A stretch of DNA of 64,000 nucleotides from Dehalococcoidia bacterium (lineage in GTDB: Bacteria; Chloroflexota; Dehalococcoidia; Lucifugimonadales; UBA1127), in the NCBI GenBank assembly GCA_965247615.1, contig OZ252022.1, forward strand, positions 2,093,395 to 2,157,394. Direction: 5' to 3'. The position numbers and the translations under genes were made by a program. The notes under the pieces were generated by a model. That model did no database searches. It was given only the letters and a program-made list of their open reading frames with translations, and had not been told where the DNA came from. Each line of letters opens with the position of its first letter. Positions within the stretch are counted from its first letter, which is position 1. Of the stretch, positions 1 through 64,000 are shown piece after piece.

Positions 1-353
1 ACCCTGCCGTTGCACCAAGGCTGGCGCGCCGCCCACTCCACGGTGTCATACCCGTCCCGCGGCTCTTGGACCAGAAATTCCAGCTCGCCCTCGGAGGCGT
101 AGCAGCCCCGGCAGTCCTGCGTGACCACGGCGTAGCCGTAGCTCGCGAAGAGCCGGTCGCGCTGCGACCGCTCCCGGTCACCCTTGTCGTAGGGCGTGCG
201 CTCCAAGAGCACTGGCAGCGGCTCCTCGACGACGCAACCCTCCCGCGCCGGGCGGTAGAGGTCCGCAGCCAGCCGGACACCGTCCCGCATGGACGCCATG
301 AGGTCGCGCTGTACCACCACGTCGAAGGGGCCCAGGGGAGCAGGCACTGCCAT
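1..353 (-). CDS. CocE/NonD-family (S15 X-Pro dipeptidyl-peptidase-like) alpha/beta hydrolase, N-terminal part; gene runs off the left window edge
   Basis: Own reverse-strand translation from ATG (complement of cat 351-353, preceded by AAGGAGG): MAVPAPLGPFDVVVQRDLMASMRDGVRLAADLYRPA...LLERTPYDK...YGYAVVTQDCRGCYASEG...RDGYDTVEWAARQPWCNG. This is a typical CocE/NonD N-terminus. It is absent from the ORF track because it is open at the window edge. Confidence 0.7.
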   Translation of the reverse strand, partial: MAVPAPLGPFDVVVQRDLMASMRDGVRLAADLYRPAREGCVVEEPLPVLLERTPYDKGDRERSQRDRLFASYGYAVVTQDCRGCYASEGELEFLVQEPRDGYDTVEWAARQPWCNGR

Positions 354-453
354 CCTCCTTTATGTCAACGATTGGCCGCGCCGGGGAGAAGTCGGCGCAG
401 CGTCCGCGCAAGTGCTACAATTGATGCATCGCCAAGAAGCTCAGAGGAGGTGG

Positions 454-819
454 ATGATGATTAACCTGGACCATACTATCGTTCCCGCCCACGACAAGGA
501 AGCCTCGGCTAAGTTTTTCGCCCACATCTTCGGCTTCACCTACGAGGGCATCCACGGTCCCTTCGCGCCCGTCCGCATCAGCGACGCCACCACCCTCGAC
601 TTCGCTGACCGGCCCGAGGTCCCTCACCACCACTACGCCTTCCACGTCGATGACGCCACATTCGACGACATCTTCGGCCGCGTCAAGGAAGAGGCCCTCG
701 CCTACGGCAGCGGACCCCGGGACACCGACAACATGCAGTTCAACGACCGCCTGGGCGGACGGGGCTTCTACTTCCTCGACCCCAACGGCCACAGCTACGA
801 GCTGATGACCCGGCGCTAG
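454..819 (+). CDS. VOC/glyoxalase-family protein
   Basis: ATG at 454 lies 4 nt after GAGGAGG, inside ORF 289..819. The 121-aa product (MMINLDHTIVPAHDKEASAKFFAHIFGF...HYAFHVDD...GGRGFYFLDPNGHSYELM) has the glyoxalase/bleomycin-resistance fold pattern. Confidence 0.85.
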   Translation: MMINLDHTIVPAHDKEASAKFFAHIFGFTYEGIHGPFAPVRISDATTLDFADRPEVPHHHYAFHVDDATFDDIFGRVKEEALAYGSGPRDTDNMQFNDRLGGRGFYFLDPNGHSYELMTRR

Positions 820-964
820 CCCTCGCGCTTCCGTCCCCGGCAGTCCCGCGAACGTCGCTGGCTCTCGCCTTTGCGGCGGCGATGGTCGTCTACCCGCATC
901 GGGCGCGACTCAGCGCCCAAGTAGAAGTCATGGCAGACAGCGCCTCCCCTTTTGACCATGCTAC

Positions 965-1012
965 GGCGAAGCGGGCGCAGACAGTACAGCTGCAGCCTGC
1001 GCCCGCTTCGCC
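965..1012. repeat. Perfect 16-bp inverted repeat (GGCGAAGCGGGCGCAG / CTGCGCCCGCTTCGCC) with a 16-nt spacer
   Basis: Arms at 965-980 and 997-1012 are exact reverse complements. The spacer ACAGTACAGCTGCAGC contains CAGCTG/CTGCAG. It lies 38 bp upstream of the -35 box of the Rieske oxygenase promoter candidate. No U-tract follows. Confidence 0.8.
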
Positions 1013-1049
1013 GCTGCGCCCCCCCCCGATGCGTTCAGCCGCGCACGCG

Positions 1050-1079
1050 TTGACAGCGCGAGGCGAATGCCGGTAGAAT
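1050..1079 (+). promoter_or_regulatory. Sigma70-like promoter candidate for the Rieske oxygenase gene
   Basis: TTGACA (1050-1055), 18-nt spacer, TAGAAT (1074-1079), 44 nt upstream of ATG 1123. Confidence 0.5.
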
Positions 1080-1122
1080 CCGCCCCAACAGTCGCACACG
1101 CACACCAGTGCAGGAGAAGGAC

Positions 1123-2409
1123 ATGCTCAGCTTCAGAGAAAACGAGGTTCTGACCCAGGTTGGTCCCGGCACTCCCATGGGGGAGCTGATGCGCCGCTAC
1201 TGGCACCCCATCGCCGCCCTCTCCCAGTTGGAGGAGAACCCCACCAAGTCAGTCCGCATCCTCGGCGAAGACCTGGTGCTGTACAAGGACCGCTCCGGCA
1301 CTTTCGGCCTCATCCAGGAGTCCTGCCCCCACCGCCGTGTCAACCTCCTCTACGGTATCCCGGAGCAGCAGGGCATCCGATGCCCCTACCACGGCTGGAT
1401 GTTCGACGAGACGGGCAGGTGCCTTGAGATGCCGGCTGAGGCCCCGGACAGCACCTTCAAGGACCGCGTCACCGCCGTGACCTACCCCGTCGAGTCCCTG
1501 GGCGGCCTCATCTTCGCCTACCTCGGCCCCCAGCCCGCGCCCCTTCTCCCCCGCTGGGAGTGGCTCGTCCAGGAGCACGCCTACCGCCAGGTGGATATCT
1601 CCGTGCTCCCCTGCAACTGGCTCCAGTGCATGGAGAACTCCATGGACCCCATCCACCTCGAGTGGCTCCACGGCCACCTCTCCAACTACGTCTACGAGCG
1701 CAGGGGCATGCCCCCGGAGTTCCGACGCACCGTCCCCAAGCACCTCAAGATCGGCTTCGACATCTTCGAGCACGGCCTCATCAAGCGTCGCGTCTTTGAG
1801 GGCGAGACCGAGCAGGACGCCGACTGGGCCGTCGGCCATCCCGTCCTCTTCCCCAACATCCTCTCCAACCCCAATGAGTTTCGCGTCCCCATCGACGACA
1901 CACACACCCTGGAGCTCGAGTACGAGGTCCATCCCCTCCCGCTGGACGTTCCCGCACCGCCGCTAGAGGAGATCGCCGTCTACCACCGCCCCCTCAGGAA
2001 CGAGGACGGACGCCTTGACGCCAGCTACGTCCGCGCCCAGGACATGCTGGCCTGGGTGAGCCAGGGACCCCTGGCCGAGCGGCACCTGGAGCGCCTGGGT
2101 GAGTCCGACAAGGGGATCATCCTCTACCGCCGCCTCCTCAAGCAGCAGATACGCATCGTGGAGGACGGCGGCGACCCCATGAACACCTTCCGCAATCCCG
2201 CTGCCAACGTCTGCATCGAGCTTCCCAACGAGTCCAAGGGCGCCGCCCAGGGGCTCAAGTCCGTGCGCAAGGACGGCGTCGTCGCCCGCGCGAAGGTGCA
2301 AGAGCCCCTGAAGCCCTGGGTCAACCCGGCCCCCTGGGCCGCCAACGGGCTCCGGCACTACCTGGCGCGCGTGCAGGGAACGGCGGCCCCGGAAGAGGCC
2401 AAGACCTAG
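1123..2409 (+). CDS. Rieske [2Fe-2S] non-heme iron oxygenase, alpha subunit (phthalate/PaO-Tic55-like single-component type)
   Basis: Rieske motif CPHRRVNLLYG...CPYHGWMFD and mononuclear-iron motif NSMDPIHLEWLHGH. ATG 1123 is preceded by GGAGAAGG; the ORF track starts at GTG 1108. Confidence 0.9.
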   Translation: MLSFRENEVLTQVGPGTPMGELMRRYWHPIAALSQLEENPTKSVRILGEDLVLYKDRSGTFGLIQESCPHRRVNLLYGIPEQQGIRCPYHGWMFDETGRCLEMPAEAPDSTFKDRVTAVTYPVESLGGLIFAYLGPQPAPLLPRWEWLVQEHAYRQVDISVLPCNWLQCMENSMDPIHLEWLHGHLSNYVYERRGMPPEFRRTVPKHLKIGFDIFEHGLIKRRVFEGETEQDADWAVGHPVLFPNILSNPNEFRVPIDDTHTLELEYEVHPLPLDVPAPPLEEIAVYHRPLRNEDGRLDASYVRAQDMLAWVSQGPLAERHLERLGESDKGIILYRRLLKQQIRIVEDGGDPMNTFRNPAANVCIELPNESKGAAQGLKSVRKDGVVARAKVQEPLKPWVNPAPWAANGLRHYLARVQGTAAPEEAKT

Positions 2410-2434
2410 AGACGCCACTAAAGGCCGAAACCTC

Positions 2435-2481
2435 AGCCGTCCCATCCCGAGGCGTCCCGCCCGGATGGGACGGCTCTTTCG
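2435..2481. terminator. Bidirectional intrinsic-terminator-like hairpin between convergent genes
   Basis: Perfect 13-bp stem AGCCGTCCCATCC (2435-2447) / GGATGGGACGGCT (2463-2475) with a 15-nt loop, followed by CTTTCG. It lies between the stop codons at 2409 (+) and 2513 (-). Confidence 0.6.
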
Positions 2482-2512
2482 TGGCAGCGCAGCCAGCCTC
2501 CGCGGAACCCGC

Positions 2513-4003
2513 CTACGAGGCGTACGGGTCGGGTGTCTTCTCCGCCAGGTCCACCCACACGCTCTTGACCTGCGTGTACAGGCTCATCACCTCCAAGCCG
2601 TTCTCACGCCCGTACCCGCTCATCTTGTACCCGCCGAAGGGCGACGCCCAGTGGAGCCGCCGGTAGCAGTTCACCCACACCGTCCCCGCCTTGATCCTCC
2701 GGGCCACCCGGTGCGCCCGCCTGATGTCCTGCGTCCACACGCCGCCGGCCAGCCCGTACCGCACGCCGTTGGCCTTGGCGATGAGCTCATCCTCGTCGTC
2801 GAAGACCCCCGCCGCAATGACCGGGCCGAAGATCTCCTCCTGGGCGATGCGCATCCCGTTCTCCACATCGCCGAACACCGTCGGCGTGAAGAAGTAGCCG
2901 CCTGACAGCGCCGGGTCCTCGGGCGGCCCTCCGCCGGCCAGCAGCGTGGCGCCCTCCGCCTTGCCAATGTCGACGTAGCTCATGATCTTCTGGACCTGCT
3001 CCTCGGACGTCTGGGACCCCATCTGAGTCTCGCGCAGCAGCGGATCGCCCACACGAATCCGCTTGGCACGCTCCGACAGCTTCGTGAGAAACTCGTCGTA
3101 GATACGCCGCTGGACGAACAGCCGCGATCCCGCCACGCACGTCTGCCCCGCCGCCACGAAGACCCCCGACGCCGCGCCGATGAGCGCGTTGTCCATGTCC
3201 GCGTCCGCAAAGACGATGTGGGGCGACTTCCCGCCCAGCTCGAAGGAGACGTGCTTGAGCGTCGCCGCCGCCTCCCGGGCGATGATCTGCCCCGTCACGG
3301 TCTCCCCCGTAAACGCGATCTTGTCCACCTCTGGGTGCTTCACGAGCGCCGCCCCCGCCGTCTCGCCGAACCCCGTGACCACGTTGACCACACCCGGCGG
3401 GAACCCCGCCCGCTCAACCAGCTTGGCAAACTCCAGCGCCGTCACCGGCGTCTGTTCCGCCGGCTTCAGGACCACCGTATTGCCCGCAGCCAGTGCGGGC
3501 GCCAGCTTGAAGGCGATCATCAGCAGCGGCGAGTTCCACGGCACGATGGCGCCCACCACCCCAACGGGCTCCCGCAACGTGTAATTGAGCATGCTGTTGC
3601 CCAAGGGAATAGTCTCGCCCTGGATCTTGTCTGCCAGCCCCGCGAAGTAGTAGTACCAGTTGGCGATGGCAGGCATCTCCACGCCGCCCGTCTCCCTGAT
3701 GGCCTTGCCATTGTCCAGAGTCTCCAGCTCCGCCAGGTAGTCGATGTTCTCCTTCACCAGGTCCCCAAGCCTGCGTATGAGGTGGCCCCGCTCCGTGGGC
3801 GTGATGCTCCCCCAGGGGCCGCTCTCGAACGCTGCACGGGCCGCCATCACTGCCCGGTCCACGTCGGCCGCGTCTCCCTCTGGCGCCGTGGCCCACACCT
3901 CCCCCTTCGCCGGGTTGATGCTCTCGAAGCTCCGGCCCGATGCCGCGTCCTCCCACTGTCCGTTGATGAAGAGCTTGCGCTGCTGCAATCCCGTGGCGGC
4001 CAT
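2513..4003 (-). CDS. NAD(P)-dependent aldehyde dehydrogenase
   Basis: ALDH signatures FELGGKSP and GQTCVAGSR. The start is moved to ATG 4003 (MAATGLQQRKLFINGQWEDA), which follows GGGGAGGAG. The ORF track extends to 4150. Confidence 0.9.
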   Translation of the reverse strand: MAATGLQQRKLFINGQWEDAASGRSFESINPAKGEVWATAPEGDAADVDRAVMAARAAFESGPWGSITPTERGHLIRRLGDLVKENIDYLAELETLDNGKAIRETGGVEMPAIANWYYYFAGLADKIQGETIPLGNSMLNYTLREPVGVVGAIVPWNSPLLMIAFKLAPALAAGNTVVLKPAEQTPVTALEFAKLVERAGFPPGVVNVVTGFGETAGAALVKHPEVDKIAFTGETVTGQIIAREAAATLKHVSFELGGKSPHIVFADADMDNALIGAASGVFVAAGQTCVAGSRLFVQRRIYDEFLTKLSERAKRIRVGDPLLRETQMGSQTSEEQVQKIMSYVDIGKAEGATLLAGGGPPEDPALSGGYFFTPTVFGDVENGMRIAQEEIFGPVIAAGVFDDEDELIAKANGVRYGLAGGVWTQDIRRAHRVARRIKAGTVWVNCYRRLHWASPFGGYKMSGYGRENGLEVMSLYTQVKSVWVDLAEKTPDPYAS

Positions 4004-4179
4004 TCCACTCCTCCCCTCAATCGAATATCTGGTGCCGACGCCCAGCATAGTATCCCCGCCGCCAACCCTGTCAAGGCTACGGGAGCCACCCTCCGTCCGG
4101 TTGACCCTGCCCGCAGCAATTCGTACTATGGCACCAGCGCCAAGAGCCAACCCCCCGGCGGTTGATGGAAGGTCATGCC

Positions 4180-5376
4180 ATGAAGTGGGCTTCGTCGGTC
4201 TCCGATCGCGCGTCCCTGGACCAGGCAGTGGGAGAGTGTGTCAAGTCGCTGAGCGCTGAGCTCGGCGACAGCCCCGCAGACCTCGTCCTCGCCTTCCCCT
4301 CAGCACACCACAGCCCGCATTACGACCGGATCCCCGCCCTCGTCCACGAGGCCCTGGGCCCCGCGCTACTTCTCGGGTGCTCTGCCGGCGGCGTCATAGG
4401 CGGCGGCCGCGAGATCGAGCAGCGTCCGGGCCTCGCCCTGACCGCCGCCCGCATGCCGGACGTCACCCTCCAACCCTTCAGCGTGGAAGACGCCTCCATG
4501 CCGGACCCGGACGCTCCACCGGACCGCTGGGAAGCCATGGCTGGCGTTACCGTCGACGCGGCGCCACAGTTCATCCTGCTGGCAGACCCCTTCACCCTCG
4601 GCGCCGATCGCCTCCTGGCGGGGCTGGACTACGCCTTTCCGGCCAGCGCCAAGATCGGCGGCCTCGCCAGTGGCGCCAACCGGCCCGGCGGCAACGCCCT
4701 CTTCCTGGGGGAAACCGCCCTGCGCCAGGGCGCCGTCGGAGTGGCGATGCACGGGGATGTAACCATGGACACTATCGTCGCCCAGGGCTGCCGCCCCATC
4801 GGCCGGCCCATGCAGATCACGGCCTGCCTCCGCAACCTGCTCTTGGAGCTCGACGGCGAGATGTGCCTGAATGTGCTTCGCGAGCTCTTCGCCCGGCTCA
4901 GCCAGCGCGACCAAGAATTGGCGCGGCACTCCCTCTTCCTCGGTGTCGTCATGGACGAGCTCATCGAACGCCCGGAGCAGGGCGACTTCCTCATCCGCAA
5001 CATCATGGGCGCCGATGGCGAACGCGGCGCTCTCGCCATCGGCGAAACGCTGAAGGAGGGTCAGACCGTCCAGTTCCATCTGCGCGACGCCACCACATCG
5101 GCCGAGGACCTGGAAGCGGTGCTCTCACGCTATGAAGGAATGCGCGAAGGCCTGGCGACAGAGGGCGCGCTGCTCTTCTCATGCCTTGGCCGCGGGCAGC
5201 AACTCTACGGCCGCCCCGACCACGACACCGAGATGTTCCACAGCAAGATGGGTCCGGTCCCCCTCACCGGCTTCTTCTGCAACGGGGAGATCGGCCCCGT
5301 GGGCGGAGCCACATTCCTTCACGGCTACACCAGCTCCTTCGGCGTCTTCCGCCCGCGCCAGCGGATCATAGCCTAG
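4180..5376 (+). CDS. FIST-domain (FIST_N/FIST_C) sensory protein
   Basis: N-terminus MKWASSVSDRASLDQAV...ADLVLAFPSAHH...LLGCSAGGVIGG and a C-terminal GFFCNGEIGP pattern typical of FIST proteins. ATG 4180 lies 7 nt after GGAAGG. Confidence 0.75.
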   Translation: MKWASSVSDRASLDQAVGECVKSLSAELGDSPADLVLAFPSAHHSPHYDRIPALVHEALGPALLLGCSAGGVIGGGREIEQRPGLALTAARMPDVTLQPFSVEDASMPDPDAPPDRWEAMAGVTVDAAPQFILLADPFTLGADRLLAGLDYAFPASAKIGGLASGANRPGGNALFLGETALRQGAVGVAMHGDVTMDTIVAQGCRPIGRPMQITACLRNLLLELDGEMCLNVLRELFARLSQRDQELARHSLFLGVVMDELIERPEQGDFLIRNIMGADGERGALAIGETLKEGQTVQFHLRDATTSAEDLEAVLSRYEGMREGLATEGALLFSCLGRGQQLYGRPDHDTEMFHSKMGPVPLTGFFCNGEIGPVGGATFLHGYTSSFGVFRPRQRIIA

Positions 5377-5395
5377 CCGAAGCAACCGCGCGGCC

Positions 5396-6334
5396 CTAGC
5401 CCACCTTGCGAAGCTTCTTCAGGCTCTTGAGCTCCCTAGGCGGGTCCAGATGCCTGCCGCCCATCGTGAATGATACCTCGGCCACGTAGATGTCACCGTG
5501 CGAGTCGACCGCGATGCCGTGAGGCGCCACGAACTTGCCGGGCTCCTCGCCCTCTTCGGGGTCCCCGAAGCGCGCCAACAGCTCGCCCTTCAGGTTCAGG
5601 ATGCTGACCCGGTGACCCAGCCCCGGCGCGTCGTCGAAACCGTTCAGCTCCCCAATGTACATGTTCAGGTCCGGCCCCAGCGTCATCCCGTCCGGCCGGT
5701 GGATGTTGTGCCACTCCGCCTGGAACTTGCCGTCCGCGTCGAACACCTGCACCCGGTGGTTCTCCCGGTCCGCCACATACACGTTGTCGTCCGCATCTAT
5801 GGCCACGTTGTGGGGCCGGTAGAACTGCCCCGGATCCACGCCGGGCTCTCCCCAAGACATGACGTGCCGGCCGTCCGGCGTGAATTTGTGCACCCGCGAG
5901 TTCCCATATCCGTCGCTAATGTACAGATAGCCCGTCTTGGGCGACACCGCAAGGTGTGTCGGACGGTTGAAGGGAAGCCCGCTCCACTTGTCCGCCGGCT
6001 TGTCCTCGCTCCCTATCGTCAGCAGCAGCTTCCCCTCCGGGTTGAACTGCGTGACCGTGTGGTGCCCGTCGTCCACGCAGTACACGGAGTCGTCCGGGCC
6101 AATGAACAGCCCGTGGGTCCGCGGCGTGAACAGCCCCTCGCCGAACGACCTGAGGAAGTTCCCCTCCCGGTCGAACACAATCACCGGATGCTCCCCACGT
6201 GTGAACGCAAAGACCCGGTCCTGCGAGTCCACCGCGACCCCCGGTGTCTCCTTCAGCGTCCAGCCATCGGGAAGTTTGGCCCACTCATCCAACGCCTCAT
6301 ATGTGAAGGCTCCCGTGCCCAACGTAACGCTCAT
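5396..6334 (-). CDS. NHL-repeat six-bladed beta-propeller protein (peptidylamidoglycolate-lyase-like)
   Basis: Repeated blades of the form ...VAVDSQDRVF.., VYCVDDGHH.., LYISDGYGNSRVHKF.., VYVADRENHRVQVFD.., IYVAEV. AAGGAG precedes ATG 6334. Confidence 0.8.
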   Translation of the reverse strand: MSVTLGTGAFTYEALDEWAKLPDGWTLKETPGVAVDSQDRVFAFTRGEHPVIVFDREGNFLRSFGEGLFTPRTHGLFIGPDDSVYCVDDGHHTVTQFNPEGKLLLTIGSEDKPADKWSGLPFNRPTHLAVSPKTGYLYISDGYGNSRVHKFTPDGRHVMSWGEPGVDPGQFYRPHNVAIDADDNVYVADRENHRVQVFDADGKFQAEWHNIHRPDGMTLGPDLNMYIGELNGFDDAPGLGHRVSILNLKGELLARFGDPEEGEEPGKFVAPHGIAVDSHGDIYVAEVSFTMGGRHLDPPRELKSLKKLRKVG

Positions 6335-6501
6335 ATCGCTTCACTCCTTGCCTTCTGCGTCGCCGCGCGCGATCATGCCGTCCCTCCGCATATCAGCGCC
6401 CGGCCGCTCAATTGTCTCGCCGGTCACCGGCATCCTAGAGACGGCCCCCGCCAATGTCAACCGACGCCCCCTCCATGGCCCATCTCTCCCACCCCCACTC
6501 T

Positions 6502-6583
6502 CCCGCTCATCGTGAACCGCCGAACCAAATGCGCGTCCGCCCACGCCGCCCACTCTCCCCTACTAGCCGCCGCGCTAGCGGCC
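6502..6583 (+). repeat. Intergenic repeat family, copy F (head + tail modules)
   Basis: CCCGCTCATCGTGAACCGCCGAACCAAATGCGCGTCCGCCCACGCCG...CTAGCCGCCGCGCTAGCGGCC. It aligns over about 80 nt with copy D (57996-58073). The 19-mer 6565-6583 is identical to 48001-48019. Confidence 0.8.
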
Positions 6584-7674
6584 TAGCCGCCGCTCCGCGC
6601 CAACTCCTCCGCCACGTACTCCTCCAGCAGCGCCAGGTTGGCCGGATAGGGGCGCAGCGTGTGCTCGTTGACCAGCCGCGCCACCCTCACGATGGCTCGG
6701 TTGTACGGCGTTGGAATCTCCAACTCCTCCGCCCGTTCCACCACGTAGCCGTTCAGCTGCTCCACCTCCATTGGCATGCCCCGTAGCGCGTCGTGGAGCG
6801 TGGACGGGCGCGTCACCCTCGTCATCGCCTTGGCCTGCTCCACCACCAGCTCCTCCAGGTCCGGCCTACTCCCCGCGGCGGCCTCCTTGACGTCCTGTGC
6901 GCTAAAGATGACCCCCACGCTCCCCCCAAAACCGCCGAACTTGATGCCCAGCTGCTCCCCCACTGCGATCGCCTCCGCCTGCAGCGCCCAACGCAGTCGC
7001 GCCGTGCCGTTCAGCGTCAGCTCCCGCGTGTCCCAGGACGTGATGGCCGCCAGGAGATTGCCTCCGCAGTTGACGATGAACTTGGTCCAGACTTCATCCA
7101 TCACGTGGTCGGAGACCTCGCACGTCCCCACGCTTTCGCGGAACATCTGCGCCAGCCCCTCCATTCTGGGCGTGGTCCCGCCCGAGTACTCCCCGATCAT
7201 GTATTCCACCGCCCCGGGCGTCGAGCCCCCGCCGTGCGTGCGATGAATGTGCCCCGGCTCCCACGTCTGGGCCGCCATCAGCGTCTCGCACCCGATGGTG
7301 CGCTCGGGCCCCACAACCTCCGCGATGATCGGCTCGTTGATGCCGTTCTGCACCGACACCACCATTGCGTCGTCTGCCAGGTACGGCCTGATCAGCTCGG
7401 CGTACTTGCGCGTGTTGTAGCCCTTCACCGACAGGACCACGATGTCCAGCTTCCCCTCAACCTGGTCGAGCTCATCCGTATGGAGCGCCGGAATCACGCC
7501 CTGCCATTCGGTCCGTGCTCCCGTGTACCCCTCGGTCATCAGGAGGCCCACCGTGCGTATGGCTTCGACGTGCGGCCTCCACGGATCGATGATCGTCACG
7601 TCATTGCCGCCCCGATGCAGGCCAATCGCCACGATGCCACCCATGGCCCCGGCGCCCATGACTGCGATCTTCAT
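6583..7674 (-). CDS. Ketopantoate reductase (PanE/ApbA) family oxidoreductase
   Basis: N-terminal Rossmann motif MKIAVMGAGAMGGIVA. Length of 363 aa and overall pattern fit the 2-dehydropantoate 2-reductase family; the substrate is not inferable. Confidence 0.8.
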   Translation of the reverse strand: MKIAVMGAGAMGGIVAIGLHRGGNDVTIIDPWRPHVEAIRTVGLLMTEGYTGARTEWQGVIPALHTDELDQVEGKLDIVVLSVKGYNTRKYAELIRPYLADDAMVVSVQNGINEPIIAEVVGPERTIGCETLMAAQTWEPGHIHRTHGGGSTPGAVEYMIGEYSGGTTPRMEGLAQMFRESVGTCEVSDHVMDEVWTKFIVNCGGNLLAAITSWDTRELTLNGTARLRWALQAEAIAVGEQLGIKFGGFGGSVGVIFSAQDVKEAAAGSRPDLEELVVEQAKAMTRVTRPSTLHDALRGMPMEVEQLNGYVVERAEELEIPTPYNRAIVRVARLVNEHTLRPYPANLALLEEYVAEELARSGG

Positions 7675-7818
7675 TGCACACCCCCGTATACCCGTTCAAG
7701 GCTTTCCCGTGCGACAAACCGCATCATACCGGCCCCGCTGTCCCCTTTCAACAGACCTTCCCGGCCTTCCCATCCCCAGCAAAGCCGTCGTGCCAACGAC
7801 CCCTGCAAATCAGCACTC

Positions 7819-7848
7819 TTGACATGAGACTGCGAATGCGGTTACACT
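7819..7848 (+). promoter_or_regulatory. Sigma70-like promoter candidate for the Fur-family regulator/NicO operon
   Basis: TTGACA (7819-7824), 18-nt spacer, TACACT (7843-7848). A TTGCAA half-site follows at 7852-7857. Confidence 0.45.
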
Positions 7849-7877
7849 CACTTGCAAATGGTCGCGGAAGCACCTCA

Positions 7878-8297
7878 ATGCAACACAACAAGCCACTGGA
7901 AGCTCTCAAGGGGACCGGGTCTCGCCTGACCCCCCAGCGGGTCATGATCCTCCAGGCCATCACCGGCGGAGAGGGCCACATGACCGCGGAGGAAATTCAC
8001 GACAAGGTCAAGGAAATCTATCCCTATATGGACCTGGCCACCGTCTACCGCACCCTCCAGCTCTTCAAGCGGCTCCTTCTGATCACGGAGATAGACCTGG
8101 GCGCCGGCGCCAGCCAGTACGAGCTCGCCGGCGAACGGCGCCACCACCACCTCATCTGCCGATCCTGCGGCGCTGCCTTCGACCTGCCCCTCGACTTCCT
8201 AGACAACCTCCGCCAGCGCCTGCGCACGACATTCGGCTTCGAGCCCGACCTGGAGAACTTCACCCTCCCCGGCCTCTGCGCCGCCTGTGGAGGATAG
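7878..8297 (+). CDS. Fur-family metalloregulator (Fur/Zur/Nur type not resolved)
   Basis: 139-aa product from ATG 7878: LTPQRVMILQAI...HMTAEEIHDKV...ATVYRTLQLF winged helix, HHHLICRSCG...CAACGG metal sites. The ORF track starts at 7674. Confidence 0.9.
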   Translation: MQHNKPLEALKGTGSRLTPQRVMILQAITGGEGHMTAEEIHDKVKEIYPYMDLATVYRTLQLFKRLLLITEIDLGAGASQYELAGERRHHHLICRSCGAAFDLPLDFLDNLRQRLRTTFGFEPDLENFTLPGLCAACGG

Positions 8298-8376
8298 CGG
8301 CGGCCAGTTATCCCGTCGCTGATCAGTACCAGCAACGCGAACAACCACGACATAGCTATGAGGGGGACCATCGAGT

Positions 8377-9126
8377 ATGGAGGTACAATCGGGCGCCATC
8401 ATCGCCCTGACCCTGGGTTTCTTGCTCGGTCTGAAGCACGCCACCGACGCCGACCATGTCGTCGCGGTGTCGACTATCGTCAGTGAGTACCGCAACGCCT
8501 GGAAGGGCATCTGGGTCGGCGCCTCCTGGGGCCTCGGCCACACCACGCCGCTCTTGGTGCTCGGCATCGTCATCTTGCTCCTGAAGGACGTTGCACTGAG
8601 CCGCTACGAGCCCATCGCCCCCGTCTTTGAGTTCGGCGTAGGCGTGATGATGGTCTTCCTGGGGCTTCAGGTGTTCTGGAACCTGCGCCGAGGCCGCCTG
8701 CACGTCCACGAGCACCAGCACGATGCCCAAGCCCACTTGCACATTCACGGCACCCATGAAGCCTCGGAGGAGGCGGTCTCCCTCGAGTCCCACGGCTTCT
8801 TCAAGCCCGGCCGGCCCTTCTTCCGTGCCAAGTCCTACTTGATCGGCATCATCCACGGCCTGGCCGGCAGCGCCGCCGTGATGCTCGTGCTCCTGCCCCA
8901 GATCACCTCCTTCGCCGTGGGGTTCGGCTACCTGCTCCTCTTCGGAGTCGGGACCATCCTCTCCATGGCGGCCACCACCCTCGTTCTGGGTGTGCCCTTC
9001 GCCATGAGCGGCAGGTTCCAGTCCCTCAACCGCTCTATAGCCGGTATCGCAGGGGCGGCGAGTGTCCTATTCGGCGGCGCCCTCATGTCGGACATCGCCC
9101 TCGGCACTGCCCTCGTCCCATTCTAG
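8377..9126 (+). CDS. NicO/NiCoT-like nickel/cobalt transporter with His-rich loop
   Basis: GLKHATDADHVVAV matches the NiCoT signature HAxDADH. About six TM segments and a loop HVHEHQHDAQAHLHIHGTHE. It lies 79 nt downstream of the Fur-family gene. Confidence 0.8.
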   Translation: MEVQSGAIIALTLGFLLGLKHATDADHVVAVSTIVSEYRNAWKGIWVGASWGLGHTTPLLVLGIVILLLKDVALSRYEPIAPVFEFGVGVMMVFLGLQVFWNLRRGRLHVHEHQHDAQAHLHIHGTHEASEEAVSLESHGFFKPGRPFFRAKSYLIGIIHGLAGSAAVMLVLLPQITSFAVGFGYLLLFGVGTILSMAATTLVLGVPFAMSGRFQSLNRSIAGIAGAASVLFGGALMSDIALGTALVPF

Positions 9127-9145
9127 GCACAGCCCAACCGGCGGC

Positions 9146-9177
9146 AGGAGGCGCGGCCGCGCCTCCTTTCCCCTTTC
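9146..9177 (+). terminator. Intrinsic terminator candidate after the NicO gene
   Basis: Stem AGGAGGCGC / GCGCCTCCT around loop GGCC (9146-9167), followed by TTCCCCTTTC. Confidence 0.6.
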
Positions 9178-9186
9178 GCCGGGGTC

Positions 9187-9195
9187 TGGCATAAT
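9187..9195 (+). promoter_or_regulatory. Extended -10 box candidate (TGgCATAAT)
   Basis: TG-n-CATAAT lies 57 nt upstream of ATG 9252. No good -35 is seen. Confidence 0.35.
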
Positions 9196-9251
9196 GGGGA
9201 GCACTCGGCCATCGAGCCGCGCAAGTAAGCTGGGAGGCAGGAGGAAGCGAC

Positions 9252-10118
9252 ATGACAACGGCAGCCAAGAGCTACGACCGCACTCAGGAGGACATGAGCA
9301 ACATCGTGTCCATGGAGCACGTCAACGTCACCATCGGGCGCCAGGACTGGGCCACCCTCTTCTACATCGTCGGCATGGGCTTCACCCGGGACCCCTACAT
9401 GACGGTGGGACTGGAGAACATGTGGGTCAACCTGGGCGAGCAGCAGTTCCACCTGCCCACTCGCGGCCTCCAGGTCCTCCGCGGCCATATCGGCATCGTC
9501 GTCCGGGACCTGGAGGCCCTCAAGACCCGGTTCGAACGCGTTCGTGAAGGGCTGGCGGAGACCGCCTTCAGCTTCCAAGATGAGGACGGGTATCTCGCCG
9601 TCACCGGCCCTTGGGGCAACCGCTTCCGCTTCTACCAGGCAGACGGCAGCAGCCGGGGAATGTCCATGGGCATCCCCTACGTCGAGTTCACGGTCCCCCA
9701 GGGCGCCGCGCCGGGCATCGGCCGCTTCTACCAGCAGGTCATGCTCGCCCCCTCCTCCATGGTGCAGGAAGAGGAGGGCCCCGCCGCCAGGGTGAGCGTC
9801 GGCCGCAACCAGTCCCTCATCTTCCGGGAAACCGCCGCCGAAATCCCCGCCTACGACCAGCACCACATCGCCATCTACACCGCCGACTTCTCCACGCCCT
9901 ACAGCTGGATGAAGGAGCACGGCCTCATCACCGAGGAGAGCAACCAGCACATGTACCGCTTCGAGGACATCGTGGACCCGGATACGCACGAGAACCTCTT
10001 CACCATCGAGCACGAGGTCCGCAGCATGCGCCATCCCATGTTCATGCGTGACCTGGCCAACCGGAACCCGGAGCAGTCCCTCGGCGGCTACGTCCGCGGC
10101 GCCGACCGCCTCAGCTAG
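9252..10118 (+). CDS. Conserved hypothetical protein, possibly a two-domain VOC-like fold
   Basis: 288-aa ORF with a strong RBS (GGAGGCAGGAGGAAG). Protein-like composition (MEHVNVTIG..., HHIAIYTADF...). No motif I can assign with confidence. Confidence 0.7.
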   Translation: MTTAAKSYDRTQEDMSNIVSMEHVNVTIGRQDWATLFYIVGMGFTRDPYMTVGLENMWVNLGEQQFHLPTRGLQVLRGHIGIVVRDLEALKTRFERVREGLAETAFSFQDEDGYLAVTGPWGNRFRFYQADGSSRGMSMGIPYVEFTVPQGAAPGIGRFYQQVMLAPSSMVQEEEGPAARVSVGRNQSLIFRETAAEIPAYDQHHIAIYTADFSTPYSWMKEHGLITEESNQHMYRFEDIVDPDTHENLFTIEHEVRSMRHPMFMRDLANRNPEQSLGGYVRGADRLS

Positions 10119-10152
10119 CCGGCGCCTGCCTCACACGTCTCGAAACCACAGC

Positions 10153-10180
10153 GGGGCGATGCATGCATCGCCCCACTTTC
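10153..10180 (+). terminator. Intrinsic terminator candidate
   Basis: 22-nt perfect palindrome GGGGCGATGCATGCATCGCCCC (10153-10174) followed by ACTTTC, 35 nt after stop 10118. Confidence 0.6.
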
Positions 10181-10256
10181 GCCCCCTCAACCAGGCGGGC
10201 CGCGCGCTCAAGCCAAGTGCCCCCGGCCCCACACCGCCGCTGGCAGCACCCGTTTC

Positions 10257-10285
10257 TTGACACCGGCGCGCCGGCTGCCTACACT
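10257..10285 (+). promoter_or_regulatory. Sigma70-like promoter candidate for bicupin paralog 1
   Basis: TTGACA (10257-10262), 17-nt spacer, TACACT (10280-10285). The spacer holds the perfect 12-bp palindrome CCGGCGCGCCGG (10263-10274). Confidence 0.55.
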
Positions 10286-10322
10286 CCACTCAAACTCGCT
10301 TGAATGCATAGAGGAGGAGCTC

Positions 10323-11465
10323 ATGGCCACCTCGCCAGTTAACGCGACACCGGTCAACCAACCCCTGGACACCTACCATAAGATCGACTCCTACATGGGG
10401 TTCGCCAAGAGCGAGGGCATCCCCATCTACGACGTGTACAGCGTGGACTGCATCACCGTTGAGCTGCAGCCCTGGGACCGCCTGGGGGGCAACGGCGCCT
10501 ACGTGAACCTGGCTGGCCGCGGCGACCTCTGCAACACCTACGTCGCCGAGATCCTGCCCGGCGGTCAACTGAACCCGGAGCGCCACATGCACGACGAGCT
10601 CATCCACGTCGTCTCCGGCCGCGGCGCCACCACCATCGAGCTCCCCGGCGGCGCCAAGCACACCTTCGAGTGGGGCGCGGGCTCCCTCTTCGGCATTCCC
10701 CTCAACGCCAAGCACCAGCACTTCAACGGCTCCGGGTCCGAACCGGCCCGCTTCGCCGCCATCACCAACCTCCCCATCTACCTCAACCTCACCCACGAGG
10801 TCGAATTCATCTTCAACAACGACTACGAATTCAAGGGCCGCGCCTCCGATGAGCGCCACTTCCGCGGCGAGGGCGACTTCTGGCCCGTGAAACCGGGCCG
10901 GCATCAGTGGGTCACCAACTTCGTCCCGAGCCTCTACGACTTCGAGCTTCCGCCATGGCCCGAGCGCGGCGCCGGCGGCAACAACGTCACCTTCGTCATC
11001 GCCGACAGCTCCATCCAGGGCCACATCTCGGAGTTCCCCCAGGGCACCTACAAGAAGGCCCACGCCCACAACGCCGGCGCCCATATCTGGTGCGCAGGCG
11101 GCCACGGTTACAGCCTCCTATGGCAGGAAGGCGAAAACCCCGTCGACACCGTGCGCGTGGACTGGAAGCCCGGTGTCATGTACGCGCCCCCGGACGGCCC
11201 CACCTACCACCAGCACTTCAACACCGCGGACAGACCCTCCCGCTACCTCGCCCTCTACCCCACAGGCTCCCGCTACGCCGTCCTCCCAAGCTGGCTCAAG
11301 TTCTCCGACGGCGCCGACGTCTCGCAGAAGCAGGGCGGCATTCAGGTGGAGTACGAGGACGAGGACCCCCGCATTCTTGAGCTCTTCGAGGAGGAGTGCC
11401 GCAAGACCGGCAACAGCTCCATCATGCGCGACTACCTCCGGGAGAAGCACGCCATAGGTCGCTAG
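10323..11465 (+). CDS. Bicupin protein, gentisate-1,2-dioxygenase-like architecture (paralog 1)
   Basis: ATG 10323 follows GAGGAGGAG. Cupin metal motif ...PERHMHDELIHVVSGRGATTIE...PLNAKHQHFN and a second cupin ...HAHNAGAHIWC...PTYHQHFN. About 70% identical by eye to 14861..15979. Confidence 0.8.
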   Translation: MATSPVNATPVNQPLDTYHKIDSYMGFAKSEGIPIYDVYSVDCITVELQPWDRLGGNGAYVNLAGRGDLCNTYVAEILPGGQLNPERHMHDELIHVVSGRGATTIELPGGAKHTFEWGAGSLFGIPLNAKHQHFNGSGSEPARFAAITNLPIYLNLTHEVEFIFNNDYEFKGRASDERHFRGEGDFWPVKPGRHQWVTNFVPSLYDFELPPWPERGAGGNNVTFVIADSSIQGHISEFPQGTYKKAHAHNAGAHIWCAGGHGYSLLWQEGENPVDTVRVDWKPGVMYAPPDGPTYHQHFNTADRPSRYLALYPTGSRYAVLPSWLKFSDGADVSQKQGGIQVEYEDEDPRILELFEEECRKTGNSSIMRDYLREKHAIGR

Positions 11466-11651
11466 CTCCTCCCAGCGCCCCTGCCCCCCATACGGGAGAG
11501 GGGGCTGAGCCGAAAAGGGGCGGACGCTGCCATGAGCGCGCCGCCTCAGTCCATGACGGGCGCGGATGGGGCCGGACGTGGTCCGCAGCCGCCATCACAC
11601 TGAGGATTCGCCCCAAGACCGCTGGCCGCCCGGCACGTGGGAGCAATCGTC

Positions 11652-12701
11652 ATGGACCATAACCGGACCGTCCGCGCCGCAGCCGTCCAGCTCGCCCCCG
11701 TCCTCTTCGACCGCGAAGCCACGACCCGGAAGGTCATCGACGCTATCGCCGAGGCCGGACGCCAGGGCGCGCAGCTCTTGGTCTTCCCAGAGACCATCAT
11801 TCCCAACTACCCCTACTTCGCCAACTGGCAGCCGCCCGCCATAATCGCGGAGCAGCACATGCGGCTCTGGGAGCAGTCGGTCGACGTCCCCGGCCCGGTC
11901 ACCGATGCCGTGGGCAGGGCCGCCGGGAGCGCGGCCGTCGTCGTGGTCCTGGGCGTCAACGAGCGCGACGGCGGCAGCCTGTTCAACACCCAGCTCGTCT
12001 TCGACGCCGACGGCACCCTGCTGGCCAAGCGCCGCAAGCTCATGCCCACCTACCACGAGCGCATGATCTGGGGCTGGGGCGATGGCTCAGACCTGAAGGT
12101 GGTTGAGACAGCGGTGGGCCGCGTCGGGCCCCTCATCTGCTGGGAGCACTACATGCCCCTCTCCCGCTTCGCCCTCATGGCCCAGCGAGAAGAGATCCAC
12201 TGCTCCCACTTCCCCGGCGCTATCGGCCGCCCCGGCTTCGCCGACGAGGTCGACGCCACCATCCGCCATCACGCCATGGAGTCGGGCTGCTTCGTCGTCA
12301 ACGCCACCGGCTGCCTCACGCCGGAGCAGGTCGCCCAGCTCTGCCCGGACCCCAACCTCAGAGAGCGCCTGGCCACCGACGGCCAGCTCACCGCCATCGT
12401 CGGCCCGGACGGTCGCCACGTCACACAGCCTCTGCGGGAAGGCGAGGGGATGGTCGTAGCCGACCTGGATATGAGCGCCATCCAGCGCCGCAAGCTTCGC
12501 ATGGACTCTGCCGGCCACTACGCCCGCCCGGACGTCACCCGCCTGTGGCTGGACCGTCAGCCACGCCGCCTTGTAGAGGGGCCCAGCGACGGCGCGACAG
12601 CCCCCGGGGAATCGAGCCTGGCTGCCGATGGCACAGAGGCGGCGCGGGCATCCCGCATCGCGGAGCTGGAGGGAGAGCTGCGACGGCTTAGGGGTGCGTG
12701 A
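11652..12701 (+). CDS. Nitrilase / carbon-nitrogen hydrolase family protein
   Basis: VRAAAVQLAPVLFD..., LLVFPETIIPNYPYF (Glu), RKLMPT (Lys), ICWEHYMP (Cys) catalytic triad context. ATG 11652 follows GGGAG. Confidence 0.9.
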   Translation: MDHNRTVRAAAVQLAPVLFDREATTRKVIDAIAEAGRQGAQLLVFPETIIPNYPYFANWQPPAIIAEQHMRLWEQSVDVPGPVTDAVGRAAGSAAVVVVLGVNERDGGSLFNTQLVFDADGTLLAKRRKLMPTYHERMIWGWGDGSDLKVVETAVGRVGPLICWEHYMPLSRFALMAQREEIHCSHFPGAIGRPGFADEVDATIRHHAMESGCFVVNATGCLTPEQVAQLCPDPNLRERLATDGQLTAIVGPDGRHVTQPLREGEGMVVADLDMSAIQRRKLRMDSAGHYARPDVTRLWLDRQPRRLVEGPSDGATAPGESSLAADGTEAARASRIAELEGELRRLRGA

Positions 12702-12743
12702 CCCCTCCGCTCTCCCTCCGGACCCCGTCTCGTCCGCGTGACC

Positions 12744-14024
12744 CTAGTCGGGTTCGGTGCTGAGTATCGCCCAGCTCCCGCTCGTGGGCATGGGCCCGCC
12801 GGCCAGCGCCGTCTCCGCCTTTACGTTTACTTGGCGCGCGCCCGCCCGGCCCTGCAGCTGCTGAACACAATCGGTCCAGTGCCAGCACCGGGAACGGCCG
12901 TTCCCGTTGTTCCCGCCACTGGAGATCAGCGGATGGGGCCCTTCGACGGTTATGTCGCCCGCGTAGAAGTCGTGGGCCTCTCCCCGCTTCACGCCGTGCC
13001 AGCCGAAGCCCTCCAGGTAGTACTGCGTGAAGGCGGTGAATCCGTCGTAGGGGTTGAAGATGTCGATGTCACTGGCGTTCAGCCCCGAACCCTCGTAGAG
13101 CTTCCGGGCGACCGAGTCGCAGGACTCCTCCACCTCGTCTAGCGTCTGGGCGCTGCTCCGCACCGGGCCCGTCTGCGTCGCGTGGGCGAGGAAATAGACC
13201 GGCTTCTGCTTCATGTCCTTCGCCCGCTCCGCCGTCGTGACCACGTAGGCGGCGACGGCCTGGATCGGCATGTCGCAGTCGTGCATGCATATGGGCTCAT
13301 TGACCCACCGTGAGCTCAGGTACTCCTCGACCGTGAGGGGCTGAGGCCGCTTCTGCGCGTAGAACCCCTCGGGAAACAGCAGGCCGTTCCTGCGCAGGTT
13401 GACCACCAGGGGCGCCATCCGGTCGTGGTTGGTGCCGTACTTCTGGCAATACTGGTTGAAGTTGTAGCCCTGCTGGGCCATTCCCCAGAAGCCCCAGACG
13501 TCGGTCCACTGCGCCGGCCCGGACACCTTGTTGGACGGCTTCTGCGCGTACCTGCCCGGCATGTTGCCCACGGCCCGCACCACAAGCATGGTGCTCGCCA
13601 GGCCATCGCCTATGGACTGGGCCGCGGCGCACATCAGCGGCGATATGTCGCCCGCGTGTACGCTGTACCGGATGTTCTTCAGCCCCATCTGGTTGATCAT
13701 CCAGTCTGCGCTCACCCCGGACAGACCGTCCTCAGAGTCGTAGGGCGGCGGAAGGTACTCGCGCGGCGCCCATTTCGACCCCATCCCGTCTGGCCCGGCG
13801 GCCACGCTGTCCACGTCATCCGCCGTGATCCCCGCATCGTCCAGGGCCCGCTGCGCCGCGATAAGGGCGTAGGCGCCCAGGCTCGTCTCCGGGTTTCCGT
13901 CCCAGGCGCGTTCGGCCGGAGAATGGCCAACGCCGACGATGGCCACCTTCCCCCGGTGCTCCCAAACCCCCAGTCCCTCCTTGCCGCGGAACATTGATTC
14001 TGGTGCCATTTGAGTCGCTGCCAT
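12744..14024 (-). CDS. Thiolase-like (SCP-x / non-specific lipid-transfer type) protein
   Basis: KVAIVGVGHSP... thiolase-fold pattern. It sits immediately downstream of a DUF35 gene, the characteristic pairing. ATG 14024 follows GAGGGAG; the ORF track starts at 14030. Confidence 0.8.
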   Translation of the reverse strand: MAATQMAPESMFRGKEGLGVWEHRGKVAIVGVGHSPAERAWDGNPETSLGAYALIAAQRALDDAGITADDVDSVAAGPDGMGSKWAPREYLPPPYDSEDGLSGVSADWMINQMGLKNIRYSVHAGDISPLMCAAAQSIGDGLASTMLVVRAVGNMPGRYAQKPSNKVSGPAQWTDVWGFWGMAQQGYNFNQYCQKYGTNHDRMAPLVVNLRRNGLLFPEGFYAQKRPQPLTVEEYLSSRWVNEPICMHDCDMPIQAVAAYVVTTAERAKDMKQKPVYFLAHATQTGPVRSSAQTLDEVEESCDSVARKLYEGSGLNASDIDIFNPYDGFTAFTQYYLEGFGWHGVKRGEAHDFYAGDITVEGPHPLISSGGNNGNGRSRCWHWTDCVQQLQGRAGARQVNVKAETALAGGPMPTSGSWAILSTEPD

Positions 14025-14073
14025 GCTCACTCCCTCTCTGCTTGAGCTATCCCGTCAATTCGGCTGGGTCACC

Positions 14074-14487
14074 TCAGACGACAACTCGCCACTCAGGGAC
14101 CTTCTGCCCCGTCTCTGGCGTCACTTCAAACTCCAACTGCACGTCTGCTCCCACCGGCACCTCGCCCACCGGCGTCCCCGGCAGGTGGGAGAACATCTTG
14201 ATCTCCGGATTGTCAGCCAGCTCGATGATCACCAGGTTGAACGGCTGCTCCTCCTTCAGGGCCACAATCCGAGAGTCGTGCTGCACGCAGTACCCGTTGA
14301 TCCTGCCGCGCCCGCTCACCGGCCGCCACTCCAGATGGTCCGCGGAGCCGCACTTACCGCACGTCCCCCGTGGCGGGTGCTGCATCCTGTCGCACTCCGC
14401 ACAGTTCTGCACAACAAGCCGGTCCTCGTTGCACGCGTCCCAAAAGGGCTTGCTCAGTTCATCGGGCACTGGGGATGGCTTCGGCAA
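14074..14487 (-). CDS. DUF35 OB-fold/zinc-ribbon protein (thiolase partner)
   Basis: Zinc ribbon CAECDRMQHPPRGTCGKCGS followed by an OB-fold region. The ORF track start 14553 is itself a TTG without an RBS. TTG 14487 lies 6 nt after GGAGG and gives a typical ~137-aa DUF35 size. Confidence 0.75.
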   Translation of the reverse strand: MPKPSPVPDELSKPFWDACNEDRLVVQNCAECDRMQHPPRGTCGKCGSADHLEWRPVSGRGRINGYCVQHDSRIVALKEEQPFNLVIIELADNPEIKMFSHLPGTPVGEVPVGADVQLEFEVTPETGQKVPEWRVVV

Positions 14488-14791
14488 TTCTCTCCTCCAT
14501 GGCGAATACTCAAGAGTATAGCAACGTTGATTCCAGATCGGTTTCCAGCCCAAGGGGCCTGCCGCCGGTCGCGCCCATCCCGCGCCGCCTCCGCCGCTGG
14601 CCTGCAGTTGGGCAGGCTGATTCTCGCTTATGGACTCGACGGCGTCAACCCGTGCCCCCCACTGTGTGCCCGGCCATCCCGTGACGGCTCCCCCAGGATG
14701 GAGGGCCCCTGTGTCCAGGGCCCATCACCGGGATGCGCCTCCTCAGGCGCTCGCGCGGCGGGCGGCCCGGGCCCCAGCCGGCCGCCGGCGA

Positions 14792-14820
14792 TTGACACGT
14801 CCCGGCACGCACCATACCAT
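14792..14820 (+). promoter_or_regulatory. Sigma70-like promoter candidate for bicupin paralog 2
   Basis: TTGACA (14792-14797), 17-nt spacer, TACCAT (14815-14820). GACACGTCCC is repeated at 14794-14803 and 14825-14834, with a third ACACGT at 14843-14848. Confidence 0.5.
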
Positions 14821-14860
14821 GCAAGACACGTCCCCCGAATCCACACGTGAGGCTAATCAC

Positions 14861-15979
14861 ATGATGACCCAGAGCAATGGCAGCCAGCACCCCTACTACG
14901 GCATCTTCCCCTACTTCGACTTCCTCAAGACCGAGGGCGTCCCCGTGATCGACGCCTACAGCGTGGACTGCCACACGGTCCCAGTGGAACCCTGGGAACG
15001 CCTCGGCGGGCGCGGGGCCTACGTCCACCTCGCCGGCCGCTCCGACTACCTCTCCGCCTACGTGGTGGAGATTGAGCCCGGCGGTCAGCTCAAGCCCGAA
15101 CAGCACATGCACGACGAGCTCATGCACGTGGTCTCGGGCCGGGGCGCCACGACCATCGAGCTCCCCAACGGGAAGACGCACACCTTCGAGTGGGGCCCCT
15201 CCTCCATCTTCGGCATCCCCCTCAACGCCAAACACCAGATCTTCAACGGCTCCGGCACTGAGCCCGCACGCCTCGCCGCCGTCACCGACCTCCCCATCAT
15301 CCTCAACATCTTCCACAACCCCGCCTTCATCTACGACAACCCCTACCAGTTCCCCGAACGCGCCGATGTCGAGCGCTACTTCCGCGGCGAGGGCGAGTTC
15401 CGGGAGGTCAAGGCCGGCCGCCACCAGTGGGAGACCAACTTCGTCCCCGAGCTCATCAACTTCGAGCTCCCCATCTGGCACGAGCGCGGCGCCAGCGGCA
15501 ACAACATCCAGTTCCTCCTCGCCGACAGCTCCATGCACTGCCACATCTCGGAGTTCCAGTCCGGCACGTACAAGAAGGCGCACGCCCACAATGCCGGGGC
15601 CCACATCTGGTGCGTCACGGGTGAGGGCTACTCGTTGCTCTGGAAGGAAGGCGACAACCCCGTCGACACGGTGCGCGTGGACTGGAAGCCCGGCACCCTC
15701 TACGCCCCGCCGGACGGCCCCACCTACCACCAGCACTTCAACGTCTCCAGGGAGCCCTCGCGCTACCTCGTCTTCGACTTCGGCGGCGCCCGCTACCCCG
15801 TCCTCGAGAGCAAGTTCAAGGGCTACGAACGCATGGACCAGTCCCAGAAGCAGGGCGGCATGCAGGTCGAGTACGAGGACGAAGACCCCCGCATCCTGGA
15901 GCTCTTCGAGCACGAGGTCGCCGAGCGCGGCATCGACTCCAAGATGCGCCAGTTTGTCGGACAGCGCGCGACGGCCTAG
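14861..15979 (+). CDS. Bicupin protein, gentisate-1,2-dioxygenase-like architecture (paralog 2)
   Basis: ATG 14861 (MMTQSNGSQHPYYG...) inside ORF 14630..15979. Same motifs as paralog 1 (QHMHDELMHVVSGRGATTIE, HAHNAGAHIWC, PTYHQHFN). Confidence 0.8.
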   Translation: MMTQSNGSQHPYYGIFPYFDFLKTEGVPVIDAYSVDCHTVPVEPWERLGGRGAYVHLAGRSDYLSAYVVEIEPGGQLKPEQHMHDELMHVVSGRGATTIELPNGKTHTFEWGPSSIFGIPLNAKHQIFNGSGTEPARLAAVTDLPIILNIFHNPAFIYDNPYQFPERADVERYFRGEGEFREVKAGRHQWETNFVPELINFELPIWHERGASGNNIQFLLADSSMHCHISEFQSGTYKKAHAHNAGAHIWCVTGEGYSLLWKEGDNPVDTVRVDWKPGTLYAPPDGPTYHQHFNVSREPSRYLVFDFGGARYPVLESKFKGYERMDQSQKQGGMQVEYEDEDPRILELFEHEVAERGIDSKMRQFVGQRATA

Positions 15980-16009
15980 CCCGGGCTGGCGTCGTCGCGC
16001 AGCGATCCC

Positions 16010-17218
16010 CTACCCCTTCAGCCTCGGGCACAACCGCAGGGCGTTCTCCCCCAGGATCTTGCGCTTGGCGCTGTCCGTCAGGCCCGGCCACTCCACCACC
16101 TGCTGCACCGCCTCCGGCCACGCCGTGTCCCCGTGCGGCCAGTCCGTCGCGAACAGCAGCACGTCCTCGCCCACGCACTGCACCACCGACTCCAGCGTGC
16201 GCTCCCACGTGTCGATGCCGTGGAAGTAGCGCCCCTCCTTCACCACGTCGCTGGGCATTCTGCGCAGCCACGGCACGTGGCCCGGCGACATCACGTAGTG
16301 CGCGTCGAAACGGTCCAGGATGGCCGGCAGCCAGCCCGCCGCCGTCTCCACGATGCCCACCCTCAGCCTGGGAAACCGCTCCAGCACGCCCCCGCCGATG
16401 ATGGCGCCCATGGCCGCCATGCCCGCCCAGGGGTTGCACAGGCCGTGTTGCAGGAACCACGCCCCCTGCAGGTCGAAGGTGCCCGGCCCGTAGGGCGGCC
16501 GAGCCGTGCCCCCGTGGGCCAGGATCGGCAGCTCCAGGTCCTGCGCCGCGGCATAGATGGGGTCCAGCCGCTGGTCGTCCAGGAGCATGTTGTCGGGGCC
16601 CTGCGGAGAAAAGTAGATGCCCACCATGTTGGGGTCCGCCTCCGCCCAGTGCCGGACCTCCTCCACCGCGGACCGGGCGTCCCGCATGTTGGCCACCAGT
16701 GTCCACTTGAGCCGGTCCGGCGCCTGCGAGCAGAAATCGCTCACCCAGCGGTGGTACGCCCGGTACAGCCCGTTCTCAAAGGCAGCGTCCCGCAGCGCGC
16801 AGTAGCTCGATACATGCGTGGGATAGAGCACGTCCACGTCGACGTGCGACGCGTCCATGTCCTCGATTCTCACCGCCGCGTCCCAGCTCGCCTCCCTGCG
16901 AATCATGGGCAACTCGCCCCGATCCGGCCGCCCAAAGTTGGCGCGTCCGCTCGTGGGGTGCAGGATGAACTCCCTCCCCACCAGGCCGAAGGTGTCCGCG
17001 TCCCCCAGCGCGTTGTCAGACAACACCGGCGCCACCACCGCCCCCCTGCTGGACGCGATGGAACCCCCGCCACCCTTGCGTATGTTCTCCTCGATTGCCC
17101 GCTTGAAACGATCGAACTTCTCCCGGTGCTCCGGGTCCATGTAGTCCCCGTACATCTCGTGCGGGCGCTCCATGATGTGCGAGTCCATGTCGATGACCGT
17201 CCACCCGTTCCACGCCAT
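16010..17218 (-). CDS. Amidohydrolase-2 (ACMSD-like TIM-barrel metal hydrolase/decarboxylase) family protein
   Basis: VIDMDSHIME... N-terminal His pair context, ...LAHGG..., ...FATDWPHGD near the C-terminus. ATG 17218 follows AGGAGGAG. Confidence 0.85.
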   Translation of the reverse strand: MAWNGWTVIDMDSHIMERPHEMYGDYMDPEHREKFDRFKRAIEENIRKGGGGSIASSRGAVVAPVLSDNALGDADTFGLVGREFILHPTSGRANFGRPDRGELPMIRREASWDAAVRIEDMDASHVDVDVLYPTHVSSYCALRDAAFENGLYRAYHRWVSDFCSQAPDRLKWTLVANMRDARSAVEEVRHWAEADPNMVGIYFSPQGPDNMLLDDQRLDPIYAAAQDLELPILAHGGTARPPYGPGTFDLQGAWFLQHGLCNPWAGMAAMGAIIGGGVLERFPRLRVGIVETAAGWLPAILDRFDAHYVMSPGHVPWLRRMPSDVVKEGRYFHGIDTWERTLESVVQCVGEDVLLFATDWPHGDTAWPEAVQQVVEWPGLTDSAKRKILGENALRLCPRLKG

Positions 17219-17399
17219 GTCTCCTCCTGCACGCATTCAGCAAGAATTGCCGCCGTGACCCCGGGGTCCCATCGTTGCCTGTTGGCGGGACCCCTCCCCC
17301 TCATCCCAGGACGGCCTGTCTCCACGGCGGCGACTATAGACCCTCCGAGAAACAGCCGTCAACCAATTCCAGCGCGCCGCATTTGTGTTTTTTTTCACC

Positions 17400-17428
17400 T
17401 TGCTACCCTTCGGGCCCTGTGCTATAGT
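17400..17428 (+). promoter_or_regulatory. Sigma70-like promoter candidate for the nuo operon (extended -10)
   Basis: TTGCTA (17400-17405), 17-nt spacer, TGcTATAGT (-10 at 17423-17428), 31 nt upstream of the nuoA ATG. Confidence 0.55.
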
Positions 17429-17458
17429 GTGGGCAATCTTCGAGAGGGCTTCGCCGCG

Positions 17459-17842
17459 ATGCTGGACGACTATTACCGCCAGTACGGGCTCATACTCATC
17501 CTCTCTGCTGTGGCTGTGGTCATCCCCACGAGCATGCTCCTCCTCTCGTGGCTCGCTCAGTTCGTCCGCATCCGCCCCCGCAAGCCCAGCCTCGTCAAGT
17601 CGGAGATCTACGAGTGCGGCATGGAGACCATTGGCGGCAGATGGGTCCAATTCAACTTCCGCTACTACCTCTACGCCCTGCTCTTCCTCGTCTTTGACGT
17701 CACCGTCATCTTCATATACCCCTGGGCCATCCAGGTCAGGTCCCTAGGCCTCTTTGCATTCCTGGAGATCACCGCGTTCATCCTCATCCTGGCCCTGGGT
17801 TGGGCCTACGCCTGGCGCAAGGGCGCCCTGGAGTGGAAGTAG
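17459..17842 (+). CDS. nuoA: NADH-quinone oxidoreductase subunit A
   Basis: 127 aa, three TM segments, ...YECGME...[17 protein letters not shown]...IYPWA. First gene of the operon. Confidence 0.93.
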
Positions 17843-17844
17843 CC

Positions 17845-18462
17845 ATGTCTGCCGAACCAGCCAGCCCCCTCGCCCTCTTCCAGACCACCCACGGCTTGGA
17901 TCGCGACGAGGGCGTCTACATCAACCATCTCAAGGCCACCCACACCCAGCAGTACCCCGACCCCATCCTGGAGGTCCCGGAAGAGTTCCAACGCAACATC
18001 ATGGCCACCACCCTGGACGCCCTCGTAAACTGGGGCCGCCGCTCCGCCGTCTGGCCTGTCGCCTTCGGCCTCGCCTGCTGCGCCTTCGAGATGATGGCCA
18101 GCGCCATGTCCCGCTTTGACATCGCCCGCTTCGGCATGGAGGCCTTCCGCGCCACGCCGCGACAGGCGGACCTCATGATCGTGGCCGGGACCGTTACCTG
18201 GAAGATGGCCCCCGCCATCCAACGCATCTACGAGCAGATGGCCGAGCCCAAGTGGGTCATCTCCATGGGCGCCTGCGCCACCTGCGGCGGCCCCTACTAC
18301 GACTCCTACAGCGTGGTCCCGGGTGTGAACCGCATCATACCCGTGGACGTCTACGTCCCCGGCTGCCCGCCCCGCCCGGACGCCCTCCTCTACGGCATCA
18401 TGCAGCTCCACGAGAAGATCCGTCGTTACAGCATCGTCCGCCAGCCCGCGGGGTCCGCGTGA
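17845..18462 (+). CDS. nuoB: NADH-quinone oxidoreductase subunit B
   Basis: N2-cluster motifs GLACCAFEM, ...[10 protein letters not shown]..., [11 protein letters not shown] 17845 lies 3 nt after the nuoA stop. Confidence 0.95.
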
Positions 18463-18905
18463 CCGCACAGCTGCCGGCCCAGGACGTCGCCCTGCGCATC
18501 CAGGCCGCGATCCCCGGCGCAGTGGAGGAATGGCGGAGCCCGGACGTATGGGTCAAGCCCGAAAGGGTCCTCGACGTCTGCCGCTTCCTCAAGGACGACG
18601 AGGCCCTCGGCATGGACTACCTGGCCTCACTCACCGCTGTCGACTACATTGACCATTTCGAGGTCGTCTACCACCTCACCTCCATAGCCCACAACCACGC
18701 TGCCGTGCTCAAGGCCAGGGTTTACGGCCGCGAAGAGCCCGCGCTCCCCTCCGTCGTCAGCGTGTGGCAGGGCGCGGACCTCCAGGAGCGCGAGGCCTGG
18801 GACCTCATGGGCGTCGCCTTCACCGGGCATCCCAACCTGAAGCGCATACTCACCTGGGAGGGGTTCCCGGGACACGCGCTCCAGAAGACTCACCTGGGCG
18901 GTTAG
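18459..18905 (+). CDS. nuoC: NADH-quinone oxidoreductase subunit C
   Basis: GTG 18459 overlaps the nuoB stop (GTGA). ...[11 protein letters not shown]...FEVVYHL...[29 protein letters not shown]. Confidence 0.9.
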
Positions 18906-18909
18906 CTGC

Positions 18910-20013
18910 ATGACCCTGCGCACCGAGCCCGTCACCATCAACATCGGCCCCCAGCACCCCAGCACCCACGGCGTGTTCCGCCTCCGCGTCACCTTCGACG
19001 GCGAGGTCATCCAGGACCTCGAGCCTGTCTTCGGCTACCTCCACCGCGGGACCGAGAAGCTGGCCGAGGAGCGCACCTACACACAGGTCGTCACCCTCAC
19101 CGACCGCATGGACTACGTCTCATCCATGACCGGCAACCACGGCTACGTCCTCTCCGTGGAAAAGCTCGCGGGCATCCAGCCCTCGGAGCGGGGCATGTAC
19201 CTCCGGGTCTTGACCTCGGAGCTCCAGCGCATCGCCAGCCACCTCGTCGCCACGGGCTTCCTGCTCCAGGACCTCGGCGCTTTCGCCACACCCCTCATGT
19301 ACTGCTTCCGGGAGCGCGACCGCATCCTCTCCATGTTCGAAATGCTATGCGGCGCCCGCATCACCGTCAGCTACATGCGCCCCGGCGGCGTCTTCCAGGA
19401 CGCCCCGGAGGAGTTCTGGCCCGTCCTTCGCACCTTCCTGGACGAGATACCCGGCTACATCGACGAGCTCGAACGGCTCCTCACAGAGAACGAGATCCTG
19501 CTCGTCCGCACCAAAGGCGTCGGACCCCTGCCCAGAGACCTCGCAATTAACGCGTCCATCAGCGGACCAAACCTCCGCGCCTCCGGCGTGCCCTGGGACA
19601 TCCGCAAGGTCGACCCCTATGACGTCTATGACCGCATGGACTTCGCCGTCCCCGTCGGCACCAACGGCGACACATACGACCGCTTCATGGTCCGCCTCAT
19701 GGAAGTGCGCCAGAGCCTGCGCATTGTCGAGCAGTGCGCCAGGGACATCCCGCCGGGACCCCCGCGCACCGAGGCCCCGTTCTTCCTCCGCCCACCCGCC
19801 GGCGACGCCTACGGCCACGTGGAAGCATCCAAGGGCGAGCTCGGCTTCTACCTCGTCAGCGACGGCGGCATCTCCCCCTACCGCTGCCACGTCCGGTCTC
19901 CCTCCTTCATCAACATCTCCGCCCTCAAGGAGATGCTCATCGGCTGGAAGGTCGCCGACCTCATCGTCATCTTCGGCAGCATCGACGTCAACATGGGCGA
20001 GGTGGACCGCTAG
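18910..20013 (+). CDS. nuoD: NADH-quinone oxidoreductase subunit D
   Basis: INIGPQHPSTHGVFRL, YLHRGTEKL, ...SPSF.N. Confidence 0.95.
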   Translation: MTLRTEPVTINIGPQHPSTHGVFRLRVTFDGEVIQDLEPVFGYLHRGTEKLAEERTYTQVVTLTDRMDYVSSMTGNHGYVLSVEKLAGIQPSERGMYLRVLTSELQRIASHLVATGFLLQDLGAFATPLMYCFRERDRILSMFEMLCGARITVSYMRPGGVFQDAPEEFWPVLRTFLDEIPGYIDELERLLTENEILLVRTKGVGPLPRDLAINASISGPNLRASGVPWDIRKVDPYDVYDRMDFAVPVGTNGDTYDRFMVRLMEVRQSLRIVEQCARDIPPGPPRTEAPFFLRPPAGDAYGHVEASKGELGFYLVSDGGISPYRCHVRSPSFINISALKEMLIGWKVADLIVIFGSIDVNMGEVDR

Positions 20014-20030
20014 TGGTCCCCCTACGTCTC

Positions 20031-21263
20031 ATGGAAGACAACATCATCTTCAAGGGCATCTACTGCCTCCTCTCCGGCCCCAACGGTCAGGCCGTCACCT
20101 GCTCCTGGGGCGGCGTCCTCCCAAAGGGCCTGGAGTGGCTCTCCTACTTCATCGCCGGCTTTGCCATCGTCTTTCTCCTCGTCAACGCCCTCCTCATCTT
20201 CGCCTCGGTCTTCGTCTACATGCTCCGCCGGATCCTCGGGCGCTTCCAGAGCCGTCTCGGCCCCAACCGCGTGGGCCCCTTCGGCGTCCTCCAGCCCTTC
20301 GCGGACATCGCCAAACTTCTCGTCAAGGAAGACCTCCGCCCCGCCATGGCCGACCGCCTCGTCTTCAATCTCGCTCCCGTTCTGGCCGTCACCACCGTGT
20401 TCCTGCTGCTGGCGGTCATCCCCTTCGGCCATCGCTCCTATCTCACCAACCTCAACGTGGGCGTCCTCTACCTGGTCGGTGTGACCACCATCTCCACCAT
20501 CGCCATATTCCTCGCCGGCTGGGGCTCCGGCAACCGCTACGCCCTCATCGGCGCCGTTCGAGCCGTGGCTGCCCTCGTCAGCTATGAGGTCCCCATGGTC
20601 CTCGCCCTCGCGGGCGCCCTCCTCCTCGCGGGGAGCATGTCCCTCGTTTCCATCGTGGAAGCCCAGCGGGTCCCCTTCCTCCTCCTCCAGCCCATCGGCT
20701 TCTTCGTCTTCCTCCTCGCCGCCTCCGCCGAAATGAACTGGACCCCCTTCGACCTCCTGGAAGCCGAGTCCGAGCTCACCGCCGGCTTTCACACCGAGTA
20801 CAGCGGCATGAAGTTCGGCCTCCTTCAGCTCGCCGAATTCGCCACCGTCGTCACCACCTCGGCCGTCATCACAACCCTCTATCTGAAGGGCTGGAACAAC
20901 CCCTTTGTCCCGCCCGGGGGGCCGCAAATCCTTCCCTCCCACGTCTGGTTCCTGGTCAAGGTGCTCTTCCTCATCTTCTGCTTCATCTGGATCAAGGCCA
21001 CCATTCCCCGGTTCCGCGTGGACCAGGTTATGGGTTTCGCCTGGAAGATCCTCTTCCCGCTGGCCGTCATCAACCTGCTCATCAACGGCGCACTCATCGT
21101 CCTCTGGCCCTCTCCCACCACCGGCCAGGTTTGGACCATGGTCGCCGTCAACTGGGGCGCCGCCATCCTCTGTCTCCTGGGACTCGGCACCCTGATGGAG
21201 ACCAACCGGCGGCGGCCCACCGCTTCGGTCACGCTCCAGCAAGTCTCCGCGGAGGTGCGCTGA
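20031..21263 (+). CDS. nuoH: NADH-quinone oxidoreductase subunit H
   Basis: RRILGRFQSRLGPNRVGPFGVLQPFADI.KL..KED motif, multi-TM. ATG 20031 inside ORF 19734..21263. Confidence 0.93.
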   Translation: MEDNIIFKGIYCLLSGPNGQAVTCSWGGVLPKGLEWLSYFIAGFAIVFLLVNALLIFASVFVYMLRRILGRFQSRLGPNRVGPFGVLQPFADIAKLLVKEDLRPAMADRLVFNLAPVLAVTTVFLLLAVIPFGHRSYLTNLNVGVLYLVGVTTISTIAIFLAGWGSGNRYALIGAVRAVAALVSYEVPMVLALAGALLLAGSMSLVSIVEAQRVPFLLLQPIGFFVFLLAASAEMNWTPFDLLEAESELTAGFHTEYSGMKFGLLQLAEFATVVTTSAVITTLYLKGWNNPFVPPGGPQILPSHVWFLVKVLFLIFCFIWIKATIPRFRVDQVMGFAWKILFPLAVINLLINGALIVLWPSPTTGQVWTMVAVNWGAAILCLLGLGTLMETNRRRPTASVTLQQVSAEVR

Positions 21264-21264
21264 T

Positions 21265-21825
21265 ATGCCCTACGGCTTCGGCATCGCCAAGGGAATGATG
21301 GTCACGCTGGTCAACCTCCTCCGCCGGCCCACCACCGTGCAGTACCCGGAGGAGCGCGTAGCCCAGCACCCAAGGTTCCGCGGCGAAGAGTTCGTCTGGT
21401 ATGAGGAGCGCTGCACCGGCTGCGCCAGCTGCGCCAAGTACTGCCCCCTCGGCATCATCAAGATCGTCACCAAGCCGGGCGCTTCCCAGACCTCAGAGGG
21501 CGAAAAGTACGAGCTCGAAGTCTTCGACATCGAGCTCGCCCGCTGCATGTTCTGCGGCCTCTGCGTCGAAGCCTGTCCCTACGACGCCCTTCACCTCGGC
21601 AGCGGCTTCGAGCGCGCCAGCGAGTACCGCCCCAGCCTCGTGATCCCCATCGACGAGCTCCGCAAGGCACCCAAACGCCCGAGCACCTGGTTCCGGCCCC
21701 AGTTGGAGCAACGCGGCTACGACCCCCACACCGGCCCCGCCCTCACCTGGACCCAAGTCGGCAGGGAGGCCCAGGTCGCGCCAACCTACAACGACATGAA
21801 AGAGCGGTGGGTCGAGGAACGATGA
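21265..21825 (+). CDS. nuoI: NADH-quinone oxidoreductase subunit I (2x[4Fe-4S])
   Basis: CTGCASCAKYCP and CMFCGLCVEACP ferredoxin motifs. Confidence 0.95.
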   Translation: MPYGFGIAKGMMVTLVNLLRRPTTVQYPEERVAQHPRFRGEEFVWYEERCTGCASCAKYCPLGIIKIVTKPGASQTSEGEKYELEVFDIELARCMFCGLCVEACPYDALHLGSGFERASEYRPSLVIPIDELRKAPKRPSTWFRPQLEQRGYDPHTGPALTWTQVGREAQVAPTYNDMKERWVEER

Positions 21826-22367
21826 TTCCGTCCGGGATAGAGCAATCAACCCTCTTCAGCATACTGTGGTGGAGCGTGGCGGCCATGGTCGTCGTCTCCG
21901 CCTTCCTCGTCGTCCACCTCCATGACCTGCTGAAGGCCGCCCTCGCCCTCATCGCCTCCTTCCTCGGCATCGCAGGCCTCTTCGTCATGCTCAACGCCGA
22001 GTTCCTCGCCGTCGTCCAGCTCCTCATCTACGCCGGCGCCATACCCATCCTCATCATCTTCGCCGTCCTCCTCCTTCGGGACGTCCAGCGTAGCAGCCCA
22101 TTCAACCGCCTCCGCATCCCCGCTCTCTTCCTATCCGCCTTCGTCCTGGCCATCATGGTCTTCGCCCTCACCAACGCCGGCTGGGCGCTCCTGCGCGACG
22201 CCCAGGTCGGCAGCAGCTACCTGGCCCAGGCCAGCGCCGCCTACAGCAACACCACCCCCGTCCTTGCGGGGCTCCTCCTCAGGGAGTTCGCCCTCCCAAT
22301 GGAGGCCGCCGCCGTCCTGCTCCTGGCAAGCGTCCTGGGAGCCCTTGCCCTGGTGCGGGAGGAGTAG
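21822..22367 (+). CDS. nuoJ: NADH-quinone oxidoreductase subunit J
   Basis: ATGA overlap with the nuoI stop. ...AEFLAVVQLLIYAGAI.ILIIF motif. Confidence 0.9.
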   Translation: MIPSGIEQSTLFSILWWSVAAMVVVSAFLVVHLHDLLKAALALIASFLGIAGLFVMLNAEFLAVVQLLIYAGAIPILIIFAVLLLRDVQRSSPFNRLRIPALFLSAFVLAIMVFALTNAGWALLRDAQVGSSYLAQASAAYSNTTPVLAGLLLREFALPMEAAAVLLLASVLGALALVREE

Positions 22368-22368
22368 C

Positions 22369-22698
22369 ATGATTGGCCTCAGCCACTACCTGCTCCTCTC
22401 CGCTGTCCTGTTCAGCATCGGGCTGTATGGCGCCCTTTCCAAGCGAAACGCCATCGCCGTCCTCATGTCTATCGAAATCCTCTTCAACGCCGTCAACGTC
22501 GCCGCTGTCGCCTTCGCCCGATTCATCGCGCCCAACTCCCTGGAGAGTGCCCAAGCCCTCCTTACTGGCCAGGTCTTCGCCCTCTTCATCATCACCGTCG
22601 CCGCGGCAGAGGTCGCCCTCGGCCTCGCCATCGTCATCGTCATCTACCGCAATCGAGAGTCCGTTGACATCAGCCGCTTCAATCTCATGCGGCGCTAG
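22369..22698 (+). CDS. nuoK: NADH-quinone oxidoreductase subunit K
   Basis: 109 aa, MIGLSHYLLLSAVLFSIGLYG...MSIEILFNAVN...AAAEVALGLAI. Confidence 0.93.
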   Translation: MIGLSHYLLLSAVLFSIGLYGALSKRNAIAVLMSIEILFNAVNVAAVAFARFIAPNSLESAQALLTGQVFALFIITVAAAEVALGLAIVIVIYRNRESVDISRFNLMRR

Positions 22699-22725
22699 CC
22701 GCCCGTCACCGAGGTAAGTCAAAGC

Positions 22726-22920
22726 ATGTGGGTCGAGTTCAAGCGCGTCCCCAACCTGATGGCCGCCGAGATGTGGAAGGACACCTTCGAGTCCGAAGGG
22801 CTGCCATGCCGCATTCTGCCCAACGGCGACATCCGAAGCTGGAGCGAGCGCAGTCCCTTCGTGGTGTACGTGCCCAAGGGCCGCGAGCACGTCGCCGACG
22901 AGATTCTGAGGAAGCTGTGA
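22726..22920 (+). CDS. Small DUF2007-like (putative signal-transducing, beta-alpha-beta-beta-alpha-beta) protein embedded in the nuo operon
   Basis: 64 aa MWVEFKRVPNLMAAEMWKDTFESEGLPCRILPNGD...FVVYVPKGREHVADEILRKL. The pattern resembles DUF2007 proteins (from memory). GAGG lies about 11 nt upstream. It occupies the nuoK-nuoL gap. Confidence 0.5.
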   Translation: MWVEFKRVPNLMAAEMWKDTFESEGLPCRILPNGDIRSWSERSPFVVYVPKGREHVADEILRKL

Positions 22921-23036
22921 GTCTGAGCACGGGACCAAGCGGACATGCGCAGCAGGGGAGGTGCCTCCATGCCCCATCCCCCACTGCGTGCCGGCGCAGA
23001 GTAACCCCGAAACCCTTGTAGGAATAGCCGCGTCAG

Positions 23037-25103
23037 ATGAATGAAAACGCCGCCTGGGCCATCCTCTTCCTCCCCTTGGCGTCCTTTCTTCTCATCACCC
23101 TGGTCATTCGCCCCTTCTTCAGCAGGTATAGCTGGGCCGCCGGCTACGTCACCATCCTCGCAGTTGCCGGCTCCTTCGCCCTCTCCCTCTGGGCCGTTCA
23201 GTCCACGATCGGCCATGAGGGCAAGCCCATCGGCTGGGACCTCCACCCCTGGATGACCGTGGGCTCCCTGGAGCTCCGCATCGGCATCATGATGGACCCC
23301 CTCACCGCCATCATGGCCGTTGTCGTCTCCAGCGTGAGCCTCATGGTGCAAATTTACTCACAAGGCTACATGCGCCAGAGCTCCGACGCCCTCGGCGCCG
23401 CCCCCGACGGCCGCGGCTACGCCCGCTACTACGCCATCATGTCCCTCTTCACCGCCTCCATGCTCGGCCTCGTCATGGCCGGCAACATCATCCAGATCTT
23501 CCTCTTCTGGGAGTTGGTGGGCCTCTGCTCCTACCTCCTCATCGGCTTCTGGTACCACAGGCCCTCCGCGGCGCGGGCGGCCATCAAGGCCTTCGCCGTA
23601 ACGCGGCTGGGAGACCTAGGATTCCTGGTCGCCATCCTCGCCCTCTTCTCATACCAGGACACATTCGCCGCCAACGGCCTGAACAGCATGGAAGTCCCCG
23701 ATATCCAGGCCGCCGCCAAGGCGGGCCTCCTCGGCACGGCCGCCATCACCTGGATCGCCCTGGGCATCTTCGCCGGCGCCGTCGGCAAGTCCGCCCAGTT
23801 CCCCCTCCACATCTGGCTCCCGGACGCCATGGAGGGCCCCACCCCCGTCAGCGCCCTCATCCACGCGGCGACCATGGTCGCCGCCGGCGTCTTCCTCGTT
23901 GCCCGCTTCTTCCCCGCCTTCGAGGCCGCCCCCGACGCCATGACCGTCGTAGCCATCATCGGGGGATTCACCGCCGTCTTCGCCGCCTCCATGGGCCTCG
24001 TGATGTTTGACATCAAACGCGTCATCGCCTACTCCACCATCAGCCAGCTCGGCTACATGGTCCTGGCCCTGGGCATCGGCGCCTACTCCGTCGCCATCTT
24101 CCATCTCTTCACCCACGCCTTCTTCAAGGCCCTCCTCTTCCTCGGCTCCGGCAGCGTCAACCACGCCACCGGCACCTTCGACATGCGCTACATGGGTGGT
24201 CTCCGCCGCCACCAGCCCTGGACCTACGCCGCCTTCCTGCTCGCCTCCCTCAGCCTGGCCGGCATCTTTCCCTTGGCCGGCTTCTGGAGCAAGGACGAAA
24301 TCCTGACCGAGGCGTTTCACAGCGGCCTGCAGGGCGACTCGACAACAGCCGCCATCGTGTTCTTCCTGGCTCTCATAGCCGTCTTCATGACAGCCTTCTA
24401 CATCTTCCGCGTGCTGTTCATGACCTTCCATGGCCAGTTCCGCGGCGGCATCGAAGCCGAGGAGGGCGCCCACGGCGGCGCTGTCGGCGCCGCCCGCGCC
24501 AACGACCCCCACGATACCGCCGACCACGACGCGGGCGGCCACGGCCGCGTTCATCTCGCCGAGTCGCCCTGGGTCATGGTTGGCCCCATGCTCGTCCTCG
24601 CCGTCATGTCCGTCGCCGCCGGCGCACTCGCCAGCCCCCCCGTGGCCCTGGGACCCATTCCCGCCCACTGGATATCCGAGTACCTCGTGCCCCCGCTCAG
24701 CGAGCACGCCGAGGCACCCAGCGCCAACCTAGCCATCGCCGCACTTTCTCTGGTCGTCGCCGGCGCCGGCATCCTCGCCGCGTGGCTGCTCTACGGCGCA
24801 CAACGCGTCAACGTGGAGCGCGTCACCATCCGCCCCTTGCACCGCCTCCTGAGCCGCAAGTACCACATGGACGACCTCGCCGAGAACCTCATCACATCCC
24901 GCGCCTTCTACCGCACCGGATGCGCCACCCTGGACTGGATCGACGGCAACGTCGTCGACGCCGCGGTGGACACCATCGGCTGGTTTGGCCGCAACATCGG
25001 CCGGGTCTTGGCCCAGCTTCAGACGGGCCAGCTGCAGGGCTACGGCGCAGCCATTGCCGCGGGCTTAGCCTTCATCGTCGCTGTCTATCTGATTTGGGGG
25101 TAA
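23037..25103 (+). CDS. nuoL: NADH-quinone oxidoreductase subunit L
   Basis: 688 aa antiporter-like subunit: ...FLFWELVGLCSYLLIGFW..., GKSAQFPLHIWLPDAMEGPTPVSALIHAATMV. Confidence 0.95.
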   Translation: MNENAAWAILFLPLASFLLITLVIRPFFSRYSWAAGYVTILAVAGSFALSLWAVQSTIGHEGKPIGWDLHPWMTVGSLELRIGIMMDPLTAIMAVVVSSVSLMVQIYSQGYMRQSSDALGAAPDGRGYARYYAIMSLFTASMLGLVMAGNIIQIFLFWELVGLCSYLLIGFWYHRPSAARAAIKAFAVTRLGDLGFLVAILALFSYQDTFAANGLNSMEVPDIQAAAKAGLLGTAAITWIALGIFAGAVGKSAQFPLHIWLPDAMEGPTPVSALIHAATMVAAGVFLVARFFPAFEAAPDAMTVVAIIGGFTAVFAASMGLVMFDIKRVIAYSTISQLGYMVLALGIGAYSVAIFHLFTHAFFKALLFLGSGSVNHATGTFDMRYMGGLRRHQPWTYAAFLLASLSLAGIFPLAGFWSKDEILTEAFHSGLQGDSTTAAIVFFLALIAVFMTAFYIFRVLFMTFHGQFRGGIEAEEGAHGGAVGAARANDPHDTADHDAGGHGRVHLAESPWVMVGPMLVLAVMSVAAGALASPPVALGPIPAHWISEYLVPPLSEHAEAPSANLAIAALSLVVAGAGILAAWLLYGAQRVNVERVTIRPLHRLLSRKYHMDDLAENLITSRAFYRTGCATLDWIDGNVVDAAVDTIGWFGRNIGRVLAQLQTGQLQGYGAAIAAGLAFIVAVYLIWG

Positions 25104-25110
25104 CGACCAC

Positions 25111-26601
25111 GTGCTGACCGCCACGGTCTTCCTGCCCCTAGCCGGCGCCATCGTCATCGCCGCCCTGCTGCGCGGCTCTGCGGCGCGCGCCTTTGCCGTC
25201 GCCGTCGTTGCCCTCGACCTCGCCCTGGCGGTCCTCGTCTTCGCCAGCTACGACGCCCAGGCCGGCGGCTTCCAGCTCGCGGAAGTCTACGACGGCTGGA
25301 TACCCCTCCTCGGCGATAGCTTCATCCGCTACTCCCTGGCCGTCGACGGCCTCAGCGCCCCCCTCGTCCTGCTGACGGGCATCCTGGGGGTGGCCGCCAT
25401 CTTCTCCTCCTGGAGCATCAACCAGCGCCACAGCGAGTACTTCGCCTGGCTTCTCGTCCTCCAAACGGCCGTGATGGGCGTCTTCACCTCCCAGGACTTC
25501 ATCCTCTTCTTCATCTTCTGGGAGCTGGAGCTCGTGCCCATGTTCTTCCTCATCTCCATCTGGGGCACCGGGCGCAAGCAATACTCAGCCATGAAGTTCC
25601 TCATCTTCACCTTCCTCGGCAGCGCCTTCATGCTCCTGGGCATCCTCGCCCTCTACTTCTCCGACGGCGTCGGCACCTTCGACATGATGCGGCTGGCCCG
25701 GATGGACCTCACCACCCTCGCCCTACCCGCGCAGCTCGTCTTCGCACTCTTCTTCATCGGCTTCGCCGTCAAGCTGCCCGTCTGGCCCGTCCACACCTGG
25801 CTCCCCGACGCTCATACCGACGCCCCCACTGCCGTCAGCGTCATGCTCGCCGGCGTCCTCCTCAAGATGGGCGGCTACGGCCTCCTCCGCGTCAACGTCT
25901 CCATGTTCCCCGAAATTGCCCAGGGCGCCAGCCTCGCCCTGGCCGTCCTCGCCGCCGTCAACATCCTCTACGGCGCCATGGTCACCATGCGTCAGAGCGA
26001 CCTCAAGCGTCTCATCGCGTACAGCAGCATCAGCCACATGGGGTACGTCCTCCTGGGTCTCTCCTCCGTCGGCGCCGTCGGCGCGGCCGCCACTGTGGGC
26101 CTCACCGGCGCCGCGATGCAGATGTTCACCCACGGCACCATCACCGGCCTCCTCTTCGTCATGGTCGGTCTCATCTATGACAGGACTCATACCCGCCACA
26201 TCCCCGACCTCGGCGGCCTCGCCAGCCGGATGCCCTTCGCCGCGGTGATGTTCGTCGTCGCCGGCCTCGCCTCCCTCGGCCTGCCGTCCACCAGCGGCTT
26301 CGTCTCCGAGCTCATGGTGTTCCTCGGCGCCTTCCCCGTCCACGGTTTCCTGACGGTCCTCGGCGTCATCGGCATCCTGCTCACCGCGGGCTATATCCTC
26401 TGGACCCTCCAGCGCAGCTTCTTTGGCCCCCAGCTGCCCCGCTGGGCCGGCCTCCGCGACGCCACCCTCGTCGAGGCCGTCGCCCCCGTTGTCCTCGTCA
26501 TATCCATCATGGCCGTCGGCCTCTACCCAGCAATCATCACCGACGTCTTCGGAGCAAGCATGGAGTCCCTCATCTCAGAGCGGTTCGTACAGCTGCGATA
26601 G
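25111..26601 (+). CDS. nuoM: NADH-quinone oxidoreductase subunit M
   Basis: GTG start. ...FFIFWELELVPMFFLI..., KLPVWPVHTWLPDAHTDAPTAVSVMLAGVLLK. Confidence 0.95.
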   Translation: MLTATVFLPLAGAIVIAALLRGSAARAFAVAVVALDLALAVLVFASYDAQAGGFQLAEVYDGWIPLLGDSFIRYSLAVDGLSAPLVLLTGILGVAAIFSSWSINQRHSEYFAWLLVLQTAVMGVFTSQDFILFFIFWELELVPMFFLISIWGTGRKQYSAMKFLIFTFLGSAFMLLGILALYFSDGVGTFDMMRLARMDLTTLALPAQLVFALFFIGFAVKLPVWPVHTWLPDAHTDAPTAVSVMLAGVLLKMGGYGLLRVNVSMFPEIAQGASLALAVLAAVNILYGAMVTMRQSDLKRLIAYSSISHMGYVLLGLSSVGAVGAAATVGLTGAAMQMFTHGTITGLLFVMVGLIYDRTHTRHIPDLGGLASRMPFAAVMFVVAGLASLGLPSTSGFVSELMVFLGAFPVHGFLTVLGVIGILLTAGYILWTLQRSFFGPQLPRWAGLRDATLVEAVAPVVLVISIMAVGLYPAIITDVFGASMESLISERFVQLR

Positions 26602-26604
26602 ACC

Positions 26605-28113
26605 ATGACGCCAACCGACCTGTACCTCCTCACCCCAGAGATCAGCATGGTGGTCTTGGCCGCTGCCGTCGTGGCCCTTGACCTCCTGGGCGGTCGGCCG
26701 GGCCTCCTCACCGCCAAGGTCCTCTCCGGACTCCTCGTACCCGCCGCCCTTACTGCCATGCTCTGGGGCGAGGTCGCCGGGTGGTGGAGCCTCGCCGGCG
26801 GCTTGCCGGACCGCACCGCCGGTCAGGCCATCGTCGGCATCTACGGCACCCTGTCCGTCGACCACTTCGCCCTCTTCTTCAAGTTCCTCTTCATAGGCAC
26901 GGCGGCCCTCGTCATCCTCGCCTCGGCCGGCGCTGAGGGGCGCATCCGACGCCTGCGGGCCGAGTACTATGCCCTCATCCTTCTCTCCACCACCGGCATG
27001 ATGCTGCTGGCCGCCGGCACGGAGCTCATCACGCTGTACATCGGCCTGGAACTCTCCGCCCTGCCCATTGTCGCCCTGGTGGCCCTCATGGGAGACTCGC
27101 GCTCCGCGGAGGCCGGAATCAAGCTCCTCCTGCTCGGCGCCATCAGCTCTGCGGTGCTCCTTTACGGCATGGTGCTCACTTTCGGCTTCACCGGTACCAC
27201 CCACCTGGCAGACATCGCCGCGCGAGTTGTTCCCGGCGGCAGTCCCTTCGGCGAGCCCCTCCTCCTCCTCGCAATCGTCCTCATCGTCGCCGGCTTCGGC
27301 TTCAAGATCGCCGCAGTGCCATTCCAGATGTGGGTCCCCGACGTGTACGAGGGCGCGCCCACACCCATCACCGCCTACCTCTCCGTCGCCAGCAAGGCGG
27401 CTGGGTTCGCCGTGCTGCTCCGCGTCTTCTACACCGCCTTTGGCAACCTGCAACTGGACTGGGGGCTCCTCTTCGCCGCCATCGCCACCGCCTCCATGAC
27501 CGTCGGCAACCTGGTGGCCGTCGCCCAGACCAACATCAAGAGGCTCCTCGGCTACAGCACCATCGCCCACGCGGGCTACATCCTCGTCGGTCTGGCCGCC
27601 GTCGCCGCGCGCGCCGACGACGCACCGGGCATCGGCCCCAACACCCTCGTCTTCTACCTCGTCGGCTACGCCTTCACCAACCTGGCCGCCTTCACCGCCA
27701 TCATCGCCATCACCAACAAGACCGGCAGCGAGACCATCGCCAGCTTCTCCGGCATGGGCCAACGCGCGCCCTTCCTCGCCCTCGTCCTGTCCATCGGCCT
27801 CGTCTCCCTGACCGGCATCCCCCCCACGGTCGGCTTCATGGCCAAGCTGTTCATCTTTAGCGCCGCCGTTAACGCCGACCTCGCCTGGCTGGCCCTCGTG
27901 GGCCTGATCAACAGTATCGTCTCCGCCTACTACTACCTCCGCGTCGTTCGGATCATGTACCTGGAAGCGCCCGCATCCGGGGAGCCCATAGCGCCGCCCC
28001 TCCTCCTGCGCTTTGCCGTCGCCTTCTCCGCCCTCGGCGTGCTTGTTCTGGGCATCTGGCCAAGCGCCCTGCTGTCCATCGCGGAGCAGGCGGCCCGGGT
28101 GCTTCTCGCCTAG
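26605..28113 (+). CDS. nuoN: NADH-quinone oxidoreductase subunit N
   Basis: ...GFKIAAVPFQMWVPDVYEGAPTPITAYL..., last gene of the operon. Confidence 0.95.
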   Translation: MTPTDLYLLTPEISMVVLAAAVVALDLLGGRPGLLTAKVLSGLLVPAALTAMLWGEVAGWWSLAGGLPDRTAGQAIVGIYGTLSVDHFALFFKFLFIGTAALVILASAGAEGRIRRLRAEYYALILLSTTGMMLLAAGTELITLYIGLELSALPIVALVALMGDSRSAEAGIKLLLLGAISSAVLLYGMVLTFGFTGTTHLADIAARVVPGGSPFGEPLLLLAIVLIVAGFGFKIAAVPFQMWVPDVYEGAPTPITAYLSVASKAAGFAVLLRVFYTAFGNLQLDWGLLFAAIATASMTVGNLVAVAQTNIKRLLGYSTIAHAGYILVGLAAVAARADDAPGIGPNTLVFYLVGYAFTNLAAFTAIIAITNKTGSETIASFSGMGQRAPFLALVLSIGLVSLTGIPPTVGFMAKLFIFSAAVNADLAWLALVGLINSIVSAYYYLRVVRIMYLEAPASGEPIAPPLLLRFAVAFSALGVLVLGIWPSALLSIAEQAARVLLA

Positions 28114-28246
28114 TGTCCCGCGGCGCCATCCACCGGAGTTCCAACAACGCTGCCCAGGTCAGCGGGAAATCGACCAAGTCCAGGAGCGGAACCCGGTGTA
28201 TTATCCTCTTACGGCCATTCCACAAACCCACGGTAGATAGCGAAAA

Positions 28247-29104
28247 ATGAGCTCCACCGGCATCGTCTACAGTCCCTGGGTCCCAGGCGCCGACCAGATC
28301 GCCAACACCCTTGCTCGCCGCGTCAGCCGCGATGACGGAGCATGGGTCGCCTCGCTCCTCGACGTGGAAGGCAAGGCGGCCCTCCCCGCGGACACCGGCC
28401 TCCTCGTCACCGTCGGCGGCGACGGCACCATCCTGCGCGTCGTGCGCGCCACCGCCCCATCCGAAGTCCCCCTCGTCGGCGTGAACATGGGCCGCGTCGG
28501 CTTCATGACCGAGCTCTCCGCCGCCGAAGCACCGGACCGCATCGCCGCATACGCCCGCGGCGAAGGCTGGCTGGAAGAACGTACCTTGCTCGAGGCCCAA
28601 ATCCTATCCGCCGGCGCCCACAGTCCAGACCCCGCCAAGAAGGCCGGCCTCCTCCTTGGCTTGAATGAAGCCGTCGTCGGCTCCCGCGGCCTGGCCCGTC
28701 TGGTCCACGTCGACGTCTGCGTGGACGGTCACCTCGTCGCCACCTACTCCTGCGACGCCGTAGTCGTGGCCACCGCCACCGGCAGCACCGGCTACGCCCT
28801 CTCCGCGGGAGGTCCCATCCTCTACGGCGAGTCCCAGTCTCTCCTCATCAAGCCCGTCTCACCGCAGCTCAGCCTGAATTCGGCCCTCGTCCTCCATCCC
28901 GACCGCGTCGTAGAGATGACCACCCGGACCAACGGCCAGGCCGCCCTCTGCGTCGACGGCTTCGTCGACGTAGACCTGGCCCATGGCGACGTCGTCCGCG
29001 TCCAGCGAAGCCCCCACACCGCGCGCTTCCTGCGCTCCGACCCTCGCCCCCGGCTACCTGAGGCCCTGACCCAGCGCCTCGGCTCGCCCCCTAGGTCCAC
29101 CTAG
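28247..29104 (+). CDS. nadK: NAD kinase
   Basis: GGDGTILRV, NMGRVGFM, ATATGSTGYALSAGGPI motifs. Confidence 0.92.
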   Translation: MSSTGIVYSPWVPGADQIANTLARRVSRDDGAWVASLLDVEGKAALPADTGLLVTVGGDGTILRVVRATAPSEVPLVGVNMGRVGFMTELSAAEAPDRIAAYARGEGWLEERTLLEAQILSAGAHSPDPAKKAGLLLGLNEAVVGSRGLARLVHVDVCVDGHLVATYSCDAVVVATATGSTGYALSAGGPILYGESQSLLIKPVSPQLSLNSALVLHPDRVVEMTTRTNGQAALCVDGFVDVDLAHGDVVRVQRSPHTARFLRSDPRPRLPEALTQRLGSPPRST

Positions 29105-29269
29105 CACTCGCCAGGCGCGCTCCTACGTTCAGAGGCTCAGCCCGCTGCCACGATACGGACGCTGTGTCCCTGCCCCTTCGAGGGTCGGGGGCTGACAAAT
29201 CAATCTGGCGGAGACCCCTGCCGCCCAATACACTGTTAATCGGCGGCAACCCAGCCATCACGCAAGGAG

Positions 29270-29967
29270 GTGCAGATAGAAGTCACCAGGCACGAACCGG
29301 GGATGTTCCGTTGGGCCGACCTCGCTACGCCGGACGTAGCAGGCTCCAAGAAGTTCTACACCGAGCTCCTGGAGGTTGACTCCACCGACGTGGTGGCCGG
29401 ACCGGACGCCTTCTACACCATCCTCAACAAGAACGGCAGGTCCACCTGCGCCATCTACCAGATGGACGAAGAGATGCAGCAGATGATGCGGGGTCAGGCC
29501 GCCTGGCACAGCTACTTCACGGTGGAGAGCGCGGACGACGCCTTCTCCGTCTCGCAGCCCAAGAGCGAGATCGGCGCCCAGATCTTCGGCGAACCCGGCG
29601 CCCTCGCATGGAACGAGCTCTATACCCACGACACGGACGACGCCGAAAGTTCTACGCCGGCCTCTTTGGCTGGTCCGCCAACAAGACTGCCTCTGCGGAC
29701 GGCGGAGACTACGTCGAGTACAAGCTCGGCGGCAAGTCGGCCGCGGGGATGATGGCCATCCGCAAGGAGTGGGGCGAGGTCCCCGCCTACTGGGCCATAT
29801 ACCTCGCCGTCGCCGACCTGAACGCCTCCAGGGACCGGGCGAAGAAGCTCGGCGCCAGGGAGATCACGCCCATGCTGGAGGTCCCGGACGTTGGCAGGTT
29901 TATCTTCATCCAGGACCCGAAGGGCGCCTACGTCACCATGATCCAAATCACACGCGGCGCAGCCTAG
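29270..29967 (+). pseudogene. Two-domain VOC/glyoxalase gene disrupted by a 1-nt frameshift (and probably an internal deletion)
   Basis: ORF 29270..29752 (…FRWADLATPDVAGSKKFYTELL…ALAWNELYTHDTDDAE) continues in ORF 29608..29967 (…KFYAGLFGW…VGRFIFIQDPKGAYVTMIQ) after a -1 shift in the A-run 29646-29648. The N-domain lacks about 33 residues present in the C-domain. The GTG start overlaps its own SD. Confidence 0.75.
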
Positions 29968-30045
29968 CCACACGGCCGCCCCACTGCTCCGCCGCGCTCC
30001 CGGCGCTGGTGCGACCAGGCAACCGGGACCGGCGCCGCTTCACAA

Positions 30046-31692
30046 CTATGAAGCGGCGCGCTCCTCGCCTGTCGGTCCCTCCGCGGCTTCCGGCGCGGTC
30101 CCAGGTTGCGGGGATGCTTCCGGTTCCTGTGGCGGTTGGGGTGCCGGGGGCGACTGGGGCGGCGGCGGCTCCGGTCGGCTTGGCCGCCGGGCGCTCGCAC
30201 GGGCCGCGTAGCGCCTGGCCAGGTAAATGCCGCCGGCGCCCACCAGTATCACGGGGCTGAATACCGCTAGCCAGATGACGACCACCGTCGCCGCCCGCCC
30301 AACAACCGAAAGGGCGCGCACGGCCTCCTTGGTGGTGCCGCCCACGTCCCACCCACCAACAATGAATCTCTCCGCCTCCGTCACCCTCACGGAGATTCCA
30401 TCGCTGCCGGACACTCTGCCCGCGTCGCTCGTGGCGCTGACCCTCAGCGTCACCCTGTACGCGGAGGGTCGGTAGTCGGTGAACGTGTGCTCAACCTCTA
30501 TCCGCGTCGCCCCCTCCTCAACTGCCCCCTGCTGCGTGGGCGACCCGTCGCCAAATTCCCACGCATACTCGTAGTCCTGCAGCTCCGCTGGCCTCGTGAA
30601 TGAGGCACTGTACACCTGCTTGTCACCCTCCTCCACCGTCCGGGCGTCGCCGGCGAACACCTCGATCTCGGGCACCCGGCTCACCGACACCAGCAGGCTG
30701 TCGCTCCCCTCAGCCAGCCCGCCCTCGCCCGAGCCCGTGAGCGTGACTGTCGCGATGTACGGCGAGTCCAGATCATCGTTGTACGTGTGGCTGACCGTGG
30801 CTGTCACGCGTCCCCCGCCCAAAACTGGCGCGCTGCCGGCGCCCCTCAGAGTCGTGCCATCGCCGAAGTCCCAGACAAACGAGAAATCACCTATGTCCCG
30901 CGGCGCGTTGAACATCGCCCGGAACCGCTTCGCGTCTCCAACTCTGACGGCGCTGTCGGGTCCGGCGTCCACCTGGAGCGCCGCGGGCGCGAGCCGTAGG
31001 AATACCTCGATGAGCGAAAACGCCGCAGTCTGCCGCAGGAAGTTCAGCCGACCCTGAGTCTCTTCGATCCGCTCCTGAAGCGCAGCGATCTCTTTCTGGA
31101 CAAGGAGGGCATCCTCCACGTCCTCCGCCCGTTCCAGAAAGGACAGCAACCGCACCTCCGTGGCCCGCATGCTCACCAGCCGCGCCTCGCTGTCTACGAA
31201 CTCGTCGGTAACGTCCTGGCTCGTCACCGCGCGGGATTCCGTATCGAGCGCCATCCCCTCCAACCGGCTGAAAGCCTCCTCAAGCAAATGGGCCGGCACC
31301 CGGATAGCTATCGACCCGCTGTGCCTCGACGACCGGTCCGAGCTCACCACCCAGCCACCAAACTCGCTGGCAACGTCCGCCGCCCTGTCGATGGACGCCG
31401 CCACGTCGCCCACCACCAGCGACAATCGCGCCGTGTGCACGATGATCCGGTTCTGCGCAAAGGACGCCAGCTGCGCCCTGGCGGCGCCGTCCTCAGCCCC
31501 AATGACCAGAAGTGGCGCCGACGTGGGTTGGACCGCCGGCCGCTCTCCTGCAGGCACTGCCTGCTCCGCGGGGGCCGCGGGGCGCGGCTGTTGGGGGGCA
31601 CTAGCACTATTTTCCACGCTGCCGGCGCAACCCCAGACCACTGTTGCCAGCACTGCCGCCAAAGCCAAGAGCGCCCCAACACGCAGCTTCAT
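30046..31692 (-). CDS. Lipoprotein with DUF4349 domain, two PKD-like repeats, a C-terminal TM helix and a Pro-rich tail
   Basis: Signal/lipobox MKLRVGALLALAAVLATVVWGC. DUF4349-like segment (…RIIVHTARLSLVV…LVQKEIAALQERIEETQGRLNFL…). WDFGDG and WEFGDG PKD signatures. TM VVVIWLAVFSPVILVGAGGIYLA. Tail PSRPEPPPPQSPPAPQPPQEP. Confidence 0.8.
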   Translation of the reverse strand: MKLRVGALLALAAVLATVVWGCAGSVENSASAPQQPRPAAPAEQAVPAGERPAVQPTSAPLLVIGAEDGAARAQLASFAQNRIIVHTARLSLVVGDVAASIDRAADVASEFGGWVVSSDRSSRHSGSIAIRVPAHLLEEAFSRLEGMALDTESRAVTSQDVTDEFVDSEARLVSMRATEVRLLSFLERAEDVEDALLVQKEIAALQERIEETQGRLNFLRQTAAFSLIEVFLRLAPAALQVDAGPDSAVRVGDAKRFRAMFNAPRDIGDFSFVWDFGDGTTLRGAGSAPVLGGGRVTATVSHTYNDDLDSPYIATVTLTGSGEGGLAEGSDSLLVSVSRVPEIEVFAGDARTVEEGDKQVYSASFTRPAELQDYEYAWEFGDGSPTQQGAVEEGATRIEVEHTFTDYRPSAYRVTLRVSATSDAGRVSGSDGISVRVTEAERFIVGGWDVGGTTKEAVRALSVVGRAATVVVIWLAVFSPVILVGAGGIYLARRYAARASARRPSRPEPPPPQSPPAPQPPQEPEASPQPGTAPEAAEGPTGEERAAS

Positions 31693-32456
31693 TTCTTATG
31701 CCCTCCTGAACGTCGCCGAGTCTCAATCATACTACCCACACCGCATAGACCCGGAAAGCTGCGCGCTGGTTCCCGTCTCGCGGCCAGCGCGGGCCGCATC
31801 GGCGGCACGTAGCCGCACCGCCCCAACGCCGCGCCGGGCGGCCGTACGGTCGCGGGCCCTGCCCAACCGATCCGCCAACGCCCCCTCTGGCGTATTCTAT
31901 TGAAAGTGTGCCATCGCCCGGTAACCGCTTCGGTCGGCAGGGCCATGCTATACTGCAACCAGCAAGCCTGATGGACGGTCAATGAATGGGACCCCAAACG
32001 GCTGAGGCAGACGCCCGCGCGCCCCACCTCCACTGGCGATGGCGGCGTCCCTTCCTGGGATCAGACCGCGGCTGCGGTACGCCGTGCGCTGGGGCTCTGT
32101 ACGTTGGCCCTCCCTCGGCGCCGCTTTCGTGTTGAATCTCGCGCCGGTCGCCGCGGCACGTGGCCAACTTGGGCTCCACCCTGTCCCCCAAATCCTTGCA
32201 GAGAACCCCTTCCAACCGGCATGCCGAAAGGACAATGCCCCGGCGCACTCTTTCCACCGCGTTCCCCATCCCCGCGGCCACCCCATGCAGAGCCCCCTGG
32301 GTTGAACGAATAGCCGTAGAAGTTTCAAGATCGCGCAGGGAATGAGACCTGTATACTGCCCTATGTGCGGAAGAGCCCGAGGACCATTGGAGCGGGTCGG
32401 GCCGCCTCCCTTGACGTGGGGTCGATAATGCTGCCTGCGATTGCGAGAGGCCAACG

Positions 32457-33470
32457 TTGCCCGTCCCACCCGTGATTTCCACCCGCGTCCTCAAGAACCG
32501 GACCCTCGTGCACGCACTCCACACAGCACGGGAAATCCTGCATGACGATGACGACAAAGGGTCCACCACACGCACACTTCAGTCACGGATCATCAAGAAT
32601 CCGGTCTTCCTGCTGGCATGGCGCACAATTCGGGAGTTCATGCAGGACGACGGCCCGCACATGGCCGCCGGTGTCGCATACTACGCCATCCTCTCGCTCT
32701 TCCCCTTGATCGTGGGCCTCATCGCCCTCCTCGGCCCAGTCCTGGAATCGGACATTGTCAAGACGGGGCTCATCCGCTTCTTTCACTCCTACGTTCCCGG
32801 CTCCACGGTGACCGTTGAGGCCAACATCGCGTCCGTGGGACGTCTGCGAAGCGAGTTGGGCTTGCTGAGCCTCCTTGGACTTTTCTGGACCTCCTTCGCC
32901 ATCTTCGGCGCCATCAGCAGGTCCATGAACCGCGCCTATGACTCCCGCCGCAAACGGCCATTCTATATTGAGAAGCTGCGCCACATGGGAATGTCCATTG
33001 GAGTGGGCGTTCTGTTCCTCCTCTCCGTCACCGCAACAACCTTCCTGCAGTTCCTCGATAACCTTAACCTCCCTTTTCTCAGCCGGCTCGCCTTCCTGGA
33101 AAACGCGGCCATTAACGCTGCCGCAAGGCTGCTGCCATTCTTCCTCAGCTTGACCATCTTCATCCTGGTCTATAGGCTCGTCCCCAGCGTCCGGACCCGC
33201 TGGACCTACATCTGGCCCGGCGCCCTCTTCGCGGCCATCTGCTTCGAGCTGAGCAAGAGCCTCTTCGCATACTACGTCGACAACTTCGCCAAGTACGATC
33301 TCATCTACGGCTCCCTTGGTTCGGTTGTCGCTCTCCTCATATGGGCCTATGCGTCCGCCCTGATCCTCATCCTCGGCGCGGAGCTCTCCTCGGTGTACGG
33401 CCGCACGCGAGAGGCCGTCATGCGCGTCCATCCCGTTGAGGCTCACCACCGGCCAAAGAAGTCCCTCTAG
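32457..33470 (+). CDS. YihY/BrkB (virulence factor BrkB / RNase BN-like) family membrane protein
   Basis: …AWRTIREFMQDDGPHMAAGVAYYAILSLFPLIVGLIALLG… is the family hallmark. The start is uncertain: only TTG 32457, GTG 32472 or GTG 32508 are available upstream of the domain, and none has an RBS. Confidence 0.8.
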   Translation: MPVPPVISTRVLKNRTLVHALHTAREILHDDDDKGSTTRTLQSRIIKNPVFLLAWRTIREFMQDDGPHMAAGVAYYAILSLFPLIVGLIALLGPVLESDIVKTGLIRFFHSYVPGSTVTVEANIASVGRLRSELGLLSLLGLFWTSFAIFGAISRSMNRAYDSRRKRPFYIEKLRHMGMSIGVGVLFLLSVTATTFLQFLDNLNLPFLSRLAFLENAAINAAARLLPFFLSLTIFILVYRLVPSVRTRWTYIWPGALFAAICFELSKSLFAYYVDNFAKYDLIYGSLGSVVALLIWAYASALILILGAELSSVYGRTREAVMRVHPVEAHHRPKKSL

Positions 33471-33618
33471 CGGCCGCGCCCCTCCGCACACCACCTGAAG
33501 GCGGGCCTCTGCTTCGTCCGCCCCCCACAGATGCCCCCATGCGGCGGCCCCGCCGCAAACTCTCGACACTGTCCCACCCTGCGTTCATAATCTCATCAGC
33601 ACTCATAGGAGGCACACC

Positions 33619-34233
33619 ATGGCCGAGGACATAGGTCTCTTCGAAGCCATCAACACCCAGCGCGCCCTGCGCTACCTCAAGCCGGATCCCGTGCCCGACG
33701 ATCTCGTCAAGCGCGTCATCGACGCCGGCATCCGCGCCCCCAACGGCGGCAACGAGCAGCGCTGGGCCTTCGTCGTCATCAAGGACCCGGAAATCAAGCG
33801 CAGGATGGCCCCCCTCTACGGCGGCGTCGGCCGGCCCGACCATGGCCCCGCCGAGTCGACCTCCGCCCAGCGTGCAACCGCCTCCTCCGACTACCTCGGC
33901 GAGCACGCCGCCGAGGTGCCCGTCTGGATCCTCGCCTGCATCCAGAACCCCGGCACGGACATCAGCAACGGCGCATCCATCTACCCCGCCGTCCAGAACA
34001 TGCTGCTGGCCGCCAGGGCCCTGGGCCTCGGCAGCGTCCTCACCACCCGCGTCCGCCGCGGCTACGAATCCGAAATCAAACAGTGGCTCGGCATTCCGGA
34101 CGGCTGGGCCACCGCCGCCATGATCCCTCTCGGCTGGCCCCAGGATGGCCACCGCTACAGGCCCACCACGCGCCATCCCGCCTGGGAGGTGACCCATTGG
34201 GACCGCTGGGGCGCACAGCGTCCGGAGGAATAG
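33619..34233 (+). CDS. Nitroreductase-family (FMN) oxidoreductase
   Basis: …INTQRALRYLKPDPVPDDLVKRVIDAGIRAPNGGNEQRWAFVVI… RBS AGGAGG. Confidence 0.88.
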   Translation: MAEDIGLFEAINTQRALRYLKPDPVPDDLVKRVIDAGIRAPNGGNEQRWAFVVIKDPEIKRRMAPLYGGVGRPDHGPAESTSAQRATASSDYLGEHAAEVPVWILACIQNPGTDISNGASIYPAVQNMLLAARALGLGSVLTTRVRRGYESEIKQWLGIPDGWATAAMIPLGWPQDGHRYRPTTRHPAWEVTHWDRWGAQRPEE

Positions 34234-34329
34234 GCCCCTGCCGTCCGGCCCGAACCCTCGTGGGAGGCCGTCCGAGAGTGCCGCGCCTCCGACATGCGCC
34301 ACCAATCCTCATTCAAGAGGCGTGACACC

Positions 34330-34866
34330 ATGCAGCAAGAGCTCCTCCTCAAGAGCCGGCGCGTCTTCGATGGCCGTGTCGTCAGCCTCCGCGTCGATGC
34401 CACCCGGGTCCTCAAAGGCGGCGCCGCCATCGAGGCCACGCGGGAGGTCGTCGAACACGCGCCCACCATCGTCGTCGTTCCCCTGGACGGCCACGGCAAC
34501 GTCCTCCTCGTCGAGCAGTACCGCCACGCCACCGGCGAGACCCTCCTGGAGGCGCCCGCAGGCGGCATGGAGCCCGGCGAAAGCCCAGAGGACGCCGTGA
34601 CTCGCGAGCTTCAGGAAGAGACCGGCTGCGCACCCGGTGAGCTCCAGCGCCTCACCTCCTTCTGGATCGCCCCGGGATGGTGCACCGAGTACATGCACGC
34701 CTACGTCGCCCGCGGCCTCACCCCCTCCCCGCTCCCCCAAGACGAGGATGAGGACGTGCGCGTCGCCCCGGTGCCCCTTGATAGCGTGCCGGGCCTCATC
34801 CGGGATGGCCGCATCCGGGATGCCAAGAGCATCGCCGCCCTTCTCATGTTTCTCTGCGCCCAATGA
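34330..34866 (+). CDS. NUDIX hydrolase (ADP-ribose pyrophosphatase-like)
   Basis: Nudix box GGMEPGESPEDAVTRELQEETG. ATG 34330 inside ORF 34294..34866. Confidence 0.88.
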   Translation: MQQELLLKSRRVFDGRVVSLRVDATRVLKGGAAIEATREVVEHAPTIVVVPLDGHGNVLLVEQYRHATGETLLEAPAGGMEPGESPEDAVTRELQEETGCAPGELQRLTSFWIAPGWCTEYMHAYVARGLTPSPLPQDEDEDVRVAPVPLDSVPGLIRDGRIRDAKSIAALLMFLCAQ

Positions 34867-34921
34867 CGCACCCGGCCCACGCACTGCCCCACGACTCCAC
34901 CATCACTGCCCCCGCAAACCG

Positions 34922-34950
34922 TTGTTGCCGCCGCCACACCCTGGTATAGT
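34922..34950 (+). promoter_or_regulatory. Sigma70-like promoter candidate for the sdh operon (extended -10)
   Basis: TTGTTG (34922-34927), 17-nt spacer, TGgTATAGT (-10 at 34945-34950), 48 nt before ATG 34998. Confidence 0.5.
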
Positions 34951-34997
34951 GTCTGTGACGATAATCGCAACCCAGCCCACAGCAGGAAAAGACCCCC

Positions 34998-36674
34998 ATG
35001 TTTGAACACGATGTCGTAGTGGTGGGCGCCGGTCTCGCGGGCATGCGCGCCGCCCTCGCGGCTCAACAGGCCGGGGCCAACGTCGCCATCGTCACCAAGG
35101 TCCACCCCGTGCGCAGTCACTCCAACGCGGCCCAGGGCGGCATCAACGCTGCCCTGACCGACCGCGGCGACGACTGGGAAGACCACGCCTTCTCCACCGT
35201 CAAGGGCAGCGATTGGCTCGGCGACCAGGACGCCATCGAGATCATGGCTCAGGAGGCTGGCCACGCCATCATCGAGCTGGAACACATGGGCGTCATCTTC
35301 AGCCGCGACGAAGAAGGCCACCTCGGCACGCGCCGCTTCGGCGGACAGGAGCGCGCCCGCACCTTCTTCGTCGCCGACATCACCGGTCAGGCCCTCCTCC
35401 AGGTCCTCTACGAGCAGATCGTCAAGGCCGACGTCCGCATCTATGAAGAGTGGTTTGTCACCTCCCTCGTCATGGACGACGGCCAGTGCCGCGGTATGGT
35501 CGCCCTCGAAATGATGACCGGCGACCTCCACCTCATCAAGTCCACGACCGTCATCCTCGCCACCGGCGGCCTCGGCCGCGCCTTCGAGCCCAGCACCAAC
35601 GGCGTCATCGTCACCGGCGACGGCATGTCCCTCGCCTACCGCGCCGGCGCACCCCTCATGGACATGGAGATGGTCCAGTACCATCCCACCACCCTCAAGG
35701 GCAACGGCGTCCTTATCACCGAGGCCGCCCGCGGCGAAGGCGCATTCCTCATCAACAAAGACGGCGACCGCTTCATGTCCACCTATGCCCCCAAAATGCT
35801 CGATCTCGCCTCCCGCGACGTCGTCTCCCGCTCCGAGCAGACCGAGATCCTCCAGGGCCGTGACGTCGACGGCTGCGTCCTCCTCGACCTCCGCCACCTC
35901 GGACGCGAGCTCATCGAGACCCGCCTCAGCTACATCAACGAAGTCACCATGGACTTCCTCGGCCTCAACCTCATCGAGCAACCCGTCCCCATCCGGCCCG
36001 GCATGCACTACCAGATGGGCGGCATCAAGACCGACGTCCTCGGCGCCACCACCGTCCCCGGTCTCTACGCCGCCGGCGAGTGCGCCTGCGTCAGCGTCCA
36101 CGGCGGCAACCGCCTCGGCGCCAACTCCCTCCTCGACACCGTCATCTTCGGCCGCCGCTCCGGCGAGGCCGCAGCCGCCTACGCAGCCGACCACCCCACC
36201 GCCTCCCTCTCCGAGTCCCTGATCGCCGCGGACCAGGCCCAGATCCGCGCCCTCCTCGACCGCGACAGCAACGGCGACAGCGTCGCCAAGGTCCGCCTCG
36301 CCATGGGAGAAACCATGAACGAGCACCTGGCCGTCTTCCGCAACGAGGAGGGTATGCAGACCGCCCTCAGCACCGTCCGCGACCTCAAGGAACGCTTCAC
36401 CAGGGTCCCCGTCCAGCACAAGGGCAAGGTATTCAACACCGCCCTCGTCTTTGCCCTGGAGCTCGGCTTCATGCTGGACTGCGCGGAGACCATCTCCTTC
36501 AGCGGCCTCAACCGCAAGGAGAGCCGCGGCGCACACTATCGCACCGACATGCCCGACCGTGACGACGAGAACTTCATGAAGCACACCGTCGTCAACCATT
36601 CGCCGGACGGGCCCCACATCGACTTCTCCCCCGTAACCATCACCCGCTGGCCGCCCGAAGTGAGGGTCTACTGA
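34998..36674 (+). CDS. sdhA: Succinate dehydrogenase/fumarate reductase flavoprotein subunit
   Basis: [17 protein letters not shown] fold, [17 protein letters not shown] (covalent-FAD His context), …[13 protein letters not shown]…. Confidence 0.95.
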
Positions 36675-37639
36675 TGCAGGTCACACTCAAGATCAAACGC
36701 TTCGACCCCGAGGCCGAGAACCCCACTCCATACCAGGAGACCTTCCCCCTGGAGATTGAGGACCACTTCACCGTCTTGGACTCCCTTATCAAGGTCCGGG
36801 AAGAGGTGGACGAGTCCCTTGCCCTCCGCTGCTCCTGCCGCGCATCCATCTGCGGCTCCTGCGCAATGCGCGTCAACGGCCACGCCCGCCTCGCCTGCAA
36901 GACCCGCGTCACCAGCGTCATCGACCAGAACGGCGCCGTCAATGTGGAGCCCGCGGGCAACCTGCCCGTCGTCAAAGACCTCGTCGTGGACATGGAACCC
37001 TTCTGGGGCAAGATCCGGGACATCCAGCCCTGGATGCAGCCCAAGGGCCCGGAGCCCGAGCAGGAGTACGTTGTCCCCAATGAGGCCATGCAGCACCTCA
37101 CCAGCGTCATGGGGTGCATCATGTGCGGCGCGTGCGTTTCGGACTGCACCGTCTTGGAGGTCGACAAGTCCTTCCTCGGCCCCGCCGCCCTCGCCAAGGC
37201 CTACCGTTTCGTCGCCGACCCCCGCGACGACGCCGACCAGTCCCGATTCAAGCTCTACAGCGAACCCGGCGGCATATGGGACTGCACCCGCTGCTTCGAG
37301 TGCGTCCAGGTCTGCCCCAAGGGCGTCGCTCCTATGGACCGCATCATGGGCATCCGGGAGCGCGCCATGGAGGCCGGCTTCAACAAGAGCTACGGCGCAC
37401 GCCACGCAGAGGCCTTCACGGAGCTCGTCGGCCACTCAGGCCGCCTCGACGAGCTCAAGCTCCCCCTCAAGACCTTCGGCCTCTTCAACCTCCCCAAGCT
37501 CATCGGCTTAATGCCCGTCGCCATCCGCGCCGGCTATAGGCGCAAGGTCCCGCCCATCCTCCACCGCAACATCCCCGGCGTAGAGGGCGTGCGTCGCATC
37601 GTCCAAAAGGTGAAGACCATCCAGCGCCAGGGTCCCTAG
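36674..37639 (+). CDS. sdhB: Succinate dehydrogenase iron-sulfur subunit (variant with CxxCxxCxxxCP in the third cluster position)
   Basis: CSCRASICGSCAMRVNG (2Fe-2S), CIMCGACVSDC, CTRCFECVQVCP. TGATG overlap with sdhA. 321 aa with a C-terminal extension. Confidence 0.92.
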   Translation: MQVTLKIKRFDPEAENPTPYQETFPLEIEDHFTVLDSLIKVREEVDESLALRCSCRASICGSCAMRVNGHARLACKTRVTSVIDQNGAVNVEPAGNLPVVKDLVVDMEPFWGKIRDIQPWMQPKGPEPEQEYVVPNEAMQHLTSVMGCIMCGACVSDCTVLEVDKSFLGPAALAKAYRFVADPRDDADQSRFKLYSEPGGIWDCTRCFECVQVCPKGVAPMDRIMGIRERAMEAGFNKSYGARHAEAFTELVGHSGRLDELKLPLKTFGLFNLPKLIGLMPVAIRAGYRRKVPPILHRNIPGVEGVRRIVQKVKTIQRQGP

Positions 37640-37798
37640 GCGCCCATGGCGCCCCATCGGAAAATGCATAGCCGTCACCCAGAGACCAGCAAGGACCAAG
37701 CGCCAATCCTGGACTTGAGCCGCCAGGCATCAGGGCCGTTGGGCACTGCGCAAACCCGGCTCATAGCCGCCGGTCACTAACCCCAAAGGAGGACCTGG

Positions 37799-38680
37799 GT
37801 GAAATACGCCTTCTTCCCCGGATGCGTTTCCCGCGGAGGCTGCCCGGAGCTCTACCCCGCCGCCGTTGCCGTGGCTGAGAAGCTCGGCCTGGAGCTAGAG
37901 GAGATGCACGGAGCCTCGTGCACCGGCGCCGGTGTCATGCAGGAAGCCAATCTCTTCCTCACCGACTGCCTCAACGCCCGCACCTTCGCCCAGGCCCAGC
38001 AAATGGGCCTGCCCATCATGAACATCTGCAGCACCTGCATGGGTGTCATGGCCCAGGCAAAGCACCGTCTCAAGGACGACGACTACCGCCGGCGCGTCAA
38101 CGACGTCCTCGCCGAAGAGGGCCTCGCCTACTCCGGCGACGTCGAGATCAAGCACTTGCTGTGGGTTCTCGTCGAGGACGTGGGGCTGGACCAGCTCCGA
38201 TCCCTCGTCGTCCGACCCCTGACGGGGTTCAAGGTCGCCCCGTTCTACGGCTGCTACGTCGTCCGCCCCAGTGACGTCTTGGAGTACGACAAGTACCCCC
38301 TCCGTGAGCAGGCCCTCGAGCTCGTGACCGAGGCCGTGGGCGCAGAGCCCATCGACTTCGCCGGAAAGACCCGCTGCTGCGGCTTCCCCATCCTCACCAT
38401 CAATGAGAAAAACTCCGTCGCCATGGTCGCCAAGCACACCCTGGATGCCAAGTCGGAAGGCGCTCAGGCCATGGTCACGCCGTGCCCCCTCTGCCATCTC
38501 AACCTGGACGGCTACCAGCCCACCGCCTCCAGTCAGGCGCGCCAGGAGATCGACTTGCCCATCCTGCACCTGCCCCAGCTCATCGGGCTGGCCATCGGCG
38601 TCGATCCCGGCAAGCTCGGCTTGGCGCGCCACATCGTCTCCACCTACGACGTTATGATGGAGTTGGGCATTCGTGTATAG
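37799..38680 (+). CDS. CCG-domain (HdrB-like) subunit, SdhE-type membrane-anchor replacement of type E succinate:quinone oxidoreductase
   Basis: MKYAFFPGCVSRGGCPELY…, …PFYGCYVVRP…, …CCGFPIL…, …TPCPLCHLNL… duplicated CCG motifs. GTG start after AAAGGAGG. Confidence 0.8.
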   Translation: MKYAFFPGCVSRGGCPELYPAAVAVAEKLGLELEEMHGASCTGAGVMQEANLFLTDCLNARTFAQAQQMGLPIMNICSTCMGVMAQAKHRLKDDDYRRRVNDVLAEEGLAYSGDVEIKHLLWVLVEDVGLDQLRSLVVRPLTGFKVAPFYGCYVVRPSDVLEYDKYPLREQALELVTEAVGAEPIDFAGKTRCCGFPILTINEKNSVAMVAKHTLDAKSEGAQAMVTPCPLCHLNLDGYQPTASSQARQEIDLPILHLPQLIGLAIGVDPGKLGLARHIVSTYDVMMELGIRV

Positions 38681-38835
38681 CAGTTCCGCTCGCGCAACCC
38701 TGGGAGGCCGGGAGGGCGACGCCCCGGAATCGAAGCCCTGCACCGCGAGCATGGGCACTCGTTCCTCGGATAGAAAAGCCGGATAGTCAGGAATAGCCAC
38801 CGCGTGGGAAAACACATCCCCAGATCTGGACAGCC

Positions 38836-39750
38836 ATGATTGAAATCCCCTTCAATCCCATCATCTTCAACGTAGGCAGCCTTGTTCTGGGCTGGCACGG
38901 CATATTCAGCGTCGTCGGCGTGGCCGTCGGCGTCTACCTCACCGCCAGATGGGCGCTCCCCTACGGGATCTCCAGGGACTCCGTGTATGAGACCGCTATC
39001 TGGGTCCTCATTGGCGGCGTCATCGGCGCACGCGCCGTGGCCATCTTCGACGACCTCGATTTCTACGTCAACAACCCCCTCCAGATAGTCGCCTTCTGGC
39101 GCGGCGGCGTCGCCATCTGGGGCGGAGTCCTCGGCGGCCTCGCGGGCGGCGCGCTATACGCCAGGCGGGCCGGCCTCCCCTTCGCCCGCTTCGCAGACGT
39201 CGTCGCTCCCGCTCTCGCCATCGGCCTCATCATCGGCCGCTTGGGGGACATCATCAACGGTGAGCACTGCGCCGAGCTTACCAACCAGTTCTGGGGCTTC
39301 ATCTACACCCACTCTGGCAGCCCGGCCCGCTTCTGCTTCGGCGTCATCCCCAGCCCGCCCATGCACCCGGCCATTGCCTACGAAATGCTCTGGAATGGAC
39401 TCGTCGCCGCCGCCCTCTGGTGGGGCCTCAAAGACCGGATCCGCCCAGCCGGTATGGTTATGGCCGCCTTCTTGGCCCTCTACGCCGCGGGGCGCTTCTT
39501 CGTCGGCTTCCTCCATACCTACACAGACTACATCGGGGACCTGAACGAGCTCCAGCTCATCTCCATCGCTGTGCTGCTCGTCACCGTGCCCCTCCTGGGA
39601 CTCAAGGCACGGATCGGCCCCAAGGAGCCCCCCGACTACTCCGAGCCCACACCACCCTCCCGGCCGCTCCCCCCCAGGGCCGAGCGCCGCCGCCGCGCAG
39701 CCCGCCAAGCCCGCCGCGAGAGCCAGCATCGCTCAGAACCCCACCCCTAG
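38836..39750 (+). CDS. lgt: Prolipoprotein diacylglyceryl transferase
   Basis: …LGWHGIFSVVGV…, FWRGGVAIWGGVLGG, IGRLGDIINGEH… Lgt signatures. Pro/Arg-rich C-terminal tail. Confidence 0.9.
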   Translation: MIEIPFNPIIFNVGSLVLGWHGIFSVVGVAVGVYLTARWALPYGISRDSVYETAIWVLIGGVIGARAVAIFDDLDFYVNNPLQIVAFWRGGVAIWGGVLGGLAGGALYARRAGLPFARFADVVAPALAIGLIIGRLGDIINGEHCAELTNQFWGFIYTHSGSPARFCFGVIPSPPMHPAIAYEMLWNGLVAAALWWGLKDRIRPAGMVMAAFLALYAAGRFFVGFLHTYTDYIGDLNELQLISIAVLLVTVPLLGLKARIGPKEPPDYSEPTPPSRPLPPRAERRRRAARQARRESQHRSEPHP

Positions 39751-39787
39751 CCCCTCGCACCATCAGAGCGATGCTCGGGCCTGCAAG

Positions 39788-39832
39788 CCGCTCATGGTAA
39801 GCCACCCACAGCGAACCCGCGCCACCCTCCCC
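39788..39832 (+). repeat. Intergenic repeat family, truncated copy G
   Basis: CCGCTCATGGTAAGCCACCCACAGCGAACCCGCGCCACCCTCCCC, 38 nt after the lgt stop. It shares CAAGCCGC…TCATGGT(G/A)AG with copy B. Confidence 0.55.
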
Positions 39833-39911
39833 GTAGGGGCCGACCTCGTGCCCGCCCCTCCCGGATCTGCCGCTCACGCCAAGGCCCCACCCAACAACGA
39901 CACAGCCCCCC

Positions 39912-41681
39912 TCATCCAGGGCTCACCCGGAAATCAAGCACCCGGAGCTGCACTGCTGCCCCCCCTCTGAACCTGTCCAGACTCAGCGCATAGACAACGT
40001 CCATCAGCGTCTCCTCCGGACCGGCCAACGCGCCGCGGCTGGGCAACGAGTTGCCCCCCCAGCTCTGATTGAAGGCGATGGCGTTCCACACAGCACCCTT
40101 GTGCCGAAGCGTCAAGCTCAGGTGCTGCCCCTCGCTTCCCACAGCCCGCACCCCCATCACACGCATCCCCTTCGTAAGGAAAACAGGCGGCGGGTTCCCC
40201 TGGCCAAAGGGGGCCAGCGTGCCGAGAAAGCTGAACGTGTCACCCAGCAGCTCCGGCACCGAGACCTCCGCGTCGATCCGCAGCCGCGGCGTCAGGTCCG
40301 TTCCCTCCAGCGCGCCCCGTGCCAGGGCCTCGAGACGCTGCTGAATCGAAGCAAGCTCCCCGTTCCTGGCCACCAGACCCGCCGCCGCTGGGTGCCCTCC
40401 GGACCGAAGCAGGAGGTCCGCGCATCCATTGAACGCCGCCGCCAGATCGAACTCCGGAATGCTCCGTCCGCTGGCCCGCACCAGCTCACCGTCCAGGGAA
40501 GCCACCACCACCGGACGATAGAACGCCTCCACCAGCCGCGACGCCACCAACCCGTTGATCCCCGGGGCAAACTCCTCGCTCGCCAGAAACAGCAGGCTCT
40601 CCGTCTCCGCCTGCCCCCGCGCCTCCTCCATCGCCCGGCCCAGCATGCTCTCCGTCAGACTCCGCCGCTGGTCGTTCCGCGACTCCAGCGCACTGGCAAG
40701 CTCCCGGGCCTCACCCGGCTCCTTGCACGTGAGCAGCCGAAAGCTCGGCTCGGCCCCGTCTATGCGCCCTGCGGCGTTCAGCCGCGGCGCAAGCACGAAG
40801 GGGATCGTCTCATGGTCGACGTCACCCGGCGCCACGCGCGCGCGCTCCAGCAGCGCCAGAAGCCCCACGTTGGCCGTACGGCGCAGCGCCGCGACACCCA
40901 ACTGCACCAGCATCCGGTTCTCGCCCCGCAGCGGCGCCATGTCCGCCACCGTGCCCAGCGACGCCAACTCCAACATCGCCTCGTCCGGCCGTCGCCCAAG
41001 CCGCTGGTACACCCCCTGCGCCACCTTGAACGCCAGCCCCGCGCCCGTAAGGTGCGGGTTCGGGTACGCCGTCGGGCTATCCGCATCTCCGCCCGCCGTA
41101 ATGGTCGCGTAGGCCCGCGGCCGCACCTCCGCCGGCACGTGATGGTCCGTGATGATGGTCTCCATCCCCACGTCATGCGCCAGCTCCACCTCCTCCACGC
41201 CCGTGATGCCCGTATCGACGGTGATCAGCAGTGTCGCCCCCTGCCTCGCCAGGCCGCTGATGGCCTCCCGGTTCAGGCCGTGGCCCTCTCTGATGCGATG
41301 GGGGATGTGCGCAACCACTTTCCCCCCCAACCCCGTCAGCGCCTCGTGCAGCAGCGCCGTCGCCGTCACCCCGTCCGTGTCGAAGTCCCCATAGACGGCG
41401 ATGGTCTCCCCATCATCGATGGCTCGGAGAATCCGGTCCGCGGCCTGCTCCATCTGTGGAAGGAGGAACGGGTCTGGAAGGTCGCCGCCCTCCGTGCCCA
41501 CAAACGCCTGCGCCGACGACGGGTCCGTGATGCCCCGGTTGTACAGGAGCTGCGCCCACAGCGGCGGCATCCCCAGGAGACGGCTCAGATCGGAGGGTGC
41601 GGGCGGCGCGACATCCCAGCGGCGGCGCGGTGTGGCACGCGCGCGCGGACCGGCTGGCGCGTCCTTGGAGCCGGACGTCAC
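39912..41681 (-). CDS. recJ: Single-stranded-DNA-specific exonuclease RecJ
   Basis: DHH motifs IAVYGDFDTDGVTA, ITVDTG, IITDHH and DHHA1 SGGHPAAAG. GTG start 6 nt after the fabF stop. Confidence 0.92.
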   Translation of the reverse strand: MTSGSKDAPAGPRARATPRRRWDVAPPAPSDLSRLLGMPPLWAQLLYNRGITDPSSAQAFVGTEGGDLPDPFLLPQMEQAADRILRAIDDGETIAVYGDFDTDGVTATALLHEALTGLGGKVVAHIPHRIREGHGLNREAISGLARQGATLLITVDTGITGVEEVELAHDVGMETIITDHHVPAEVRPRAYATITAGGDADSPTAYPNPHLTGAGLAFKVAQGVYQRLGRRPDEAMLELASLGTVADMAPLRGENRMLVQLGVAALRRTANVGLLALLERARVAPGDVDHETIPFVLAPRLNAAGRIDGAEPSFRLLTCKEPGEARELASALESRNDQRRSLTESMLGRAMEEARGQAETESLLFLASEEFAPGINGLVASRLVEAFYRPVVVASLDGELVRASGRSIPEFDLAAAFNGCADLLLRSGGHPAAAGLVARNGELASIQQRLEALARGALEGTDLTPRLRIDAEVSVPELLGDTFSFLGTLAPFGQGNPPPVFLTKGMRVMGVRAVGSEGQHLSLTLRHKGAVWNAIAFNQSWGGNSLPSRGALAGPEETLMDVVYALSLDRFRGGAAVQLRVLDFRVSPG

Positions 41682-41687
41682 TTCTCG

Positions 41688-42932
41688 CTAGCCCTGGTAG
41701 CTCTGAAAGACGAGCGTCGAGTTGTGGCCGCCGAAGCCTAGTGAGTTGCTCATGGCGACGTTGATCGGCGCTCGCCGGGCCGTCCACGGACTGTAGTCCA
41801 GGTCGCAGTCAGGGTCCGGCGTCTCCAGGTTGATCGTCGGCGGGACCGCCCCGTGCTTGATCGCCAGCACGCAGATGGCAGCCTCCAGCGCTCCCGCCGC
41901 GCCCAACAGGTGCCCGCTCATCGACTTCGTTGCGCTGATGGCTATCTTGTACGCCTCTTCCCCAAACACGCTCTTGATGGCCATCGTCTCGGCCCTGTCG
42001 TTCATTGGCGTGGACGTGCCGTGCGCGTTGATGTACTCCACGTCCTGCGGCGCCAACCCAGCCCTCGCCACGGCCCGCCGCATCGCGCGCGCGCCGCCCT
42101 CGCCAAACGGCGATGGCTGCACAATGTGGCCCGCGTCGGACGTTGCCCCATACCCGCTGAGCTCCGCCAACGGTTCTGCCCCCCGCGCCAATGCGTGCTC
42201 GAGCCGCTCCAACACCAGGATCGCCGACCCCTCGCCAATTATAAAGCCGTCCCGGTCCGCGTCGAAGGGCCGGGACGCCCCCTTCGGATCGTCGTTCCGC
42301 CGCGACAACGCCCCGCACGCGTTGAACCCGCTCACCGCAATCGGACACACCGGCGCCTCCGCCCCACCGCAGAGCGCCGCGTCCACCTCGCCGCGGCAGA
42401 TCATCTCGTAGGCCTCGCCAATGGCGTCGGACCCGCTCGCGCACGCCGACACCGTGCTGAAGTTGGGCCCTTTCGCCCCCGTAGCGATTGACACCTGCGC
42501 CGCCGCCATGTCCACCAGCATCATCGGCAACAGGAAGGGGCTGATCCGGCGCGGACCCCTCTCGTGCAGCACGTCAAACTGCTGCGACAGTGTCACGATT
42601 CCCCCCACGCCGCTCCCCACCAGCACCCCCACCCGCTCCGCCATGCCGTCCACTATCTCCAGCCCGGCGCACGAGAGCGCCTCGCGGCTGGCCGCGACGG
42701 CAAACTGCGAGAACCGGTCGGCGCGGCGCGCCTCCTTGGCATCCATGTACACCGTCGGATCAAACCCCTTCACCTCCGCGGCAATCTGCGTCTCGAACCC
42801 ATCCGTGTCAAAGGCCGTGATCCGGTCGACCCCGGATTCACCGGCCAACAGCGCGTTCCACGTGGCGGGGACGTCGAGACCCAGCGGGGTAATGAGGCCG
42901 ATGCCGGTAACGGCGACGCGTATTGGATTCAT
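41688..42932 (-). CDS. fabF: Beta-ketoacyl-ACP synthase II
   Basis: ATG 42932 (MNPIRVAVTGIGLITPLG) after GGAGGAGAGAGG. Active-site contexts SACASGS, NAHGTSTP, SMSGHLLGAAG. Confidence 0.93.
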   Translation of the reverse strand: MNPIRVAVTGIGLITPLGLDVPATWNALLAGESGVDRITAFDTDGFETQIAAEVKGFDPTVYMDAKEARRADRFSQFAVAASREALSCAGLEIVDGMAERVGVLVGSGVGGIVTLSQQFDVLHERGPRRISPFLLPMMLVDMAAAQVSIATGAKGPNFSTVSACASGSDAIGEAYEMICRGEVDAALCGGAEAPVCPIAVSGFNACGALSRRNDDPKGASRPFDADRDGFIIGEGSAILVLERLEHALARGAEPLAELSGYGATSDAGHIVQPSPFGEGGARAMRRAVARAGLAPQDVEYINAHGTSTPMNDRAETMAIKSVFGEEAYKIAISATKSMSGHLLGAAGALEAAICVLAIKHGAVPPTINLETPDPDCDLDYSPWTARRAPINVAMSNSLGFGGHNSTLVFQSYQG

Positions 42933-43187
42933 GCCCTCTCTCCTCCAACCTTGGAGTTGGAGCCAGGCTTCTGTGGTCCAACCCACGCCCTCTGCAAGTC
43001 CCGCGAAGACGTGGGTGGAGTCTCCGGCGCCCGCGGGCCCCGGGGTGAACACCATCTTGGGCGTCATGCGTCCCCGACAGGTCCGATGGCAGCGTTTGGC
43101 AGATTATACCAGAGCAGAAAGAGCCAGGGAATCTGCTCCACCACGCCCGGGCCGGCTCGGCCAAGAGGCGCAGCCCGTCCCCTCGCC

Positions 43188-43847
43188 TCAGACGGCGGCT
43201 CCGCCTGCGTCCGCCCCCATCAGCACCGCGCGGACCGGGGCGCCGTCGGACCCTGCGATCTTGATGGGAAAGCACGCCAGCGTGTACTCCCCCGGCTCAA
43301 CCTCACTCAGGTCGACCCCCTCCAGGATGACGACCCCCGCTCCAAGCAGCGCCTCGTGGACCGGAAACCCCACGGTGCTGGCCTCCAAGGGCTCGATCGA
43401 AAGATAGTCGATCCCCACCAGCACAATCCCCCGCTCCAAGAGCCAAGGCGCGGCGTCGGGCGCCAGCGCCGCGAAGCCCCCGTGGAAGTCCTTCGTGCGC
43501 CAGAGCCCGGAGTTTCGCGTCTTCAAGAGCAAGCGCGTCGTACCAGGGAACACCCCCGCATCCTCCAGTGTCCCCGCATCAATGGCGCCCGGCGCGTCCA
43601 CCCACAGCACCTGCGCCGGCCCGAAGCAGGCCTCCAGCGGGACGCCCTCCACGGCAGGCGCACCCGCCACGAAGTGCGACGGAGCGTCGATGTGCGTCGC
43701 CGTATGCGCGCCCAGCGACAGCATCGTCAGGTCCAGGGGGTCCCCCTTGGCGATGCGCGCCACAGGCCGCACCCGCACGCGCGGATCGCCCGGGAAGATG
43801 GGCGTCGTCTCCGGACTGATGGAGACCGAAATGTCGTAGAGCTTCAT
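43188..43847 (-). CDS. Cyclase-family protein (arylformamidase/kynurenine formamidase-like)
   Basis: MKLYDISV…GAHTATHIDAPSHF… HxxxHxDxPxH motif. ATG 43847 inside ORF 43188..43973. Confidence 0.85.
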   Translation of the reverse strand: MKLYDISVSISPETTPIFPGDPRVRVRPVARIAKGDPLDLTMLSLGAHTATHIDAPSHFVAGAPAVEGVPLEACFGPAQVLWVDAPGAIDAGTLEDAGVFPGTTRLLLKTRNSGLWRTKDFHGGFAALAPDAAPWLLERGIVLVGIDYLSIEPLEASTVGFPVHEALLGAGVVILEGVDLSEVEPGEYTLACFPIKIAGSDGAPVRAVLMGADAGGAAV

Positions 43848-43879
43848 CTGTCGCCCAGCGTCCACCCTTCGGCCGTTGC

Positions 43880-44779
43880 CTAGACCTCCACAGGCCTCAG
43901 CGAAATCCGCCCGTCGCGCCGCTCCACATACCCCGCCCGGTGCTCGTAACCGTGCGAGAACAGGAGAAGCCACCCCTCCCGCTCCGCCACGTTCAGGAGC
44001 TCGCGCTTCTTCTCCAGTGTCTCCTCCGGATACTGGTCCAGGGCGCTGATATAGGGCAGTGCCAGGTGATACGGCGTGGGCACCAGGTCCCCGAGGAAAG
44101 CAACCTTTGCGCCACCACCATTGATCAGCACCACCTGATGCCCCCGGCTGTGCCCCCCCGTCATCTTCAGCGAGACGCCCGGGGCCAGCTCATGGTCGCC
44201 GTCAATGAACCGCACCTTCTCCTTCTCCAGCAAGGGGAGAAAGTCCTCCTGCCTGTAGGACGCCCTCCCACGCTCATCGGGCTCCGTGCCGTGCTCCCAT
44301 GCCGTCTTTTGGATAACGTATTCCGCCTTTGGAAACGTGGGGATAATCGCACCCTTCCGGTTCGCCTTGGTCCCGCCCCCCGCGTGATCGAAGTGAAGGT
44401 GGCTCAGGACCACGCTGTTGATCTCCTTGGGGGACACCCCAACGTCTCGAAGGTTCCTCGCCAGCTTGCTCGTGCCGAGACCAAAGTTCTCCCGTGCCCG
44501 GTCGTCGAGCTTGTTGCCCGCCCCCGTATCCACGAGGATGTTCCCCTCCGGCGACCTCACCAGAACGCAGTTCATCCCCAGTCGCACCCGGTTCTTCGTG
44601 TCAGCCTTCACCAGCCGCGACCACAGGATCTTGGGCACCGGACCAAATAGCGCCCCCCCGTCCAGCTTGAACACGCCGTCACTGAGGAGGTGTACCTCCA
44701 GCTTTCCAATCTTAATGGGCCACCCTCCTTTCCCGTACGGGACAGACCCGCGGGACCTGACCGCAGGAGGCTGCTGCAT
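43880..44779 (-). CDS. MBL-fold metallo-hydrolase
   Basis: SHLHFDHAGG motif. RBS GGGAGGG 6 nt upstream of ATG 44779. Confidence 0.85.
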   Translation of the reverse strand: MQQPPAVRSRGSVPYGKGGWPIKIGKLEVHLLSDGVFKLDGGALFGPVPKILWSRLVKADTKNRVRLGMNCVLVRSPEGNILVDTGAGNKLDDRARENFGLGTSKLARNLRDVGVSPKEINSVVLSHLHFDHAGGGTKANRKGAIIPTFPKAEYVIQKTAWEHGTEPDERGRASYRQEDFLPLLEKEKVRFIDGDHELAPGVSLKMTGGHSRGHQVVLINGGGAKVAFLGDLVPTPYHLALPYISALDQYPEETLEKKRELLNVAEREGWLLLFSHGYEHRAGYVERRDGRISLRPVEV

Positions 44780-45200
44780 CGGCAGTCCCTCCCGCCCCCG
44801 GCTTCACTTCACCCGCCGGATCCGCTCAACTCTCCTGACGTCCCCGCCCGGACGCCTCCAACGGAGCAACCTCAGCCCTGCCACTTCCCCCTAGCGCGGG
44901 GCACAGAACGACCACGGATCGTGCCACTCAAATTCAGCAGCCGGGCTCTCGCCCGCGTCGCCTGTGCGAATAAACGCTGTCGAGGCTAATGGCCGAATAC
45001 TTCTCCGGCCCCGCAACCAAGACCTTACGAATTGCAGACCCTCCTTGTCAAGAGAACGTCAGTGCTGAGTCGTATCTACGGCGCAATATTCAATGGAATC
45101 GCTCCCAGTGGCATGTTGCGATAGCAAATTCCAACCAATAGCTATACATTCGACGACATCTGAGCCCATTCAAGGAGTCTTCCGTCGCTCACCCCTTCCC

Positions 45201-45235
45201 CCGCTCATGGTGCAGATCTCGAACCAGTTGAGCCG
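45201..45235 (+). repeat. Intergenic repeat family, copy A (head module)
   Basis: CCGCTCATGGTGCAGATCTCGAACCAGTTGAGCCG. Stems GCTCA/TGAGC and TGGT/ACCA. Confidence 0.75.
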
Positions 45236-45379
45236 GGGAGGAACGCCGCCGACACCCTGAACCCGTCGAAGGACGCCATTCCCCCTCCCCCACGGCAGAT
45301 AGACGGTCTACACTGGACACCAACGGCACTTCCCCCTCCTCTACGCGAGACAACCTGGACAAGGGAGAAACACCCTCCC

Positions 45380-47623
45380 ATGACGACATACCGCGTCATC
45401 GGCCAGCCGCTGGCCCGCGCAGACGGCTTCGAAAAGGTCACTGGCCAGGCCCGCTACACCGCCGACACCTCCCTCCCCCGCATGCTCTGGGCTAGGGCCC
45501 TGCGCAGCCCCCACCCCCACGCGCGCATCCTCCGCATCGACGCCTCCAGGGCCGCAGCCGTCCCCGGTGTCCACGCCGTCCTCACCGGCGCCGACATCCC
45601 GCCAGTCCTCTACGGCCGCCGCATCCGCGACATACCCGCCCTCGCCCGCGGCCGCGTCCGCTTCATCGGCGAGCGCGTGGCCGCCGTCGCCGCGGACGAC
45701 CCTGACCTCGCCCAGGCCGCCCTAGACCTCATCGACGTCGACTACCAGGCGCTCCCTGCCGTATTCGAGCCTGACGACGCCCTGGCCGAAGACGCCCCCC
45801 TGCTTCACCCCAACGTGAACGGCTACGCCGGCCTGCCCAGACCCCTGGACAAGCCCTCCAACGCCTTCGTTCGCGACACCTGGGGCCGCGGCCGCGTCGC
45901 CGCCGGCTTCGCCGAGGCCGACCTGGTCGTGGAAAACAGCTTCACCACCCAGCGCGTCCACCAGGCCTATCTCGAACCCCATGCCTGCCTCGTCTGGATC
46001 GACGACACCGGTCGCGTCCAGCTGTGGGCCCCCAACAAGGCCCCCCACAGGCTCAAGCACGACTTCGCCGCCGCCCTGGGGCTGCCCGAAGAGCAGGTCC
46101 GCGTCAACCACTCCACCATCGGCGCGGACTTCGGCGGCAAGGGTTCGCCCATGGACATGCCCCTCTGCTACTTCCTCGCCCAGCGGACTGGACGGCCCAT
46201 CAAGATGGTCATGGACTACGCCGAGGAGTTCATGGCCGCCAACCCACGCCACCCAAGTACAGCGTGGATGAAGACCGGCGTGAAGCGTGACGGCACAATG
46301 GTGGCCCACCAGGCCAAGCTCGTCTTCAATAGCGGCGCCTACGGCGGCTTCAAGCCCGTGCCCGGGGCCAACCTGCCTGGCGCCGAGCACGCAGCGGGGC
46401 CCTACCGCATCCCCCACGCCTCCATAGAGGCCATACACGTCTACACCAACAGCGTCCCCGGTGGGTTCTTTCGCGGACCGGGCGCCGTTCAGGCCATCTT
46501 CGCCCTGGAGTCCCACGTGGACATCGTCGCTCGGCGCCTGGGGATGGACCCACTGGACTTCCGCATCAAGAACCTCCTGCGCGACGGGGAGGAGTCCCCA
46601 ACCGGGCGCCGCGTCTTCGGCATGCAGGGCCTGGAGACCCTGAAGGCCGCCGCCAATGCCGCCGACTACCACTCCCCCAAAGCCGCCAACGTCGGCCGCG
46701 GCATCGCCGTCGCCTTCAAGAGCCAGGGCGAAGGCGAGTCCTCCGCCGCCGTCACCCTCGCCCCCGACGGCTCCGTGGTCTTGAACACCTCCGTCTTCGA
46801 GCAGGGCACCGGCAGCTACACCGCCTTCCGCCAGATCGTCGCCGAGGAGCTGCACCTCGATCCGGAGCGCGTCCAGGTCCACCCATGGAGCACCGACGAG
46901 GCCCCCTTCGACACCGGCATCGGCGCCTCCCGCGTGACCAGGGTTGCCGTGCCCGCAACCTTTCGCGCCGCCTGCGATGCGCGGGAGCAGCTGCTCCGCC
47001 TGGCGGCCGAGCTCATGGGCTGGCCGGAGGAGCAGCTCACGCTCCACGGCGATGCCGTCACCCGCAGCGGCACAGGAGAGCGCAGGCCCTGGCGGGACCT
47101 CCTGGCCAGCGTCGGCCGGCCCATCACCGGCCAGGCCACCCATAAGGAGACGGGCGAAGCCCCCGTGAGCGACTTCCTGGCGCAGATCGTCGAGGCCGCC
47201 CTGGACCCCGAGACCGGTGAGGTCAAGCTGCTCAGAGTCACCAGCGCCCACGACGTCGCACGCATCCTCAACCCCGTGGGACACCAGGGACAGATCAACG
47301 GCGGCGTGGTCCAAGCCATCGGCTACGCCCTAACCGAGGAGCTGCGTGTGGCTGAGGGCAGGGTGGAGACCGCCCACTTTGGCGACTACAAGCTTCCCAC
47401 CATGCGCGACCTCCCAGAGCTGCGCACCGCCCTCGTGCACACGGACAACGGCCTGGGGCCCTACCGATCCAAGGGCATCGGCGAGTACGCTATCGAGGGC
47501 GTAGCCGCCGCCGTGGCCAATGCCGTCGCCGACGCCGGACCGCGCATCCACAGCCTCCCCATCACCTCGGAGAAGGTATACCGCGCCCTGCGCCAATCAA
47601 ACCCACACAGGAGGAAGCCATGA
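45380..47623 (+). CDS. Xanthine dehydrogenase-family molybdopterin-binding (large) subunit
   Basis: 747 aa. N-terminus …IGQPLARADGFEKVTGQARYTADT… and overall XDH/aldehyde-oxidase/CoxL-like layout. RBS AAGGGAGAA. Confidence 0.88.
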   Translation: MTTYRVIGQPLARADGFEKVTGQARYTADTSLPRMLWARALRSPHPHARILRIDASRAAAVPGVHAVLTGADIPPVLYGRRIRDIPALARGRVRFIGERVAAVAADDPDLAQAALDLIDVDYQALPAVFEPDDALAEDAPLLHPNVNGYAGLPRPLDKPSNAFVRDTWGRGRVAAGFAEADLVVENSFTTQRVHQAYLEPHACLVWIDDTGRVQLWAPNKAPHRLKHDFAAALGLPEEQVRVNHSTIGADFGGKGSPMDMPLCYFLAQRTGRPIKMVMDYAEEFMAANPRHPSTAWMKTGVKRDGTMVAHQAKLVFNSGAYGGFKPVPGANLPGAEHAAGPYRIPHASIEAIHVYTNSVPGGFFRGPGAVQAIFALESHVDIVARRLGMDPLDFRIKNLLRDGEESPTGRRVFGMQGLETLKAAANAADYHSPKAANVGRGIAVAFKSQGEGESSAAVTLAPDGSVVLNTSVFEQGTGSYTAFRQIVAEELHLDPERVQVHPWSTDEAPFDTGIGASRVTRVAVPATFRAACDAREQLLRLAAELMGWPEEQLTLHGDAVTRSGTGERRPWRDLLASVGRPITGQATHKETGEAPVSDFLAQIVEAALDPETGEVKLLRVTSAHDVARILNPVGHQGQINGGVVQAIGYALTEELRVAEGRVETAHFGDYKLPTMRDLPELRTALVHTDNGLGPYRSKGIGEYAIEGVAAAVANAVADAGPRIHSLPITSEKVYRALRQSNPHRRKP

Positions 47624-47958
47624 TCCGCGGCATGCACGGCCTGTTCTTCAACCCTGAGGCCGAGGCGGTACGCGAGTTCTTTCGAGACACGCTCGGCTTC
47701 GATTACGTCGACGCCGGCGACGGCTGGCTCATCTTCAACGTACCCAAGGCCGAGTTCGGCGTCCACCCCGGCGACGACCCCCACCAACAGTTCTCCTTCT
47801 GGTGCGATGACATCGAGGACACCATCAAGACACTCGAAGCAAGGGGCGTCGTCTTCACATCGCCCGTCCAGGACCTCGGCTTCGGTCTCGTCACCAACTT
47901 CGAGATCCCCGGCGGCGCACAAGTCCAACTCTACGAGCCCAGGCACGCCCAACCCTAG
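47620..47958 (+). CDS. VOC/glyoxalase-family protein, translationally coupled to the XDH-family gene
   Basis: ATGA start/stop overlap at 47620-47623. 112 aa with a VOC pattern (…FFRDTLGF…, …GVHPGD…, …FEIPGGAQVQLYEP). Confidence 0.8.
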   Translation: MIRGMHGLFFNPEAEAVREFFRDTLGFDYVDAGDGWLIFNVPKAEFGVHPGDDPHQQFSFWCDDIEDTIKTLEARGVVFTSPVQDLGFGLVTNFEIPGGAQVQLYEPRHAQP

Positions 47959-48000
47959 AAACGCCCCGCACCCCGCCCTGGGTCGCGCGACGACTCCACA

Positions 48001-48159
48001 AGCCGCCGCGCTAGCGGCCGCGCTCATGGTGAGGACCTCGAACCAAATGGGCTGGCCGGGGCGGCCGCCCCGGTCCCACGCCCGCCGCCGGACCCACAAC
48101 AAACGTGGGGGGCGGCCCGCGCGCGGGCCGCCCCCCACAAAGCCGTCGCACTAGCGACC
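48001..48159 (+). repeat. Intergenic repeat family, composite copy B (tail - head - two GC palindromes - tail)
   Basis: AGCCGCCGCGCTAGCGGCC (48001-48019), head 48022-48052, CCGGGGCGGCCGCCCCGG (48056-48073), 34-nt palindrome 48105-48138, AGCCGTCGCACTAGCGACC (48141-48159). Confidence 0.8.
48092..48138 (-). terminator. Intrinsic terminator candidate for the minus-strand amidohydrolase gene
   Basis: Perfect 17-bp-arm palindrome GTGGGGGGCGGCCCGCG/CGCGGGCCGCCCCCCAC. On the minus strand it is followed by GUUUGUUGUGGGU. It starts 24 nt after stop 48162. Confidence 0.6.
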
Positions 48160-48161
48160 GA

Positions 48162-49274
48162 CTAGAACCCGTACAGCTCCCGTGGGTTGTCGCCCAGAAT
48201 CTTGTCGATGATGCTTGGCGCAATCCCTCCCCGCTCGCGCAGCTTCTGCAGCGCCTGGATCTCGCTCGACTGGTCCGTATGACCGTAGTCCGTCCCAATC
48301 ATCAGGTTGTCCTCGCCCGCGTAGCCCAGCACGTACTCGATATCGTCACTCGTCTCGCACGTCACCCACACCCGGCTCTCCTTCAGCAGGTTCTCCGCCG
48401 CCTCGTGACCGTGCCGGGCCGGGAAGCGCCGCCGCAGGTCCGACACCATGTACGGCACCCACTGCGATGCCGCCTCGACGAACGCGATCCGCAGCTTGGG
48501 AAACTCCTGCGGTATCCCCGCCAGTATCCACTGGTGGCACGCCGCCACCGACATCAGCCGCAGCGACGAGAACGGAGACCCGCCCTTGCCGTGGTTCATC
48601 AGGCTCTCGATCTCCGGGTCCCCGTTGCCAATGTGGACCGTCACCGGGATGTCCAGCTGGCTCATCTCCTCGTACAGCGGGAAGAAGTAGGGATCATGCA
48701 GCATCCCCGCCTCCTCGATGCCGCGCATGAACACGCCCCGGGCCCCGTGATCGTTCGCCCACCGCAGCTCTTCCAGCGCCTCGTCCATCTCCACAAAGGG
48801 GAGCACCGCCGCCCAGCGGAGGCGCCCCTCAGACTGGCTCCAGATATCCGCAAGCCACCGGTTGTACCCCCTGCACAAAGCCACCTGCACCTCCGGCCGG
48901 TCGGCCAGCTTCCGCAGGAAGATCGTCGGATACAGGAACTGCAGGTCGATCCCCAGTTCGTCCATGTGGCGCAGCCGGGCCCCCACGTCCTCCATGTGCT
49001 TGGAGGCGTCAGGCGTCTGCATATCCCGGCCCGACGCCTTGGAGAGCATGGCCATGTCCTCGGCCACCCGGTTCGGGTCCCACTCCGACCGCTTCCCTAT
49101 CGGCTGCCGCGCCCCGCCGCGCAGCTTCCCGTCTATCAGCCAGTGCGGCTTCCCCTTCCCCGTCGCGTCCGGCACCTCCACGATTATCGGCCGCAGGTGC
49201 TGGTCCGACTCTGGTATGAAGTCCCACGTCCGCTCGGTCTCGACTACATGCGCATCGGAATCGACGACTGTCAT
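48162..49274 (-). CDS. Amidohydrolase-2 (ACMSD-like TIM-barrel metal hydrolase) family protein
   Basis: MTVVDSDAHVVE… His pair, …VTVHIGNG…, …IGTDYGHTD… Same family as 16010..17218. Confidence 0.85.
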   Translation of the reverse strand: MTVVDSDAHVVETERTWDFIPESDQHLRPIIVEVPDATGKGKPHWLIDGKLRGGARQPIGKRSEWDPNRVAEDMAMLSKASGRDMQTPDASKHMEDVGARLRHMDELGIDLQFLYPTIFLRKLADRPEVQVALCRGYNRWLADIWSQSEGRLRWAAVLPFVEMDEALEELRWANDHGARGVFMRGIEEAGMLHDPYFFPLYEEMSQLDIPVTVHIGNGDPEIESLMNHGKGGSPFSSLRLMSVAACHQWILAGIPQEFPKLRIAFVEAASQWVPYMVSDLRRRFPARHGHEAAENLLKESRVWVTCETSDDIEYVLGYAGEDNLMIGTDYGHTDQSSEIQALQKLRERGGIAPSIIDKILGDNPRELYGF

Positions 49275-49447
49275 GGCCTCTCACCTCTCTTCAGCGTCCA
49301 TGCATCCGGCGTTCACGCCCGGATACGGTCAAAATCCTTGGCTGCACGCTAGCATCAGTCCACACGCCATGTCAAGCAACCCCAACCGCCCGCACCCCCC
49401 GGCGCCCAGCGGCATTCCGGCTTCCCGTTGGCCGATCAGTCTCGGAA

Positions 49448-49466
49448 GGTGCCCCGTGCATGGGCT
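49448..49466. repeat. Left copy of the 19-bp direct repeat flanking the IS
   Basis: GGTGCCCCGTGCATGGGCT, identical to 50892-50910. Confidence 0.9.
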
Positions 49467-50891
49467 GTCGTTGTCCAGTGATTCTGTCAGGGTTGTTGTT
49501 CAATGATTATGTCAGTAGCGCTCTCCTCCAGGGGTGGTTGGGCGCTGGCTTGGTGGGGATGCGGGCCGTGGTCTTCGCCGGGGGACGGGGAGCAGTTGCC
49601 GGTGCGCGGTGACCGTCACGGGCAGGTCGGGCTGGCGAGTCGGCTGGCAGCTGACCGTTGGAGCGGCGGCCGGTGCGGGCCCTGAGCGCGACGGGCCCGG
49701 CGGGGGCCGGCGCTGTGGCCACGGTCCTGCCCTGGTGGACGACCACGATGCTGCCGTCCAGCCGCTCTTGGACTTCGACGCGGGTCCGAGCGTAGCTGGT
49801 CCTGCGCCCATCGGGGAGCGCCTGCAGCGCGGCGCCGTTGAAGTGGATGGTGTGGTCGTTGGCCACGGTGCGTAGGTACTTGAAGCACCGGACCGCATCA
49901 AGGGAGACGCCCGGCGGCAGTGGGCGATAGGCCGGTTCCCGCTGGGCCGGCGCCACGCCGAACTGCCGATCGTATCGCGGCAGGAAGTCCCCGAGCATCC
50001 GGTTGGCCTCCTCGATGGTCGCCGCGCCCGCGAGGCGCATCTCCGAGACCAGGCGGTCCTGGAAGGTGTCCCACGCGCGCTCCACGCGACCCTTCGCCTG
50101 GGGTGTATGGGCCATGATGAGCTCGATGCCCAACTCCTCGAGCGCCCGGGCGAACTGCGTGGGCTCGCGCCGGCCCCGAAGCTGCTCGTCCCGGCTCTCC
50201 GACTCCCGGGGCGAGCGCTGGAAGATGCTATGCCGATCGCTATAGAGGGCCATCGGCACGCCGCGGCGGTCGATGATCTCCTTGAGCATGAGCAAGTAGC
50301 CGTGGGCGTCCTCCTGTTCTCTGAATAGGGCGAAGGGGACCGTCCCCGTGGCGTCGTCCACGGCCCCGATGAGCGTCAGGCGGGGTCCCCGACCCTCCAA
50401 CCAGTCGTGCCTGCTCCCGTCGATCTGCAGCAGCATCCCCTCCTGGGGGTAGCGCTCCCTGCGCAGATAGCGCTTGCGCGCTCGGCGGCGGCGGGGACTC
50501 CGAACACCGCCCGCCAGCAGCACCCGCCGGACGGTGGAGCGGGACAGATCGACGCCCTCCCGCTCGGCCAACAGCTCGGTCAGATGCGAGTGGTTGAAGC
50601 CGGCGTAGCGGCCCTTGGCTAGCGCCGTCACCTGTTCCTGCGTCTCCGGGCTTGTGGCGGTCGACGGCCGTCTGCCCCTGTTTCCGTGAGCCACCCCGGC
50701 AGCTCCCTCCTTTCGATACGCCGCCAGCAGTCGCCACGCGTGGCGCTCGCTCACCCTCATCAGTTCGGCCGCCTCAGCCATCAACACCTTCCGCTCGATC
50801 ACACCGTTCAACACCTGTATCCGGGCTTGCTCTCTGGTAGTCAACGTCAGTCCTTTCATAGACTGACATTTTCATTGACCAGTTACCCACT
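49467..50891 (-). mobile_element. Insertion sequence, ISNCY (IS1202-group)-like, about 1.43 kb
   Basis: A single transposase gene fills the element. It is bounded by perfect 19-bp direct repeats. Imperfect inverted repeats lie near both ends (left CCAGTGATT…TCAATGATTATGTCAGT; right complement CCAGTGGGT…TCAATGAAAATGTCAGT). Exact termini are uncertain by about 10 bp on the left. Confidence 0.8.
49507..50859 (-). CDS. ISNCY-family (IS1202-group-like) DDE transposase with N-terminal HTH
   Basis: MKGLTLTTREQARIQVLNGVIERKVLMAEAAELMRVSERHAWRLLAAYRKEGAAGVAHGNRGRRPS… is the characteristic N-terminus. rve-like core …LLQIDGSRHDW…LIGAVDDATG…ALYSDRHSIF…. Confidence 0.85.
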   Translation of the reverse strand: MKGLTLTTREQARIQVLNGVIERKVLMAEAAELMRVSERHAWRLLAAYRKEGAAGVAHGNRGRRPSTATSPETQEQVTALAKGRYAGFNHSHLTELLAEREGVDLSRSTVRRVLLAGGVRSPRRRRARKRYLRRERYPQEGMLLQIDGSRHDWLEGRGPRLTLIGAVDDATGTVPFALFREQEDAHGYLLMLKEIIDRRGVPMALYSDRHSIFQRSPRESESRDEQLRGRREPTQFARALEELGIELIMAHTPQAKGRVERAWDTFQDRLVSEMRLAGAATIEEANRMLGDFLPRYDRQFGVAPAQREPAYRPLPPGVSLDAVRCFKYLRTVANDHTIHFNGAALQALPDGRRTSYARTRVEVQERLDGSIVVVHQGRTVATAPAPAGPVALRARTGRRSNGQLPADSPARPARDGHRAPATAPRPPAKTTARIPTKPAPNHPWRRALLT

Positions 50892-50910
50892 GGTGCCCCG
50901 TGCATGGGCT
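50892..50910. repeat. Right copy of the 19-bp direct repeat flanking the IS
   Basis: GGTGCCCCGTGCATGGGCT. Its last T is the first base of the rsmD promoter -35 box. Confidence 0.9.
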
Positions 50911-50938
50911 TGACAGACCACGCATCCGAAAGTAGAAT
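50910..50938 (+). promoter_or_regulatory. Sigma70-like promoter candidate for rsmD-coaD
   Basis: TTGACA (50910-50915), 17-nt spacer, TAGAAT (50933-50938), about 90 nt upstream of rsmD. Confidence 0.6.
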
Positions 50939-51030
50939 GCATCCATTGAATACGCTATTCTGTAAGGGTAGCGTCACAACTTTCCGGGCGGCTGTCCCAA
51001 AGCGAAGCAGCATGCTGCGGAGTGCGATAC

Positions 51031-51591
51031 ATGAGCGTCCGAGTCATCGCTGGTCAGGCAAAGGGCCGCACCCTCAGGCGACCCCGCACTACTGCTGTTC
51101 GCCCCACCACTGACCTCGTCCGCGGCGCCCTCTTTTCGGCCCTCGCCCAAAGCGTCTCCGGCGCCCGCGTCCTCGACCTCTTCGCCGGCACCGGCGCCCT
51201 CGGCATCGAAGCCCTCAGTCGTGGCGCCGCCTCCGCCCACTTCGTCGAAAGCGACTCCCGCCAGTGCGCAGACATCCGCAGCAGCCTCCACGACCTCGAC
51301 TACGCAGACCTCGCCGCCGTCCACCGCGCCAAGGTCGAGCGCGCCATCCTCTCAATGCCCGGACCCTATGACCTCATTTTCCTTGACCCCCCCTACGCCT
51401 ACCCAAGCCTGGGCCAACTCCTGGAGACCATCGCAGGCTCCCCCCTTGTTGGCCCGGACACCATCGTCGCCGTCGAGCACTCCAAGCGACAGCCCTTGGC
51501 CGACACCTACGGCGTCCTGACCCGCGGCAAGCACCGCACCTATGGCGAGACCTGCACCTCCCTCTACCGCCCCGGAGGCAGCCCGTGGTAA
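51031..51591 (+). CDS. rsmD: 16S rRNA (guanine966-N2)-methyltransferase RsmD
   Basis: …VIAGQAKGRTLR…, VLDLFAGTGALGIEALSRGA, FLDPPY motifs. ATG 51031; the ORF track starts at GTG 51022. Confidence 0.88.
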   Translation: MSVRVIAGQAKGRTLRRPRTTAVRPTTDLVRGALFSALAQSVSGARVLDLFAGTGALGIEALSRGAASAHFVESDSRQCADIRSSLHDLDYADLAAVHRAKVERAILSMPGPYDLIFLDPPYAYPSLGQLLETIAGSPLVGPDTIVAVEHSKRQPLADTYGVLTRGKHRTYGETCTSLYRPGGSPW

Positions 51592-52082
51592 TTGCCATGT
51601 ATCCCGGCTCCTTCGACCCCCCCACCAACGGCCACGTCGACATCGTCGTCAGGGCCAGCAGGCTCTTTGAGCGCGTCACCATCGCCGTCTACGACGCCCC
51701 CCCCAAGAACCTCCTCTTCACCACCCAGGAGCGCATCGACCTCTTCGCACAGGCCACCCGCCACCTCACCAACATCAACGTCGTCCCCTTCACCGGCCTC
51801 ATGGTCCAGTTCGCCCGCGCCCTCGGCTCCACCGTCGTCGTCCGCGGCCTCCGCGCCGGTCGCGACTTCGAAGACGAGTTCGAAATGGCCCTCGTCAACA
51901 AGCGCCTCGCCCCGGACGTGGAGGCCATCTATCTGATGACCAGCCTGGAGTGGCAGTTCCTGAGCTCCACCCGCGTCAAGGAGATCGCCCACCTTGGAGC
52001 GGACGTCACCGGCCTCGTTCCGCCCCACGTCGCCACAGCCCTCATCTCCAAGCTGGCAGATTCGGCCCAACGTGGCCGATAG
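51585..52082 (+). CDS. coaD: Phosphopantetheine adenylyltransferase
   Basis: (M)VIAMYPGSFDPPTNGHVDIV…, …RGLRAGRDFEDEF…, …SSTRVKE… GTG 51585 overlaps the rsmD stop. Confidence 0.92.
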   Translation: MVIAMYPGSFDPPTNGHVDIVVRASRLFERVTIAVYDAPPKNLLFTTQERIDLFAQATRHLTNINVVPFTGLMVQFARALGSTVVVRGLRAGRDFEDEFEMALVNKRLAPDVEAIYLMTSLEWQFLSSTRVKEIAHLGADVTGLVPPHVATALISKLADSAQRGR

Positions 52083-52097
52083 ATAAAAGGAGGAACC

Positions 52098-52625
52098 ATG
52101 GAAATCTTGAGCCTAGTCGACAAGCTGGAATCCTACGCTACCGCGAGTGCGCGCCTCCCGGGCACCCACAAGGTGATGATCGACGGCGACCGGCTCCTTG
52201 AGCTCGTCGACCAGTTCCGCGTGGCCATCCCCAAGGATGTCCGGGACTCCCAGGACATGCTCGCCCAGCGCGAAGCCATCATCAATCAGTCCCTTCTCGA
52301 CGCCCGCCGCATCAAGGCCTCCGCCGAAGAGGAGTCCCGCAACCAGGTCCACAAGCACACCATCTCCCAGGATGCTTCGGCCCGGGCCGAAGAAATCCTC
52401 GCGGACGCCAAGCACCGCGCCGATGCCCTCCTCCAGGACTCGCAACGCAAGGCCCGCGACGCCATGAGCGAGGCCCAGAGCTTCAGCGACGGCCGCATCA
52501 ACGAGTCCAACCGGTACGCCACGGAGACCCTCTTCCGCCTCGAGCAGCAGCTCGCCTCCGTCCTCAACGCTGTCCGCCGCGGCCTGGACAGCCTGGAGGA
52601 GCACCAGCGGGAGAAGGTCGCCTAG
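52098..52625 (+). CDS. Hypothetical coiled-coil protein (ATP-synthase-b/E-like heptad region)
   Basis: 175 aa after a strong RBS AAAAGGAGGAA. Charged, Ala/Arg/Glu-rich helical sequence. No catalytic motif recognised. Confidence 0.7.
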   Translation: MEILSLVDKLESYATASARLPGTHKVMIDGDRLLELVDQFRVAIPKDVRDSQDMLAQREAIINQSLLDARRIKASAEEESRNQVHKHTISQDASARAEEILADAKHRADALLQDSQRKARDAMSEAQSFSDGRINESNRYATETLFRLEQQLASVLNAVRRGLDSLEEHQREKVA

Positions 52626-52827
52626 CCCTCTCCTCCCTCGCCAACTCTGTACAACTCTGGAGAGCGCTTCCCAATCGCCTTTCACACGCCGGCCCTACGG
52701 ATGCCGGCCTGGATCCGAGGGGGGCCTCGCTGGCGGGCCGGGTGTCGTTGGTCGCCGACCCCGGTCCTGCCAGCGAGGCGTCCAGACCCATTCCTTCAGT
52801 CCCGGCCTGCGCCGCCTACTCCCCCCG

Positions 52828-52861
52828 CAAGCCGCCGCGCAGGCGGCCCGCTATGGCGACC
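52828..52861 (+). repeat. Intergenic repeat family, degenerate tail-head junction (copy P)
   Basis: CAAGCCGCCGCGCAGGCGGCCCGCTATGGCGACC compared with copy B CAAGCCGCCGCGCTAGCGGCCGCGCTCATGGTGAGG. Confidence 0.5.
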
Positions 52862-52909
52862 GCCCCTCCGCACGCTATAATGCCTCCACCCTCTCAGGGA
52901 GGCGTTGCC

Positions 52910-55708
52910 ATGCCAAACAATAACCCCAACCAAACGCAAATGCCCATGGACCGGGAACCTCTCCTCCTCCTCATGGACGGCCACGCCATGGTCCATCGCG
53001 CCTGGCACGCCATCCGCAACCCCCTCACCATCTCCAAGACCGGAGAAGAGGTTCGGGGCGTCTACGGCTTCGCCCAGATGGTCCGCAGGGCCGTGGAAGA
53101 TTACCGTCCCACCCACGTCATCCTCACCTTCGACAGCGCAGCGCCCACCTACCGCCACGAGGAGTTCCAGGAGTACAAGGCCCAGCGCCCGGACATGCCA
53201 GACGACCTCCGCCGCCAGTTCCCCCACGTGCGCCGCCTCATGGAGTCCTTCCGCGTCCCCATCATGGAGATGGACGGCTACGAGGCCGACGACCTCCTCG
53301 GCGCCCTCAGCTCCCAGGCCGAGGCCCAGGGCCTCGCCTCCATCATCCTCACCGGCGATACCGACCTCCTCCAGCTCGTCTCGCCCCGCGTCCGCGTCCT
53401 CCTCCAGTACAAGATTGCCGAGCAGCTCACCTTCGACGAAATCAAGGTCCGGGAGCGCTTCGGCGGCCTCGCCCCGGAGCAGCTCGTCCACATGAAAGCC
53501 CTCAAGGGCGACCCCTCCGACAACATCCCCGGCGTCCCCACCATCGGTGAGAAAGGCGCCATAAAGCTGGTGCAACAATTTGGCACCGTCCAGGGCATCT
53601 ATGACAACCTAGACGCCCTGCCCCAGAAGCAGCAGGACCTCTTCCGACAGCACCGCGACAGGGCCTTCCAGGGCGTCCGCCTCATCACCATCGACCGCGC
53701 CGCCCCCGTCAACCTCGACCTCGAACAGTGCCGCTGGGGCAACTACGACCGCGCCGAAGTCCTCGACGTCCTCCGCGACCTGGAGTTCCATAGCCTCGTG
53801 CGGTGGGTTCCCGAGGGCGCCATCGTCAGCGGCGACCGCGGCGCCGCCCCCGCCAGCTCCCCGGACCAGGACGTGCCTCTGCACTACACGACCGTCACCG
53901 ACGACGCCGGACTCGATGCCCTCGTCCAGGCCCTCCTCGCCTCCGGCCGCTATGCCTTTGATACCGAGACCGCACCCTTGGACCCGGAGAGCAAGGCCGT
54001 GGACCCCGTCCGCTCCCGCATCGTCGGCCTCTCCTTCGCCACCTCCCCCGGCGTCGCCTGGTACGTCCCCATCGGCCACGCGGAGGGCCCCCAGCTGGAC
54101 CCCACAGCCGCCCTCGAGCGCCTCAAGCCCGTCCTGGAATACCCGGACCTCTCCAGGGCGGCCCACAACGCCAACTATGACATGACCGTCCTCGGCAGCA
54201 GCGGGGTCACTGTCCCCACCCTCGAATTTGACACCATGGTCGCTGCCCACCTCCTGGGCCACAAAGCCATCGGCCTCAAGAACCTGGCCCTGGACCTCCT
54301 CGGCGTGGAGATGACCCCTATCTCGGAGCTCATCGGCTCCGGCCGCAACCAGACCACCATGGACCGGGTGCCGGTGGAGAAGGCCGCCCCCTATGCCTGC
54401 GCCGACGCCGACATGACCCTCCGTCTCTGGGACCGCCTCCTCGTCGACATGCAGCGCGACACCTCTTGGAAGCTGTTCACGGATGTCGAGATGCCCCTGA
54501 CCCCCGTCCTCGTGGCCATGCAGCTCCGGGGCATCACCCTGGACGCACCCATGCTCCAGGCAATGGGCGGCGACCTGGGTGAGCGCCTGGTTGAGCTGGT
54601 GGAGAAGACATACGAATCGGTGGGGCACACATTCAACCTGGCCGCCCCCCAACAGCTGGGCGAGATCCTCTTCGGAGAGCTGAAGCTGGCCGAGCTGCTC
54701 GGCTGGGGCAAACCCAGACGCACCAAGACAGGCGGCTACTCCACCGACGCCTCCATTCTCGAGGCCCTGCGCGGCGCCCATCCCGTCGTCGATCTGGTCC
54801 TTGAGCACCGCCAGCTCAGCAAGCTCAAATCAACCTACGTTGACGCCCTGTCCGTCCTCGTCAATCCCAGGACTGCCCGCGTGCACACCAGCTACAACCA
54901 GGCCGGCTCCGTCACCGGCCGCGTCTCCTCCAACGACCCCAACCTTCAGAACATCCCCATCCGCACCGAGCTCGGACGCAAGATCCGCAACGCCTTCACC
55001 CCCGGCGAGCCGGGCTGGAGCCTCATCGGCGCGGACTACTCGCAGATCGAGCTCCGTGTCCTGGCCCACCTCTCCCAGGACCCCGCCCTCCTCGACGCCT
55101 TCCACCAGGACATGGACGTCCACGCCGCTACCGCGGCCCAGGTCTTCGGCGTGGACCTCGCCGACGTCACCGCCGACCAGCGGCGCCTGGCCAAGGTCCT
55201 CAACTTCGGCGTCATCTACGGCCTCAGCGCCTTCGGCATCTCCCAGCAGACGGAGCTCACCGCGGAGGAGGGCAAGCAGTTCATCGAAGGCTACTTCAAC
55301 CGCTACCCGGGCATCAGGGAGTACATTGAGCGCACCAAGTCCCAGGCCAGGGAGCAGGGCTACGTCCAGACCATGTGGGGGCGTCGCCGCAGGATCCCGG
55401 AGATCGATTCGAGCAACAATAACCTGCGCCAAGCGGCGGAGCGGGAGGCCATCAACACCCCCGTCCAGGGCACCGCCGCCGAGGCCATGAAGAAAGCCAT
55501 GATCGACGTCTACCGGAACATGCAGCGGGAGGGCCTCCGCAGCCGCATGCTCCTCCAGGTCCACGACGAGCTCATCTTCGAAGCCCCCGCGGAAGAGATC
55601 GAGCCACTCAAGTCCCTGGCCGTGGATACGATGCCCAGGGCCATGGACCTTGACGTCCCCCTCAAAGTCACCGTCAAGCTCGGCGCCACCTGGGGCGACC
55701 TCGAGTAA
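52910..55708 (+). CDS. polA: DNA polymerase I
   Basis: 5'-nuclease N-terminus (LLLLMDGHAMVHRAWHA…), 3'-5' exo region (…AFDTETAPLD…), polymerase motifs (…DYSQIELRVLAH…, …RRLAKVLNFGVIYG…, …QVHDELIFE…). ATG 52910 lies 7 nt after GGGAGG. TATAAT at 52876-52881. Confidence 0.95.
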   Translation: MPNNNPNQTQMPMDREPLLLLMDGHAMVHRAWHAIRNPLTISKTGEEVRGVYGFAQMVRRAVEDYRPTHVILTFDSAAPTYRHEEFQEYKAQRPDMPDDLRRQFPHVRRLMESFRVPIMEMDGYEADDLLGALSSQAEAQGLASIILTGDTDLLQLVSPRVRVLLQYKIAEQLTFDEIKVRERFGGLAPEQLVHMKALKGDPSDNIPGVPTIGEKGAIKLVQQFGTVQGIYDNLDALPQKQQDLFRQHRDRAFQGVRLITIDRAAPVNLDLEQCRWGNYDRAEVLDVLRDLEFHSLVRWVPEGAIVSGDRGAAPASSPDQDVPLHYTTVTDDAGLDALVQALLASGRYAFDTETAPLDPESKAVDPVRSRIVGLSFATSPGVAWYVPIGHAEGPQLDPTAALERLKPVLEYPDLSRAAHNANYDMTVLGSSGVTVPTLEFDTMVAAHLLGHKAIGLKNLALDLLGVEMTPISELIGSGRNQTTMDRVPVEKAAPYACADADMTLRLWDRLLVDMQRDTSWKLFTDVEMPLTPVLVAMQLRGITLDAPMLQAMGGDLGERLVELVEKTYESVGHTFNLAAPQQLGEILFGELKLAELLGWGKPRRTKTGGYSTDASILEALRGAHPVVDLVLEHRQLSKLKSTYVDALSVLVNPRTARVHTSYNQAGSVTGRVSSNDPNLQNIPIRTELGRKIRNAFTPGEPGWSLIGADYSQIELRVLAHLSQDPALLDAFHQDMDVHAATAAQVFGVDLADVTADQRRLAKVLNFGVIYGLSAFGISQQTELTAEEGKQFIEGYFNRYPGIREYIERTKSQAREQGYVQTMWGRRRRIPEIDSSNNNLRQAAEREAINTPVQGTAAEAMKKAMIDVYRNMQREGLRSRMLLQVHDELIFEAPAEEIEPLKSLAVDTMPRAMDLDVPLKVTVKLGATWGDLE

Positions 55709-55813
55709 CCTGGCGGCAGCCCCAGGCGTCCCGCTCACGCCCTTCGAGAGCCTCAGAGTGAGCGGCCTACCCAGAGCGCCGAGCCCCAGCAGGTTCCCCG
55801 CGTGGGATGGGGT

Positions 55814-55887
55814 CTCGCTCATGGTGAGGCCCTCGAACCAGAGGAGCGCCCTACCCCCACCCCCAGAATGCCGCCGCGCTAGCGACC
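55814..55887 (+). repeat. Intergenic repeat family, copy C (head + tail)
   Basis: CTCGCTCATGGTGAGGCCCTCGAACCAGAGGAGCGCCCTACCCCCACCCCCAGAATGCCGCCGCGCTAGCGACC, 106 nt after the polA stop. Confidence 0.8.
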
Positions 55888-55972
55888 CGCCGAACCACCC
55901 CCAGGTTGACCCAGCCATCCCCTGCCGCTACAATCCCCCCAAACAACCAGAACATGAACCGCGGAGGCCACC

Positions 55973-56209
55973 ATGCCCCTCTACGAGTACCACTGCGAGC
56001 GCTGCACATCGACCTTCGAGTTCCTGCGCCCCATGAGCGCCTCCAAGGACCCCGCCGACTGCCCCCGGTGCGAGGCCCCAGCCCCGCGCGTCCTCTCCGT
56101 CTTTGCCGCCTACTCAGGCAGCTCCGGCCAGAGCGCCGCACCCGCCCCCCTCGCCGGCATGGGCGGCTGCGGCGGCTGCGCCACCGGGGCCTGCGCCTGC
56201 GCCCACTAG
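55973..56209 (+). CDS. FmdB-family zinc-ribbon protein (CxxC_CxxC_SSSS)
   Basis: MPLYEYHCERCTSTFEFL…DPADCPRCEAP…RVLS, Cys/Gly-rich tail. RBS GCGGAGG. Confidence 0.88.
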   Translation: MPLYEYHCERCTSTFEFLRPMSASKDPADCPRCEAPAPRVLSVFAAYSGSSGQSAAPAPLAGMGGCGGCATGACACAH

Positions 56210-56259
56210 CCCCGCTCTAGGGCAGCCGTCCACAGCTACGCGCGGCGTCCCCTAGGTGA

Positions 56260-56294
56260 CCGCTCATCGTGTGGCACTTGAACCACTTGAGCGG
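56260..56294 (+). repeat. Intergenic repeat family, copy E (head module)
   Basis: CCGCTCATCGTGTGGCACTTGAACCACTTGAGCGG. 7-bp outer stem CCGCTCA/TGAGCGG and inner GTGG/CCAC. It lies 51 nt after the fmdB stop. Confidence 0.7.
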
Positions 56295-56608
56295 CGGGCG
56301 GCGGAGTCCCCAGCATTCCCGGGGACAGCCTCCCATAGCGATGCCCCTGAACCAACCAACCGGCGGGGCGCGGATATCCCCCGTAGCGGCGGGCCTGAAA
56401 CCCTCCCCCATCCCAGGGCGCCCGCCCGCAGCCACACGCGCGGTCCCCTGCCGGCAAACGTAGCCAACCATGGACAGGCCGGCTGCGTCAGCCCTACGCC
56501 GATCGGCACCTTCATCGACCTCGACAGCACGCCGGCGTCGGCGGAGGACGGCCAGGCCAACCCCAGCAACCGCAAGTACATCCTCGACTGCGCGCATAAC
56601 CTGGGGAA

Positions 56609-57943
56609 ATGATCAACGGCCTCGGCGACCTATCCCGGATAGGCGCAGCCTTTCGAAGAGGGGGTAGCACCGTGGATCGGCTGAGAACACTGCTTCTTGT
56701 CATTGGGATTGTTGCCGTCGCTGTGGTCGTGGCGGGATACCTTTTCTTGATGCTCGACCAGGCCAACGCCGACTTGTTGGAGACTACAGCTAGCTTGCAA
56801 GAGACCACAGCTGACTTGCAGGAGACCACTATCGAGCTTGAAATTCGGAAGACGTTGAACGTCAACCTTGAGTCGGAGAACAGCGCGTTGCTATCCCAGA
56901 AGGAAGGACTTGAGTCGGCAAGGAGCGCCCTGGAGGTCTCCCTGGGGGATGCTCTGTCGGAGAGCGCCGGGCTCCAGGTAGACCTCCGCGTCGCCAACGC
57001 ACAGGCCCAGGAGCAGGAGGCGCGGTACGAGAGGCTCAGCTCAGAACGCGACGACCTGGCCGCTCAGCATGAGGACCTGGGCTTCAGGCACTCGGACCTG
57101 CAGGTCCAGTACGAGAAGCTCGGCTTACAGCGTGACGACCTAGCCGCTCAGCATGAGGACCTGGGTTTCAGGCACTCGGACCTGCAGGCCCAGTACAAGA
57201 AGCTCGGCTTACAGCGCGACGAGCTGGCCGCCCAGTTTGAGGACCTGAGCTTCCGGCACTCGGAGCTGCAGCTGGCGGTGGGAACGGTGGACGACCTGAG
57301 GACCAAGGCGTCTGCTCTGCGCGACGAGATCGAGGAGCTCGAGGAATGGCGGCGCCCGCTCATCCTAGCGCTGGATAGCGCCGCGACCTCGGGCTTCAAG
57401 TGCACCGGAAGCATGGAGCCGACAATAACGTGTCTGGACCGGGCCACATTCCTGACCAACTTCAGACCGGAGGACATCGTGGTCGGCGCGACCATCTCCT
57501 TCAATCCCAACTGCTGGGAAGATGGGGCAAGCGGCCGAGGGGCTGCCCACCGAGTGGCGGACATCGAACTGAGGGGTGGCATCTACCACTACTGGCCCAA
57601 GGGCGACGCGAGCGACGAGCCTGACGGCTGCTGGATACCCCAGACCAGCGTTCGGGGGTACATTATCGAGATCCACAAGAACGCCGTGCCGGAGAACGCC
57701 GAGCTGCGCGACCAGGTGAACGCTGCAAGGGCAGCCTTTGTGGCCGCCCGGGAGGCCTATCGCGATCTGCTGGAGGGGTACTGCGGCTCCCGCGATCCGG
57801 ACGGGTGCTATTTGGACCCGCGCCCGTATGCCGAGGTGGACGAAGCGTACGAGAGGGCTCTCGAAGCACAAGAACACTGGCGCTGCTGGTACGAGAACGC
57901 GGGGAAATCGGAGTACCCCGGGCACATCCCCCACGAGTGCTAG
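56609..57943 (+). CDS. Membrane-anchored coiled-coil protein fused to an ER/archaeal-type (S26B, SipW-like) signal peptidase I domain
   Basis: TM LLLVIGIVAVAVVVAGYLFLML; about 230 aa of coiled coil with 28-aa tandem repeats. C-terminal boxes are TGSMEPT (Ser), EDIVVG, AHRVADI (His) and PKGDASDEPDG. The start is ATG 56609 (ATGA overlap with an upstream ORF) or GTG 56672 (7 nt after GAAGAGGGGG). Confidence 0.75.
   Translation: MINGLGDLSRIGAAFRRGGSTVDRLRTLLLVIGIVAVAVVVAGYLFLMLDQANADLLETTASLQETTADLQETTIELEIRKTLNVNLESENSALLSQKEGLESARSALEVSLGDALSESAGLQVDLRVANAQAQEQEARYERLSSERDDLAAQHEDLGFRHSDLQVQYEKLGLQRDDLAAQHEDLGFRHSDLQAQYKKLGLQRDELAAQFEDLSFRHSELQLAVGTVDDLRTKASALRDEIEELEEWRRPLILALDSAATSGFKCTGSMEPTITCLDRATFLTNFRPEDIVVGATISFNPNCWEDGASGRGAAHRVADIELRGGIYHYWPKGDASDEPDGCWIPQTSVRGYIIEIHKNAVPENAELRDQVNAARAAFVAAREAYRDLLEGYCGSRDPDGCYLDPRPYAEVDEAYERALEAQEHWRCWYENAGKSEYPGHIPHEC
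57050..57277 (+). repeat. In-frame 84-bp tandem repeat (about 2.7 copies) inside the coiled-coil region
   Basis: Units 57050-57133 and 57134-57217 (about 90% identical; DDLAAQHEDLGFRHSDLQxQYxKLGLQR), plus a diverged third unit from 57218. Confidence 0.9.
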
Positions 57944-57995
57944 GAGAGAGGGAAGACCACCCATGGGCACTAGCTGCTGTGTTTGCCCAGGGGCT

Positions 57996-58073
57996 CCCGC
58001 TCATGGTGAGCCCCTCAAACCAAATGAGCAGCCTACCCACGCCGTCTCTCCTCCCCCGCTAGCCGCCGTGCTA
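57996..58073 (+). repeat. Intergenic repeat family, copy D (head + tail)
   Basis: CCCGCTCATGGTGAGCCCCTCAAACCAAATGAGCAGCCTACCCACGCCGTCTCTCCTCCCCCGCTAGCCGCCGTGCTA. Its end coincides with the complement stop codon of the TIGR01906 gene. Confidence 0.8.
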
Positions 58074-58850
58074 ATGGCTCCTCCCCCGCACCCAACGCAG
58101 CCCCAGCCACCCACCCACCACCAGCACTGAAGCCTCCACCACCGTCAGCGCCACCACCAGCATCGTCGCAATGAACCAGAACCCCTCCGGGAACATTCGC
58201 ACCAGGAAGTCCCTCTGCGGGTCCAGCTGCCAGAAATCGTTGCTGAAGCTGATCACGTGGAACAGGTAGAAGATCCACGGAAACGCGACCGCCAGCGCCA
58301 GCCCACTTACGACGACAAGCCCCACCGTCAGCGCACCCCCCCATAGCGCGCTTTTGGCCAGCCGCTCGGCCAGCTCGCGCCGGCGTGCCGCAAGCACCGC
58401 AAGCACGCAGACCAGCAGAAAGCCTCCCGCTATCTGCTGCGTCAGGAACACCCCCTGCACCAGCCCCTTTACGTCCCGCATGTGGATGACCTCCCGTTCG
58501 TTGTACAGCGGCCGGTCAAACACCGTTATGTCCAGATACTCAGCGTCCGAGCTCCAGTACTCGATGATCTCACCCGCCACCCGCCGCAGCTCCTCCTCCG
58601 GGACCCCCGTCGCCCTGCTGATCTCGTACCGCTCGAACCCGTACGAGTACAGCCACGACCCGTTGAACCCCGCCCGCAGGTTGCTCGTCACCAGGAACGG
58701 CGGCACCGCTAGGATGAAGACCACCGCCAGCACCTGCACTAGCGCACCCGCGAGCCTCCGACGCCTCATCGCCGACGCCGACTGCGTCCCTGCGTCTTGT
58801 TCCATGTGCTCCTCTTGTTCCACTTCCATGGCCCCAGTATAATGCTTCAA
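58071..58850 (-). CDS. TIGR01906/DUF1461-family integral membrane protein (Lit-like)
   Basis: …NLRAGFNGSWLYSYGFERY…HMRDVKGLV…FHVISFSNDFWQLDP…DFLVRMFPEGFW… family pattern. The track start is TTG 58850. ATG 58829 sits 7 nt after a TATACT box (possible leaderless start). Confidence 0.8.
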   Translation of the reverse strand: MKHYTGAMEVEQEEHMEQDAGTQSASAMRRRRLAGALVQVLAVVFILAVPPFLVTSNLRAGFNGSWLYSYGFERYEISRATGVPEEELRRVAGEIIEYWSSDAEYLDITVFDRPLYNEREVIHMRDVKGLVQGVFLTQQIAGGFLLVCVLAVLAARRRELAERLAKSALWGGALTVGLVVVSGLALAVAFPWIFYLFHVISFSNDFWQLDPQRDFLVRMFPEGFWFIATMLVVALTVVEASVLVVGGWLGLRWVRGRSH

Positions 58851-58925
58851 ACCTTCAGGGGCCGAGAGAACGCCACTCTCCCCGTTCTGGCCGACCCGCC
58901 AGGGGCCCGCTAGGGTCCGGAGAGT

Positions 58926-59726
58926 ATGACCAGCTCCTCAGACCGGCAACCCAGCTTCGAAGCCCTCAGCGACATCGTCGCCCGCCTTCGCGCCCCCGGC
59001 GGCTGCCCCTGGGACCGGGAGCAGACCCACGCCTCCCTGCGCCCCAACCTCCTGGAGGAGTCCTACGAGGCCCTAGACGCCCTGGACCGGGGCAGCCCCT
59101 CCGCTACCATGGAGGAGCTCGGCGACCTCCTCGTCCAGATCGTCTTCCACTGCCAGATCGCCTCTGACCAGGGCGAGTTCACCTACGAGCAGTTCTTCCG
59201 CCAGGTCCAGGACAAGCTCGTCCGACGCCACCCCCATGTCTTCGGCGACGCCCTCGCCCCCACCACGCGCGACGTGGAGGAGCAGTGGCAGGCCATCAAA
59301 CAGGCCGAGCGAGGCGCCGCATCCATCCTCGACGGCGTCCCACCCTCCACCCCCGCCCTCGCCCGCGCCCAGTCCATCTCCAACCGCGCCGCCAGGTCGG
59401 GCTTCGAGTGGGACGACCTCGACGGCGTCATGGCCAAGCTTGCCGAGGAGCTCACCGAGCTCGAACAAGCCGGCAATCACCAGGAGCGGGAGCATGAGCT
59501 CGGCGACGTGCTCTTCACCCTCGTCAACATCGCCCGCTGGCGTGGCATCGACGCCGAGACCGCCCTCCGCGCCGCCAACCAGCGCTTCTACCGGCGCTTC
59601 ACCCACATGGAGGCCGCCTGCCGCCAACAGGGCGTCACCCTCGCGGACCTCTCCATGGAGGCCAGGGAGGCCCTCTGGCAGGAAGCCAAGCGCCGCACCG
59701 CCCCCGACCAGTCCCCCTCTGGCTGA
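58926..59726 (+). CDS. mazG: Nucleoside triphosphate pyrophosphohydrolase MazG
   Basis: …LRAPGGCPWDREQTHASLRPNLLEESYEALDA… and a second EELGDVLF repeat. Confidence 0.92.
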   Translation: MTSSSDRQPSFEALSDIVARLRAPGGCPWDREQTHASLRPNLLEESYEALDALDRGSPSATMEELGDLLVQIVFHCQIASDQGEFTYEQFFRQVQDKLVRRHPHVFGDALAPTTRDVEEQWQAIKQAERGAASILDGVPPSTPALARAQSISNRAARSGFEWDDLDGVMAKLAEELTELEQAGNHQEREHELGDVLFTLVNIARWRGIDAETALRAANQRFYRRFTHMEAACRQQGVTLADLSMEAREALWQEAKRRTAPDQSPSG

Positions 59727-59736
59727 CCCGCAGCCC

Positions 59737-60523
59737 CTACATCTCCACCCTCCCGCGCAGCCGCGCCTCCAGCGCGTCCGCCACCGCCTCCGCAACCTCC
59801 GCCGCGGCCCCCCCGAGCACCCGCCGCGCTAGCGGCCGATGCGGCCGCATGTGCACCACCCGCCGCGGCACACGCCCCAGCGCCGACGCCGCGCCCAGCG
59901 CCGTCTCCATGTCCCCCAGCTCGTCCACCAACCCCAGCCGCAGCGCCTGCCGGCCCGTGAACACCTCCCCCGTCGCCAGCTCCCGCACCCGCCCCTCATC
60001 CATCCTCCGCCCCCGCGCCACCGCCTCCACAAACGCGTCGTAGGTGTCGTCGATCAGCGCCTGCACCCGCTCCAGCTCCTCGTCCGTCGGCTCCCGCCAC
60101 GGCTGCAGCAATATCCTTCAGCCGTCCCTGCTTGCTCACCGACATCTGCACCCCCAGCCGCTGCAGCAGCTGCGACAGGATCGGTCGAAGCAGGATCACC
60201 CCAATCGAACCCACCAGCGCGTCCGGGTTCGCCACTATCCGCTGCGCCGGACAGCTCGCGTAGTACGCCCCCGACGCGCCCACGCCACGGATGTACGCCA
60301 CCACCGGCTTCTCCGACGCCACACGCCGGATGCTCGCGTACAGCTCCGCCGAACCGGGCGCGCCGCCCCCCGGCGAGTCCACGTCCAGCACCACGGCCTT
60401 GATCCGCCGGTTCTTGCGCACGCTCTCCAGCAGTGGCACGTACACACTCGGCCGCACTGCCGTGCCGATGGCGCCAAACAGCTCCACCACCGCTATCCTC
60501 CCCCGTTGCGGGAGTCTGACCAT
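59737..60523 (-). pseudogene. sppA: Signal peptide peptidase SppA (36K type, S49) interrupted by a 1-nt frameshift
   Basis: ORF 59996..60589 (MVRLPQRGRIAVVELFGAIG…DVDSPGGG…GVGASGAYY…SVSKQGRLKDI) and ORF 59737..60111 (LQPWREPTDEELERVQALIDDTYDAFVEAVARGR…GLVDELG) are consecutive SppA segments in different frames. The junction is at about 60109-60113. ATG 60523 follows GGAAGGAGG. Confidence 0.8.
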
Positions 60524-60660
60524 CTTGCCTCCTTCCGTTGCTCCCTGTTTGTGGGGCATTGTACAATCGCTGGCGTACCCTGGGGTCATGCACCCGCGCT
60601 CACCCAGCCGGCCCCCGCGAAAGTGTGCTCGGTTCCAATCCTGTCCCGCCAGGTGCCATC

Positions 60661-62781
60661 ATGCCCGATCTCCCCGGCCGCCTCGAGTTCTGGAACGTCG
60701 GCTACCCCGTCCTCGGCGCCCTGGTCTACCTCACCATCCTCATCGCCACAGCCGCCATCGCCTACGGCGCCTATCAGCGCTACCGCGTCTACCGCCTCGG
60801 TAAACCCATGCCCGACCTCGGCCCCTGGCGACGCCGCCTCGACAGCTCCTCTCGGCTCGCCTTCCTCGACGTTTTCGGCCATCGCCGCTTCCTCAAGCGC
60901 GAGCTCTACCCCGGCCTCATGCACTTCTTCCTATTCTGGGGCATGCTCTGGCTCTTCATCGCCACCACCGTCACCGCCCTCGAGTTCAACTGGCACAGCT
61001 ACGCCGCACCAACCCTCCGCTTCGAGTTCCCCACCGCCTACGCCCGCCCCTACACCGGCCTCCTCTGGGACATCCTCGGCGGAGGCCTCCTCTCCGCAGG
61101 CCTCCTCATGGCCATCCTCCGACGCTACGTCCTCAGGCCCCCGCGCCTCAACACCTTCATCGACGACGCCGTCATCCTCGGCCTCCTCACCGCCCTCACC
61201 GTCACCGGCTTCCTCATCGAGGGCCTCCGCATCGCCTCCACCACTCTGAACCCCCAGAGCACCCTCTACGACCCCGCCATCGCCCCCTGGGAGCCCATCG
61301 GCTACCTCGCCGCACTGGCCCTCCGCGGCCTCGGCCTCACCCCCGCCGCCGGCGAAATGACCCACTTCGCCATCTACTGGCTCCACGTCCTCATCTACGC
61401 CGCCGGCTTCGTCTACGTCGCCGTCAGCTTCAGCAAGCTCTCCCACATCTTCGTCAGCCCCGTCAACGCCTTCCTCCGCTCCGACCGCCCCCTCGGCGCC
61501 CTCCGCCCCATGGGCGACATGGAGACCCTCGAACGCTTCGGCGCCGCCGAGGTCACCGACCTCACCTGGAAGCAGGTCCTCGACTTCGACGCCTGCACCA
61601 ACTGCGGCCGGTGCCAGGACCAGTGCCCCGCCTACGCCAGCGGCAAGCCCCTCTCCCCGCGCAAGCTCATCCAGGACCTCAGGCTCTACACCCAAGCGCG
61701 CGCCCCCGCCCTCCTCGCAGCCGCCCCCGGCCAGGAGCCCCCGCCCCCCCAGACCTCAATGATCGACGCCGTCTCCGAGGACGTACTCTGGTCCTGCACG
61801 ACCTGCCGCGCCTGCATGGAGGCCTGCCCCGTCTTCATCGAGCACGTCGACACCATCGTCGACATGCGCCGCTACCTCGTCATGGAGCAGGCCAGCATGC
61901 CCGAAACCGCCCAGAACGCCCTCCTCAGCATGGAGCAGCGCGGCCACCCCTGGCGCGGCACCACCTACACCCGCACCGACTGGGCCCAGGGCATGGACGT
62001 CAACACCATCGCCCAGGACCCCGACGTCGACGTCCTCCTCTGGGTCGGCTGCACCGGCGCCCTCGAGCAGCGCTCCCAGGCCGTCCCACGCGCCCTCGCC
62101 TCCATCCTCAAGGTCGCCGGCGTCAAGTTCGCCATCCTCGGCGACGAGGAGACCTGCACCGGCGACCCTGCCCGCCGCATGGGCAACGAGTACCTCTTCC
62201 AGCTCCTCGCCAAGCAGAACATCGAAACCCTCCAGCGCCACAACGTCCGCCGCATCGTCACCCCCTGCCCCCACTGCTTCAACACCCTCCGCAACGAGTA
62301 CCCCCAGCTTGGCGGCGAGTTCGAGGTCATGCACGCCACCCAGTTCGTCAGCGAGCTCATCGCCCAGGGCCGCATCCGCCCCCTCCGCACCATCCAGACC
62401 ACCCTCGCCTACCACGACTCCTGCTACCTTGGCCGCCACAACGGCGTCTACGACCCGCCCCGCGACATCGCCCGCGCAATCCCCGGCGTCGACCTCGTCG
62501 AAATGGCCCCGCACCACCGCGAGCGCGGCTTCTGCTGCGGCGCAGGCGGCGGCCGCATGTGGATGGACGAAGCCGCGCCCCGCGTCAACCACATCCGCAC
62601 CGGCCACTTCCTCGAAACCGGCGCCCAGACCGTCGGCGTCTCCTGCCCCTTCTGCCTCCAGATGCTCACCGAGGGCATCAGCGCCAAGGGCCTCGAAGAC
62701 CAGCACCAGGCCAAGGACCTGATGGAGATCCTGGCGGACAGCCTGACGCCACCGGAAGCGCCCGCGCCACCATCGCCGTAG
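60661..62781 (+). CDS. Fused membrane cytochrome-b-like (NarI/HdrE/DsrM-type) domain + HdrD/DsrK-like Fe-S, CCG-domain oxidoreductase
   Basis: N-terminal about 250 aa with 5-6 TM helices. Then CTNCGRCQDQCP and CTTCRACMEACP ferredoxin motifs, and CCG motifs (…TPCPHCFNTL…, …GFCCGAGGG…, …SCPFCLQML). ATG 60661 inside ORF 60538..62781. Confidence 0.82.
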   Translation: MPDLPGRLEFWNVGYPVLGALVYLTILIATAAIAYGAYQRYRVYRLGKPMPDLGPWRRRLDSSSRLAFLDVFGHRRFLKRELYPGLMHFFLFWGMLWLFIATTVTALEFNWHSYAAPTLRFEFPTAYARPYTGLLWDILGGGLLSAGLLMAILRRYVLRPPRLNTFIDDAVILGLLTALTVTGFLIEGLRIASTTLNPQSTLYDPAIAPWEPIGYLAALALRGLGLTPAAGEMTHFAIYWLHVLIYAAGFVYVAVSFSKLSHIFVSPVNAFLRSDRPLGALRPMGDMETLERFGAAEVTDLTWKQVLDFDACTNCGRCQDQCPAYASGKPLSPRKLIQDLRLYTQARAPALLAAAPGQEPPPPQTSMIDAVSEDVLWSCTTCRACMEACPVFIEHVDTIVDMRRYLVMEQASMPETAQNALLSMEQRGHPWRGTTYTRTDWAQGMDVNTIAQDPDVDVLLWVGCTGALEQRSQAVPRALASILKVAGVKFAILGDEETCTGDPARRMGNEYLFQLLAKQNIETLQRHNVRRIVTPCPHCFNTLRNEYPQLGGEFEVMHATQFVSELIAQGRIRPLRTIQTTLAYHDSCYLGRHNGVYDPPRDIARAIPGVDLVEMAPHHRERGFCCGAGGGRMWMDEAAPRVNHIRTGHFLETGAQTVGVSCPFCLQMLTEGISAKGLEDQHQAKDLMEILADSLTPPEAPAPPSP

Positions 62782-62983
62782 AGGCGGGGTGGGGGGCCGT
62801 CGGAGGCAGGTGGGCGGCGGACCTGGTTTGAATGTTTGCGCCTGTATGATAGTCAAAGCTTTTTTTGCGGCTATTGAAGCTGAAGGGTGCAAAAAGGGTT
62901 GATTGATTGCTTTTGGGAGTCGCGCGGTAGCTTCGGCGTGGGTTGGCGTTTTGACTGTTGTTGCGGCGGGGGGCCGCCGGCAC

Positions 62984-63161
62984 GACGGCCTTGTAGGGGG
63001 AGGGTTGCGGGGTCGCAACGGGGGTGGGTAAGGGAATGAGGGTTGTGCAAAGGTCTCCTTGTGCAGGTCTGTTGCAGGAATTGTAGGGCGTATGGTCCTG
63101 CACGGGCAACGGGACGGTGGCACAGCGGGTCGCTGGCGTGACGGCCTTGTGGGGGGAGGGT
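62984..63161 (+). repeat. G-rich non-coding region with 22-nt direct repeats and G-quadruplex-type tracts
   Basis: GACGGCCTTGTAGGGGGAGGGT (62984-63005) and GACGGCCTTGTGGGGGGAGGGT (63140-63161). GGGGGTGGGTAAGGGAATGAGGG at 63020-63042. Hairpin GTTGCG-GGGT-CGCAAC at 63004-63019. Short tandem TTGTGCA(A)AGGTCT units at 63043-63075. Confidence 0.85.
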
Positions 63162-63222
63162 GTGCAGGACGGCGCGGGGCGGGGCATCCCCCACGACCCG
63201 CCCAATGCTGTATATTCTCCCT

Positions 63223-63366
63223 ATGACCACCTACCCCCACGTAGAGCACTACCACGAGAAACTGCGCCAGCTCATTGAGTTCGGCGGCTCCGACAACGAG
63301 CAGAGCATCCGCCGCGCCTTCGAAAGCTGCCTGACCGCCTACTGCCGCGAACACAGGGAGAAGTAG
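63223..63366 (+). pseudogene. 47-codon N-terminal fragment resembling the start of large fused restriction-modification (N6-adenine methyltransferase) proteins
   Basis: MTTYPHVEHYHEKLRQLIEFGGSDNEQSIRRAFESCLTAYCREHREK*. From memory, the …GGS.NE.SIR.AF..LL..Y pattern matches such N-termini. It ends at TAG 63364-63366, where sequence character changes. TATATT at 63211-63216 lies 6 nt before the ATG. Confidence 0.4.
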
Positions 63367-63579
63367 GCATCCGATTCCTACAGAGTATTAGTGCATGAGG
63401 CGGGCCACGTCTTGGGAATTCGGGGGATGGTGGGCGCAGTGGCTCAAGACTTAAATCATCCGCTGTTGATGGATTCGGTAGTGAGCTACGGCTCGGAAGA
63501 AGGATACACCTGTTCGTCTACACCCTTTGACGTCATGGCAGTTTATGCGATATATCAAACCAGGTTGCCCGTGCATTGA
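63367..63579 (+). pseudogene. Isolated zincin (HExxH) metalloprotease fragment
   Basis: …YRVLVHEAGHVLGIRG…DVMAVYAIYQ… The frame is open from the preceding TAG with no credible N-terminal domain or start. It is far too short for a protease. Confidence 0.45.
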
Positions 63580-64000
63580 ATCTGACGATCTCGCGCACGT
63601 TGATTGTTGTGTGGCTGGCGGTCGTATGTCTCACATCCGGCCTAATCTGGTCTTGTAAACCGGACACGTCCCCTGCGGAAGAGGCTGCTGTGTCCTCTAC
63701 CGAAGAGGCTGCTGTGTCCTCTACCGAAGGGGCTGCCACATCCCTTGCCGAAGGGGCTGCCTCCTCTCCTATCGACAAGACTTCTTCCATACCTGATACG
63801 CGTGATTCATCGGATATTGTAGCCCCCGACCACCTTTCCCTCATCAGGTGGGCCATCAAGCAACCCTGCGATATTCCGTTCGTGGCAAGGGAGCACGGGT
63901 ACTTCGGGGGGTTCCTCCATTGGACTCCGGACGGCGAGCAGCTGGTGTTTGACGACGATGACGTGATCGCTCTTGTAGATGAAGCAGGTCGGGAGGTGCG
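63576..64000 (+). CDS. Putative lipoprotein with Ala/Glu/Ser-rich tandem-repeat linker; continues beyond the right window edge
   Basis: Own translation from TTG 63576: MNLTISRTLIVVWLAVVCLTSGLIWSC|KPDTSPAEEAAVSSTEEAAVSSTEGAATSLAEGAASSPIDK…FLHWTPDGEQLVFDDDD… (TolB/propeller-like WxPDG). No in-frame stop up to 64000. Lower GC than the rest of the window. Confidence 0.6.
   Translation, partial: MNLTISRTLIVVWLAVVCLTSGLIWSCKPDTSPAEEAAVSSTEEAAVSSTEGAATSLAEGAASSPIDKTSSIPDTRDSSDIVAPDHLSLIRWAIKQPCDIPFVAREHGYFGGFLHWTPDGEQLVFDDDDVIALVDEAGREV
63678..63770 (+). repeat. In-frame 24-bp tandem repeat (two perfect + two diverged units)
   Basis: GAAGAGGCTGCTGTGTCCTCTACC x2 (63678-63725), then GAAGGGGCTGCCACATCCCTTGCC and GAAGGGGCTGCCTCCTCTCCT. 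Confidence 0.9.

Follow-up and report, generated by a model that had tools for sequence, protein, structure and literature searches.

The recurring intergenic hairpin, or head, in a 64,000-nt stretch of a Dehalococcoidia genome (contig OZ252022.1; hereafter the window) represents, in bulged form, a 33-nt hairpin that many genomes of uncultivated Chloroflexota carry, and we consider it probable (about 0.6) that it is the form taken in this lineage by a family of REP-like palindromic DNA repeats belonging to this phylum. A sequence-only reading of the window had reported eight same-orientation copies and offered three interpretations: a 3'-UTR or terminator-like RNA element, a REP-like protein-binding site, or a non-autonomous mobile element. 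Its observation was partly confirmed and its interpretation partly supported. REP-like or mobile DNA fits best among these readings because the head is a short, extragenic, multicopy palindrome that occurs in direct and inverted arrays, is enriched in convergent spacers, and comes and goes as discrete indels among near-identical genomes. As had been suspected, no Rfam family matched. The hairpin sequence was not found in the literature searched, a plasmid search gave 0 matches, and a viral search gave essentially none. The family is apparently undescribed so far and has no known mobilizing enzyme.

Results

Anatomy and covariation of the hairpin

In canonical form the unit is 33 nt long, CCGCTC-N5-GAGGCTCTCGA-N5'-GAGCGG, and folds into a hairpin with an 11-bp stem and a nearly invariant 11-nt loop. 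The inner 5 bp of the stem covary by subtype, as ATGGT/ACCAT or GTCCT/AGGGC. The window's lineage carries a 2-nt bulge in the 3' arm, which leaves a 7-bp outer stem and a 4-bp inner stem; the stems proposed in the sequence-only reading correspond to these and were correct. Covariation supports these stems. For the bulged subfamily, 21 copies drawn from 6 genomes had 93.5% of cells paired and 4 pairs changed on both sides; in the wider family (46 distinct copies), 92% of cells were paired, 5 of 11 pairs had changed on both sides, and the covariation score was reached in 0 of 500 shuffles.

Head copies in the window

A pattern search of the window with ≤3 mismatches found five head sites against a chance expectation of 0. 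A covariance model (CM) trained on hairpins from other genomes only scored seven sites (Table 1), all of them intergenic (7/7; chance p about 3e-6, with an intergenic share of 16.6%). The head motif is genuine, with five clear plus-strand copies (45197, 48023, 55811, 56256, and 57993). A sixth of the eight proposed copies, at 6499/6505, shows no fold signal and is best interpreted as a remnant in decay, and two fell away: 39790 scored 7.6 CM bits, which is noise, and 52849 gave no CM match, each with a fold z of about 0 against shuffled sequence. The long alignment described earlier was recovered, as the copies at 6490, 55802, and 57984 share 63 to 67% identity over about 86 columns (67% over 86 columns between 57984 and 6490, the decayed 6499 copy). 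Two structural details also stood, a G-T pair in the outer stem of the 48018 copy and the full CCGCTCA/TGAGCGG outer stem of the 56256 copy.

That all copies lie on the plus strand holds for the ATGGT subtype (6/6, p = 0.03) and is limited to it (all types 6/7, p = 0.125) because the sister-type A2 hairpin on the minus strand, the top CM match in the window and overlooked by the sequence-only reading, belongs to the family. This hairpin forms an inverted pair with the 55811 copy. A terminator scan flagged no head; the sole terminator-like site near one was a GC-rich 36-nt palindrome (48104..48139, minus strand), followed by TTTGTTG and lying outside the repeat family.

Table 1. Head copies (A1, A2) and B modules in the window; fold z values are against shuffled sequence
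Feature	Position	Strand	Evidence	Site or composition
A2 sister-type hairpin	55727..55769	-	CM 37.1 bits, E = 2e-8	CCGCTCAC-TCT-GAGGCTCTCGA-AGGG-CG-TGAGCGG; polA stop codon 20 nt before
A1 head, bulged subfamily	55811..55853	+	CM 30.6 bits	polA / fmdB-like gene spacer
A1 head	57993..58035	+	CM 26.9 bits; family hairpin fold, z = -3.2	convergent spacer, coiled-coil gene / Lit
A1 head	45197..45239	+	CM 22.2 bits; fold z = -2.0	divergent spacer, MBL-fold gene (-) / molybdopterin oxidoreductase gene (+)
Isolated right half, A2-type	45186..45198	-	right-half-only census and sequence reading	GAAGGGGTGAGCG; 1-4 nt upstream of copy 45197/45203
A1 head	48018..48056	+	CM 20.8 bits (48023-48049)	convergent spacer, glyoxalase/VOC gene / amidohydrolase gene
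A1 head	56256..56298 (CM match 56256-56305)	+	CM 15.2 bits; fold z = -2.7	after fmdB-like gene
Decayed head	6499..6538 (CM match 6499-6523)	+	CM 12 bits, E about 0.5; fold z = +0.27	between two - strand genes, NHL-repeat protein gene and panE
Module B	6565..6582	+		AGCC-GCCGC-GCTA-GCGGC; adjoins panE stop codon at 6583
Module B, alone	7775..7800	+	stem covaries against other B copies	CCAGCAAAGCC-GTCGT-GCCA-ACGAC-C
Module B	48001..48019	+		just upstream of head 48022; head-tail order reversed
Module B with C-run	48128..48159	+		CCCCCCACAAAGCC-GTCGC-ACTA-GCGAC-C; amidohydrolase stop codon 3 nt away
Module B	52828..52848	+		GCAAGCC-GCCGC-GCAG-GCGGC-C; upstream of polA promoter
Module B	55855..55892	+	alignment	38-nt indel between 10-nt direct repeats CCACCCCCAG
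B-like sequence	58052..58075	+		CTAGCCGCCGTGCTAATGGC; overlaps Lit stop codon (58071-58073)
Module B, inverted	62970..63004	-		locally G-rich intergenic stretch
Module B, inverted	63128..63159	-		

Module B is separate from the head

The CTAGC sequence downstream of some heads had been taken as the tail of a single unit. It is instead a small hairpin module, B, that is separate from the head and occurs in both orientations. Within the window, B also lies before a head (48001), alone (7775, 48128, and 52828), and inverted (62970 and 63128), and the close relative L097 keeps the B-like sequence at 58052..58075 although it lacks a head there.

Spread and placement in other genomes

The family is genuine and widespread. 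Scanning 185,579 species genomes with the head pattern yielded 94 loci. About half come from Chloroflexota/Dehalococcoidia MAGs, where a perfect 33-nt hairpin has the motif as its core; because the pattern covered only the 5' arm, loop, and inner 3' arm, 3'-decayed copies were oversampled. The CM found 110 matches in 52 loci of relatives, 103 of them intergenic. Among the 42 neighbor pairs ≤150 nt apart, 27 were inverted and 15 direct. Convergent spacers were occupied more often than other spacers (19/44 versus 31/183; p = 4e-4), and 10 of 54 divergent spacers were occupied. In the relative OZ240224.1, intergenic DNA is assembled from the head (A), module B, and a CGTC-type palindrome, CGTCATTCCCGC-N4-GCGGGAATCC, interleaved with the head. 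These results show that the units are intergenic, occur either alone or clustered in direct and inverted orientation, and are mixed with other small GC-rich hairpins in BIME-like mosaics. No target-site duplication was seen around perfect copies.

A common orientation proved not to be a property of the family. Relative to both flanking genes, 20 copies in relatives were codirectional and 19 opposite, which is no bias. The forward strand was the C-rich strand in 23 of 27 copies from the window and OZ240224.1, regardless of gene direction, and these 27, being clustered in only 8 loci, are not independent of one another; in other genomes, A1 pattern matches (33 on the C-rich and 20 on the G-rich strand) had no link to skew. 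Strand bias is at most a feature of this lineage, tracking the C-rich strand.

Gain, loss, and breakpoints among close relatives

Genomes 92 to 98% identical to the window (L096, 98%; L097, 92%) differ from it by modules gained or lost as discrete indels, and this turnover is recent. The 38-nt B indel at 55855..55892, with its 10-nt direct repeat, is missing from L096 and L097, and a 1,834-nt segment with two heads, including the 57993 copy, varies among the three genomes and is missing from L097. Both relatives keep the A2 hairpin at 55727, which is missing from L098 (polA 74% identical), where the polA-fmdB spacer is 83 nt long and element-free. An ortholog of the 48018 head lies in L096 at 1088-1130. 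These comparisons show that the units behave as DNA-level elements, with discrete modules being added, lost, or broken.

Half-copies ended at a single loop position, CTCT(C/T)^GAAC (GGTTC^GAG on the other strand), in about seven cases: L087, L047, L096, L020, L097, L105, and the isolated right half in the window, which is cut at that position. L096 is identical to the 56256 copy up to ...GTGTGGCACTT in the loop and diverges completely beyond it, and at the 55811 site of L097 a left half and a full head copy are separated by an insertion of about 220 nt. The left half leads, in both L096 and L020, into a common conserved structured unit of about 185 nt containing TGGTTCGAG. The genes neighboring this unit and the hairpins encode a response regulator and an enoyl-CoA hydratase. 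The core of the unit had no match in JGI metagenomes, and a metagenome scan for left-half tandem junctions returned only 1 real case.

Discussion

Palindromic, extragenic, arrayed, and turned over by indels, the head agrees best with the suggestions of REP-like or mobile DNA. Such units may spread via the hairpin form of single-stranded DNA, mobilized in trans by a structure-specific nuclease or transposase as in REP/RAYT systems, and the loop position CTCT(C/T)^GAAC would be the preferred point of breaking and joining. Copies would survive mostly at the least harmful places, downstream of genes, and any effect of an RNA 3' hairpin on neighboring transcripts would be a by-product; a secondary role at the RNA level is possible. 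Hairpin-induced breakage or replication slippage could yield similar junctions with no need for a dedicated enzyme.

It is unlikely that the family is primarily an RNA element whose hairpin at gene 3' ends stops transcription or shields mRNA from 3' exonucleases. Five window copies do lie 20 to 110 nt past a plus-strand stop codon, convergent spacers are enriched in relatives, the stems covary with G-T pairs included, and E. coli REPs have been reported as 3'-UTR regulators. The terminator reading is nevertheless unsupported, because no T-run follows the hairpin, the terminator scan flagged no head, and orientation relative to genes is random, although the missing bias would be compatible with an RNA role since a perfect palindrome would fold whichever strand is transcribed. 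Promoter-side copies in divergent spacers (45197 in the window and those of relatives) also speak against it, as do the orthologous spacers of L098 and L097, which do without the element and have an ordinary terminator hairpin; the family fold is no longer the best structure for copies 6499 and 55811, and wobble evidence is mixed between strands. We likewise give little credence to a larger mobile element that has the hairpins as its ends or target sites and the dispersed copies as its footprints or solo ends, be it a rolling-circle (HUH, IS91-like) transposon with ori/ter-like ends or a REP-targeting IS, such as one of the IS110/IS1111 family, with the hairpins as its preferred insertion site. 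IS91 targets GTTC/CTTG, and IS110-family elements insert into REPs. The single loop breakpoint and the left halves leading into the 185-nt unit would suit such an element, as would A copies on both sides of the window's coiled-coil gene and of DNA methyltransferase genes (L073, with direct copies; L082, with clusters of mixed orientation). However, no transposase or recombinase gene adjoins the 185-nt unit or the hairpins, the window's one transposase-like gene (49507-50859) has no relation to them, the core of the unit lacks matches in JGI metagenomes, distant homologs of the coiled-coil gene have no flanking hairpins, and the majority of copies are complete palindromes rather than ends.

Less probable still is a protein-binding or chromosome signal (an operator, a nucleoid or gyrase site, a DNA uptake sequence, or a strand-polar replication signal) kept by selection rather than through mobility. 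The loop and 5' arm are conserved in many genomes, most copies from the window and OZ240224.1 follow the C-rich strand, and protein binding has precedent in E. coli BIMEs, which are bound by IHF, gyrase, and Pol I (PMC6006769). Against this, convergent-spacer enrichment does not suit an operator, copies keep strictly to extragenic DNA, which uptake or polar motifs do not, inverted pairs occur in other genomes, the strand signal comes from nonindependent copies and has no skew counterpart elsewhere, and fast gain and loss at 92 to 98% identity speaks against a fixed positional function.

Comparison with known repeat systems

Like HUH nick-site hairpins of rolling-circle replicons and of IS91 and IS200-IS605 ends, the head is a conserved hairpin with a sequence-specific loop, its half-copies break at one loop position, and its orientation tracks strand asymmetry in this lineage. 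Unlike them, it is linked to no HUH gene, its copies are mostly complete, scattered single palindromes rather than paired gene-flanking ends, and its cleavage is suggested by about seven junctions. Untagged stem-loop repeats of M. tuberculosis, D. radiodurans, Bordetella, and cyanobacteria (cited in PMC3733652) are likewise small GC-rich intergenic hairpins with no conserved terminal tag and no known mobilizing enzyme; the head has no known sequence relation to them, and its family spans many genera of one phylum with a conserved loop.

The two described REP superfamilies are defined by a 5' GTAG/GTGG or CGTC tag (PMC3733652), and none of the hairpin copies examined carries either. CGTC-tagged repeats resemble the head in being REP-like, widespread across phyla, and without an identified dedicated transposase (Di Nocera et al. 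2013, PMC3733652), but have 8- to 9-bp stems and 4- to 5-nt loops; the head, with 11 bp and 11 nt, is an untagged, separate module. The REP/BIME repeats of Enterobacteria and the RAYT-associated REPINs of Pseudomonas differ from the head in their 5' GTAG/GTGG tetranucleotide, and described REPs have loops of 2 to 5 nt, whereas the 11-nt loop is the most conserved part of the head. A motif regex search of about 0.75 Mb of loci plus the window showed no cognate RAYT or other HUH gene. The host phylum also differs, and the sole REP family found described from Chloroflexi, GTAG-23, which is reported for Thermomicrobium roseum, is GTAG-tagged (PMC3733652). With REP/BIME repeats and REPINs, the head shares a short (about 33 nt) perfect or imperfect palindrome, extragenic and multicopy, as singletons and inverted or direct clusters in mosaics, with a preference for spacers downstream of genes. 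Its distribution agrees with the published REP pattern (PMC3733652), and its ATGGT and GTCCT subtypes pair as heterodimers, as do Y and Z REPs.

The head hairpin in the window

We searched the window, with filters off, using a covariance model built from 46 hairpins that all came from other genomes, and we accepted seven sites (see table). All seven are intergenic, for which the chance probability is about 3e-6 given an intergenic share of 16.6%. The head pattern GCTCATSGTGAGGNCCTCGAACCA gave five + strand matches at up to three mismatches, with none expected from dinucleotide shuffles, and four window copies adopt the family fold, with z values of -1.0 to -3.2. The covariance-model matches, together with the intergenic placement of all seven sites, show that the head family is real and confirm in part the sequence-only reading, which had listed eight heads, all on the + strand. 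Five of these are clear, and a sixth, at 6499, is a decayed relic. The other two are noise: the site at 39790 scored 7.6 bits, among chance matches, the one at 52849 was missed by the model, and neither folds better than shuffled sequence. Nor are all copies on one strand, as the strongest family member, copy 55727, had been overlooked on the - strand, where it forms with copy 55811 the one inverted pair of heads in the window. The genes flanking the heads are ordinary housekeeping genes, comprising panE, lgt, recJ, polA, Lit and genes for an MBL-fold hydrolase, a molybdopterin oxidoreductase, a glyoxalase/VOC protein, an amidohydrolase and a zinc-ribbon protein.

Heads, module B sites, half-copies and genes of deviating GC skew (L-numbers are loci from other genomes)
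Feature	Location	Strand	Detail
Head family, sister type	window 55727-55769	-	covariance model 37.1 bits
Head	window 55811-55853	+	covariance model 30.6 bits
Head	window 57993-58035	+	covariance model 26.9 bits
Head	window 45197-45239	+	covariance model 22.2 bits
Head	window 48023-48049	+	covariance model 20.8 bits
Head	window 56256-56305	+	covariance model 15.2 bits
Head, decayed relic	window 6499-6523	+	covariance model 12 bits, E about 0.5
Module B	window 6565, 55855		after a head
Module B	window 48001		directly before a head
Module B	window 7775, 48128, 52828		alone
Module B	window 62970, 63128		inverted
Half-copy	L087		three tandem 20-nt left halves, then one right half
Half-copy	L047		reversed left half next to full copy
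Half-copy	L096 and L020		left half, then a conserved unit (about 185 nt) shared by both
Half-copy	L097		left half at site of copy 55811
Half-copy	L105		loop fragment with same end point, then full copy
Half-copy	window 45186-45198		inverted right half just upstream of copy 45197
Skew-deviating gene	window 49507-50859		GC skew 0.00
Skew-deviating gene	window 56609-57943		GC skew +0.07
Skew-deviating gene	window 22726-22920		GC skew +0.06

Hairpin structure and distribution in relatives

A relaxed version of the head pattern, run against 185,579 species genomes, matched at 94 loci, about half of them from Chloroflexota/Dehalococcoidia MAGs. In these MAGs, the head motif forms the core of a perfect hairpin of 33 nt with an 11-bp stem, CCGCTCATGGT-GAGGCTCTCGA-ACCATGAGCGG (ATGGT inner-stem type, A1), and the same loci contain a sister type, CCGCTCGTCCT-GAGGCTCTCGA-AGGGCGAGCGG (GTCCT type), that shares the outer stem and loop and has a different inner stem. 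Among 46 distinct copies, 92% of cells are paired and 5 of the 11 pairs have changes on both sides; the covariation score was reached by none of 500 shuffles and the signal was lost on sliding the partner columns, a test to be read with the caveat that admission to the set required at least 9 of the 11 pairs. Heads in the window are of a bulged subfamily that five other genomes also contain. Its hairpins have 7 bp in the outer stem and 4 bp, of either type, in the inner stem, with a bulge of 2 nt on the 3' side. With 93.5% of cells paired and double changes in four pairs, this fold is the one that had been proposed from the window. The outer stem of copy 56260, which had been described as extended, is present and represents the family consensus rather than an extension.

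The covariance model detected 110 copies in 52 loci of relatives, 103 of them intergenic by a GC3-based gene call. We observed 42 neighbor pairs within 150 nt (27 inverted and 15 direct), and a typical array consists of an ATGGT-type copy, a spacer of about 5-40 nt and an inverted GTCCT-type copy. Copies were randomly oriented relative to flanking genes (20 co-directional with both neighbors and 19 opposite) and preferred convergent spacers, occupying 19 of 44, against 21 of 129 for tandem spacers and 10 of 54 for divergent ones (Fisher p = 4e-4). Such a convergent preference, with random orientation relative to genes, is the pattern published for repetitive extragenic palindromes (REPs; PMC3733652). 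Of the sampled genomes with a complete chromosome, OZ240224.1 is the closest. Its intergenic DNA combines three modules in a mosaic, namely the head, a small hairpin that we term module B and a CGTC-type palindrome, and the head also occurs within a longer unit of about 115-150 nt at no fewer than five dispersed sites of high identity. We also observed a good inverted pair of hairpins on a contig binned as Syntrophaceae (L076 7255-7358; 48% GC) and a good copy on a contig binned as Acidobacteria gp6 (L075 489-517), reflecting either cross-phylum horizontal spread or binning errors.

Module B is independent of the head

Module B, which had been taken for a CTAGC tail forming one unit with the head, is a tetraloop hairpin of 5 bp that follows a C-run and AAGCC. 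Its stems covary (GCCGC/GCGGC, GTCGC/GCGAC and GTCGT/ACGAC), and in OZ240224.1 it reads GGTCGCTGGCGCGACGGCTTTGTGGGGGGAGGG, the reverse complement of the proposed tail. The copy at 55855-55892 is an indel of 38 nt that has a 10-nt direct repeat on either side and is absent from the polA-syntenic loci L096 (98%) and L097 (92%). The tail assigned to copy 57996 overlaps the Lit stop codon and is kept in L097, where the site has no head. Because module B occurs alone, before heads, inverted and without a head in L097, head and tail are independent neighboring modules, and the composite does not exist as such.

Inverted B modules also flank a locally G-rich intergenic stretch with an AT-rich patch (...cctggtttgaatgttt...tttttttgcg...) at window 62809-63027 and its 75% identical intergenic counterpart in OZ240224.1 (L073 5184-5414), which lies upstream of a DNA methyltransferase-nuclease fusion gene. 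In the window, this stretch is followed by a short ORF without a Pfam match (63160-63366).

Orientation and strand asymmetry

The + strand of the window is strongly C-rich: GC skew is about -0.15 to -0.18 both in spacers and in the genes of either strand, so the asymmetry is not transcriptional. This C-rich strand carries 37 of 52 genes (about 70%), the opposite of the usual arrangement of a gene-rich leading strand that is G-rich. In the window and seven OZ240224.1 loci, the forward strand coincides with the locally C-rich strand in 23 of 27 copies, irrespective of gene direction; these copies are clustered in eight loci and therefore not independent. In most of the eight loci, module B points the same way as the head. 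The link is weak in other genomes, where 33 A1 pattern matches lie on the C-rich and 20 on the G-rich strand. The common orientation noted in the window is thus at most a lineage-specific trend and not a property of the family; such a trend would fit insertion into one replication strand.

Turnover between close relatives

Using polA homologues, we located syntenic loci with protein identities of 98% (L096), 92% (L097), 74% (L098) and 69% (L099). L098 has no head in 9 kb, and its polA-fmdB spacer is 83 nt versus 264 nt in the window. At the site of copy 55811, L097 has a left half (one part of a hairpin, ending in the loop), separated from a full copy by about 220 nt of other repeat modules. 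The fmdB-Lit interval is 87 nt in L097, where an ordinary terminator hairpin is present, and 75 nt in L098 versus 1861 nt in the window, where a coiled-coil protein gene lies between heads 56256 and 57993. The sequences of L096 and the window are identical as far as ...GTGTGGCACTT in the loop of copy 56256, after which L096 has unrelated DNA. These differences are gains, losses and breaks at the level of DNA, occurring over a short time.

The coiled-coil gene at 56609-57943, missing at the syntenic position in L097 and L098, contains three tandem 84-nt (28-aa) repeats at 57010-57271. Its product has no Pfam domain and has 121 mostly unnamed homologues, the named ones belonging to Chloroflexota/Dehalococcoidia MAGs. 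We considered a mobile cassette bounded by heads and rejected it, as distant homologues (L100-L102) lie in unrelated contexts with no heads. Genes for N4/N6 DNA methyltransferases with a DPPFN motif have hairpins on both sides in two different MAGs (L073 5905-7568 and L082 333-1883); the C terminus of one appears, judging by its sequence, restriction-endonuclease-like, and that of the other has an HNH motif. An IS-like insertion at window 49448-50910, present in L096 and precisely absent from L097 (93-97% identical), has a perfect direct repeat of 19 nt, GGTGCCCCGTGCATGGGCT, on its two sides (49448-49466 and 50892-50910). Its - strand gene, at 49507-50859, encodes a 450-aa protein with HTH_32/HTH_29/HTH_23 domains, in which Pfam detected no DDE or other catalytic domain.

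A shared end point in the loop

The half-copies, about seven cases, share one loop end, CTCT(C/T)^GAAC, in a sample biased towards intact 5' parts. This common break point is suggestive only; it would be compatible with site-specific nicking in the loop, whether by an enzyme of HUH type or by another that acts on hairpins. Alternatively, the junctions may come from slippage or from breakage induced by the hairpin. We consider it unlikely, at a probability of roughly 0.15, that a putative Chloroflexota nuclease or recombinase specific for hairpins recognizes and cuts the conserved 11-nt loop at CTCTC^GAAC (GGTTC^GAG when read on the opposite strand). Loop cleavage, if real, would suggest a new pair of enzyme and DNA hairpin and define a new REP-like class cut in the loop, like a rolling-circle origin, rather than at the stem foot, and adjacent DNA such as the coiled-coil segment, the methyltransferase genes or the 185-nt unit could be captured or shuffled. 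Tandem left-half arrays do not appear to be a common product, with only one further real case detected.

The unit of about 185 nt lies directly after a hairpin left half in L096 (9334-9520) and L020 (750-939, - strand), two genomes in which the flanking genes are otherwise unrelated. It is non-coding and conserved (CATACCTA...CACCAAAAACTGCGGTACTCGTGG...GCTGGTTCGAGTCTCRGCAGGTGGGC), has six compensatory pairs in its predicted structure and includes TGGTTCGAG, a complement of the hairpin loop region. It had no Rfam or tRNA match. We discounted it as a widespread element, as only these two instances were found and its core had no metagenome matches.

Comparison with known repeat systems

REP-type repeats are well studied in Proteobacteria. 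To our knowledge, they have barely been described in the phylum Chloroflexota, which is large and for the most part uncultivated. The present family is widespread there, being common to many MAGs, and combines an unusually conserved loop with a possible loop-specific break point. Its hairpins generate spurious small ORFs in MAG annotation, as illustrated by the L082 methyltransferase, whose called ORF passes through three hairpin copies at its 5' end. They also make homologous intergenic sequence hard to align, and they mark rearrangement hot spots between near-identical genomes.

A terminator-like RNA had been among the interpretations offered for the head. Intrinsic (Rho-independent) terminators have a T/U run after the hairpin, whereas our terminator scan flagged no head copy, and the sole terminator-like site near heads is an unrelated palindrome at 48104-48139. 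The statement that the head matches no Rfam family was borne out: a gathering-threshold scan of the window returned no families, a permissive scan of 44-59 kb gave noise only, and fifteen loci rich in perfect copies yielded only a c-di-AMP riboswitch located elsewhere, ruling out a known RNA family. A tRNA-like origin of GGTTCGAG was rejected, as ARAGORN found no tRNA in tested loci and the arms form no T-arm. A hidden - strand small ORF or ribosome-binding site (GAGG...ATGAGC) fared no better, since the downstream "peptides", read directly, differ at every copy. A phage or plasmid origin was likewise set aside, with one IMG/VR match and no PLSDB match. Literature searches by head sequence and pseudo-peptides gave no relevant match.

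The interpretations offered for the head are supported in part, in that REP-like or mobile DNA fits and a terminator RNA does not. MITEs have terminal inverted repeats and target-site duplications, whereas perfect head copies lack flanking direct repeats, the only one found being the 10-nt repeat at the module B indel. IS200/IS605-derived PATE and IS91-type ends are HUH-cleaved hairpins with a replication-tied orientation; here, we observed one loop break position, an orientation following the C-rich strand in 23 of 27 copies of two genomes with no such bias in other genomes, and no transposase. RAYTs (REP-associated Y1 HUH transposases) are single-copy, and in a REPtron the cognate repeats lie on both sides of the RAYT gene. 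A regular-expression search for HUH plus Y-x3-[NQ]-P, run over the first 94 loci and the window, yielded no convincing candidate for a RAYT or other HUH gene. Unlike the REP superfamilies tagged with GTAG/GTGG or CGTC (PMC3733652), the head family has neither tag at the stem foot in the flanks of the 46 copies, where CGAT/CTTT (5') and AGCA (3') are commonest. Because the tags used for automatic REP detection are absent, standard REP and RAYT surveys miss the family. In addition, the loops defining REPs are 2-5 nt (PMC6006769), in contrast to the conserved 11-nt loop of the head. In the broad sense of REP, for which a palindrome spans 20-40 nt, the family is a short, extragenic, multicopy palindrome that lies downstream of genes and forms arrays and mosaics, and we file it as REP/BIME-like repeats. 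The family itself appears to be undescribed, although its kind is familiar.

Follow-up and report, generated by a model that had tools for sequence, protein, structure and literature searches.

A divergent S26B-like peptidase domain predicted to stand on a long coiled-coil stalk in a Dehalococcoidia protein family

In B. subtilis, the gene for the signal peptidase SipW lies in the tapA-sipW-tasA operon together with its substrates. SipW is a bacterial enzyme of the archaeal type with a dedicated substrate set (PMC10269814). In the S26B peptidases SEC11A and SEC11C (PDB 7p2p and 7p2q), which supply catalysis within the multi-subunit signal peptidase complex of eukaryotes, the transmembrane (TM) helix adjoins the catalytic Ser and the active site abuts the membrane; their experimentally defined triad is Ser56/68-His96/108-Asp122/134, accompanied by a salt bridge between Asp116/128 and Arg97/109 (bioRxiv 10.1101/2020.11.11.378711). 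SipW (NCBIfam NF046067) and archaeal signal peptidase I (TIGR02228) are small (the TIGR02228 profile has a length of 158), and their catalytic domain follows straight after the TM helix.

Enzymes carried on coiled coils are known from other systems. The FtsEX-controlled proteins EnvC, PcsB, CwlO and RipC are extracytoplasmic and consist of a coiled coil of ~200 residues followed by a C-terminal hydrolase domain; their heads have peptidoglycan hydrolase folds (LytM, CHAP, NlpC/P60), and their antiparallel hairpin coiled coils dock on FtsX. In Staphylothermus marinus, the STABLE protease sits at a fixed height on the membrane-anchored coiled-coil stalk of tetrabrachion, between the membrane and the S-layer canopy (PMC5744192). 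STABLE, which belongs to the subtilisin family, attaches non-covalently to the 70-nm stalk, a right-handed undecad four-helix structure that is itself the S-layer protein (PMC5744192). Here we describe a gene whose predicted product combines an S26B-type protease with a long coiled-coil stalk, an arrangement that we did not find described for this enzyme class.

The gene lies in a stretch of 64,000 nucleotides from a Dehalococcoidia bacterium (contig OZ252022.1, positions 2,093,395 to 2,157,394; hereafter, the window), of which an earlier note had been made from the letters alone. The ORF of 444 aa given in that note was found at 56609..57943 (+), with ATG 56609 and a stop at 57941-57943. In public gene calls the identical protein has 423 aa and starts 21 codons downstream of ATG 56609. 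Since this shorter call agrees with a strong Shine-Dalgarno sequence (AGAGGGGG, 56656-56664) ahead of GTG 56672 and with homolog N-termini lying 3-8 residues ahead of the TM helix, the true CDS is probably 56672-57943 (+), with a GTG start and 423 aa. Residue numbers below are those of the 444-aa ORF, and the coordinates of protein features refer to the + strand.

The core of the C-terminal head is beta-rich and runs from C265 to about residue 360 (57401..57688), as delimited by TIGR02228, the SEC11C/A alignment, the fold search and the model. The earlier note had read this head as an ER/archaeal-type (S26B) peptidase, and the profile searches agreed with it as far as the archaeal-type models are concerned: TIGR02228 (archaeal-type signal peptidase I) matched residues 266-356 of the window protein and hit every one of the 32 tested members, at a best E of 1.7e-11; the SipW model matched 11 of them. 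With TIGR02228 the window protein scored 24.3 bits over its full length and 26.1 bits as the domain alone, below the curated cut-off of 51.85. Pfam was silent, with no family specific to the head at E <= 10 (the whole protein gave coiled-coil noise and the domain alone gave nothing) and no precomputed S24/S26 match in ~260 homologs. As the scores fall under the curated thresholds, the head is a divergent S26B relative and not a member by NCBIfam or Pfam rules.

A single-sequence search of the PDB returned repeat and coiled-coil matches only. Because a profile containing the stalk was swamped by myosins, a profile of the domain alone was built, and its best PDB match was human SEC11C (E = 1e-6), followed by SEC11A (7.8e-6); the alignment was in register over boxes B, C, D and E. 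The AlphaFold model of the domain reached a pLDDT of 91.4, and its top Foldseek match was SEC11A (7p2p_A, probability 1.00); SpsB, LexA and UmuD came next. The Foldseek scores were weak (E = 1.7e-3, TM 0.38-0.50). The modelled head has the LexA/signal-peptidase beta-fold, and its aligned identity to SEC11A is about 20-23%.

The four boxes of the earlier note were all recovered, as CTGSMEP, EDIVVG, AHRV and PKGDASDEPDG, in register with SEC11A/C, and the signature is the one shared by SipW and archaeal signal peptidase I. The predicted nucleophile is Ser268 in box B (codon 57410..57412), aligned to Ser56/68, and the predicted general base is His314 in box D, followed by Arg315 (57548..57553), the counterpart of Arg97/109; H314-R315-V316 aligns with the HRV of SEC11. 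Box E, G-D333-x5-D339 (57605..57625), offers counterparts of the structural Asp116/128 (D333) and of the triad Asp122/134 (D339). S268, H314, D277, D339 and G332 were invariant in 203 of 203 unique domains, D333 was kept in 202 of the 203, and R315 and V316 were invariant in alignment A3. Of the five counterparts of the SEC11 triad and salt bridge (S268, H314, D339, D333 and R315), four do not vary in any of the 203 sequences. The Ser and the His that had been proposed as catalytic residues, the latter in place of the bacterial Lys, align with those of SEC11. No Lys is invariant in the family alignment, and the candidate Lys of PKGD is variable (K, Q or R). Judged by its sequence, the head is an archaeal/ER-type (Ser-His-Asp) S26B-like domain with a complete predicted triad, Ser268-His314-Asp339, and with D333 and R315 as counterparts of the salt bridge. 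Membership in S24 was rejected on the invariant His at the general-base position; LexA and UmuD share the beta-fold as weaker fold matches, whereas a Ser-Lys dyad and self-cleavage at an Ala/Cys-Gly site are theirs.

The core is followed by a family-specific C-terminal extension (57689..57940) with two long helices at 361-392 and 404-433 and a conserved tail of the form SEYPGHIPxxC, which gave only noise against the PDB (serum albumin, E about 0.6-3) and no match in Pfam. The extension holds four of the eight conserved cysteines of the head, and both the eight cysteines and the extension itself, helical and ~85 residues long, set the head apart from SEC11. Among the 203 unique domains, the cysteines were lost pairwise (C302/C341, C392/C400 and C426/C444), and C265 and C275 were never lost. 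This pairwise loss implies four disulfides and a head outside the cytoplasm; the eight cysteines probably form four disulfides, and a zinc site is a possible alternative.

The N-terminal TM helix of the earlier note was confirmed as a hydrophobic stretch at T27-L49 (56687..56755), predicted to be a signal anchor with its N-terminus inside. Among 176 family proteins with the Ser motif, all 139 that are complete have such an N-terminal hydrophobic segment (median start residue 7). One homolog (P0065) carries a DnaJ domain, which is cytoplasmic, N-terminal to the TM helix, and this was counted for a location of the head outside. K+R residues numbered 1.76 in the 15 positions ahead of the TM helix and 1.29 in the 15 behind it, a weak positive-inside signal. 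We infer a type II topology, N-in/C-out, with an extracytoplasmic head.

Between anchor and head lies the coiled-coil stalk, D50-R249 (56756..57355), as indicated by periodicity, the AlphaFold helix, the a/d phase and the modulo-7 lengths. Hydrophobic periodicity at 3.5 residues exceeded the 99th percentile of 1000 shuffles, and the AlphaFold model has an unbroken helix at residues 24-181. A coiled coil of about 230 residues had been announced in the earlier note; the coiled coil is there, with a length of ~200 (residues ~50-249), and the distance from the end of the TM helix at Tyr44 to Pro250 is 206 residues. At a conserved Gly-Thr (G225-T226, 57281..57286; helix boundaries 224/227 in the AlphaFold model) the heptad register is offset by one residue and the helix of the model is interrupted, which marks the boundary between the stalk and a neck helix of 24 residues. 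A conserved P-L-I-L motif with a loop of 12-15 residues then leads into the catalytic domain (57356..57400, from the consensus and spacing counts); P250 and L251 are nearly invariant, and the motif and loop are low in model confidence.

Two tandem repeats were detected within the stalk by TRF. The shorter, the LQETTA heptad repeat already seen in the earlier note, has a 21-bp unit in 2.4 copies (56780..56829). For the longer, the unit size claimed in that note was right (84 bp, 28 aa, corresponding to four heptads), and its extent was not: 3.0 copies with 86% matches lie at 57018..57271, rather than 2.7 copies at 57050-57277. The 28-aa unit is present in 2, 3 or 4 copies among near-identical strains (relatives >91% identical).

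Stalk length in the family ranges from 108 to 284 residues, almost only in whole-heptad steps. Of 158 stalks, 119 had anchor-to-anchor lengths in a single residue class modulo 7 (p ≈ 1e-103), as had 66 of 68 when a stricter anchor was used; the phase of the a/d seam was fixed across at least 140 residues in 159 stalks. A stalk quantised in this way would fit the rigid spacer that the earlier note had in mind. If it is a straight helical rod, we would expect a length of ~30 nm here and of 16-42 nm across the family. Because the AlphaFold monomer has a low-confidence break at residues 182-188, a stalk folded back on itself, instead of a rod, is also possible. The median distance from the TM end to the catalytic Ser in the family is 193 residues, so the head does not sit directly behind the TM helix as is typical of S26B enzymes.

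The fusion is the standard architecture of a large family, represented by 376 clusters at 50% identity and by 262 clusters at 90% identity. All labelled members come from MAGs of Dehalococcoidia/Chloroflexota, and their only label in the databases is "hypothetical protein". The earlier note could not place the architecture in a described family; our literature searches for an S26B head on a coiled-coil stalk likewise found no description. The gene is real and belongs to a family without annotation that has to date turned up in Dehalococcoidia bacteria only, and no cultured organism is known to carry it. Genomes often encode 2-4 paralogs, at loci that are separate and stable in synteny; the stalks of these paralogs usually differ in length. 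The locus in the window has kept its synteny in a 98%-identical relative, whose copy of the gene shares 99.4% nucleotide identity. Judging by contig and MAG names, there may be members from sponges, corals, deep lakes and the sea. The family makes hundreds of "hypothetical proteins" of Dehalococcoidia annotatable, and opens a way into the little-known envelope of a widespread and mostly uncultured class.

The neighbourhood gave no conserved operon or substrate partner, neither in the eight neighbourhoods inspected nor when all ORFs of 80 GTDB loci were clustered. The commonest neighbour occurred in 11 of the 80 loci, and the recurrent neighbours were housekeeping genes that mark separate synteny groups; ORF clusters found at 31 and 24 loci were antisense shadow ORFs of the gene itself. 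A motif scan for canonical LepB in 1.1 Mb of loci, a sample far too small to speak for the genomes, found none.

The reading that we favour, with a probability that we put a little above even, is that of a stand-off, membrane-anchored protease for exported or envelope proteins, as opposed to a signal peptidase working at the membrane surface. Here, topology, oligomeric state, rod-like extension, proteolytic activity and substrates are what we infer from sequence and models. The gene product would be a type-II membrane-anchored extracytoplasmic endopeptidase, and its head a divergent S26B domain, probably with four disulfides, plus a family-specific helical hairpin. The stalk would form a heptad coiled coil that is continuous from the TM helix onward, probably as a parallel homo-oligomer. 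Because it keeps its register, evolution and strain-level repeat slippage would alter its length in whole heptads only, which makes the family a clean natural case of coiled-coil length evolving in quantised steps, relevant to the design of spacers and rulers. The stalk would set the distance of the active site from the membrane, and between membrane and S-layer the head would cleave proteins that are exported or belong to the envelope; removal of signal peptides at the membrane surface, the canonical role of S26, would not be its task. In Tepidiforma, a cultivated member of the Dehalococcoidia, about 40 nm separate membrane and S-layer, including 20-30 nm of peptidoglycan (PMC10284905), although the envelope of the present host may differ.

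Such a stand-off protease would resemble STABLE on tetrabrachion as a functional analogy only, without homology: the stalk family has a single polypeptide, a heptad repeat and an S26B protease. It is likewise analogous to EnvC, PcsB, CwlO and RipC in having an extracytoplasmic coiled coil of ~200 residues and a C-terminal hydrolase domain. However, its stalk behaves as a single continuous heptad rod, Pfam scans of the window protein detected none of the LytM, CHAP and NlpC/P60 domains, and the neighbourhoods inspected showed no ftsEX. S26 signal peptidases are regarded as membrane-dependent, yet here a large, conserved family keeps the catalytic residues with the head at a distance, if the stalk is a rod. 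A catalytic head so far from the membrane would imply either a new, membrane-independent use of the enzyme or a novel route by which substrates are delivered to it.

The earlier note had conjectured a maturation or shedding protease, or a ruler. A tentative extension of the stand-off reading, to which we give perhaps a minor share of belief, is that the stalk is a molecular ruler and that, for sets of S26B-type proteases, the height of each above the membrane is encoded in its gene, tuned in whole heptads. It is suggested by the differing stalk lengths of paralogs within a genome and by the differences among strains through slippage of the 28-residue repeat. If true, it would mean a height-coded maturation or turnover of proteins between membrane and S-layer, a principle undescribed for bacterial envelope proteases, and would show that the catalytic machinery of signal peptidases can act away from the membrane.

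Less probable, and in our view unlikely, is that the protein is a dedicated SipW-like signal peptidase at the membrane whose stalk serves oligomerisation or localisation and is bent or lies along the membrane. All S26B boxes are present, the nearest relatives in sequence and fold are true signal peptidases, B. subtilis SipW sets a precedent for a dedicated enzyme of archaeal type in a bacterium (PMC10269814), and the AlphaFold monomer might bend at 182-188 and 225-226, two possible hinges. Against this, the active site of SEC11 lies at the membrane, whereas every member of the stalk family interposes 108-284 residues of register-keeping coiled coil between TM helix and head. SipW and archaeal signal peptidase I differ further in that the stalk family scores below the curated cut-off, is long-stalked and lacks a conserved neighbour, and no substrate-like gene is conserved nearby. 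The four probable disulfides and the extra helical hairpin are also absent from SEC11 in the aligned region.

The stand-off protease also has to be weighed against a self-processing module, in which a LexA-style self-cleavage, for example at the P-L-I-L/small-residue site, would shed the head or activate it, so that the protein serves as a sensor or releasable factor. Two autoproteases of the superfamily, LexA and UmuD, are among the fold matches; the nearly invariant P-L-(I/V/L)-(L/I/V), 12-15 residues before the nucleophile segment, lies in a region of low model confidence, and A, G or S often comes after it. The residue after PLIL is nevertheless variable (A, G, S, R, N, E or Q), and the signature is that of S26B (His base in HRV, box E GDx5D) and not the Ser-Lys dyad of S24, so we regard self-processing as improbable.

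We consider it very improbable that the head is not catalytic and serves in binding or as a structural element, with the protein as a whole acting as an envelope spacer or adhesin on a coiled-coil rod. The tight constraint on a quantised stalk length and the scores below the curated peptidase-model thresholds would suit such a role, but the nucleophile, the general base, both Asp of box E and the salt-bridge Arg are kept across 203 sequences that are ~40-60% identical. Catalytic residues kept in sequences so diverged are the pattern expected of an active enzyme.

An artefact of assembly or gene calling, or recent acquisition as a foreign, phage or defence gene, has a negligible chance of being the explanation: GC and GC3 are a little low, the gene has repeat elements on both sides and some paralogs lie near transposases and restriction-modification genes, but the same architecture recurs in hundreds of clusters from many assemblies, closed chromosomes of Dehalococcoidia such as OZ252225, OX638292 and OZ220698 included, the locus is syntenic in the 98%-identical relative, and composition stays within 1.6 sd of the window mean. 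A chimeric assembly or miscalled gene was ruled out by the same fusion in the 376 clusters, where it is the norm. As for a phage or anti-phage defence gene, PHROG gave no match, IMG/VR held no relative, and PADLOC returned only coiled-coil noise, to the SMC-like LmuB and JetC.

The lower GC and GC3 that the earlier note had remarked on are real and modest: GC was 0.629 and GC3 0.792, compared with means of 0.665 (sd 0.022) and 0.857 (sd 0.042) for the 43 likely genes of the window. At ~1.5 sd below the mean the gene is no outlier, and composition was rejected as a sign of foreign origin. The note had also described the gene as bracketed by intergenic repeats. Copies of a palindromic element of ~35 nt do lie on both sides, one just downstream of the stop (57991..58043, exact core at 57998) and one in the 460-nt upstream spacer (56260..56295), the latter degenerate with four mismatches; the element is not peculiar to this gene, as it has further copies at 55816 and 48021. 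The low GC and the flanking repeats are weak or non-specific signs and do not point to a foreign origin. Neither Rfam (gathering thresholds) nor a tRNA scan gave a match anywhere in the window. A scan for sigma-70 promoters was negative, and the single terminator-like site falls within the gene, at a frequency expected by chance. The region downstream of the gene folds stably (z = -3.7), and for this reason the downstream copy of the palindromic repeat is possibly a terminator-like or REP-like element.

The open reading frame at 56609-57943 (+ strand, 444 aa, the numbering used for residues here) obligatorily joins a complete-triad catalytic domain of the S26B type to a membrane-anchored coiled coil of heptad-quantised length, and its head carries cysteine pairs. 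The earlier note had located the gene and its motifs correctly to within a few bases, and the 84-bp tandem repeat it described was confirmed by TRF (57018-57271, + strand, 3.0 copies), along with a 21-bp repeat (56780-56829, + strand, 2.4 copies). The identical protein in public gene calls (P0002) is 423 aa long. Because AGAGGGGG lies 7 nt upstream of the GTG at 56672 and the hydrophobic segment of homologs begins only a few residues after the N-terminus, 56672 is the probable true start.

The protein consists of five parts: a transmembrane (TM) helix (T27-L49), a helical stalk of ~200 residues with one Pro and an abundance of L, E, A, D and Q, a conserved GT kink followed by a 24-residue neck whose last residues are R-R-P-L-I-L, a beta-rich domain (residues 265-360), and two long C-terminal helices with a conserved tail, SEYPGHIPxxC. 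The heptad pattern starts directly after the 23-residue hydrophobic segment, and no small-x-small site follows this segment, which is therefore predicted to be an uncleaved membrane anchor, not a cleavable signal peptide. The positive-inside signal of the family TM helix is weak on its own.

The earlier proposal of an S26B-type domain at the C-terminus held, and the HMMER/Pfam check it suggested gave a divided answer. A Pfam search with the domain returned no match, but the NCBIfam model TIGR02228 (archaeal-type signal peptidase I) matched residues 266-356 (E = 2.3e-5), a sub-threshold match scoring 24 bits where the cut-off is 51.85. The same model matched all 32 diverse family members tested (best E = 1.7e-11), and the SipW model matched 11 of the 32. 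When a domain-only family profile was searched against all PDB sequences, the best matches were SEC11C (1e-6) and SEC11A (7.8e-6), with GSMEP, CLD (for RGD), HRV and GDx5D in register. AlphaFold2 with the family alignment yielded a confident domain model (pLDDT 91.4, pTM 0.80), for which Foldseek against the PDB ranked SEC11A first (probability 1.00), followed by S. aureus SpsB, LexA and UmuD; the ranking was unchanged for the full-length model. The domain assignment is solid, and the family would work like S26B peptidases and descends from them. It differs in falling outside the named S26B families by curated score thresholds and in a catalytic domain that does not adjoin the TM helix, and it adds the stalk, the putative disulfide set and the helical C-terminal extension.

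The eight head cysteines are each conserved at at least 92%, and losses occur pairwise. Both members were lost 11 times for C302/C341 (only one lost 3 and 2 times), 7 times for C392/C400 (0 and 3) and 12 times for C426/C444 (3 and 4), and C265/C275 were never lost, together or singly; co-loss across different pairs was 0-3. Four disulfides would be the simplest reading of this pattern, and they argue for an extracytoplasmic head. One 642-aa family member (P0065; chromosome OZ220748, 8001-9929 of locus L002) has a DnaJ domain with an HPD motif, a Cys-rich stretch and a long linker ahead of the TM helix. This DnaJ domain must be on the cytoplasmic side, and the fusion would link the cytoplasmic Hsp70 system with a stalked peptidase outside the cell.

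The stalk shows a 3.5-residue hydrophobic periodicity above the 99th percentile of shuffles. Relatives >91% identical are 395, 423 or 451 aa long because they hold 2, 3 or 4 copies of a 28-aa unit, which is exactly four heptads. Stalk length was counted from the TM-end aromatic residue up to the P-L-I-L proline. Under strict regex anchors, 66 of 68 unique stalks share one length class modulo 7; when the anchor is defined by alignment and the set is inclusive, the figure is 119 of 158 (p = 1e-103). The smaller classes deviate by +4 in 20 stalks or by +1 in 12, which are the classic stutter and skip. Lengths range from 108 to 284 residues (median 178), the commonest being 164, 178, 192 and 206, in steps of 14. 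A helix rises 0.1485 nm per residue, giving ~16-42 nm for the family (median 26 nm) and ~30.6 nm for the 206-residue stalk in the window. Counted back from the head in 159 stalks, Leu occupies 49-68% of the positions of one phase, with L, N or H three or four residues away, and the phase is unchanged for at least 140 residues. The register shifts by one residue at the conserved GT motif, 30-35 residues short of the head, which is also where the AlphaFold helix breaks (224/227). A register-locked rod, one unbroken canonical coiled coil, would be predicted to behave in this way; a flexible linker would not, and an EnvC-like hairpin less so. Paralogs in the same genome are usually unequal in stalk length (e.g., ~146/156/192 and ~159/164/197 residues, estimates good to about 3 residues).

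The protein is very probably an extracytoplasmic, stalk-mounted S26B-like enzyme; the function of the family we infer throughout. Our tentative suggestion, itself somewhat short of an even chance, is that it serves as a stand-off processing protease and not as a signal peptidase: the protein would form a homo-oligomeric rod that holds its protease heads some 25-30 nm from the membrane, where they may cleave exported or envelope proteins. In the cultivated Dehalococcoidia Tepidiforma, cryo-ET revealed a ~40 nm space between membrane and S-layer, including a 20-30 nm peptidoglycan layer, and unexplained complexes on both S-layer faces (PMC10284905). A stalk of this size would take a membrane-anchored enzyme through or past the wall zone. 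The closest functional parallel comes from Staphylothermus marinus, whose tetrabrachion stalk bears the STABLE protease partway along its length (PMC5744192); this protease is related to the family in neither sequence nor fold. A dedicated signal peptidase of the SipW kind, on a bendable stalk, is an unlikely reading. Less likely still is a self-cleaving or shedding module acting at the P-L-I-L site, which is conserved at the end of the neck.

The catalytic triad of human SEC11A/C comprises Ser56/68, His96/108 and Asp122/134, and a salt bridge links Asp116/128 to Arg97/109 (bioRxiv 10.1101/2020.11.11.378711). The counterparts are S268, H314 and D339, and D333 and R315. S268, H314, D339, D277 and G332 are invariant in 203/203 unique domain sequences, D333 is kept in 202/203, and R315 and V316 do not vary among the 32 aligned members. 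The Ser nucleophile and His general base previously named thus match the SEC11A/C catalytic residues. Judged by sequence, this conservation pattern is that of an active enzyme, and a non-catalytic spacer is very improbable.

A word-indexed search retrieved 86 full-length relatives, and an exhaustive phmmer search with the domain alone gave 376 clusters at 50% identity (295 with E <= 1e-10), the domain being nearly always C-terminal, after 150-300 residues. The same architecture recurs across the family, and the possibility that the fusion is a chimera, raised earlier, was rejected. None of the 262 clusters at 90% identity from a profile search had a precomputed S24/S26 Pfam match, members are named only "hypothetical protein" in any source, and no described family or paper with this architecture was found in the literature; it would surprise signal-peptidase specialists. 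A scan of GTDB species representatives found 83 relatives, and all 80 loci kept were from Dehalococcoidia or Chloroflexota MAGs; judged by MAG names alone, these would come from sponges, corals, deep lakes and marine settings. No cultured host is known. Several closed chromosomes (OZ252225, OX638292, OZ220698) have 3-4 copies. One of four paralogs on OZ252225 (locus L056, around 6001-6709) is split into a 165-aa ORF without the Ser motif and a 220-aa ORF holding the head, probably a pseudogene or frameshift.

In the window, polA and a Zn-ribbon gene lie on one side of the gene, and on its downstream side come a Lit-family membrane protein gene, mazG and an S49 peptidase gene. Synteny of the locus extends to a 98%-identical relative (L086), whose copy of the gene has 99.4% nucleotide identity. 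Other members occupy separate stable contexts (X, family gene: Rieske–X–folD–rpsO–pnp, hemW–X–selB, glmS–X–CoA-transferase, prs–X–purA), a few lie in transposase-rich regions, and clustering of every ORF from 80 loci revealed no neighbour common to more than 11; this marks the family genes as old paralogs passed on vertically, with no partner gene dedicated to them. Searches for a phage or defence signal in the target gene were negative. Its GC (0.629) and GC3 (0.792) are lower than the window means, as noted earlier, but by only ~1.5 sd, and are not outliers. The bracketing by a palindromic intergenic repeat of ~35 nt (core CGCTCATGGTGAGSCCCTCRAACCA(AATGAGCG); 56260-56295 and 57991-58043) was also borne out, but further copies occur at 48021 (48021-48045) and 55816 (55809-55861), and the repeats carry no information specific to the gene. 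The family (three close copies and one degenerate, versus none expected by chance) forms hairpins, has no Rfam match and looks REP-like or terminator-like.

Immediately downstream and convergent is the Lit-family gene (lipoprotein intramolecular transacylase, PF07314, E = 1.5e-31; 58071-58850, - strand), a linkage not kept at other family loci. The S49 (SppA-like signal-peptide peptidase) gene (59737-60589, - strand) is split into overlapping frames (59996-60589 and 59737-60111) by one extra T near 60110-60111 (GGATATTGCTG vs GGATATGCTG, with the intact 261-aa gene of L086 as the reference); the two genes are otherwise 98.7% identical, and the split represents a true frameshift (pseudogene) or else an error of assembly. 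Between coaD and polA, directly following the former, a charged, Ala/Gln/Leu-rich 175-aa ORF (52098-52625, + strand) without a Pfam match is kept at the same position in L086. At 62800-64000, GC drops from ~0.68 to 0.56, with the GC skew becoming positive at the window end; no convincing ORF, tRNA or Rfam match lies in this segment. Across 56500-58000 the skew is slightly positive (+0.03 to +0.09) against -0.1 to -0.3 in same-strand flanking genes such as polA, probably reflecting the Glu/Asp/Ala/Gly-rich coding content of the target gene.
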